This document shows positions 1-46,954 of a stretch of 46,954 bases of DNA, one piece after another. Numbering within the stretch: the first letter of the stretch is position 1; each line of letters opens with the position of its first letter. Source of the DNA: Chiloscyllium plagiosum (taxonomy: Eukaryota); assembly GCF_004010195.1 (NCBI RefSeq), contig NW_025214837.1, forward strand, positions 5,482-52,435, written 5' to 3'. The notes beneath the pieces were generated by a model. The model ran no database searches. It had not been told where the DNA came from and saw only the letters and a program-made list of their open reading frames with translations. Both the position numbers and the translations under genes were made by a program.

Positions 1-272
1 AGGAGAAACTTCTTCACCCAGTGAGTGGTGGCTGTGTGGAATGCTCTGTCCCAGAGGGCAGTGGAGGCCCAGCCTCTGGATTCCCAGTCTCTGGATTCAT
101 TTAAGAAAGAGTTGGATAGAGCTCTCAAAGATAGTGGAATCAAGGGTTATGGAGATAAGGCAGGAACAGGATACTGATTAGGAATTATCAGCCATGATTA
201 TATTGAATGGTGGTGCAGGCTCGAAGGGCTGAATGGCCTACTCCTGCTCATATTGCCTATTGTCTATTGTCT
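1..272 (+). mobile_element. CR1/HER1-type LINE 3' end
   Basis: 3' RT-end sequence (NFFTQ.VVAVWNAL), 3' UTR ggctcgaagggctgaatggcctactcc and (ctattgt)n tail; duplicate of 36830-37094. Confidence 0.9.
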
Positions 273-476
273 AAGCATGGCCAGACAGATCATAGGGTGG
301 AAATAGACTTGGACAGAGTAAGGCATGCAGGATACACTGTCCAGGACAAGCACTAGACAAGATCAACATGAATAAGATCAGCATTATTTGAACTTAGAGA
401 GTCCATTCATCAGTCTAACGTGTTTTTCCTAATAGTTTATATGCCTTAATTAACTCTCCCCACATGAATGCGAAGT

Positions 477-793
477 CGGCACGGTGGCACAGTGGTTAGC
501 ACTGCTGCCTCACAGCGCCAGAGACCCGGCTTCAATTCCCGTCTCAGGCGACTCTCTGTGTGGAGTTGGCACATTCGCCCCGTGTCTGCATGGATTTCCT
601 CCGGGTGCTCCGCTTTCCTCCCACAATCCAAAAATGTGCAGGTTAGGTGAATTGGCCAAGTTAAATTGCCCGTAGTGGTAGGTGAAGGGGCAAATGCAGG
701 GGAATGGGTCTGTGTGGGATGTGCTTCGGCGAGTCGGTGTGGAGTTGTTTCGCCGAAGGGCCTGTTTCCAGACTGTAAGTAATCTAATCTAAT
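477..793 (+). mobile_element. HE1-type tRNA-derived SINE
   Basis: Head cggcacggtggcacagtggttagcactgctgcctcacagcgcc with box A/B-like motifs, CR1-like 3' end, (taatc)n tail. Confidence 0.92.
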
Positions 794-1105
794 CAGCGTG
801 TGAACCCGTACTGAACATTATGTTGTTCACAAGCCCCAACAACAGCCACAACACCTTCCATCTGAAACAGGTAGCCATTCCCACCAGCTCCCGTACTACA
901 TAGAGAACACCAGGCTGTCACCTCGGAGATGGAACATGCCTTTTTGAGACTTCACACAAGCCATATGGCTTCCCTCCTCACCGCGAGTAAACCACGTTAA
1001 TGTCCCACGTGTGTATCATGAGCGATTGCGCCACGAGATACAACGTGGGGCAATCTGTCTGTGCAGCCTCTGCTCCAATTGGTCATCATATTAGAGCATC
1101 AATTA

Positions 1106-1212
1106 GGAGACAGTGAGGACTGCCCATGCTGGAGATCAGAGTACACAGTGGTTTGCTGGAAAAGCAGAGCAGGAGAGTCGACGTTTTGGGCTAGGACATT
1201 CATCAGGATCAG
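1106..1212 (-). mobile_element. Penelope-like pLTR fragment with decayed hammerhead motif
   Basis: Reverse complement matches the end of 22917-23046 (cctgatgaa...aaaacgtcgactctcctgctc...ctctgatctccagcat...gcagtcctcact). Confidence 0.7.
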
Positions 1213-1254
1213 CATCAATTACCCTATTCTGCTCCTGTGTAAGTGCATTGAGGT

Positions 1255-1400
1255 GGGAATGGCCTCCTACTGTTCCTATATAATTGGCTCAACGGGCTGA
1301 ATGGCCTCATTCTGTTCCTGTATAAGTGGCTCAACGGGCTGAATGGCCTCAATCTGTTTCTGTGTAATTGACTCAAAGGACTGTATGATTTCTTCCTTGT
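1255..1400 (+). repeat. ~42-bp minisatellite derived from the CR1 3' tail
   Basis: ggctcaacgggctgaatggcctc at 1286 and 1328, degenerate copy at 1370; also at ~38080-38220. Confidence 0.8.
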
Positions 1401-1472
1401 CTGGTTGGACATGGCCAAGGGCCGAATTGGGTTACCCCTGTTTCCTGTTTGACAGCTCGATGTGCTGACAAA

Positions 1473-1886
1473 TGTGATGATGCCGCAACTTTAAGAGGTT
1501 ATTTTGTCCTGGTTTCTTTTAAGAGAGAGATTGAACGAGCTGGCTAGTTAAGACCACTGGGTAAACAGCGAGGGAGGCCTTGGGTTTATTTTAATGCAGC
1601 TTGAATGGGTGTGGCCAACTCTCACAGATTAGGATCTCTGGGTTTTGGTTTCTCAGCAACATCAGAAAATATTGGGGTCTACACAGAGTTGGAAGCTACA
1701 GTGAATGTCTCCTGGCTGATACTCTCTCTGTATTTTCTCTTGCTGCTGTTTTTAATTCCTGGATTGGAGAAATGGTTGTGACATTCTGTGTCTGAACATT
1801 CATTTTTGCCAAGCGCTATATTGGAACAGTTCATTAGTAATCGCTCCACGATCTATTATTCTGTTAACTTGGCCAACAGAATTACA
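1473..1886 (+). mobile_element. Truncated solo LTR (Gypsy-like)
   Basis: Starts tgtgatga; the paralog at 38294-38910 is longer and contains aataaa; resembles shark Gypsy LTRs. Confidence 0.5.
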
Positions 1887-2989
1887 ACCTCTTTTGTCCA
1901 TGTCAATTGGCCATGATGTAGGAACAACACGTGTTTTCTTAAAAAGATGGTATTGAATGTGACGGTTTCTCTTCTCAAGAATGTTAGGGAGCAAGATGAA
2001 TGAATGTATTTGAAGAAGAGGGAGATGGATATTGACCTGACAGAGAGTTGAGGGCGATGAAGAATTGGGTATGAAAGAGGACTTGAGACCAAGAGCAGAT
2101 CAGTCATGATCTTAGTGAAGGACAAGGCAGGCTTGGGGAGTGAACGACCTGTCCCTGTTTCTGATGCTCTCACATTCTGTTATTGGAGAGTTAGTGGGTG
2201 TTATTGTCATAAATGTGCAATTACTGAATATTGCAGTCAGGAGGACCAGATGATTTTGTGAGCCATCTCTGGTGAGTGTATGGGCTGTATTCAGAGTCAA
2301 TCTGCGTCGACAGCATCACCAACAAATAAAGCACAAGTTGCAGAGAGGGGAAGCTCTGTGAAGAGAGATGAGGGGCCTCTTTCATACCTGTGCCTGGATT
2401 TTCGGATTACATTTCCCAAATCACCTCAAATCGTGTGTGACAGTCTTGAGAGGCTGAATGGTCTCCTCTGTTTCTGTGCACCAGATTATAGGAGTAAGTG
2501 GCCGACTTGGGTAATATTTTAAGTGCCAGCTTTCATCTCAGTGTGGATTTATTATAATCAGGTTACCATTACTGAATTACATAATACACTTTGTATTGTT
2601 AAACAAATGCAAAATATTTGTCTCAACTGTAGGATATTGAGTGCACGTGCTGTGCTATCGAAATTAACTATGAACGTCTTCAATCGCTATTATCTGTAAG
2701 CTACAATATTAAGGAAAGAAATCCTGCAGTCACAGTTTGCCCAATGAAGGGTCTCGAATAGATTATTGTCACTGAACACCACCTCTAACGTGCAACTCCC
2801 CTCTTCCTAATACAATGACATGACACTAGACCGCTGATTACTGTCCAAGCTCTCCTCCCCATTGGCAGTGTCTGCAATCTGTCCCTCCTCCCCCAAACCA
2901 CGCAAGGCAACCCAAGTTCAGGGTCTTTGAGAAATTCAAGGCCGGATTGTGCAAACATCCTGGAGACGGGGAGGATATTTTAAAGGGGG

Positions 2990-3773
2990 AGAGTGAGGAG
3001 GTGGTAATATCACACACTGGGCTGAGGGGTGGCAGATAGAGTTTAGTTTGGATTAATGCGAGGTATTGGATTTCGTAAATTAAACAAGAGCAGGACCTAT
3101 ACAATTAAAAGCAGGGCCTTTGGCAGTGTTGGAGAACAGAAACTTAGGCTATCAGGTATAATTCTTTAAAATTTGCATCTCAGATAGATAGTGTGGTAAA
3201 GGAGGTGTTTAACCTACTTGTCTTCATTGGTCAGACCTTTGAGTGTCGGAATTGGGATGTTATGTTGAGGGTGCACAGGATATTGGTGAGGCCTCTTCTT
3301 GAATACTGTGTCCAGTCTAGTCACCCAGCCCGCTCATTCCATAGGCACACCACCCTCTGGATGAAAAAGCTGCCCCTTAGGTCACTTTTAAGTGTTCCCC
3401 TCTCACCTTAAACCTGCTCCGTCTAGTTTTGGTCTCCCCACCCATAGAAAATACCTTGATTATTCACTTTGATATTACTGACGTTGATATTATAAAGCTG
3501 GAGAGGATCGAGCAGACATTAACCTGGATGTTGTTGGGAATGGAGGGAGTGAGCTATGAGGAGAGGCTGGATAGACTGGGACTCTTTTCTATGGAGAGTA
3601 TGAGATTAAGGAGTAACTTTACAGATGTTTACAAAATAATGAGGGGTACAGAGAAGGTGAAGAGCTGATGTATTTGCCCGACAGTTGGGGATTCAAAACT
3701 CAGTGATATTTTAAGGTGTGAGGAAAAGGGTTGACAGTAGTCATGAGAGGTAATTATTTTAGACAGAATCTGG
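2990..3773 (+). mobile_element. Degenerate CR1 RT C-terminal fragment with an inverted CR1 piece (~3330-3470)
   Basis: LVRPLLEYCVQ and LERI...MLLGMEGVSYEERLDRLGLFS motifs. Confidence 0.85.
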
Positions 3774-4714
3774 NNNNNNNNNNNNNNNNNNNNNNNNNNN
3801 NNNNNNNNNNNNNNNNNNNNNNNNNNNNNNNNNNNNNNNNNNNNNNNNNNNNNNNNNNNNNNNNNNNNNNNNNNNNNNNNNNNNNNNNNNNNNNNNNNNN
3901 NNNNNNNNNNNNNNNNNNNNNNNNNNNNNNNNNNNNNNNNNNNNNNNNNNNNNNNNNNNNNNNNNNNNNNNNNNNNNNNNNNNNNNNNNNNNNNNNNNNN
4001 NNNNNNNNNNNNNNNNNNNNNNNNNNNNNNNNNNNNNNNNNNNNNNNNNNNNNNNNNNNNNNNNNNNNNNNNNNNNNNNNNNNNNNNNNNNNNNNNNNNN
4101 NNNNNNNNNNNNNNNNNNNNNNNNNNNNNNNNNNNNNNNNNNNNNNNNNNNNNNNNNNNNNNNNNNNNNNNNNNNNNNNNNNNNNNNNNNNNNNNNNNNN
4201 NNNNNNNNNNNNNNNNNNNNNNNNNNNNNNNNNNNNNNNNNNNNNNNNNNNNNNNNNNNNNNNNNNNNNNNNNNNNNNNNNNNNNNNNNNNNNNNNNNNN
4301 NNNNNNNNNNNNNNNNNNNNNNNNNNNNNNNNNNNNNNNNNNNNNNNNNNNNNNNNNNNNNNNNNNNNNNNNNNNNNNNNNNNNNNNNNNNNNNNNNNNN
4401 NNNNNNNNNNNNNNNNNNNNNNNNNNNNNNNNNNNNNNNNNNNNNNNNNNNNNNNNNNNNNNNNNNNNNNNNNNNNNNNNNNNNNNNNNNNNNNNNNNNN
4501 NNNNNNNNNNNNNNNNNNNNNNNNNNNNNNNNNNNNNNNNNNNNNNNNNNNNNNNNNNNNNNTTCACTTCGTCTGGTTTGTATCAGGATTTTTGTTGCTC
4601 CATTGACAGCATGTCATTATTCGACTCTGTCCGTGGGAATATAGCCGTATTTCACTTTCTCACACTAGTGAGTGTCGCGGAATTTCAGTTGTTGCATGGG
4701 AACTGTGACGCTAT

Positions 4715-5000
4715 AACAATCTCAATGTTTGCAGATGGCACCAAACCTGGAAGAATTGTAAAGTCTATGGAGGACAGTGTGGAACTCTAACAGGACAGTG
4801 ATACGTTGGTGTAGTGTTCAGGTGTATGGCAGCTGGCGATCAGTACAGAGCAGTGTGAGCGATGCAGTTAGGTAGGAAAGACAATGAAAGACAGTTTAAA
4901 ACAGGCCATACCGTTAAATAGGGGCTGCAGGAACAGAGAGCGCTGCATATATATGAGCATAGATTGTTGAAGATGTCAGGACAAGTGAGGAAAGCAGTAA
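4715..5000 (+). mobile_element. Degenerate CR1 RT fragment
   Basis: ISMFADGTKPGRIV..EDS resembles the CR1 ISKFADDTKLGG motif; copies at 8195-8271 and 46215-46500. Confidence 0.75.
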
Positions 5001-5004
5001 CTCT

Positions 5005-6190
5005 CACAGATTAGTTTCAGTTTCTGAGCTGTTTAAAGGGAGAGGTGTAGGAGGGAGTCTCGGTGCTCCCTTCCTGGGAGGTGGTGGAGACAATGTGTTG
5101 TGAGCCCACCCTCCTGCCCACCGAGACCATGGGGATTCCATTTGTACCAGCTCAACACAAAAGGGAGATGGCATCAGGGCCACGGCTTCTAAATTGTGCC
5201 GGGGGAAACGGAGCTGCCAGTGGGTTAAAAGTGAGAATTGCCCTTCACAGAACATGGCTCCTTGGTCAGTGTGACGTGGCTATTTCAGAATCTCTACACG
5301 AGGCGTCCCGGTCCTGTCCGGCTTGTACCAGGGTCCTCCCCACATGGCAGGGGTAGGGGGGTGAGGGAACGGATATCGGGCACTCCACCACCCGGCTTGG
5401 CCCTCTCTGTCCTATTCCAGGCTGTTTCTCCTGGAATTGGAGAAGGGGAGGGCTGGAGTGAGGGTGGGGGTGGGTGGCCCTGCTGTTAGTGCTGGTGTAG
5501 GTGGGGGTCAGTGTCATGGTGAGGTGTCCGGAGGGAATCAGTCCACAGTGTTGTATGCATGCAGCATTATTAGTGTAGGGGAGTGGGGTAAATTGGAGGG
5601 AAGGGGGTGGGTGGCGAAGGTGCTGCATGCAGTAGTGAGAATGGTGGAGCATGAGCCTTGTTCGGGGGTCGGTGCTATAACAGATATACAGTGAGTGTGA
5701 GGGAACAGACAGAATACGGTGACCCTTATCCTGAAAGAGCGGGGAAGGTTTTGAAACTTGACCTGTATTGCTGGGCATTTCTTCAGACCGCAGAAACTGC
5801 ACTGAGGTAGGTGGTGAGCTCAGACCATGCTTGATGGGTCTGGTGGTGTGGCCTCCTCTGGAAAGAGAATGGTCTCATTCTGTACTAGCTCATCCACCAG
5901 CACCTCCTTGCCCATGATCTGTCATGCTCGAGGTAAACTGTGCAGGGCAGCTCCGAACTGAGAAAGATCAACCGTGTGCTCATTGGCCTTTTAAAGATGG
6001 CACCAGTGCCAGTGATAACAGAATATCCAGGGGCACCCGGACGATTGTGAGTACCACCCGCCAATATGGGTGGGAGAATCGGGCTGGTATTGAATGATAG
6101 AGACACCATGGGGTTGGGTGGGTAGTTAATGAGGTGAGTCCGATACGATAGCACCAGGAAACTATCTCAGCCTCGTGCGGACGATCCCTC
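5005..6190 (-). mobile_element. PIF/Harbinger-like DNA transposon remnant with decayed Myb/SANT-like ORF
   Basis: Minus strand ~5920-5740 reads EVLVDELVQNETILFP...AWSELTTYLSAVSAV*RNAQQYR, like Myb/SANT DNA-binding domains of Harbinger; boundaries approximate. Confidence 0.6.
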
Positions 6191-6659
6191 AGTCACATTC
6201 ATGGAAAATCAAACAAAGATTGTTAGAATCTGCCCAATGAGTCATAGATTCGGTTGAAAGCAATTCCAGTAACAAAGATGCAGAACAAATGCTCATCTGG
6301 CCACACACCAATATCCTTTTTTCCCATCTTTCCTGGGAAGATAGGTTCATGTTAGAGGATGTTATCGAAGTGTCTACATTTGAACATTCTGAAACCTAGG
6401 AACACATCCTTCCATGATACTGTCTCTCAGTCTCCCCCTCTCTGTCTATTCCCCAAACCAATCCCATGTAGTGATATTCAAACTGATTCCCCCGCGATCT
6501 CTCTCTGGCGCTGATGTGTCATATCCACAGTACTCTCTTGTCATGGTAGAATGGAGATATGAAGCTGTTAATGGGTGGGAGTTGCAGATCCTGTCACTTC
6601 CAGCACGGGCTGCAAGTTTCCCCTACTGCGCAGGGATCTAACACAGTGTTACTGAGGAA

Positions 6660-6837
6660 TGCAGTGGGTTGGTGTACAGAGCTCTACATGCCGGGAGGGT
6701 AACTGCTCCTGGTTTACAGATCAATGTAATGGGGTGGGGTACACAGTGCTATATGTTGGTTGGGTAACTGCTCCTGGTTTACAGATCAATGCACTGGGGT
6801 GGTGTACACAGTCCTACATACTGGGAGGGTAACTGCT
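6660..6837 (+). repeat. 65-bp minisatellite (~3 units)
   Basis: aactgct at 6701, 6766, 6831. Confidence 0.85.
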
Positions 6838-7201
6838 TCAGTGATATTTTAAGGTGTGAGGAAAAGGGTTGACAGTAGTCATGAGAGGTAATTATTTTAG
6901 ACAGAATCTGGTTTATGTGTGGAATGAACTCCCAGAGCAATTGTTGAAAGCAGGGAAAGTTACAATGTTTGAAGGACATTTAGATCAGTACATGGATAAG
7001 ACATCAGTTTGGTTGGTGCTGTGAGCAGCTGCCCTCTCCCTCCCCCTCTCTGAATGAATCTCTGTTGGTTTTCACTCTCTGCCAATGCAGGTGCAGTGGC
7101 GTGGGGAGGCCAGCAGAGGGTGGCATTGCATTACTCAAAGCACCACAGAGACTGCCAGACCTGCCCCACACAGAGACACACAGATACACACACACAGGAA
7201 T

Positions 7202-7968
7202 TGTCAGGGCGCGACATGAAGCTCATCTGGTAACTTAAACTAAACATAAAGAAATGCTCAATTTGCCTCATAAACTGTTAAAATATGAGTGACAGAGAAC
7301 TCCCACATTCCACTATTTACATAATAACATCAATTTATTTTTTAATTCTGAGAGGGAACATTTTACATCAAGCATTCTGAATTCTGAGACCTCCTTTCTT
7401 TTAACTGCTTATTACCCCACTCCAACTATATAATGATATACTGTTTCAAAAAGACACTTATTAAAATTGCACTCATTTAATTTCAAAATCACACAGCAGC
7501 TGTTGTTTGTGTGTTTTCTTGTGGCCATGGATCTCTCTGGGTCGTCGTCTTTCTTTTTACTGCGAATATGTTCCATATGAAAAGGTACCTTTGATAGAGA
7601 GTGTTTCCTAAACTCTTGGATCTGTGTTGATGGCATTTACTCTGTCTGCAATTTTCTAAATGCCTGCATTTTTAATATGCACAACGTCGGATCATCTCAT
7701 TGGTTCAACTTCTGAAAACCAATACATTCAAACTTGATTTGGTTTTAGTATCATGCGGCATAATTTAAAGTGTTTGGTAAAATTCGAATTATTGTCCAAG
7801 GAGCAACCATCTCAGGGATCTATTTCACAGCCAAATGTGACATATTTTCAGTTGTCCTTCACACTCTGGGTCTGCCATCCTCTCATATCACAGGTGCTTG
7901 GTAGCTCTCAGTTCAGAACAGCTTTCCCTCTCTCTTAAAGGTACATGCACACTTTCGACTTCATGACA
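7202..7968. mobile_element. Probable solo LTR (~770 bp)
   Basis: Terminal inverted tgtca...tgaca (TG...CA), no coding content; paralog 45206-45986. Confidence 0.5.
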
Positions 7969-9874
7969 TTAATACCCTGATGTCAATACAGAAACTTGGA
8001 GCCAATCTGGAATTCTCTTCTCTATGGTTTGTCAATATTTCATTCACTTCGTCTAGTTTGTATCAGGATTTTTATTGCTCCATTGACAGCATGTCATTAT
8101 TCGACTCTGTCCGTTTGGAATATAGCGGGATTTCACTTGCTCACACTCGTGAGAGTCGCAGAATTTCAGTTATTGCATGGGAACTGTGACGCTATAACAA
8201 TCTCAATGTTTGTAGATGGCACCAAACCTAGAAGAATTGTGAAGTCTATGGAGGACAGTGTGGAACTCTAANNNNNNNNNNNNNNNNNNNNNNNNNNNNN
8301 NNNNNNNNNNNNNNNNNNNNNNNNNNNNNNNNNNNNNNNNNNNNNNNNNNNNNNNNNNNNNNNNNNNNNNNNNNNNNNNNNNNNNNNNNNNNNNNNNNNN
8401 NNNNNNNNNNNNNNNNNNNNNNNNNNNNNNNNNNNNNNNNNNNNNNNNNNNNNNNNNNNNNNNNNNNNNNNNNNNNNNNNNNNNNNNNNNNNNNNNNNNN
8501 NNNNNNNNNNNNNNNNNNNNNNNNNNNNNNNNNNNNNNNNNNNNNNNNNNNNNNNNNNNNNNNNNNNNNNNNNNNNNNNNNNNNNNNNNNNNNNNNNNNN
8601 NNNNNNNNNNNNNNNNNNNNNNNNNNNNNNNNNNNNNNNNNNNNNNNNNNNNNNNNNNNNNNNNNNNNNNNNNNNNNNNNNNNNNNNNNNNNNNNNNNNN
8701 NNNNNNNNNNNNNNNNNNNNNNNNNNNNNNNNNNNNNNNNNNNNNNNNNNNNNNNNNNNNNNNNNNNNNNNNNNNNNNNNNNNNNNNNNNNNNNNNNNNN
8801 NNNNNNNNNNNNNNNNNNNNNNNNNNNNNNNNNNNNNNNNNNNNNNNNNNNNNNNNNNNNNNNNNNNNNNNNNNNNNNNNNNNNNNNNNNNNNNNNNNNN
8901 NNNNNNNNNNNNNNNNNNNNNNNNNNNNNNNNNNNNNNNNNNNNNNNNNNNNNNNNNNNNNNNNNNNNNNNNNNNNNNNNNNNNNNNNNNNNNNNNNNNN
9001 NNNNNNNNNNNNNNNNNNNNNNNNNNNNNNNNNNNNNNNNNNNNNNNNNNNNNNNNNNNNNNNNNNNNNNNNNNNNNNNNNNNNNNNNNNNNNNNNNNNN
9101 NNNNNNNNNNNNNNNNNNNNNNNNNNNNNTGCCATGCTCGAGGTAAACTGTGCAGGGCAGCTCCGAACTGAGAAAGCTCAACCGTGTGCCCATTGGCCTT
9201 TTAAAGATGGCACCAGTGCCAGGGATCACGGAATATCCAGGGGCACCCGGGCGATTGTGAGTACCACGCGTCAAGATGGGTGGGAGAATCGGGCTGGTAT
9301 TGAATGAGAGAGACATCATGGGGTGGGCTGGGTAGTTAATGAGGTGAGTCCGACACGATAGCACCAGGAAACTATCTCAGCCTCGTGCGGACGATCCCTC
9401 AGTCACACTCATGGAAAATCAAACAAAGATAAATTATTGTTAGAATCTGCCCAATGAGTCATAGATTCAGTTGAAAGCAATTCCAGTAACAAAGATGCAG
9501 AACAAATGCTCATCTGGCCTCACACCAATATCTTGTTTTCCCATCTTTCCTGGGAAGACAGTTCATGTTATAGGATGTTATCGAAGTGTCTACATTTGAA
9601 CATTCTGAAACCTGGGAACACATCCTTCCATGATACTGTCTCTCAGTCTCACCCTCTCTGTCTAGTCCCCAAACCACTCCCATGTCGTGAAATTCAAACT
9701 GATTCCCCCGCGATCTCTCTCTGGCACTGATGTTCATATCCACAGTACCCCCTTGTCATGGTAGAATGGAGATATGAAGCTGTTAATGGGTGGGAGTTGC
9801 ACATCCTGTCACTTCCAGCACGGGATGCAAGTTTCCCCTACTGCGCAGGGATCTAACACAGTGTTAATGACGAA

Positions 9875-10132
9875 TGCAGTGGGTTGGTGTACAGAGCTCT
9901 ACATGCCGGGAGGGTAACTGCTCCTGGTTTACAGATCAATGCACTGGGGTGGGGTACACAGTGCTATATGTTGGTTGGGTAACTGCTCCTGGCTTACAGA
10001 TCAATGCACTGGGTTGGTGCACACAGTCCTACATGCTGGGAGGGTAACTGCTCCTGGTTTACAGATCAATGCACTGGGGTGGTGGACACAGTCCTACATT
10101 CTGGGAGGGTAACTGCTCCTGGGTTACAGATT
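9875..10132 (+). repeat. 65-bp minisatellite (~4 units)
   Basis: aactgctcctgg at 9916, 9981, 10046, 10111. Confidence 0.9.
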
Positions 10133-10616
10133 AATTCACGGGTGATCACTGCACAGATCGCTGTGCTGGTCAGTCATTCTGGTTGAGGTTTACAGATACT
10201 GCAATGATTTGGTCTGTGCAGTTCCCCATGCTGGATGGATATTTGTTTCAGGTTCACACATAAGTGCCCTGCTGTGTCTGCTCATCTCCCCGTGCTGGAC
10301 AGATATGTAGCCTGTGCACAGTACATCATGACGGTGGGGTGCAGGAGGGGAAAGGATATGGACAGCTGAAGGAGATCCTGGAACGTTCTGTCCCCGACAT
10401 TCTATAACTGACATCCCCGGAACGTTCTGTCCCCAACATTCCAAAACTGACATTTTTGTCAGTAATTCCGACCTTCCCATTTGTTATTCCAGATCCAATT
10501 ATTTTAATAAATCCCTGAATACAGTGGCACATTTGAAAATCTCACTGGGTCCCCGATCAAACGGGTCCCTTTGCCTCCAGGCTGATGGATAATGGGTTTG
10601 TTTTCCTTCCTCACAG

Positions 10617-10689
10617 TTAACGTAGTGACCATCTACGTCCTGCTTTATAAAGATTGTGGATTGTCTCCATGTGTCAGACGTTACCTGGG
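10617..10689 (+). CDS. Start of the large coding exon of a GPR139/GPR142-like class A GPCR (end of TM1, ICL1, start of TM2); runs into the N gap
   Basis: Polypyrimidine acceptor ttttccttcctcacag|TT AAC GTA GTG; translation (V)NVVTIYVLLYKDCGLSPCVRRYL matches the shark GPR139-like pattern VN..AI.IL..GKCGLS.C..RYL.AMA; phase-1 intron just before the TM1 Asn as recalled for GPR139. Confidence 0.75.
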
Positions 10690-11514
10690 NNNNNNNNNNN
10701 NNNNNNNNNNNNNNNNNNNNNNNNNNNNNNNNNNNNNNNNNNNNNNNNNNNNNNNNNNNNNNNNNNNNNNNNNNNNNNNNNNNNNNNNNNNNNNNNNNNN
10801 NNNNNNNNNNNNNNNNNNNNNNNNNNNNNNNNNNNNNNNNNNNNNNNNNNNNNNNNNNNNNNNNNNNNNNNNNNNNNNNNNNNNNNNNNNNNNNNNNNNN
10901 NNNNNNNNNNNNNNNNNNNNNNNNNNNNNNNNNNNNNNNNNNNNNNNNNNNNNNNNNNNNNNNNNNNNNNNNNNNNNNNNNNNNNNNNNNNNNNNNNNNN
11001 NNNNNNNNNNNNNNNNNNNNNNNNNNNNNNNNNNNNNNNNNNNNNNNNNNNNNNNNNNNNNNNNNNNNNNNNNNNNNNNNNNNNNNNNNNNNNNNNNNNN
11101 NNNNNNNNNNNNNNNNNNNNNNNNNNNNNNNNNNNNNNNNNNNNNNNNNNNNNNNNNNNNNNNNNNNNNNNNNNNNNNNNNNNNNNNNNNNNNNNNNNNN
11201 NNNNNNNNNNNNNNNNNNNNNNNNNNNNNNNNNNNNNNNNNNNNNNNNNNNNNNNNNNNNNNNNNNNNNNNNNNNNNNNNNNNNNNNNNNNNNNNNNNNN
11301 NNNNNNNNNNCCATCCGGGATTTTCTCATTTCAGTTCAGTGTTTCAGCAATGGGGCAACCTGTCGCTATGGTAACAGACTGAGGGTAGCGCTGGTTTGTC
11401 CACCCTTATCCGACAGGGGGTTACAGGGAAACATTTCAATGTTCCTCACAACTCAGGGGCCAGTGAGAAAAGGACCCATCCCACAGACTGTATCCATCAT
11501 TTCCATTTATAAAC

Positions 11515-11520
11515 AATAAA
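11515..11520 (+). promoter_or_regulatory. Candidate polyadenylation signal of the GPCR transcript
   Basis: AATAAA, followed by ATTAAA at 11528 and a GT-rich tract at ~11559-11580, ~200 bp after the gap holding the exon body. Confidence 0.4.
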
Positions 11521-12032
11521 AATGTTGATTAAAGCGTGCCGAGCAGCAGAGTGACTAATGTTGTTGTGTGTCTTTGTATTGGAGAAGCTGAGCTGGAGAG
11601 AGACAGACTCAGCCCCAAGTCCTGGTCCTCAGTGAAGGGGAGGGCACAGCGTCCTGAGCTAAGGAGCTGGGTTTAACTCCCTCTGTTCCCCCCCACTCCA
11701 ACCTGACCTCCTCATTTCCTCTCCCCTACTCTTTCTCCTCATTTCTCTCCCTCTTTCTCTCTCTGCACACTCTCTCTTTCTCACCACGTCTCCATTTCAC
11801 TCTCCCTCATCCACTTTCTCTCTCTCACACACACCCCTAACCCTGATTTCTCCACCTGCCTCCATTCTTTCCTCTCCCCCTCCCCTGCACTCACTCTCTC
11901 CTGCCGTCTGCCCTCCTCCCGCAATACCGTCTCTACTCCATTTTCCCCCTCCTCCCACCTCCCATCTCTCTCTATCATCTCACAACCACCCCTCCAACCA
12001 CATGCAGCCAAAGCACAAACCTTCCCCACCCC

Positions 12033-12312
12033 CAGCCCAGGCTGGATTAGAGGAAGAGGGAGAAGTCAGAGAGACAGAGTGTGTCAGAGAGAGAGGAAGT
12101 GGCAGGAGGGAGAGAGATTTGGTCAGAGAGAAACAGAGCGAGGTGGGGAGAAAGAGAGACCTAGATAGGGGGCAGCCCAGGCTGGATTAGAGGAAGAGGG
12201 AGAAGTCAGAGAGACAGAGTGTGTCAGAGAGAGAGGAAGTGGCAGGAGGGAGAGAGATTTGGTCAGAGAGAAACAGAGCGAGGTGGGGAGAAAGAGAGAC
12301 CTAGATAGGGGG
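12033..12312 (+). repeat. 140-bp perfect tandem duplication, GA-rich
   Basis: gctggattagaggaagaggg at 12041 and 12181; identical through to ctagataggggg. Confidence 0.92.
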
Positions 12313-12334
12313 ATCGAGAGTGAGAGAAGGTGAA

Positions 12335-15300
12335 GAGAGACTGAAGGAGCAGGGCGATAGTGAGAGAGTGAGAGAGTGAGAGACTGAAGGAGCAGGGCGA
12401 TAGTGAGAGAGTGAGAGAGTGAGAGACTGAAGGAGCAGGGCGTTAGTGAGAGAGTGAGAGACTGAAGGAGCAGGGCGATAGTGAGAGAGTGAGAGACTGA
12501 AGGAGCAGGGCGATAGTGAGAGAGTGAGAGACTGAAGGAGCAGGGCGATAGTGAGAGAGTGAGAGACTGAAGGAGCAGGGCGATAGTGAGAGAGTGAGAG
12601 ACTGAAGGAGCAGGGCGATAGTGAGAGAGTGAGAGACTGAAGGAGCAGGGCGATAGTGAGAGAGTGAGAGACTGAAGGAGCAGGGCGATAGTGAGAGAGT
12701 GAGAGACTGAAGGAGCAGGGCGATAGTGAGAGAGTGAGAGACTGAAGGAGCAGGGCGATAGTGAGAGAGTGAGAGACTGAAGGAGCAGGGCGATAGTGAG
12801 AGAGTGAGAGACTGAAGGAGCAGGGCGATAGTGAGAGAGTGAGAGACTGAAGGAGCAGGGCGATAGTGAGAGAGTGAGAGACTGAAGGAGCAGGGCGATA
12901 GTGAGAGAGTGAGAGACTGAAGGAGCAGGGCGATAGTGAGAGAGTGAGAGACTGAAGGAGCAGGGCGATAGTGAGAGAGTGAGAGACTGAAGGAGCAGGG
13001 CGATAGTGAGAGAGTGAGAGACTGAAGGAGCAGGGCGATAGTGAGAGAGTGAGAGACTGAAGGAGCAGGGCGATAGTGAGAGAGTGAGAGACTGAAGGAG
13101 CAGGGCGATAGTGAGAGAGTGAGAGACTGAAGGAGCAGGGCGATAGTGAGAGAGTGAGAGACTGAAGGAGCAGGGCGATAGTGAGAGAGTGAGAGACTGA
13201 AGGAGCAGGGCGATAGTGAGAGAGTGAGAGACTGAAGGAGCAGGGCGATAGTGAGAGAGTGAGAGACTGAAGGAGCAGGGCGATAGTGAGAGAGTGAGAG
13301 ACTGAAGGAGCAGGGCGATAGTGAGAGAGTGAGAGACTGAAGGAGCAGGGCGATAGTGAGAGAGTGAGAGACTGAAGGAGCAGGGCGATAGTGAGAGAGT
13401 GAGAGACTGAAGGAGCAGGGCGATAGTGAGAGAGTGAGAGACTGAAGGAGCAGGGCGATAGTGAGAGAGTGAGAGACTGAAGGAGCAGGGCGATAGTGAG
13501 AGAGTGAGAGACTGAAGGAGCAGGGCGATAGTGAGAGAGTGAGAGACTGAAGGAGCAGGGCGATAGTGAGAGAGTGAGAGACTGAAGGAGCAGGGCGATA
13601 GTGAGAGAGTGAGAGACTGAAGGAGCAGGGCGATAGTGAGAGAGTGAGAGACTGAAGGAGCAGGGCGATAGTGAGAGAGTGAGAGACTGAAGGAGCAGGG
13701 CGATAGTGAGAGAGTGAGAGACTGAAGGAGCAGGGCGATAGTGAGAGAGTGAGAGACTGAAGGAGCAGGGCGATAGTGAGAGAGTGAGAGACTGAAGGAG
13801 CAGGGCGATAGTGAGAGAGTGAGAGACTGAAGGAGCAGGGCGATAGTGAGAGAGTGAGAGACTGAAGGAGCAGGGCGATAGTGAGAGAGTGAGAGACTGA
13901 AGGAGCAGGGCGATAGTGAGAGAGTGAGAGACTGAAGGAGCAGGGCGATAGTGAGAGAGTGAGAGACTGAAGGAGCAGGGCGATAGTGAGAGAGTGAGAG
14001 ACTGAAGGAGCAGGGCGATAGTGAGAGAGTGAGAGACTGAAGGAGCAGGGCGATAGTGAGAGAGTGAGAGACTGAAGGAGCAGGGCGATAGTGAGAGAGT
14101 GAGAGACTGAAGGAGCAGGGCGATAGTGAGAGAGTGAGAGACTGAAGGAGCAGGGCGATAGTGAGAGAGTGAGAGACTGAAGGAGCAGGGCGATAGTGAG
14201 AGAGTGAGAGACTGAAGGAGCAGGGCGATAGTGAGAGAGTGAGAGACTGAAGGAGCAGGGCGATAGTGAGAGAGTGAGAGACTGAAGGAGCAGGGCGATA
14301 GTGAGAGAGTGAGAGACTGAAGGAGCAGGGCGATAGTGAGAGAGTGAGAGACTGAAGGAGCAGGGCGATAGTGAGAGAGTGAGAGACTGAAGGAGCAGGG
14401 CGATAGTGAGAGAGTGAGAGACTGAAGGAGCAGGGCGATAGTGAGAGAGTGAGAGACTGAAGGAGCAGGGCGATAGTGAGAGAGTGAGAGACTGAAGGAG
14501 CAGGGCGATAGTGAGAGAGTGAGAGACTGAAGGAGCAGGGCGATAGTGAGAGAGTGAGAGACTGAAGGAGCAGGGCGATAGTGAGAGAGTGAGAGACTGA
14601 AGGAGCAGGGCGATAGTGAGAGAGTGAGAGACTGAAGGAGCAGGGCGATAGTGAGAGAGTGAGAGACTGAAGGAGCAGGGCGATAGTGAGAGAGTGAGAG
14701 ACTGAAGGAGCAGGGCGATAGTGAGAGAGTGAGAGACTGAAGGAGCAGGGCGATAGTGAGAGAGTGAGAGACTGAAGGAGCAGGGCGATAGTGAGAGAGT
14801 GAGAGACTGAAGGAGCAGGGCGATAGTGAGAGAGTGAGAGACTGAAGGAGCAGGGCGATAGTGAGAGAGTGAGAGACTGAAGGAGCAGGGCGATAGTGAG
14901 AGAGTGAGAGACTGAAGGAGCAGGGCGATAGTGAGAGAGTGAGAGACTGAAGGAGCAGGGCGATAGTGAGAGAGTGAGAGACTGAAGGAGCAGGGCGATA
15001 GTGAGAGAGTGAGAGACTGAAGGAGCAGGGCGATAGTGAGAGAGTGAGAGACTGAAGGAGCAGGGCGATAGTGAGAGAGTGAGAGACTGAAGGAGCAGGG
15101 CGATAGTGAGAGAGTGAGAGACTGAAGGAGCAGGGCGATAGTGAGAGAGTGAGAGACTGAAGGAGCAGGGCGATAGTGAGAGAGTGAGAGACTGAAGGAG
15201 CAGGGCGATAGTGAGAGAGTGAGAGACTGAAGGAGCAGGGCGATAGTGAGAGAGTGAGAGACTGAAGGAGCAGGGCGATAGTGAGAGAGTGAGAGACTGA

Positions 15301-17741
15301 AGGAGCAGGGCGATAGTGAGAGAGTGAGAGACTGAAGGAGCAGGGCGATAGTGAGAGAGTGAGAGACTGAAGGAGCAGGGCGATAGTGAGAGAGTGAGAG
15401 ACTGAAGGAGCAGGGCGATAGTGAGAGAGTGAGAGACTGAAGGAGCAGGGCGATAGTGAGAGAGTGAGAGACTGAAGGAGCAGGGCGATAGTGAGAGAGT
15501 GAGAGACTGAAGGAGCAGGGCGATAGTGAGAGAGTGAGAGACTGAAGGAGCAGGGCGATAGTGAGAGAGTGAGAGACTGAAGGAGCAGGGCGATAGTGAG
15601 AGAGTGAGAGACTGAAGGAGCAGGGCGATAGTGAGAGAGTGAGAGACTGAAGGAGCAGGGCGATAGTGAGAGAGTGAGAGACTGAAGGAGCAGGGCGATA
15701 GTGAGAGAGTGAGAGACTGAAGGAGCAGGGCGATAGTGAGAGAGTGAGAGACTGAAGGAGCAGGGCGATAGTGAGAGAGTGAGAGACTGAAGGAGCAGGG
15801 CGATAGTGAGAGAGTGAGAGACTGAAGGAGCAGGGCGATAGTGAGAGAGTGAGAGACTGAAGGAGCAGGGCGATAGTGAGAGAGTGAGAGACTGAAGGAG
15901 CAGGGCGATAGTGAGAGAGTGAGAGACTGAAGGAGCAGGGCGATAGTGAGAGAGTGAGAGACTGAAGGAGCAGGGCGATAGTGAGAGAGTGAGAGACTGA
16001 AGGAGCAGGGCGATAGTGAGAGAGTGAGAGACTGAAGGAGCAGGGCGATAGTGAGAGAGTGAGAGACTGAAGGAGCAGGGCGATAGTGAGAGAGTGAGAG
16101 ACTGAAGGAGCAGGGCGATAGTGAGAGAGTGAGAGACTGAAGGAGCAGGGCGATAGTGAGAGAGTGAGAGACTGAAGGAGCAGGGCGATAGTGAGAGAGT
16201 GAGAGACTGAAGGAGCAGGGCGATAGTGAGAGAGTGAGAGACTGAAGGAGCAGGGCGATAGTGAGAGAGTGAGAGACTGAAGGAGCAGGGCGATAGTGAG
16301 AGAGTGAGAGACTGAAGGAGCAGGGCGATAGTGAGAGAGTGAGAGACTGAAGGAGCAGGGCGATAGTGAGAGAGTGAGAGACTGAAGGAGCAGGGCGATA
16401 GTGAGAGAGTGAGAGACTGAAGGAGCAGGGCGATAGTGAGAGAGTGAGAGACTGAAGGAGCAGGGCGATAGTGAGAGAGTGAGAGACTGAAGGAGCAGGG
16501 CGATAGTGAGAGAGTGAGAGACTGAAGGAGCAGGGCGATAGTGAGAGAGTGAGAGACTGAAGGAGCAGGGCGATAGTGAGAGAGTGAGAGACTGAAGGAG
16601 CAGGGCGATAGTGAGAGAGTGAGAGACTGAAGGAGCAGGGCGATAGTGAGAGAGTGAGAGACTGAAGGAGCAGGGCGATAGTGAGAGAGTGAGAGACTGA
16701 AGGAGCAGGGCGATAGTGAGAGAGTGAGAGACTGAAGGAGCAGGGCGATAGTGAGAGAGTGAGAGACTGAAGGAGCAGGGCGATAGTGAGAGAGTGAGAG
16801 ACTGAAGGAGCAGGGCGATAGTGAGAGAGTGAGAGACTGAAGGAGCAGGGCGATAGTGAGAGAGTGAGAGACTGAAGGAGCAGGGCGATAGTGAGAGAGT
16901 GAGAGACTGAAGGAGCAGGGCGATAGTGAGAGAGTGAGAGACTGAAGGAGCAGGGCGATAGTGAGAGAGTGAGAGACTGAAGGAGCAGGGCGATAGTGAG
17001 AGAGTGAGAGACTGAAGGAGCAGGGCGATAGTGAGAGAGTGAGAGACTGAAGGAGCAGGGCGATAGTGAGAGAGTGAGAGACTGAAGGAGCAGGGCGATA
17101 GTGAGAGAGTGAGAGACTGAAGGAGCAGGGCGATAGTGAGAGAGTGAGAGACTGAAGGAGCAGGGCGATAGTGAGAGAGTGAGAGACTGAAGGAGCAGGG
17201 CGATAGTGAGAGAGTGAGAGACTGAAGGAGCAGGGCGATAGTGAGAGAGTGAGAGACTGAAGGAGCAGGGCGATAGTGAGAGAGTGAGAGACTGAAGGAG
17301 CAGGGCGATAGTGAGAGAGTGAGAGACTGAAGGAGCAGGGCGATAGTGAGAGAGTGAGAGACTGAAGGAGCAGGGCGATAGTGAGAGAGTGAGAGACTGA
17401 AGGAGCAGGGCGATAGTGAGAGAGTGAGAGACTGAAGGAGCAGGGCGATAGTGAGAGAGTGAGAGACTGAAGGAGCAGGGCGATAGTGAGAGAGTGAGAG
17501 ACTGAAGGAGCAGGGCGATAGTGAGAGAGTGAGAGACTGAAGGAGCAGGGCGATAGTGAGAGAGTGAGAGACTGAAGGAGCAGGGCGATAGTGAGAGAGT
17601 GAGAGACTGAAGGAGCAGGGCGATAGTGAGAGAGTGAGAGACTGAAGGAGCAGGGCGATAGTGAGAGAGTGAGAGACTGAAGGAGCAGGGCGATAGTGAG
17701 AGAGTGAGAGACTGAAGGAGCAGGGCGATAGTGAGAGAGTG
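12335..17741 (+). repeat. 35-bp tandem array (gagagtgagagactgaaggagcagggcgatagtga), ~154 units
   Basis: Read directly; first two units are 43 bp, one substitution at 12443, otherwise invariant. Confidence 0.98.
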
Positions 17742-20700
17742 ATTTCCCAAATATCATTCCACGTTTCTATAGAGATTTCTAGTCCCAAATCCTGATCCCA
17801 TGTTTTAAGCAGATTATCCATATCTCCCGATACTTCATCATGTAGTAAATGATAAATAGTACTGACGGAAGATACCCCCACTGGTCGTAGGACACTACAT
17901 TCTCTAACCCCCCGGTGCATAGGGGGTTGTTTTATGTGAATTGCCCTCATTTTGCCGCATTATATTCCAAGCCTTGATTGTATTTAGTAGTATCGGGTTT
18001 TTATAGTGATCTGTAATGATTTTCCTCTTGTCTGAGAATAAAAAGTTAATAAGTGGGTATTTTACTTGAGAGGCCTCGATGTCCAACCAGATTGATTGTG
18101 GATCAGACAAGACCCAATCAGCTATGTAACTTAATAGGGAACTTAACTGATATTTCCTAAAGTCTGGGAAGTCCAATCCACCCCTTGCCTGTGGAAGCTG
18201 TAGCTTCTTCAGCTTAATGAGGGGCCGCCTATGATTCCAGATAAAGGAACCCAGCCAGCCATATAATTTACATAAAGCCGTCCTCGGCAGCATCACTGGA
18301 AGCATTCTCATAGGATATAGGAGACGGGGCAGGACATTCATTATGATTAATGCTATTCTACCCAACCAGGAAATTGGTAGGTCTCCCATCGCTTGAGGTC
18401 CTGCCTTATCCTTTCCAATAAATACACAAAATTAGCGTTATACAACTGACCAAATACTGGAGTAATAAAAATGCCTAAATATAAGAAGCCCTCCAGGGAC
18501 CAACGAAAGGGAAAAAGGGATCCATCCGCTAAGCGGGGTATCATAGCAAGACCACCCATTGGCATAGCCTCCGATTTGGATAAATTAATTTTATAGACTG
18601 AGAATGCACTAAATGTGTTGATAACTTGGATTAGGCGAAGTATGGACATCAGAGGGTTACTGAAGAATAGAAGAACATCATCTGCATAAAGGGTAATTTT
18701 TATGTTTAGCTGTACCAATCCTTGGGGCCACTATATTAGGATCAGCTCGTATAGCTTCTGCTAGTGGTTCAATTATTAGCGTAAATAACAATGGCGAGAG
18801 GGGACATCCCTGACGGCAGCCCCTACCCACACTGAAGATATCTGAACCTAATCCATTGGTAACCATAACTGCTTTGGGATCACTATACAATATTGAGACC
18901 CATTTGCTAAACACCTGTCCAACGCCAAACCTCTCCAATGTGTAAAACAAATATGACCATTCGACCCTATCAAATGCCTTTTCCGCGTCTAATGAAACCA
19001 CTACTCCTGGTATCTTTCCCTGATGACAGGCTTGAATCATATTCAGAGCCGTTCTAATATTATTAGATGATCTACGGCCCTTAATAAACCCCGTCTGATC
19101 CTCCTTTATAATACGTGGCAGTATCCTTTCTAGTCTCAGTGCTAACATTTTAGAAAGGATTTTAAAATCTACATTTAGCAAGGATACTGGTCTGTATGAT
19201 GTACAATCTTCTGGGTCCTTTCCTTTTTTAAGGATAAGAGAGATATTTGCCTCTTTCAGCGAAGATGGGAGACAGCCCTGATATTATGCATAGTTATACA
19301 TGTCCATAAGTGGACCAGTCAATATTTCTGTAAATTCTTTATAGAATTCATCTTGAAAACCATCTGGGCCCGGCGCATTACCATTTTGAAGTTGCCTAAT
19401 TGCATCAAGTATTTCTTGGAGTGTAAGAGGAGCATTTAGGACCGATACTTGTTCCAGAGTTAGGCCTGGTAAAGTCAATTTTTTTAAAAAAATGACTGCA
19501 TCCTCCTTGTCCTATCTTCACAACCCTGTGATTTATATAACTCAGAACAAAATTCTCTAAAGATCGCATTAATCTTTTTATGATCATGAGTCACAATACC
19601 TGTACTTTCCTTGATAGATGTAATAGTCTGAGGGGCCTTTTTTTTCTTTGCAAGAAATGCTAAGTATTTACCAAGTTTGTCGCCATATTCAAATAACGTT
19701 TGTTTTGCAAATAATATTTCCCTCTTAGCCGTTTGAGTAAGCGTAGTGTTTAGAGTTGTCCTAAGAGCTGTAATCCTTTGCAATTTAATAATAGAAGGTC
19801 TATCAGTGTATTCTGTTTCAGCCGCTTTTAAGCGGGCTTCAAACAGACGCTATTGTTCTCCCTTCAATTTCTTCTGGGTCGCTGAGTAGGAGATGATCAA
19901 ACATTACGTGTAAGCTTTGATGGTCTCCCACATCATTGACGAGTTGCTAGCTGCACCTGAATTAATTTCTAAAAAACTTTTAAATTCTTGAGATAAATCC
20001 TTTACAAATTTACTATCTTTCAGTAGGAAGGGGTCCATATGCCAATGCCGAGGGGATGTCCCATTGTTCCTCGCCTTAGTTTCCATATATGCAGCAGCGT
20101 GGTCAGAAATTGCTATACTACCTATTTCACAGGATGAAATGGAATTTAAAAAAAATCGAGGGAGCAAAAAACATATCAATTCTGGTATAACATTTATGTG
20201 GATTCGAGTAGAAAGAAAAATCTCTGCCCTGTGGATGAAGACATCTCCATACATCTACTAATCCTAATTCTTTGTTCAGATCCATCAATTGTCTAGATCT
20301 GGGAGATACTCCTGCAGTACTCTTGGGAATCCTATCTATTTCTGGATCCATAATACAATTAAAGTCTCCCCCTATAATGATATGACGGGCACCAAAAGCC
20401 ATCAATTTTGAAAAGGCTTCCGTTATAAATTTAAAAGGGGGTGCCGGGGGGCAGTACAAATTTAAAATCCCATATTCCTCTCCATTTATGAGGGCTTTAA
20501 TCAAGATATATCGTCTGATTCGTCTTTTATCTGCTTTAGGATTTTGAAAGGGAAATTCTTCCGAACAAGAATAACAACTCCCCTGTTTTTTTGAGCTAAA
20601 AGAAGAAAAAAGGCCTGATCAAATTCCCCCTGTCGTAATTTCAAGTGTTCTTTATCCGACAGGTGTGTCTCCTGTAGGAGAGCTATATCAACTCTTTCTT

Positions 20701-20791
20701 TCTTAAGATTTGATAATATTTTCTTTCTTTTGACTGGCGAATTACTCCCCTTGACATTCCAGGTGCACCATTAAGCCGACTGATCAACCAT
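17742..20791 (-). pseudogene. L1 ORF2 (APE endonuclease plus reverse transcriptase), with frameshifts and stops
   Basis: MVDQSA*WCTWNVKG, LLQETHL, GGDFN, SDH, APGPDG, SLDAEKAFDRVEW, RQGCPLSPLLF, YADD; split over several ORFs and cut before the C-terminal Zn knuckle. Confidence 0.93.
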
Positions 20792-21254
20792 AATCTTCTG
20801 GGCCAATCCGAGACCCCTCGGGAGGGGGAACCCTATCCAGAACATCCCGAGCGTAGAACATTTAAAATTTACAAAAATAAAACCTCTTTAATACATCCAC
20901 AACAATACAATAAAAAACTATTTCTAAATAAAAAAAATATAAAACGTATCTAAGTGGAGATTTTCCCCCTTGTTCCCAGGGGGTGTCACTTCCTCTCCAA
21001 AAGTCCATCATATCCTCTCCCAACCAATGCCCCACCCTTAACCCAGGCACTCTTCAATAAAATGAGGAGAATATAAAATAATAACAGAAAACAATCCCGG
21101 GGGAGGTGGGGGGGGGGGGGGGGTGGTGGAGAAAATCAAATCCCTGTCCCCACCACCCATGATAATATTAAACAGTAAGGTAAGAGAAAAAAAACGTGGG
21201 GATATAAACCAAAGCGGGGGGAAAGGCAAACCGACATCCATTATGTCTTACTGT

Positions 21255-22103
21255 TTATGTCAGTGAGTCCAAGAATTCGTTAGCCTTTTCTGGTGATCCA
21301 AAGTTATATACGGATCCTTCATGGTTAAAGCGTAACGTTGCTGGGTAGCGTAAGGAGTACTGAATATTTAAGTCCCTTAAACGCTTCTTCACCTCGTCAA
21401 ATGCCTTCCTCTTTCGAACCAGAGCCGGGGAAAAGTCCTGAAATAGCATGATCTTGGATCCTTTATAGATCATAGCTTTGGGGTCATTTCCGAGATTTCT
21501 AGAGGCTTCTAGGAGTATCTGCCTTTCCTTGTAGCTCTGCAGCCGGAACAGGATCGGGCGTGGACGCTGGTTTGAGCCGGGCCCGCTTATTTCGACCCGG
21601 TAGGCCCATTCCACCCTTACCTGGCCTGATCCAGCTTGCAGATTTAAAAGCTGTGGCAGCCACTGCTCCAGGAATGCTGTAAGCTGGCCTTCCTCTTCCC
21701 GTTCGGGAAGGCCCAGCAAACGAATATTTTTTCGACGACCTCGATTATCAATATGATTTTCCAAGGTCCGAACTCGCTGCTCGAGAGTTCGGACCTGATC
21801 CACGGCCGATTGAGCTGTAGTTTCGGAGGTCGCGGCCTTTAACTCCGCCCCTCCGATTCGGCACTCGATTTCTTGGATTTCTCGGTCGTGCTTCTGCAGC
21901 GCGGGCGAGAGTGAGTCCCAACGATTTCTGGATTCTGCAATAAAGGCATCGATCTTCGAAGCCAGCTTGGAAATCATTTCTGCAAGGCTTGTCACTGTAG
22001 GCAAGTCCCCCGGTGCGGCTGTGGACGCCTCTGCTGCAGCTGGAGAGGGTGGGGGAGGGGTTCCCGCTTGCTGAGAGCTGCGGGCTCCCTTCCCTTTAGT
22101 AAT
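21255..22103 (-). pseudogene. L1 ORF1 (Transposase_22-type RNA-binding protein)
   Basis: Coiled coil, NRGRRKNIRLLGLPE, RPRPIL, FQDFS, YPATLR; open frame extends to an in-frame ATT at 22103 (possibly a mutated ATG). Confidence 0.88.
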
Positions 22104-22255
22104 TTTTACTAAGGATTAAATTGTTTAAATGTAATATTACACAACTAATTAAATTACACAACTATTATAAATGATTTGGTGAGCGTGGTAGTGGGTGGGT
22201 GACCCACTGTACCCAAGTCTTGGGAGGAACACGATAGACGCAGTCTTGCTGGGTT

Positions 22256-22267
22256 GCCGCCATCTTG
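22256..22267 (-). promoter_or_regulatory. YY1-type motif at the L1 5' end
   Basis: CAAGATGGCGGC 8 nt from the element 5' end, as in mammalian L1 internal promoters. Confidence 0.65.
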
Positions 22268-22274
22268 GATCCCC

Positions 22275-22692
22275 GCATTCGCTTTCTTAATCACGGACTG
22301 AATCTGCATGTTTACCTTTAGAGAATCCTCAACTAGCACTCCAAGATCCCTCTGTACTTTGGCTTTACGAATTTTCTCACCGTTTAGAAAGTAGTCCATG
22401 ATGGCATTCTTTTTTCCAAAGTACAAGATCTCGCATTTGCTCACATTGAATTCCATCAGCCATTTCCTGGACCACTCTTCCAAACTGTCTAGATCCTTCT
22501 GCAGCCTTACCACTTCCTCAGTACTACCTGCCTGTCCACCTAACCTTGTATCATCGGCAAACTTCGCTCGAATTCCCCCAGTCCCTTCGTCTAGATCATT
22601 AATATATAACGTGAACAGCTGCGGCCCCAACACTGAACCCTGCCGGACACCGCTTGTCACTGGCTGCCATTCCGAAAAAGAACCTTTTATCC
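22275..22692 (-). mobile_element. 5'-truncated CR1 RT fragment interrupted by the L1
   Basis: QGSVLGPQLFTLYINDLD, KFADDTRLGG, RDLGVLV, IKKANA, then the L1 5' end. Confidence 0.92.
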
Positions 22693-23046
22693 GTTGGGCT
22701 ACGGGGTGGTTGGGTTGGTTGGTCCGGGTGTCCTAGAGTTGTTCTCTGAAACGTTCCGCCTTCCTAACCTGCAATCTTCTTCCTGACCTCTCCGCCCCCA
22801 CCCCACTCCGGCCTATCACCCTCACCTTGACCTCCCTCCACCTATCGCATTTCCAACGCCCCTCCCGAAGTCCTTCCTCCCTACCTTTTATCTTAGCCTG
22901 CTGGACACACTTTCCTCATTCCTGAAGAAGGGCCTATGACCGGAACGTCGATTCTCCTGTTCCTGGGATGCTGCCTGACCTGCTGCGCTTTTTCAGCAAC
23001 ACATTTTCAGCTCTGATCTCCAGCATCTGCAGTCCTCACTTTCTCC
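22693..23046 (+). mobile_element. Penelope-like remnant: inverted GIY-YIG piece plus pLTR with hammerhead motif
   Basis: 22757-22693 minus reads AERFREQL*DTRTNQPNHPVAQ; plus-strand pLTR has ctgaaga-gggcctatgacc-ggaacgtc at ~22922. Confidence 0.75.
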
Positions 23047-23054
23047 TAGTTAAG

Positions 23055-23600
23055 AATTGGACTTTGGGTATTGTGTTTCCTAATCGGGCATAGATTATAA
23101 GTGCTATACAGGACTTTGTTTCGTCCATGATGGAGTACTGTATGTATTTCTGGGAGCCACATTACAGGAAGGATGTGATTGTACTGGAGAGTTTGCAGAG
23201 GAGATTCACCAGGATGTCCCCTAGGATGGTGCATATCAGCTATGGAGAGAGGCTGGCTAAACTCGGGTTGTTTACTTTGGAGCATAAAAGGCTGGGAGGA
23301 TGTGCTTCAGAAGGATAAGATTATGAGCGACACGGACAGGGTGGATAGGCAGCAGATGTTCCTTTTAGTCAGAGGATCAAGAACAAAGGAGCACACTTTT
23401 AAAGTGAAACGTTTGACATTCAGAGAGGATTTAAACATTATTTTCACCTAGAGGGTGTTGTGTTCTGGGATTACTTCCTGAGGTGGAATTCATCACAAGT
23501 AACCTCACAATTATTAAAAAGTACTTGGACGAGTACTTGGAAGTGTCATAACATTCCAGGCTATGGACCTGTTGTAGGAAAATGGGACTAATATAGATCG
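23055..23600 (+). mobile_element. Degenerate CR1 3' fragment
   Basis: EYCMYFWEPHYRKDVIVLESLQRRFTRM...LAKLGLFTLE. Confidence 0.85.
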
Positions 23601-23789
23601 TGCTGTACGTCTGTAGACACAGAGTCGATGCTAGTGTGAGTGTATGGTGTGGAACGTCAATTATCAAGGCAAGAATTGATGAGTTTCTGAAGAGTATATT
23701 CACAACGGTTATAAGAGTGAACTGTAATAACTTGTTAAATCATGTCAATGTGAGAAATATGAGAAAACAAGTGCAGTTTCCTTACAGTT

Positions 23790-26700
23790 TGAAACCAGAG
23801 AATGGAGAATGGGGAACAGGGAAATGGCAGAACAATGAAGCCACTACTTCAATTCTGTCTTCACAAAACTTTCTAACATTACAAAGAAAACCGAGTCTGG
23901 AGTGGGAAAATGATTGAATACATGGAACAATAAACTTAGTAAGTAAATGGTTTAGCAGACATTATTATTGCTGAAAATAATGGTCATAGACAACACTAAC
24001 ATAATTTTTGAAATGGGAATTATGTTTGAGAAACAGACTGGGAGACAAATGAAAGAGAAGCAATGGATGTAAAACATTTTGATTTTTAGAGAAATTTTGG
24101 TAAAGCTCTATGCCCAGTTTGCAAAATCAAATCTTAATGGATTGGGGCTAATGTATGGGCATGTTTCTAGAATGGGAGAGCTGACAGGAAACAGTGAATA
24201 GAAATAAACAGACTCGTCAAGCATCAGCATGACATTGTCTGTAAGGTGTGATTCTGTAAGGTATAAGTCTTTCCATATCTAGTCAAAAAAGGTTGGAGAC
24301 AATTGAACAATTCACCGGAGGAAGAGATTCCACAAATATCCCCTTCCTCCATGATGCAAAAGCCCAGAACATTAGTGTATAAGATAAGGCTGATTTATTC
24401 GCAACAATCTTCAGTCAGAAGTACTGAGTGGATGATCTATTTCAGACTATGTTCCAGACTCTCTCTCACCTTCCCCGGATATCTCCTGTTTCATCAGCAG
24501 GACGGATACAGCAGAAGTGGCGGCACATTGGGATACAGTTGGAAGGGAATTGCTCTTGGAGTCCTCAACAGTAACTCTGTATCCCATGATTTCGAATGGC
24601 ATTAGTTTACTCATGGGAAAGGAAACGTCCTGCTGATTACCCATGTACCAGCCTCTTTTAACTGATGAATCAGTACTCCTCCATGCTGATCAACACTGGG
24701 AGGAAGGACTGAGGGTAGCACGGACGTAAGATGTACTCTGGGTAGCGGATTTCAATGTCCACCTCCAAGAGTATCTCAGCTACAGCAATACTGATCGAGC
24801 TAACCGGGTCCTAAAGGATATAACTGCTAGACTGGCAAGTGGTGAAGGAACCAACAAGTGGAAAATACATACTGACCACAGACTTACTCATCTGCCAGTT
24901 GCAGAAGTAGCGGTGCGTGACAGTATCGGTAAGAGTGGCCACCGCATAGTCATTTTGGAGACAAAGTCACACCTGCACATTGAGAATAGCCTCCACTATT
25001 GTGGGTGGTACTATCACAGTGCTTAATAGGACAGACTTCGAACAGATCTAGCAGCTCAAGTCTGGGTGCCCATAAGGTATTGTGGTCCATCTATAGGAGC
25101 AGAATTGTACACCACACAACCTCATGGCCTGGTGTATCCCCTTCGCAACAATTACCATCAATCCAGAGGTTCATCATTGGTTCAATGGAGTGTGCAGGAT
25201 GGCAGGAGCAGCACCAGGCATACCTGACAATGAGGTGTCAGCCTGGTGATGCCACCAAACAGGACAACTTGAGCACCAAACAGCATAAGCAATAAGAGAT
25301 AGACAGAGTTAAGTCATCCCACAAGCAAAGGATCAGATCTAAGCTCTGCAGTCCTTCCACACCTAGTCTAGAAACGTTGGAGACGATTAAACAATTCACT
25401 GGAGGAAAAGATTCCACAAATAACCCATTTCTCCATGATGTAAGAGCCCAGCACTTCAGTGTATAAAATAAGGCTGGTCCATTCGCAACAATCTTCAGTC
25501 AGAAGTGCTGAGTGGATGATCCATTTCAGCCTCCTCCAGTGGTCGTCAACAATTCAGTTACCAGTCATCAACCAATTTGATTCAGTCCACGCGATATCCA
25601 GAAATGGTTGGAGATACTGAATACTCCAAAGGGTCCAAACTCTGACAACATTCTGGCAATAGTACTGAAAACTTGTGCTCCATAACTTGCCACTCTCCTA
25701 GCCAAACTGTTTCAACACAGTTACAACAATGGCTTTCCCCGATTATATGGAGAATTACCCCAAGTATCTCCTGTATATAAAAAGTGGAAGAAATCCAATC
25801 CGGCCAATCACCACCTCATCAGTCTACTCGAGATCATCAGTAAAGTGGTGGAAGATCTCAGTGCTTTTACGCAACACTTGCTCAGCAATACCCTGGTCAA
25901 TGACGCCCAGTTTGGGCTCCACCAGCGCCACGCAGCTCCTGACCTCATTACCGTGGTTCAAACACGGACGAAAGAGTTGAATTCCAGAGGTGCGGTGAGA
26001 GCGATAGACCTTTAAATCAAGGCTACCTTCGACCAAGTGTGGTATCAAGGGGCCTTAGCAACACTGGAATCAATGGGTATCAGAGGGAAACTCCCTGCTG
26101 GTTAGATTCATAACTGACACGTAGGAAAGTGGTAATGGCTGATGAAGGTCAGTCAACTCAGCTCCAAGTCTGTAGGAGTCCCTCGAGCAGTGACCAAAAA
26201 CGTCTTCAGGGCTGCTTCATCAATGACCTTCCCTCCATTTTAAGGTCAGAAGTGGGAATGTTCGCCAATGATTATACAAAGTTTTGCAACATTTGTGGCT
26301 CCACAGACACTGAAGCAGTCCATGTTCAAATGTGACAAGATCTGGACAGTATCCAGGCTGGCAATTGGCAAGTAATATTCAGGCCACACAAATGCCAGAC
26401 CATGACCATCACCAATAAAATACAATCTAAGCTGCCCCTTGGCATTCAATGGTGTTACTATCAGTGCATCCCCCAGTATCAAATTCCTGATGGATAATCA
26501 CTGCTCAGACACTCACTGGTCTCGCCAGATGAACACAGTAACTATAAGAGCGGGTCCGAAGCTAGGAATACTGCGGCGAGTAACTCACATCCTGACTTCC
26601 AAACGTCTGTCCATCATCTACAATGCAGAAGTCAGAAGTGTAATAGAAGACTCCCAATTTGCCTGAATGAATGCAGTTCCAACACTCAAGAAGCTTTATA

Positions 26701-28310
26701 CCATCCAGAACAAAGCAACGAGTTTGACTGTCCCTTCATCCACAATGCTCCACCATCAACGCTCAGCAGCAGCAGCAGTGTTTTACTATCTACATGCTGC
26801 AATGAAATGATTCACCAAAGATCCTCAGAGACCACCTTCCCAACTCACTACCACGTCTATCTAGAAGGACAAGGGCTGCAGATGTATGGAAATACCATCA
26901 TCTTTAGGTTCCCCTCCAAGCCAGTCACCATCTTGACTTGGAAATATATCACTACACCTTCACAGTCGCTGGGTGTGAATCCTGGAATTCCCTCCATAAT
27001 GGCATTGGAGGTCAACAGCAGCAGGTGGATTGCAGCGTTCAACCATGCAGCTCACCACCACTTTCTCAAGGGCAATTAGGGACAGGCAATAAATGCTCGC
27101 CCAGCTAGTGATACACAGATTCACGAAATAAATAAAATACAAATTGACAGAGGAAGTTTGCTGAGGTGTCACAGGGATCAGTGCTTGGGGCCCAGCTATT
27201 CACAATGCCCTTTAAACATTTGGCTGCGGGAATAAGATACAATACATCTCAGTCTGCTGACAGCACTAACGGATGTGGGATGATGAGTGGGTGATGAGGA
27301 TGTAAAAAAAGCACCGAGAAGACGAAGACAAGTGGAGTGAATGGGTAAATACGTGACAGATGGAGAACAATGTGGATAGAGGTGACAGTGTGTCCTTTGC
27401 TGAAAAAGATGAATTGACAGCCTACCATTTGAAAGGGATTGGTTGAAAAATGTTGATTTACAAAGGGACGTGTGTTCCTTTTTGTTGTTTCCTTCTGCAT
27501 TAACCTCTGAGCTCCCCGCAGCACGGGGAGTTCTGTAACAAGAAGTCAATACTAGGAATGACATTGCCACGCTGACCAGTGTACATAGAACCAGCAAGTG
27601 GGGAGCTATGACATTGAAAAGGATCTGGATTTCCTTCTACACCAGTCACTGAAAGCAATATTGCTGGAAAGAAATCAGATAAGAAGATAAATGGTCTGCT
27701 GACCTTCATTTCAAGGGGATTTGAGTCCAGGAGATAGGGTGTCTTACTGTAACTGTACAGGGACTTGGTGAGACATCATCTCAAACATCGTGCAGTATTG
27801 TGGGCTGTTCTGATCTCCGTACCCAGTAAAGGACAAACCTGACATTGATGGAGAGCAGTGAAGGATGACCAGACTGATCTCTGGGATGATGGGCTTGTTG
27901 TGGGAGCAGAGTTTGGGGTGACTGGGCCAGTATTCCATTTGGTTTAGGACAATGAGTGGAGATCTCAGTGAAATATACAAATCTCTGACAGGTTGAAACA
28001 GATTGAAAGCAGGAATGATAATTCCCCTGGCTGGGACGTCTAAAACAAGGAGCCACAGTATTAGGTACAGACAGGCCATTCTTCATTGAGATGAGAATAA
28101 ATGCCTGTACTCACTGACTGGTGAATATGGGGAATTCTCTCGCATCGGGAAACCAAGACAGTGATTATAAATAAGGATTTAGAGACAGTAAAGGGTCGGT
28201 GGGAGAGCAGGAGTCCGGTGTGGAAATGATGGGCCAACCATCATTACATTGAGTTGGGTAGCAAACTTGATGGACCAAACGTACTACTGCTCTTCCTATT
28301 TTATAGCTTC
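23790..28310 (+). mobile_element. Old CR1 split by a nested LINE (pieces ~23790-24217 and ~27145-28310)
   Basis: Left piece ends in an ADRKQ.IEIN-like stretch; right piece resumes GV.QGSVLGPQLFT and continues to a CR1 3' tail. Confidence 0.65.
24230..27140 (+). mobile_element. Degenerate CR1/L2-group LINE ORF2 (APE plus RT), distinct from the HER1 type
   Basis: FPGYLLFHQQD..SRSGGT, WVADFNVH, DQFGLH-like, FDQVW, CFINDLPSI.RSEVGMFAND; ends gcaataaatgct...aaataaataaaa. Confidence 0.82.
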
Positions 28311-28689
28311 CCAAGGTTACTCACATTAACGGATATGTATATCGTGTGGGGTAAGTGCATTGAGGAGATTTTGTCCATGAACTAGAATGGGGGAGGCTCA
28401 AAGTGTTGTATGACCTACTCCTTTCCCGCTGTTTCTGTGCAGTCTGTGGAAAAGATCTGTAAATGCTGTCAAAGCTCTCGGATGTTAGGAAGGGGGTCTC
28501 TGCAGTGTCGACAGGACTGTGTTCCCATTCTCTTTCCGACACTGGCGCTGAGGCTGGATGTTCTGTCCGGTTTTATCCTTTCAGACACCGGAGTAGTTTA
28601 ATACAAATGAGTGCCTTGATTGACCGTTTCACAGACCATTGAAATGTTTATAACATGTCAGGCTCTTTGGAGTCAGTTTTAGGACAGCC

Positions 28690-28897
28690 CAGGAAATCAT
28701 GGGCGATCCACTTTCTAAAAGTATATTGGAGAAGGAAATTCTGTTTACAATTGATATTGGCTTCAAGGTCACTCTTACTGACACCAGATTTTAGATCTTG
28801 ATTTTTTATTAATTGTTTTTAACTTCCACTAGCTGCCAGAGCATTAGCATGGTCTGGATTAGTAATCCAGTGACATTTCCACTGCAGCACCATCTTC
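28690..28897 (-). mobile_element. Degenerate tRNA-headed SINE fragment
   Basis: Reverse complement begins agatggtgctgcagtggaaatgtcactggattactaatccaga, a SINE-like head. Confidence 0.45.
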
Positions 28898-28899
28898 AC

Positions 28900-29712
28900 A
28901 TGGGAATCTGTCGGAAACCACACTGAGCAGGTTATTTCTGTGCTGCTTGACGGCTCTGTCAAAAAAAAACTCCCACCAATTTGACTGTCGTGATGGGATT
29001 GAGGGGGTGGTAATTGGTCAGATTGTAATTATTCCCCTCTTAGGGAATGGGACATAGCTGAGTAATTTTCCACATTGCCAGGGACATATTAGAGTTGTAT
29101 AAGGAATGAAACAGCTTCCTCAGGGACATGGCTTGTTGTGCAGCACAAGTCTTCAGTCCTATTGCAGGAATGGGGTCAGGACCCATTGCCTTTGTAGTAT
29201 CTATTTTATTCAGCTGTTTCTTAATGATATGTACATCAAATCGAATTGGTTGAAGATTAGCATCTGTTATTTTGTGGGCATCATGATGAGGGTGAGGTGT
29301 ATCATCGACTCAACACTTCTGGTAGAGGATGGTGCAAATAAAACATCCTTCTCTTTTACACTGATGTGCAGGTCTGTTCCATTATTTAGGATGGGGGTTT
29401 TAGTGGAGCCCTTTCCTCCGTCATTTGTTTAATCGTCCATCACCATTTATGACTGACTGTGGCAGAACTGCAGGGCTTTGTTCAGATCTGTCGGTAAAGT
29501 CCGGTAGCTTTAATGAGTTAGCATCAGGTTAAGGTTCATGTGATTCTGACTCTGATATCATCACCCACACTCGTCACTGAGCCATAGATGGCGTTGATGG
29601 TAATGGAAGACTGAGGTGTTATCCTGGCAAAAAGTTACAGGTTGTGGTTTAATGCATGTCTGCCTCTCCTGATGCTGTGGTCTACAGCACTACATGAATA
29701 CGCAGTTTCGAG
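28900..29712 (-). mobile_element. Degenerate fragment of the same LINE family as 24230-27140
   Basis: Reverse complement aligns by eye with gtactgaaaacttgtgctc, attcgcaacaatcttcagtcagaagtg and the APE segment. Confidence 0.65.
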
Positions 29713-29720
29713 CTGCAATA

Positions 29721-30042
29721 GATTAGATTAGATTAGATTACATTACAGTGTAAAACAGGCCCTTTGGCCCAACAAGTCCACACCGACCCGCCGAAGCGAA
29801 ACCCACCCATACCCCTACATTTACCCCTTACCTAACACAACGGGCAATTTAGCATGGCCAATTCACCTGACCCTGCACATCTTTTGGACTGTGGGAGGAA
29901 ACCGGAGCACCCGGAGGAAACCCACGCAGACACGGGGAGAACGTGCAAACTCCACACAGTCAGTCGCCTGAGGCGGGAATTGAACCCGGGTCTCAGGCGC
30001 TGTGAGGCAGCAGTGCTAACCACTGTGCCACCGTGCCGCCCA
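29721..30042 (-). mobile_element. HE1-type SINE, full length, with 8-bp TSD
   Basis: Complete head and (taatc)n tail; ctgcaata at 29713-29720 and 30043-30050. Confidence 0.95.
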
Positions 30043-30197
30043 CTGCAATACCTGCAATGTAATTATACAGTCTGATCCCCGATTCTCGCTGAGACCCATT
30101 CACCCATCAGCCCTGCACTCAGTGACCTAACCTGGATTCTGATGTGGAAATGCTTCCATTTGCAAACTCTCATTCTGCCGAACTGTTTTGTTGTTGT

Positions 30198-30585
30198 GCT
30201 ACCAGGAAACATGAACACCAACTAGCCACCAAAAGACATGACCCACTATCACTAGTTTCCATACAGAAAGACAAAGAAGGAAACCACGTTGACTGTGACA
30301 ACACACACTTCCGAGGACAAAGCCATGCATGAAAGTTCTCAGAAGAATGACATTCTAGCCAGATGTACAACAATAAACACATCAATTAGATCCTATCTAC
30401 CTTCCCTTGAACAAAAAATCTGGAAATGACATCACGCACCTTAAGAAACCAAGACCTATAAATAGAAAGACGAGACATAACACCAGTGCACCACCAGAGA
30501 CTCTCACTGATGATGTTACCTAGTCATGGTGACAAAATATCTGAAAACAAACCTTCAAGCTCAGCGAGCTAACTTGCCTACTTAT
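30198..30585 (+). mobile_element. Penelope element 3' end (GIY-YIG C-terminus plus pLTR hammerhead)
   Basis: TRKHEHQLATKRHDPLSLVSI..DKEG.H.D.DNT is typical of the Penelope endonuclease; ctgatga-gttacc/ggtgac stem at 30507-30541. Confidence 0.82.
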
Positions 30586-31374
30586 AAATGGTTATTTTTC
30601 TATTAATAGTCGAATTTGGGACTTCTCTGTCACTCATGTTTTAACAGAGTACGAGGCGAGGTGAGCTCTTCTGGGTGTGTGGTTAAATTAACAGGGGAGT
30701 TAGATATCGCCATCATAACGGTTTGAGGGTTTGTCGTACAGGATTAGGACAGATTTGAACAGATTTGGGGTACAAAAGGTCCCAGCAGATTCCATCACTT
30801 GGCAGTTAGTGACCTAGATCTTCAAATGAAACAGGTGAAAAAATTCATTTAATTTTGTTTCCTTGTGGTTGGTTAATTTAAAAGAAATGGCTTTTAACAT
30901 TACTAAAGAGGTTCTGAGGTTTGAAGATGATTCACAAATTTGCCAAGTAAGTGTAGAAAGACAAAGGAAGGGCATACTTTTAGAATTAACATGTAGATTA
31001 GAATTGGGTTTCACCAGAGACAAAAGGAAAGCTGTCACCATAATGGAGTTGGTCAAGCACTTTGGTGTATCAGAGAAGCAGGCAACTGATGTCGAGTTAG
31101 ACAAAACTTAATTTGCAAATGGAGCAATTGGAGTTAGAAGATAAAGAGAGAGACAGGAAGAGAGAGAGAAGATAGCGAAAGAGAAAGTGAGGAAAAAGGA
31201 AGACGGGAGAATTTGAAATTCAGAAGTTTGTAATTAGATAAGAAAGCTAAATTAGCAGAATGAAGATGAAGGGACAACATAGGGATGTATACAACTTGTT
31301 AATACATTGCGATATTTCGGTGAGAAAAATGCCAAAACCTTTTTTATTTCACTTGCAAAATTGGCTCGACAGAT

Positions 31375-31688
31375 GGCGGCACGGTGGCACAGTGGTTAGC
31401 ACTGCTGCTTCACAGCGCTAGAGATCCGGGTTCAATTCCCGCCTCGAGCGACTGACTGTGTGGAGTTTGCACATTCTCCCTGTGTCTGCGTGGGTTTCCT
31501 CCGAGTGCTCCGGTTTCCTTCCACTGTCCAAAGATGTGCAGGTTAGGTGAATTGGCCATGCTAAATTGCCCATAGTGTTAGGTGCAGGGGTAAATGTAGG
31601 GGAATGGGTCTGGGTGGGTTGCGCTTCGGCGGGTCGGTGTGGACTTGTTGGGCCGAAGGGCCTGTTTCCACACTGTAAGTAATCTAAT
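31375..31688 (+). mobile_element. HE1-type SINE inserted in the Gypsy gag
   Basis: Full SINE body, flanked by atggcg on both sides. Confidence 0.93.
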
Positions 31689-32179
31689 GGCGTGACCAGT
31701 GAACATGTGGGTAATGCTAGTTCAGAGTAAGATGGTTTGCACAGCTTGAGAGGTATGTCCAGTGCTGTCACATGAGGGAGCAAGAGATTATGCAGATGTC
31801 AAACAGGCTATTTTGAGTGGTTATGAATTGGTACTAGATGAATATAGACAGTGGTTCAGAAATGTAGAGACGGAAGCAGGTCAGATTTATGTTGAGTTTG
31901 AAAGAAATAACCACAGTCATTTTGATAAATGTGTAAGCCTTAAAAATAGATAAGACCTGTGAGGCTGGACGAGTTTAAATACTCACTTCCACAGAAGGTA
32001 AGAATTCATGTGAATGAACAGGAACGTCCAGAAGTGAGAAGCGCAGCAGAAATGGCATTTAAGTATGCATTGGTGCATGAGATGAAATTTAGCTTCTGGG
32101 AGGATTTTCATCCTATTGAGGGATAGAAATTGGGAGAAGGGGAGATCTTACACTACAAAACAGAGGAAAGCACACTGGC

Positions 32180-32320
32180 AATAAGACCATAAGACATAGG
32201 AGTGGAAGTAAGGCCATTCGGCCCATCGAGTCCACTCCGCAATTCAATCATGGCTGATGAGCATTTCAACTTCACATACCTGCATTTTCCCCGTAGCCCT
32301 TAATTCCTTGTGACATCAAT
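32180..32320 (-). mobile_element. CR1 3' tail inserted in the Gypsy gag
   Basis: ataagaccataagacataggagtggaagtaaggccattcggccc is the reverse CR1 3' end. Confidence 0.8.
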
Positions 32321-32754
32321 AGTTTACCACCGGTGAAAAAGAAGCCCAAGGGGGTTGAAAGGTGGTGAATGGCCTCAGGTGTTCTCACTATAACGGAGCA
32401 GAACATATAAAATTCCAGTGCCGATGGTTTAAGAAGGGCACAAGGAAAAGTTGTTTTCACTGCAGTAAACTGGGACACACAGTGCTGGGGGTTGAAGGAA
32501 GAAACTTTGGGAAAAGATGTGGTAAAAGAGTTTAAGCTAGTGGTATTAGTGAAACTGGTAAAGGAGACCCCAAGTAGAGTCGAGGAGATGCAGGAGAGTG
32601 CACAGCCTACGAAGGGGCTGTGTGTGGAGTCAGTGCCTGATCTCTATAAAGAATTTGTCTCCGTCGATAAAGCTTACTAAGAAAAAATAGGGTGTGGGGG
32701 AGGACAAGAAGTTATAATATTGCAAGATACGGGATCTGTTCAGTATCTAATAGT

Positions 32755-33197
32755 TGAGAAGCAAGGAGCTGGAAAGGCACAACAGATCAGGCAGCATCCG
32801 AAGAGCAGGACAATCGACATATCAGGCATAAACCCATGATGAGTTTGGAGAGGGAAGATTTAGAAATTGGTGAAGTCAACGTTGATGCTGTATAGTTTGG
32901 GAGTCCAAATGTCCTACCACCGATTCACTTCACCCTCGTCTCTAACCTATCACCATAACCTCCTACCTGCATCTACCTATTGCCTTCCATCTACCGCCCA
33001 CCCAGCTCCAACCCCACCCTCCTAATTATTTCTCAACCCCCTTCCCCCTCCCTTACCCCCACTTTCCTGATGAAGGACTTATGCCTGAAACGTCAACTCT
33101 CCTCCCCCTCGGAAGCTGCCTACCTGCTGTGCTTTTTCAGCCCTATACTTTTCAACTCTGATCTCCAGCATCTGCAGTCCTCACTTTCGCTCGGCCT
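32755..33197. mobile_element. Penelope-like insertion with inverted pLTR halves
   Basis: 32760-32836 is the reverse complement of the pLTR end seen at 33067-33140; flanked by aatagt on both sides. Confidence 0.75.
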
Positions 33198-35689
33198 CCA
33201 ATAGTAAGAGTTGGAAGTATTTTCACTCTTTCTGACATGTTACTCAACAGTGTGATAATTTGTGGAATGGGGACAGAAATTAAACATTCCCTGTTTAACA
33301 TTAGGTTGGCGTGCCAAGTCAAGGTTAGGGAAGTAACAGTGAGATTAAGTGACAGGGTGTCAGCTCCAGGAATGCAGTTTGTTCTTGGGAATGATTTAGC
33401 AGAATCCAAGGTAGGAGAGGCACCCCTTGTGGTGGTGAAGCTAAAGTAAGACCAGGGAAGAGGGGAATTAAAAGAAAAATACCCAGGGATTTTTACAGAC
33501 AGTGTAGTAACAAGATCCCACTGTAATAAGTTACAACAGGAAGGAAAACCGAAAGAAAAAAAACAAAGGAGCTGATGCACGGAAGACTCAGGCTAATGCA
33601 TTTCTAGTGGCTGGAATGCACAAGGAAGTGGTTAATTTTTGTTGTACATGTCATACATTCCAAATGGTAGGTACGTCACAGGCAGTTATAAATCCAGCAC
33701 CGTTGTTGCCAATTCCTGTATTCAAAGAACCTTTCACGTGGGTTATGATTAATTGTGTAGCTCCCCATTCCAAATTAAAGTGGAAACCAATATCTGCTGA
33801 TCATAATGGATGTGTCCACCAGATTTCCAGAGGCAATTCCATTACGGAGTGTTAAAGCAAAAGCGGAGGGGGAGGAGGGTAGCTTTCTTTACACACTGTG
33901 GGCTACGCAGTGTGATTCAGTCAGACCAAGGGTCTCATTTTACCAATCAGCTGTTTAAGGACATTTTGGATAGCTTCAGCACACAGCAGTTTAAATCAAG
34001 TGCATCGCATCCCGAATGGAAAGTTGGCATCAGATGCTGAAGACAATATTAACAGCGTACTGTCAGAATTACCCGAATGATTGGAATAAAGGATTTCTCA
34101 TTATATTGTTTGCCATTAGAGATGCCCCAAATAAATCGACTCACTTTACTTCCATGAGTTTATATTCGTATATGAAGTGAGAGGTCCTTTGAAATTAATT
34201 AAGTATAAACTGACAGGACCGAAATCGGAGATCTCACACTTGGATTATGTATCTGAGGTGAGGGATAAATTAGATAGAGTAGGTGAGTTATCTAAACCGC
34301 ACCTGAAGAGGACACAGCATGGAATGAAGCAAGTTGCAGATAAAAACTCTGAAACTTTGACGATATTCCGTGGGGATGACGTATTAGTTGTACCACCAGT
34401 GGTAAGAAATCCCTTCAAAGCCAGGTTTAGTGGCCCCTTTCAAATTAAAAAAGTGTTGAGTCAGTTCAACTATCTGGTAAAGATACCGAAGATGACAAAA
34501 AACGTTAGAGTACGTCATGTGAATGAATAATGCTCCAGACACATCTAAGACTCAGGAACAGAGTTGTGGCCAGATGTACAAATTGTGTAGTTTATCTGTG
34601 TGATGTAGTGTTCTTTAGCAAGTGATTGAAAGCTCACATATTACAATTGGCAGACCATGTTGAACGATTACAAGTAGCAAACTTGGTAATAATCTTAAAG
34701 AAAACAGAATTCTCGAAGGCAGGGGTGAGGTTCTTGGGACATTACATTGGACTTTGAAGGTTGATCCCATGGAACACAAAGATGAAGGGCTTTGAGGAAT
34801 TTCCACGACCATCATCGAAGAAAGAGGTGCTTCGATTTTTGGAACTGGTTGGATTCTATCAGAAGTTTGTTCCAAACTTCAGCAGCGTATTGGCACCACT
34901 GCTGGATTTATTAAAGAATAACACAGAATTGTAGTGTACAGAACAATGCCAGTAGGCATTTGAGAATTTTAAAGCAGGTCTAATCACCGCACCAGTTTTA
35001 GCTGAACCAAATATTTTGAAAACCTTTGAAAATTGCATTTGATGCTCGCGATATAGGGCTCGGAGATGTATTGATACAGTAAGATGAGGATGGAATTGAA
35101 TGGCCAATTAGCTACTTGCCGAAAAACTTAATATCCACCAGAAAAAAATGCAACATCTCCATTATTGAAAAAGAATGATTAAGTTTCGCACTGGGCTGAC
35201 ATTATTTTAATGTTTATATGATAAAGAAATTGTCAGAGATGATCGTGGACAACGACAAACCTCTCGCATTTTTTTTGAATATTTAAAGAAAAGAATATGA
35301 GAGTATTTCATTGGAGTAACTTACAAAATGTACATGCTGTGGTTCCTAAAATGTGATAGCAGATGTGTTATCGCAGATTTAAAGGAAACAGTTTAGATAA
35401 GATTTCACTTTTGCAATGTTAGTTATGTGTGCAGAATTAAGATGTATGGTATAGCTGAGATTAATACTTTTGTAATTCATAATAATGGGATTAAGAATTA
35501 GAGGAAATGAAATGAGGCCATCTTTTCATGCTGCTGTTCCATGTTTTTTTTCCTGAAGTAGGGAGGTGTTATGAAGCCGAAATCATGTCTGGTCACTTTA
35601 AGACAAAACGGGTTTTGCTGAATGGAAAGTACAGCCACAGATGCCAGCTGAATGTCGTTTATCAGAAATTGCCGCTTGATCTTTATCCG

Positions 35690-35905
35690 GTGGGGATGTA
35701 GGTTGAGAAATGGCAAATGGAGTTTAATATAGACGTGTGAGATCTTGCATTTTGGAAACTCAAATCAAGGTAGGAGTTTCATGGTGAATGGGAGGGTCTT
35801 AAGAGGTGTAGTGGGCAGAGAGACCTTGGGGTTCAGCGCACGGTTCTCTCAGAGTGGAGTCACAGGTATACAGGGCAGTGAAAAAGGCTTTTGTCACATT
35901 GGCTG
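35690..35905 (+). mobile_element. CR1 RT fragment
   Basis: EKWQMEFN..CEILHFG, RDLGV. Confidence 0.7.
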
Positions 35906-36107
35906 AGTGCGTAATCGGTAGAGCTGTGAGAGACAAAGAAATGGCGATGCTGAAACACAAGGAGTGGCAGCGATCACTTATTTCCAAAAGAGACATTGAT
36001 GGGGTGAGAAATTCCATACTTTAATAAGGATTGATTGGTTTGATGTATTGCCACATGTTCCTCAATACAGGGCAACACTTTATTTATGAGCATTGGAGGC
36101 AGATCAT

Positions 36108-37094
36108 AGTTAATGATGTAGAAGATGGTATCAGCAATAACATTAGCAAATTTGCTGATGATACAAAGCTGGGTGGCAGGGTGAAATGTGATGAGGATGT
36201 AAGGAGATTACAGGGTGACCTGGACAAGTGAGGTTAGTGGGCAGATGCATGGCAGTTGCAGTTTAATGTGGATAAATGTATGGTTGTCCACTTTTGGTAG
36301 CAAGAACAGGAAGGCAGACTATTACCTCAATGGAATCAATTTATGTAAAGGGGTAGTACAGAGAGATCTGGGTGTTCTTGTACACCAGTCAATGAAGGCA
36401 AGCATGCAGGTACAGCAGGTAGTGAAGAAGGCTAATAGCATGCTGGCCTTCATAACAAGAGGGATTGAGTATAGAAGCAAAGAGGTGCTTCTGCAGCTGT
36501 ACAGGGCCCTGGTGAGACCACACCTGGAGTACTGTATGCAGTTCTGGTCTCCAAATTTGAGACAAGACATTCTGGCTATTGAGGGAGTGCAGCGTAAGTT
36601 CACGAGGTCAATTCCTGGAATGGCAGGATTACCTTACACTGAAAGACTGAAGCGACTGGGCTTGTTTCCCCTTGAGTTTCGAAGATTGAGAGGGGATCTG
36701 ATTGAGACGTATAAGATTATGAAAGGATTGGACACTCTGGCAGTTGGAAACATATTTCCACTGATGGGTGAGTGCTGAACCAGAGGACACAACTTAAAAA
36801 TAAGGGGTGGACCATTTAGGAGAGAGCTCAAGAGAAACTTCTTCACCCAGAGAGTGGTGGCTGTGTGGAATCCTCTGCCCCAGAGGGCAGTGGAGACCCA
36901 GTCTCTGGATTCATTTAAGAAAGAGTTGGATAGAGGTCTCAAAGATAGTGGAATCAAGGGTTATGGAGATAAGGCAGGAACAGGATACTGATAAGGAATT
37001 ATCAGCCATGATTATATTGAATGGCGGTGCAGGCTCGAAGGGCTGAATGGCCTACTCTTGCACCTATTGTCTGTTGTCTATAATCTATTGTCTA
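36108..37094 (+). mobile_element. 5'-truncated CR1/HER1 LINE (RT C-terminus, 3' UTR, tail)
   Basis: ISKFADDTKLGG, RDLGVLVH, LVRPHLEYCMQFWSP, RLRGDLIETYKI; (ctattgt)-type tail. Confidence 0.95.
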
Positions 37095-37297
37095 AGCATG
37101 GGCAGACAGATCATAGGGTGGAAATAGGCTTGGACAGAGTAAGGCATGCAGGATACACTGTACAGGACAAGCACTAGACAAGATCAACATGAATAAGATC
37201 AGCATTATTTGAACTTAGAGAGTCCATTCATCAGTCTAACGTGTTTTTCCTAAAAGTTTATATGCCTTAATTAACTCTCCCCACATGAATGCGAAGT

Positions 37298-37614
37298 CGG
37301 CACGGTGGCACAGTTGTTAGCACTGCTGCCTCACAGCGCCAGAGACCCGGCTTCAATTCCTGTCTCAGGCGATTCTCTGTGTGGAGTTGGCACATTCGCC
37401 CCGTGTCTGCGTGGATTTCCTCCGGGTGCTCCGCTTTCCTCGCACAGTCCAAAAATGTGCAGATTAGGTGAATTGGCCAAGTTAAATTGCCCGTAGTGGT
37501 AGGTGAAGGGGTAAATGTAGGGGAATGGGTCTGTGTGGGATGTGCTTCGGCGTGTCGGTTTGGAGTTGTTTCACCGAAGCGTCTGTTTTCACACTGTAAG
37601 TAATCTCATCTAAT
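37298..37614 (+). mobile_element. HE1-type SINE (duplicate of 477-793)
   Basis: Same flanks and diagnostic substitutions. Confidence 0.92.
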
Positions 37615-40092
37615 CGGTGTGTGAACCCGTACTGAACATTATGTTATTCACAAGCCCCAACAGCAGCCACAACACCTTCCATCTGAAACAGGTAGCCATT
37701 CCCACCAGCTTCCGCCCTACATAGAGAACGCCAGGCTGTCACCTCGGAGATGGAACATGCTTTCTTGAGACGTTACACAAGCCATATGGCTTCTCTCCTC
37801 ACCGCGAGTAAACCACGTTAATGTCCCACGTGTGTATCATGAGCAATGGCGCCACGAGATACAACGTGGGGCAATCTGTCTGTGCAGCCTCTGCTCCAAT
37901 TGGTCATCATATTAGAGCATCAATTAGGAGACAGTGAGGACAGCCCATGCTGGAGATCAGAGTAGACAGTGGTTTGCTGGAAAAGCAGAGCAGGAGAGTC
38001 GACGTTTTGGGCTAAGCCATTCATCAGGATCAGCATCAATTACCCTATTCTGCCCCTGTGTAAGTGCATTGAGGTGGGAATGGACTCCTACTGTTCTTAT
38101 ATAAGTGGCTCAACGGGCTGAATGGCCTCATTCTGTTCCTGTATAAGTGGCTCAACGGGCTGAATGTCCTCATTCTGTTTCTGTGTAATTGACTCAAAGG
38201 ACTGAATGACTTCTTCCTTGTCCGGTTGGACATGGCCAAGGGCCGAATTGGGTTACCCCTGTTTCCTGTTTGACAGCTCGATGTGCTGACAAGTGAGATG
38301 ATGCCGCAACTTTAAGAGGTTATTTTGTCCTGGTTTCTTTTAAGAGAGAGATTGAACGAGCTGGCTAGTTAAGATCACTGGGTAAACAGCGAGGGAGGCC
38401 TTGGGTTTATTTTAATGCAGATTGAATGGGGGTGACCAACTCTCACAGATTAGGATGTCTGGGTTTTGGTTTCTCAACAACATCAGAAAATATTGGGGTC
38501 TACACAGAGTTGGAAGCTTCAGAGAATGTCTCCTGGCTGCTACTCTGTCTGTATTTTCTCTTGCTGCTGTTTTTAATTCCTGGATTGGAGAAATGTTTGT
38601 GACATTCTGTGTCTGAACATTCATTTTGGCCAAGCGCTGTGTTTATGGGATTTCTCTATATTGGAACAGTTCATTAGTAATCGCTCCACGATCTATTATT
38701 CTGTTAACTTGGCCAATAGAATTACGTTATTCTAAATTCCTCTTTCTTTGATTTCATTTTATCTTCCCTGTTTAAATAAATGGTGTTTGCTTCACAACGC
38801 GTGGTTTGACCAGTCACATTGCATCTGGAACAGACAGTTTACATTTCCTTTAAAATACGAAAACATTCGAGTCAAGGCTACCGCCTTCAAATATTTTTGA
38901 AGGGGAGGGGCGGGGACGGTGGGGAGGGTGGGGAAGGTGGAGGCGGAGAGACACTGATGAATCAGCTGAAGATGTTTGTGAAGGGGAAGCTACCCTGAGG
39001 ACCTCCCACAGAGGTGACCCAGGACTGAGATGGTGAACATCTTCCTTTGTGCCATGTTTGACTCCAAACACTGGACAGTTTAGTCTGATTCCCATTAAGT
39101 CCATCTTTATTAAGCTCCTTGATGTCAACAAAAGCCAACCATTGCCTTGATATCAGGACCAGTCATTTTTACCTGAACCCTTGTGCCAACCTCTTTTGTC
39201 CATATCAATAGGCCATGATATAGGAACAACACGTGTTTTCTTAAAAAAAAAAATGGTATTGAATGTGACGGTTTCTCTTCTCAAGAATGTTAGGGAGCAA
39301 GATGAATGAAAGTATTTGAAGAAGAGGTAGATGGATATTGACCTGACAGAGAGTTGAGGGCGATGAAGAATTGGGTATGAAAGAGGACTTGAGACCAAGA
39401 GCAGATCAGTCATGATCTTAGTGAAGGACAAGGCAGGCTTGGGGAGTGAATGACCTGTCCCTGTTTCTGATGCTCTCACATTCTGTTATTGGAGGGTTAG
39501 AGGGTGTTATTGTCATAAATGTGCAATTACTGAATATTGCAGTCAGATGATTTTGTGAGCCATCTCTGGTGAGTATATGGGCTGTATTCAGAGTCAATCT
39601 GCGTCGACAGCATGACCAACAAATGAAGCACAAGTTTCAGAGAGGGGAAGCTCTGTGAAGATAGATGAGGGACCTCTTTCATACCTGTGCCTGGACTTTC
39701 GAATTACATTTCCCAAATCACTTCAAATCGTGTGTGACAGTCTTGAGAGGCTGAATGGTCTCCTCTGTTTCTGTGCACCAGATTATAGGAGTAAGTGGCC
39801 TCCAACTGTCCCTGTCTAGCAGGTATGAGAGGCTGAATGGAATACAGAAACATGGGACTGAGGAGCAGGAGTGGGTCATTAGACACTTTGAGCCTTCTCC
39901 AGTAGGCACTAAGATTGTGGCTGATCAGATTGGGGTCTCACCCCATTTTCCTGTCTGTATCCCAATATCCGTGACTTACTTCCCTGTCAAATATTTAATA
40001 ATGCAGCTTTCAATCAAAATGAACCGAGAGGCACGATAAACTTTCAGTGAAGAGAATCCCCACTTGAAAGGTCAGTTTAGAATTTTTCGTCA

Positions 40093-41650
40093 TTCTTCTT
40101 ATAGAATCAGAGAGTCATGCAGAACAGAAACAGACCCGTTAGTCCAATCTGTTCACCCCAATCAGATATCAAATCTGATCTCGTCCCATTTGCCAGCATT
40201 TGACCAATATCCCTCCTCTTGCAGATACTTTTTAAATGTGCGATTGTAACCGCCTTCAGCACTTCCTCTGACAGCACTGTCTGTACACACACCACTCTCT
40301 GTGTGAAAATTAATCTCCAGGTCCCGTCTAAATCATTCGCCCTCTCCCTATCAACCTATGCCTCTGAATCTGGTCTCCCCTATCCTGAAGAGCAGAACGT
40401 GGCTGTTCATAATATCCATTCCCCTGATGATTTTATAAGCAATTATAATTTCACCCTTCAGCCTCTGACACTTCAGGGAGAAACACCTCAACCTAATCAA
40501 CCTCTCCAAGGGACATCTGCGTAAATCTTTTCTGCAGACAACCGCGTTGTAGGCAGTTTTCTTAAAATGGCCTTCCCAACATTGTGTACAGATGCAACAT
40601 GCCACCACAATCCCTATACTCAATGCTCTGACTGATTAAGGCAAATGTGCCAAATACGTTCAGCACCACTCTGTCTACCTGCGATTCCAATTTCAAGGAA
40701 CAATGTACCTGCAGCCCTAGGTCCCTTTGTTCCGTAACACTCCCCAGAATCTTAGCATTAAGTGTATAATTTCTTCCTAAAATGCAAAACCTTATTTTTA
40801 TCTAAATAAACTTCATCTGTCACCCCTTGCCCTTTGTCCCATCTAAATGTGGTCTCGTTGTACTCTGAGATAATCTTGATTCGATTAGATTACTTACAGT
40901 GTGGAAACAGGCCCTTCGGGCCAACAAGTCCACACCGACCCGCTGAAGCGCAACCCACCCATACCCCTACATTTACCCCTTTAACCTAACACTACGGGCA
41001 ATTTAGCATGGCGAATTCACCTGACTGTGGGAGGAAACCGGAGCTCCCGGAGGAAACCCACGCAGACACGGGGAGAATGTGCAAACTCCACACAGTCAGT
41101 TGCCTGAGTCGGGAATTGAAGCCGGGTCTCTAGCGCTGTGAGGCAGCAGTGCTAACCACTGCGCCACCGTGCCGCACACCCACCTTCTTATGGAATTTGT
41201 AAAATTACTAACTATGACCCCGATATCCACATCCCCAATATTACATAAATGATGAAATGCAGTGAACTGAGCACTGATTCTCGCAGCACACTGCTGGTCA
41301 CAAGCCTCCAGTCTGAAAAATATCCCTCTTCCTTCAAGCCAATTGTGACTAGCTTCTTCTGTGTCCCATGTGACCGAACCTTTAATCTGTCTACCAATTG
41401 GAATGTTATGAACACCTTGCTGAAGTCCATATAGACAATGTCTACCAAATTGCCTTCATTAATCTTCTTTTTTACCTCTTCATAAAACTCAACCAAATTA
41501 ATGAGACATGATTTCCTTTGTAGAAAGACACGTTGTCCAACTCGATCAGCCCTTGCCTTCCCAAATGTATGTAAATGCTATCCCTCAGAATCCCCTCCAA
41601 CAACTTACCCACCACTGACATCAGGCTTACCCGTCTATAGTTCCCCGACT
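40093..41650 (-). mobile_element. Degenerate CR1 fragment interrupted by an HE1 SINE
   Basis: Minus strand EFYEEVKKKINEG..VDIVYMDFSKVF, RLKGEII.AYKI. Confidence 0.82.
40877..41175 (-). mobile_element. HE1-type SINE with a short internal deletion
   Basis: gattagattacttacagtgtggaaacaggccc...gctaaccactgcgccaccgtgccgc. Confidence 0.92.
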
Positions 41651-42164
41651 TTTTGGGTCACTATTTCCTTTTCTCGTCCCACGCCTCCACTGCTCACAAC
41701 AAATTTTAAATGTAACCAGGTTGGTGATATGGCCGATAATATTGGTCTCAGACTGGGTCAGGGTCAGTTTTAGGAACAAGTCAGGGTAGTTTCTTTAATC
41801 TGCTAAAACAACACGTTTATGATCCAGAGCAATGTTACTCAAACTATGATGGAAAGATGAATTGGAAACTGTTTGGGTATTGCAAATATATAATCAATAT
41901 TTCCCTGTTTAAAATGCTGAGACACACATACACACAATCTCTGCAATTTGAAGTTGAAAGAACTTTGTCCAAATATTAATGTAACTTATAACAAAAGGAA
42001 AAATTGCGAGATTGTCCAAAATGTGATTCGGCTTCTGAAGATATTCTATTCACACAAGCTGCTAACAATGGGATTTCATCCGGGGACAGTTGGATTTGGC
42101 TGAATTACCTTTGCATTAGGCAGTGAGAAAATTCCAATGGATTCTGGTCAGTAATCACCCAAAG

Positions 42165-42490
42165 TGCAGCACAGTTGCTCACTGGTTAGCACTGCTACCT
42201 CACAGCACTAGAAACAGGGGTTCTATTCCAGTCTCGGGCGACTATCTGTGTGAGGTTTGTACATTTTCCCTTTGACTGCGTGAGCTTCTAATAGGTGCTC
42301 CAGTTGCCTCGTACAGCTCAAACTGTGTGCATTCGGTGGATTGGTCATGCTAAGTTGTCTGTCGTATTCAGGGATTTCTAGGTTAGGTGCATTAGTCAGA
42401 AGTAAATCTCACGAACGGGCCTGGCAAGTTTACTGGTTCGAAGTTTGGTATGGACTTGGTGAGCCGAAGGGCCTGTTTGCACACTGCATG
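42165..42490 (+). mobile_element. Old HE1-type SINE
   Basis: Diverged head gcagcacagttgctcactggttagcactgctacctcacagc and tail gccgaagggcctgttt. Confidence 0.75.
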
Positions 42491-42939
42491 AATTCTTTAA
42501 AAATGAGAATGGTAATGATGACCGTATAGGGTTTTATTTTTAGCTCACACACATTGCTGTGATGAGGAATAATGAGGGAGGGAGAGAGAGTATAATAGGC
42601 CATTCCTTCTCAGTAAGATTACATTCTCTCCCTCTCTGAGTTGAATCACACAATAATGTCATCCTCTCCCAAACTGGATCATGTGAGGTCTCCTTGTATA
42701 ATGTCCAAACTATGTCTCCGTCACACTCCCTGTTCCATGTCGATGCATCATTGTTGCCATCTCGCACATAGCCATACCCATAGCAGAAAGTGGTCTTCGT
42801 CAATTTGAAAATATGTTGATATGCCCCTGCATCTTTAAAAAAATAAGATATTTAATGCATTTAGAATGCCTGTGTTTAAATGAATGCATTTTTAAAAGAA
42901 ATACAGAAATTGCTGGTAAAGATCGGCAGGCCTGTCAGT

Positions 42940-43168
42940 ACCCAGATGCCTTTTACATGTTGTAGTTGTACCATCCTCCACCATTTCCTCTGGCAGCTCA
43001 TTCCATATGCACACAACCCTCTGTGTGAAAAGGTTCCTCTTAGTCCTCTTCAAAACCTTTCCCCTCTCACTTTCATCCAATGCCCTCTAGTTTTGAACGC
43101 CCCTAACCTGGGGGAAAACCCTAACTACTCACCCTATCCATGACCGTTCTGATTTTGTAAACCTCTAC
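42940..43168 (-). mobile_element. CR1 fragment
   Basis: RNLFTQRVVCIWNELPEEMVE. Confidence 0.8.
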
Positions 43169-44149
43169 TGCTGCAAGATGTGACTCCAATCAACACGAAT
43201 TGCTGTGCTTTCAGTCATTCCGGGCCTAAATTCTGAAATTCAATTCTGACACTTCTTTCTCCATCAGGTCACAATTCTACAACCAGTTTAATCAGTTTTG
43301 TCAGATGTATCATGAGACACTTCTGTGGGATTAACACCGAGACCTTTGTTCTCGGAGGTAGGGAAACTAGCATCACTGGGCAATACCCATAAAGCTGTAA
43401 CAGTATTCTCCTGTGTGTTTGTTCATCAGCCTGGTCTGACATGCTGTGACATATCTCTGCAACAGGCAGGACTTGAATCCAGTGCTACTAGTCCAAAGCT
43501 AGGAACACTACCACTCAAGTTCAGGAATTAAAATCAAATCCAGAGTTCTGGTCCAGAGCCAGGGACACTATCCACTATGCTACCATACCCAGATTTTGGG
43601 TCATATTTTAAGTGCCAGCTTTCAGCTCGGAGTGGATTTATTATAATCAGGTTACCATTACTGAATTACATAAAACACTTTGTATTGTTAAACAAATGTA
43701 AGATATTTGTCTCAACTGTAGGATATTGAGTGCACGTGCTGTGCTATCGAAATTAACTATGAACGTCTTCAATCGCTATTATCTGTAATCTACAATATTA
43801 AGGAAAGAAATCCTGCAGTCACAGTCTGTCCAATGAAGGGTCTCGAATAGATTATTATCACTGAAAACCACATACAACGAAAAACATAATTTCTGGTCCC
43901 AAAACACCGATCAATATTACTCACCTCTAACGTGCAACTGCCCTCTTCCTAATACAATGACATGACACTAGGCCGCTGATTACTGTCCAGCCTCTCCTCC
44001 CCATTGACAGTGTCTGCAATCTGTCCCTCCTCCCCTAAACCACACAAGGCAACCCAAGTTCAGGGTCTTTGTGAAACTCAAGGCCGGAGTGTGCAGGCCT
44101 CCTGGAGACGGGGAGGATATTTTAAAGGGGGAGAGTGAGGAGGTGGTAA

Positions 44150-45005
44150 TGTCACACACTGGGCTGAGGCATGGCAGAAGGAGTTTAGTTTGGATTAATG
44201 CGAGGTATTGGATTTCGTAAATCAAACAAGAGCAGGACCTATACAATTAAAAGCAGGGCCTTTGGCAGTGTTGGAGAACAGAAACCTAGGCTATCAGGTA
44301 TAATTCTTTAAAATTTGCATCTCAGATAGACAGTGTGGTTAAGGAGGTGTTTAACACACTTGTCTTCATTGGTCAGACCTTTGAGTATTGGAATTGGGAC
44401 GTTATGTTGAGGTTGCACAGGATATTGGTGATGCCTCTTCTGGAATACTGCGTCCAGTCTGGTCACCCTGCCCGCTCATTCCATAGGCACACCACCCTCT
44501 GGGTGAAAAAGCTGCCCCTTAGGTCACTTTTAAGTGTTCCCCTCTCACCTTAAACCTGTACTGTCTAGTTTTGGTCTCCCCACCCATAGAAAATACCTTG
44601 ATTATTCACTTCGATATTATTGATGTTGATATTATAAAGCTGGAGAGGATTGAGCAGACATTAACCTGGATGTTGTTGGGAATGGAGGAAGTGAGCTATG
44701 AGTAGAGGCTGGATAGACTGGGACTCTTTTCTATGGAGAGTATGAGATTAAGGAGTAACTTTACAGAGGTTTATAAAATAATGAGGGGTACAGAGAAGGT
44801 GAAGGGCTGATGTCTTTTCCCGACAGTTGGGGATTCAAAACGCAGTGATATTTTAAGGTGTGAGGAAAAGGATTTACAGTAGTCATGAGAGGTAATCATT
44901 TTAGTCAGAATCTGGCTTATGTCTGGAATGAACTCCCAGAGCAATTGGTGAAAGCAGGGACAGTTACAATGTTTGAAGGACATTTAGATCAGTAGATGGA
45001 TAGGA
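44150..45005 (+). mobile_element. Degenerate CR1 (duplicate of 2990-3773)
   Basis: Same sequence, here complete across the region gapped in copy 1. Confidence 0.85.
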
Positions 45006-46954
45006 CATCAGTTTGTGTGGTGCTGTGAGCAGCTGCCCTCTCCCTCCCCCTCTCTGAATGAATCTCTGTTGGTTTTCACCCTCTGCCAATGCCGGTGCAG
45101 TGGCGTGGGGAGGCCAGCAGAGGGTGGCATTGCATTACTCAAAGCACCAAAGAGACTGCCAGACCTGCCCCACACAGAGACACACAGATACACACACACA
45201 GGAATTGTCAGGGCGCGACATGAAGCTCATCTGGTAACTTAAACTAAACATAAAGAAATGCTCAATTTGCCTCGTAAACTGTTAAAATATGAGTGACGGA
45301 GAACTCCCATATTCCACTGTTTACATAATAACATCAATTTATTTTTTTAACTCTGAGAGGGAACATTTTCCATCAAGCATTCTGAATTCTGAGACCCCCT
45401 TTCTTTTAATTGCTTATTACCCCACTCCAACTCTATAATGATATAATGTTTCAATAAGACACTTATTAAAATTGCACTCATTTAATTTCAAAATCACACA
45501 GCAGCTATTGTTTGTGTGTTTTCTTGTGGCCATACATCTCTCTGGGTCGTCGTCTTTCTTTTTACTGCGAATATGTTCCATATGAAAAGGTACATTTGAT
45601 AGAGAGTGTTTCCTAAACTCTTGGATCTGTGTTGATGGCATTTACTCTGTCTGCAATTTTCTAAATGCCTGCATTTTTAATATGCACAACGTCGGATCAT
45701 CTCATTGGTTCATCTCATTGGTTCAACTTCCGAAAACCAATACATTCTAACTTGATTTGGTTTTAGTACCCTGTGGCATAATTTAAACTGTTTGGTAAAA
45801 TTCGAATTATTGTCCAAGGAGCAACCATCTCAGGGATCCATTTCACAGCCAACTGTGACATATTTTCAGTTGTCCTTCACACTCTGGGTCTGCCATCCTC
45901 TCATATCACAGGTTTTTGGAAGCTCTCAGTTCAGAACAGCTTTCCCTCTCTCTTAATGGTACATACACACTTTCGACTTCATGACATTAATACCCTGATG
46001 TCAAAACAGAAACTTGGAGCCAATCTGGAATTCTCTTCTCTATGGTTTGTCAATATTTCATTCACTTCGTCTGGTTTGTATCAGGATTTTTGTTGCTCCA
46101 TTGACAGCATGTCATTATTCGACTCTGTCCGTGGGAATATAGCGGTTTTTCACTTTCTCACACTAGTGAGTGTCGCGGAATTTCAGTTGTTGCATGGGAA
46201 CTGTGACGCTATAACAATCTCAATGTTTGTAGATGGCACCAAACCTGGAAGAATTGTAAAATCTATGGAGGACAGTGTGGAACTCTAACAATACAATCAC
46301 ATGTTGGTGTAGTGTTCAGGTGTATGGCAGCTGGGGATCAGTGCAGAGCAGTGTGAGGTGATGCAGTTTGGTAGGAAAGACGATGAAAGACAGTTTAAAA
46401 CAGGCCATACCGTTAAATAGGGGCTGCAGGAACAGAGAGCGCTGCGTGTATATGAACATAGATTGTTGAAGATGTCAGGACAAGTGAGGAAAGCAGCAAC
46501 TCTCACAGATTAGTTTCAGTTTCTGAGCTGTTTAAAAGGGGAGATGTAGGAGGGAGTCTCGGTGCTCCCTTCCTGGGAGGTGGTGGAGACAATGTGTTGT
46601 GAGCCCACCCTCCTGCCCACCGAGACGATGGGGATTCCATTTGTACCAGCTCAACACAAAAGGAAGAAGGCATCAGGGCCACTGCTTCTAAATTGTGCCG
46701 GGGGAAACGGAGCTGCCAGTGGGTTTAAAGTGAGAATTGCCCTTCACAGAACATGGCTCCTTGATCGGTGTGACGTGGATATTTCAGAATCTATACACGA
46801 GGCGTCCCGGTCCTCTCTGGCTTGTACCAGGGTTCTCCCCACATGGCAGGGGTAGGGGTGTGAGGGAACGGATATCGGGCACTCCACCACCCGGCTTGGC
46901 CCTCTCTGTCCTATCCCAGGCTGTTTCTCCTGGAATGGGAGAAGGGGAGGGCTG

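Follow-up and report, generated by a model that had tools for sequence, protein, structure and literature searches.

The window, the whole 46,954-nucleotide stretch of Chiloscyllium plagiosum DNA analysed here, carries two diverged copies of a segment which, in its first occurrence, lies upstream of the second exon of a seven-transmembrane (7TM) receptor gene. On the strength of the comparisons below, we consider it fairly probable that this is one event of birth-and-death duplication in a large, shark-specific receptor family, and that a second exon 2 lies to the right of the window. Positions are those of the window; stranded features are on its forward strand unless stated otherwise.

Self-BLAST and global alignment resolved copy 1 (3-5455) and copy 2 (36832-46954) into four direct, collinear blocks: 3-1885/36832-38725, 1885-2503/39187-39800, 2507-3773/43596-44915 and 4563-5455/46061-46954. 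Copy 1 corresponds to the 3' portion of the receptor gene's first intron and consists mostly of decayed repeats; copy 2 is without receptor-coding sequence. The left edge of the window cuts copy 1 and the right edge cuts copy 2, and the homology of both continues past these edges, identity still being 96% at the last base. There are 196 substitutions in 4,638 aligned bases (4.2%; 3.0-5.1% by block), and the aligned bases are nearly everything that 1-5455 holds once its N positions are set aside (4,666 bases). The substitutions are evenly distributed (23 bins of 200 columns, chi2 21.2, df 22, p 0.51), and the longest identical run is 122 bases. CR1-type reverse transcriptase (RT) fragments occur at corresponding positions of both copies, as does a tRNA-type SINE, which we take to be HE1-like, at an identical site (477-788 and 37298-37609). 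The two SINEs of this pair are 5.4% apart, against 9.9-13.1% in four comparisons with two other copies of the same SINE (9.9-11.2% for 477-788). The offset between the copies rises along the alignment from 36,829 to 41,498 because two segments of copy 2, of 461 bp (38726-39186) and 3.8 kb (39801-43595), are missing from copy 1. Loss of the 461 bp from copy 1 would have cut what was judged by eye to be an LTR-like element. Since the junctions of both segments are without target-site duplication, and since the 3.8 kb is patched together from old CR1 and SINE fragments, both differences are probably deletions in copy 1 and not insertions in copy 2. The sequence-only reading had described a segmental repeat with scattered substitutions and transposable element insertions common to both copies, and in this it was right; the 37-41 kb it gave as the length of the repeat instead measures how far apart the copies lie, and the part of copy 1 seen twice amounts to only about 5 kb.

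Exon 2 of a class A GPCR belonging to the shark 'probable GPR139' family begins at 10617, and its first 73 coding bases (10617-10689) are visible, spanning the end of TM1, ICL1 and the start of TM2. An acceptor AG at 10615-10616 follows a pyrimidine tract, the family similarity begins precisely there, and the intron is in phase 1 directly before the TM1 Asn, as in the family. All 24 residues of the fragment are identical to the model P0098 and to six other carpet-shark models; across the carpet-shark clade 18-24 of the 24 are shared, versus 12-16 in the models of other sharks that cover the fragment. A search among 1.84 billion representatives gave five matches at E<=0.001, four of which were members of this family; the fifth, P0001, is an unrelated, repetitive protein. 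No PDB match was obtained for the 24-residue fragment, and no Pfam match for a 34-residue one. The closest known proteins are the RefSeq-predicted 'probable G-protein coupled receptor 139' models of a carpet-shark subfamily (among them XP_072415156.1 of Chiloscyllium punctatum, XP_048456461.1 of Rhincodon typus and XP_059502962.1 of Stegostoma tigrinum). The window gene has the same 24 residues at the exon 2 start as several members, the same phase-1 intron and the same 3' flank, and differs in showing 73 coding bases and no exon 1. The flank (11312-11350) lies just past the usual stop codon of the family, and 11 of its 13 residues match the read-through C-terminus of the whale-shark model P0009 (E 0.005); an AATAAA is present at 11515. 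Because this flank is to the left of copy 2, the order in the window is upstream region, exon 2, 25 kb, and upstream region again. A frame beginning 'MGQPV..' at 11352 was rejected as a first exon, having a stop after 10 codons and no family score, and Rfam gave no match over 1-36800.

A chain of homology ties copy 2 to DNA 0.5-10 kb upstream of exon 2. We propose that the end of intron 1 of an orphan 7TM gene was duplicated long ago, head to tail and within one chromosome, most likely together with exon 2. The second exon 2 is predicted some 1.9 or 5.4 kb beyond the end of the window: the earlier estimate of about 2 kb, for a copy 2 without the local tandem duplication described below, holds (1,947 bases past 46954), and with that duplication the distance becomes 5,427 bases. 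The resulting period would be about 38 or 42 kb. Later the copies would have drifted to their present divergence, copy 1 losing the 461 bp and 3.8 kb, and the 3.5-kb local tandem duplication would have arisen at roughly equal depth; unequal crossover between abundant repeats is the probable mechanism. Of the tandem receptor-gene cassette envisaged earlier, part stands, in that the copies are direct, collinear and most likely paralogous and the family is highly multi-copy, but the visible window contains no second receptor exon and no exon 1. Copy 2, as far as visible, is made of decayed repeats, and the locus has often undergone large deletions and incomplete duplications; it might then be that only non-coding upstream DNA was duplicated, with homology stopping before exon 2 and a second receptor exon being absent. 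We regard this as unlikely, as against it the high identity at the last base persists to within about 1.9 kb of the predicted exon, and the family duplicates often.

Copy 1 does lead into the GPCR exon, as had been read, though only across two N runs and the local tandem duplication. Units A (3701-6838) and B (6839-10142) of this duplication, with a true period of about 3,480 bp, meet at a blunt junction (6838/6839) within gap-free sequence, and differ at 54 of 1,217 comparable bases (4.4%). In the single patch open to three-way comparison, unit B alone differs at 11 of the 15 variable sites (p 0.002), and in the 73 bases adjoining it A and B are exactly the same, which hints at conversion or chimeric contigs. 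The middle region (11311-36831) matches 1-11310 in interspersed repeats only, and therefore no third unit is hidden there. The N runs lie at 3774-4562 (789 long; paralogous stretches of 1,131 and 1,145), 8272-9129 (858 long; paralogous stretch of 1,129) and 10690-11310 (621 long). The last conceals the remainder of exon 2, which when intact runs to about 300 codons (7tm_1) in this family, leaving room for 695 bases versus the 899-908 required, and each of the three is 204-342 bases shorter than its paralogue-predicted content.

Between the exon and copy 2 there is a 35-bp minisatellite of 153 copies (12367-17742), in which 150 of 154 blocks are identical. It adjoins a 3'-truncated LINE-1-type element on the reverse strand (17743-22273), with an ORF1-like frame (21255-22115) and a frameshifted ORF2 with endonuclease and RT, which breaks off where it meets the array, some 1,016 codons in. 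The LINE-1 interrupts a CR1, the continuation of which was not found to its left. The array may be a gap-fill artefact that replaces missing DNA. Counting against the favoured reading, the join between copy 1 and the exon crosses N runs, and the join between the 3' end of the exon and copy 2 crosses this possibly filled array.

These features bear on whether true paralogues from different cassettes or loci were joined by scaffolding, the 37-41 kb spacing and the tandem order then being partly artefactual. N runs that fall short are expected of estimated scaffold gaps, and an exact 73-base overlap at a gap edge, the near-perfect 5.4-kb array against a 3'-cut LINE-1, the host CR1 without continuation and the dispersal of C. 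punctatum paralogues (below) point the same way. However, the order of the pieces matches that predicted from the gap-free copy 2, and the exon start and the 3' flank are in the correct order at roughly the right spacing. We hold such a join to be unlikely.

Exon 1, which encodes the N-terminus and the first half of TM1, was sought using a splice-motif pattern, a motif scan, tblastn with four proteins, and an HMM and tblastn with queries built from 100 of 125 family proteins. These searches did not detect it in any of six frames across the window's 44,686 visible bases (best score 3.8 bits), including the interval from 11374 to 46954, where a complete tandem cassette requires it before the next exon 2. 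Of the planted exon-1 controls, 24 of 24 were detected at up to 35% decay, and 22 of 24 when only the last 20 residues were planted at 20% decay. The only other tblastn match, P0091, was to a CR1 piece embedded in that model. That exon 1 was not found in the visible bases speaks against a whole-gene cassette, and the unit as assembled is probably no clean one. Exon 1 may precede position 1, or it may belong to DNA that seems to have been lost at the 35-bp array. Within the favoured reading, we would give about two thirds to exon 2 having been duplicated without exon 1 and about one third to exon 1 lying in the DNA missing at the array.

When a database was searched with a whale-shark exon 1, 17 of 26 candidates were retrieved, none of them from Chiloscyllium; this is a weak negative, since known exon-1 bearers were also missed. 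Models without the family exon 1 make up all six from Chiloscyllium, versus 20 of 51 from whale and zebra shark (Fisher p 0.006). Since these are gene models, the absence in Chiloscyllium may be a failure of annotation. Three of the Chiloscyllium models differ at 24-28 of 131 outer positions and only 3-5 of 128 inner positions, and for this reason they still look constrained. Exon 2 alone, which encodes all seven helices except the first half of TM1, could conceivably be the unit of duplication, its tandem copies being mutually exclusive terminal exons, each spliced to the same remote exon 1 with its promoter; if so, one locus would give several receptors with different outer faces. We consider this very unlikely. 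The 36 kb without exon 1 that follow the gene, the six Chiloscyllium models without it and their seeming constraint would fit such an arrangement. A search of public sequencing runs with 9130-10689 matched at least 14 runs from six studies under two organism labels, at 37-55% of words, and is uninformative on copy number; there were no RNA runs among the matches listed.

The mean nucleotide diversity of the epaulette shark is 0.002 (PMC10587355). Divergence between the copies is about 20 times this value, so they are probably paralogues rather than haplotypes, a judgement made from divergence and not from read depth. That they are uncollapsed haplotypes of a single locus, as a gapped assembly and a repetitive region might suggest, is most improbable given that the divergence is even and comes with several indels, including two large ones, against so low a diversity in a related shark, and given a third version of 3701-4790 at a similar distance, which is more than two alleles permit. 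A date of about 3e7 generations, obtained with a pedigree rate of 7e-10 per generation, was judged too crude to use.

A search for the family as a whole returned 1,411 of 2,858 candidates at E 1e-10, and all 120 among the matches listed were shark proteins. In the whale shark, 16 of the 29 models examined are on one 94-Mb sequence. Seven of ten accessions looked up fall within 32 numbers, which is suggestive only of a gene cluster. The five subfamily models of C. punctatum are on five different chromosome-scale sequences, and therefore dispersal is also common. In a quick tree of 73 rows picked by hand from 178 proteins (five further rows without the anchor motif were dropped), a carpet-shark clade of 33 rows (SH-aLRT 98) and a horn-shark clade of 17 rows (support 92) were recovered. 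Variability is concentrated on the outer face (entropy 0.74 versus 0.26) in 42 of 57 carpet-shark rows, the others having been set aside as truncated, divergent or duplicate isoforms. This is no proof of positive selection, because in most GPCR families it is the outer loops that are more variable.

Among solved structures, human GPR139 matches the family best (E 2.3e-9). Counted by hand, P0008, a relative and not the hidden exon of the window, is identical to the human receptor at about 79 of 287 residues (about 27%); the zebrafish GPR139 orthologue is given as 70% identical to human (PMC7318219). The agonist-pocket residues of GPR139, E108, F109, H187, W241, R244 and N271, correspond to L, Y, H, W, L and F in the relatives. 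His 5.43 and Trp 6.48 are retained in 42 of 42 relatives and the aromatic residue at 3.33 is also retained, while the Trp/Phe pocket differs in 39-40 of the 42, with Leu in place of E108, Leu in place of R244 and Phe in place of N271. With this low identity and the polar pocket residues lost, the sequences argue that the family is not orthologous to GPR139 and that 'GPR139-like' is an annotation label. The shark genes share a two-exon structure with vertebrate GPR139 and GPR142 (PMC7318219), and unlike GPR139 they are multi-copy. GPR210A/B of bony fish (PMC6504862) may also be among the nearest comparable receptors.

Olfactory, V2R/OlfC and TAAR clusters are birth-and-death tandem receptor arrays. 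Like these, the shark family has lineage-specific paralogue clades, partial copies and a variable outer face; it differs in being orphan and peptide-receptor-like, and the window shows one gene and part of a second unit. A search of the literature, covering chiefly the main text of openly available papers, gave no account of this receptor family, and a shark repertoire with many paralogues per genome is apparently undescribed.

Taken alone, the repeat is a segmental duplication of an ordinary kind, set in shark DNA rich in repeats, and the large receptor family is more interesting than the repeat. In public annotations a very large family of shark proteins wrongly carries the GPR139 label, to be set against the 'relative paucity' of GPCRs in cartilaginous fishes reported in a whale-shark genome paper (PMC8455134). 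The window offers one snapshot of the growth of this family, and raises the question of exon 2 being copied without exon 1. If the family is indeed undescribed, its tissue and ligands would be directly testable from existing RNA data. Lineage-specific clades with conserved inner faces and variable outer loops are the pattern expected of a sensory or immune receptor repertoire that diversifies its ligands.

Self-alignment resolved the segment at 3-5455 and its counterpart at 36832-46954 into four collinear direct blocks with a divergence of 4.2% (196 substitutions in 4,638 bases), bearing out the sequence-only reading that 1-5455 recurs at 36830-46954. Its observation of transposable-element insertions common to both copies, with scattered substitutions, also held. 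The SINEs at 477 and 37298 have common flanks and are 5.4% apart, against 9.9-13.1% from two other copies, and the divergence is uniform lengthwise (23 bins, p 0.51), as a single old duplication with little patchwise conversion would leave it. The '37-41 kb' given as the repeat size is instead the inter-copy offset (36,829 to 41,498), and the 31 kb separating the copies occur once in the window. Copy 2 exceeds copy 1 by segments of 461 bp and 3.8 kb. Since no target-site duplication was found at either junction of these segments and the 3.8-kb piece is composed of assorted old repeats, we infer that the differences are probably deletions in copy 1. On balance we favour a tandem duplication that would have taken receptor exon 2 along, presumably by unequal crossover between repeats, although no junction is visible, after which the copies would have drifted apart and undergone deletions. 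The alignment is cut off by both edges of the window. A duplication of non-coding DNA only is considered unlikely.

The window is shark DNA, and the sole host coding sequence found in it matches carpet-shark (Orectolobiformes) proteins. A pyrimidine tract and an AG precede its start at 10617 (+), from which 73 bases (10617-10689) encode the last part of TM1, ICL1 and the beginning of TM2; the rest of this exon is hidden. Zebra-shark models made up four of the five significant matches of the fragment among 1.84 billion representatives. In a search with one such model, 1,411 of 2,858 candidate proteins passed E 1e-10; the 120 matches listed were all shark proteins, mostly bearing the name 'probable G-protein coupled receptor 139', and other receptors are possible in the remainder. 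The fragment groups with the carpet-shark clade in a quick tree (33 rows, support 98), with 18-24 of 24 identities to that clade as against 12-16 to others. The read-through tail of a whale-shark model aligns with 11312-11350, which marks the 3' flank of the gene; here a 14-mer at 11343-11377, just upstream of AATAAA at 11515, resembles an RFX X-box, possibly by chance.

The remaining window is LINE-1, CR1, SINE and LTR-retrotransposon debris plus a minisatellite. At ~30800-35600 (+) lies a decayed Gypsy-type LTR retrotransposon with integrase-like pieces (33511-34527, weak Pfam matches) upstream of RT/RNase H-like sequence recognised by eye, the order found in Gmr1-like elements. A decayed non-LTR retrotransposon at ~24250-27100 (+) carries an internal 183-bp direct repeat (24266-24448 and 25350-25532, 86%), and an inverted, older relative lies at 28997-29488.

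The shark models compared (P0008-P0184) form a very large family labelled 'probable GPR139', with species-specific clades, hypervariable ECL2 and ECL3, and 13-residue N-terminal repeats bearing N-x-T sites. The family probably works like class A peptide or amino-acid receptors of the GPR139/GPR142 group, whose relatives include the protostome receptors for MIP, FMRFamide and proctolin (PMC8514136). GPR139 orthology was rejected on ~27% identity to human GPR139 (hand count), against 70% for zebrafish GPR139 (PMC7318219), and on the pocket, where the 42 relatives examined retain H187 and W241 but carry other residues in place of E108, R244 and N271. Variability is 0.74 bits in outer and 0.26 in inner segments (42/57 rows), which fits ligand diversification and falls short of proof of selection. 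RefSeq annotations clearly contain the family. We found no published description of it, a weak negative, as supplements and most subscription papers lay outside the scope; the accessible portions of a GPR139 review (PMC12208981) and the catshark genome paper (PMC11979771) hold nothing on it, and that of a survey of vertebrate rhodopsin-like receptors gives extra GPR210 subtypes near GPR139 and lacks the word 'shark' (PMC6504862).

The repeat unit had been proposed to be a receptor-gene cassette, an interpretation that the analysis bears out in part. Head-to-tail order and the family clusters of whale shark, where 16 of 29 family models lie on one sequence, agree with this proposal; 7 of 10 family accessions fall within a span of 32 numbers. 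A whole-gene cassette, however, requires exon 1 (N-terminus and first half of TM1) between the end of the first gene and the next exon 2. An exon-1 HMM did not find it in the visible window sequence (top score 3.8 bits), while recovering 24/24 planted controls up to 35% decay and 22/24 decayed 20-residue pieces, and the visible paralogous counterparts of the two gaps of copy 1 also lack it. Hence exon 1 of copy 1 must either have been lost or sit to the left of position 1, and that of copy 2 must be absent or sit in DNA missing at the 35-bp array (12367-17742). This result counts against the whole-gene cassette. All six Chiloscyllium subfamily models seen (P0062, P0098, P0116, P0124, P0140 and P0147) are without the family exon 1; P0098 starts in a LINE-1 ORF1 fragment and P0140 in intron read-through, and these odd starts are annotation stop-gaps. 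In three of the exon-1-less models differences concentrate at outer positions (24-28 of 131, against 3-5 of 128 inner), which suggests that they diverged under constraint, probably with a first exon far away, present or past. Since the five Chiloscyllium punctatum models lie on five different sequences, tandem arrays are not the sole mode of family spread.

The N runs at 3774-4562 (789), 8272-9129 (858) and 10690-11310 (621) are too short by 342, 271 and at least 204 bases, respectively, compared with paralogues or the family exon length, and we infer that they are scaffold gaps of estimated size. In the 35-bp array 150 of 154 blocks are identical. The stretch 12033-17742, in which two identical 140-bp units precede the array, ends abruptly within a LINE-1 ORF2; its appearance suggests an artefact of gap filling or else a very recent expansion at the site of a deletion. 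That LINE-1-type element (17743-22273, -) is near-complete, with an open 286-codon ORF1-like frame, a frameshifted ORF2 and a missing 3' end, and interrupts a CR1. Because its ORF2 is cut after ~1,016 codons (full length ~1,270) and the CR1 has no continuation to the left, real DNA is missing at the array, through deletion or gap filling. All connections from copy 1 to the exon and from there to copy 2 cross a gap or this array. We give little credence to real paralogues having been wrongly joined in scaffolding.

That the two copies are haplotypes is highly improbable. Their divergence is ~20 times the mean diversity of 0.002 in epaulette shark (PMC10587355), and 3701-4790 has a third version at 6839-8271, part of a local tandem duplication of 3.5 kb whose junction is blunt and lies in gap-free sequence, so the copies are likely paralogues. 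The three versions are mutually 4.0-4.4% apart overall. Of the 15 variable sites in a 228-base three-way patch, 11 set local unit B (6839-10142) alone apart, and the left-end 73 bases are identical between it and unit A (3701-6838). As these patch data permit either order of the local and large duplications, the next exon 2 may be found 1,947 bases beyond the right window edge, or 5,427. The local breakpoint falls inside a 65-bp minisatellite array (6658-6837, 9873-10139), which, like a 42-bp one (1257-1387, 38078-38208), is common to the duplicated units.

The repeat is another instance of ordinary gene-family duplication, and the predicted second exon 2 would lie outside the window. A single first exon shared by the exon-2 copies is a slim prospect. 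The weight of the locus is mostly in the receptor family, together with that small chance of exon-2 copies on one exon 1.
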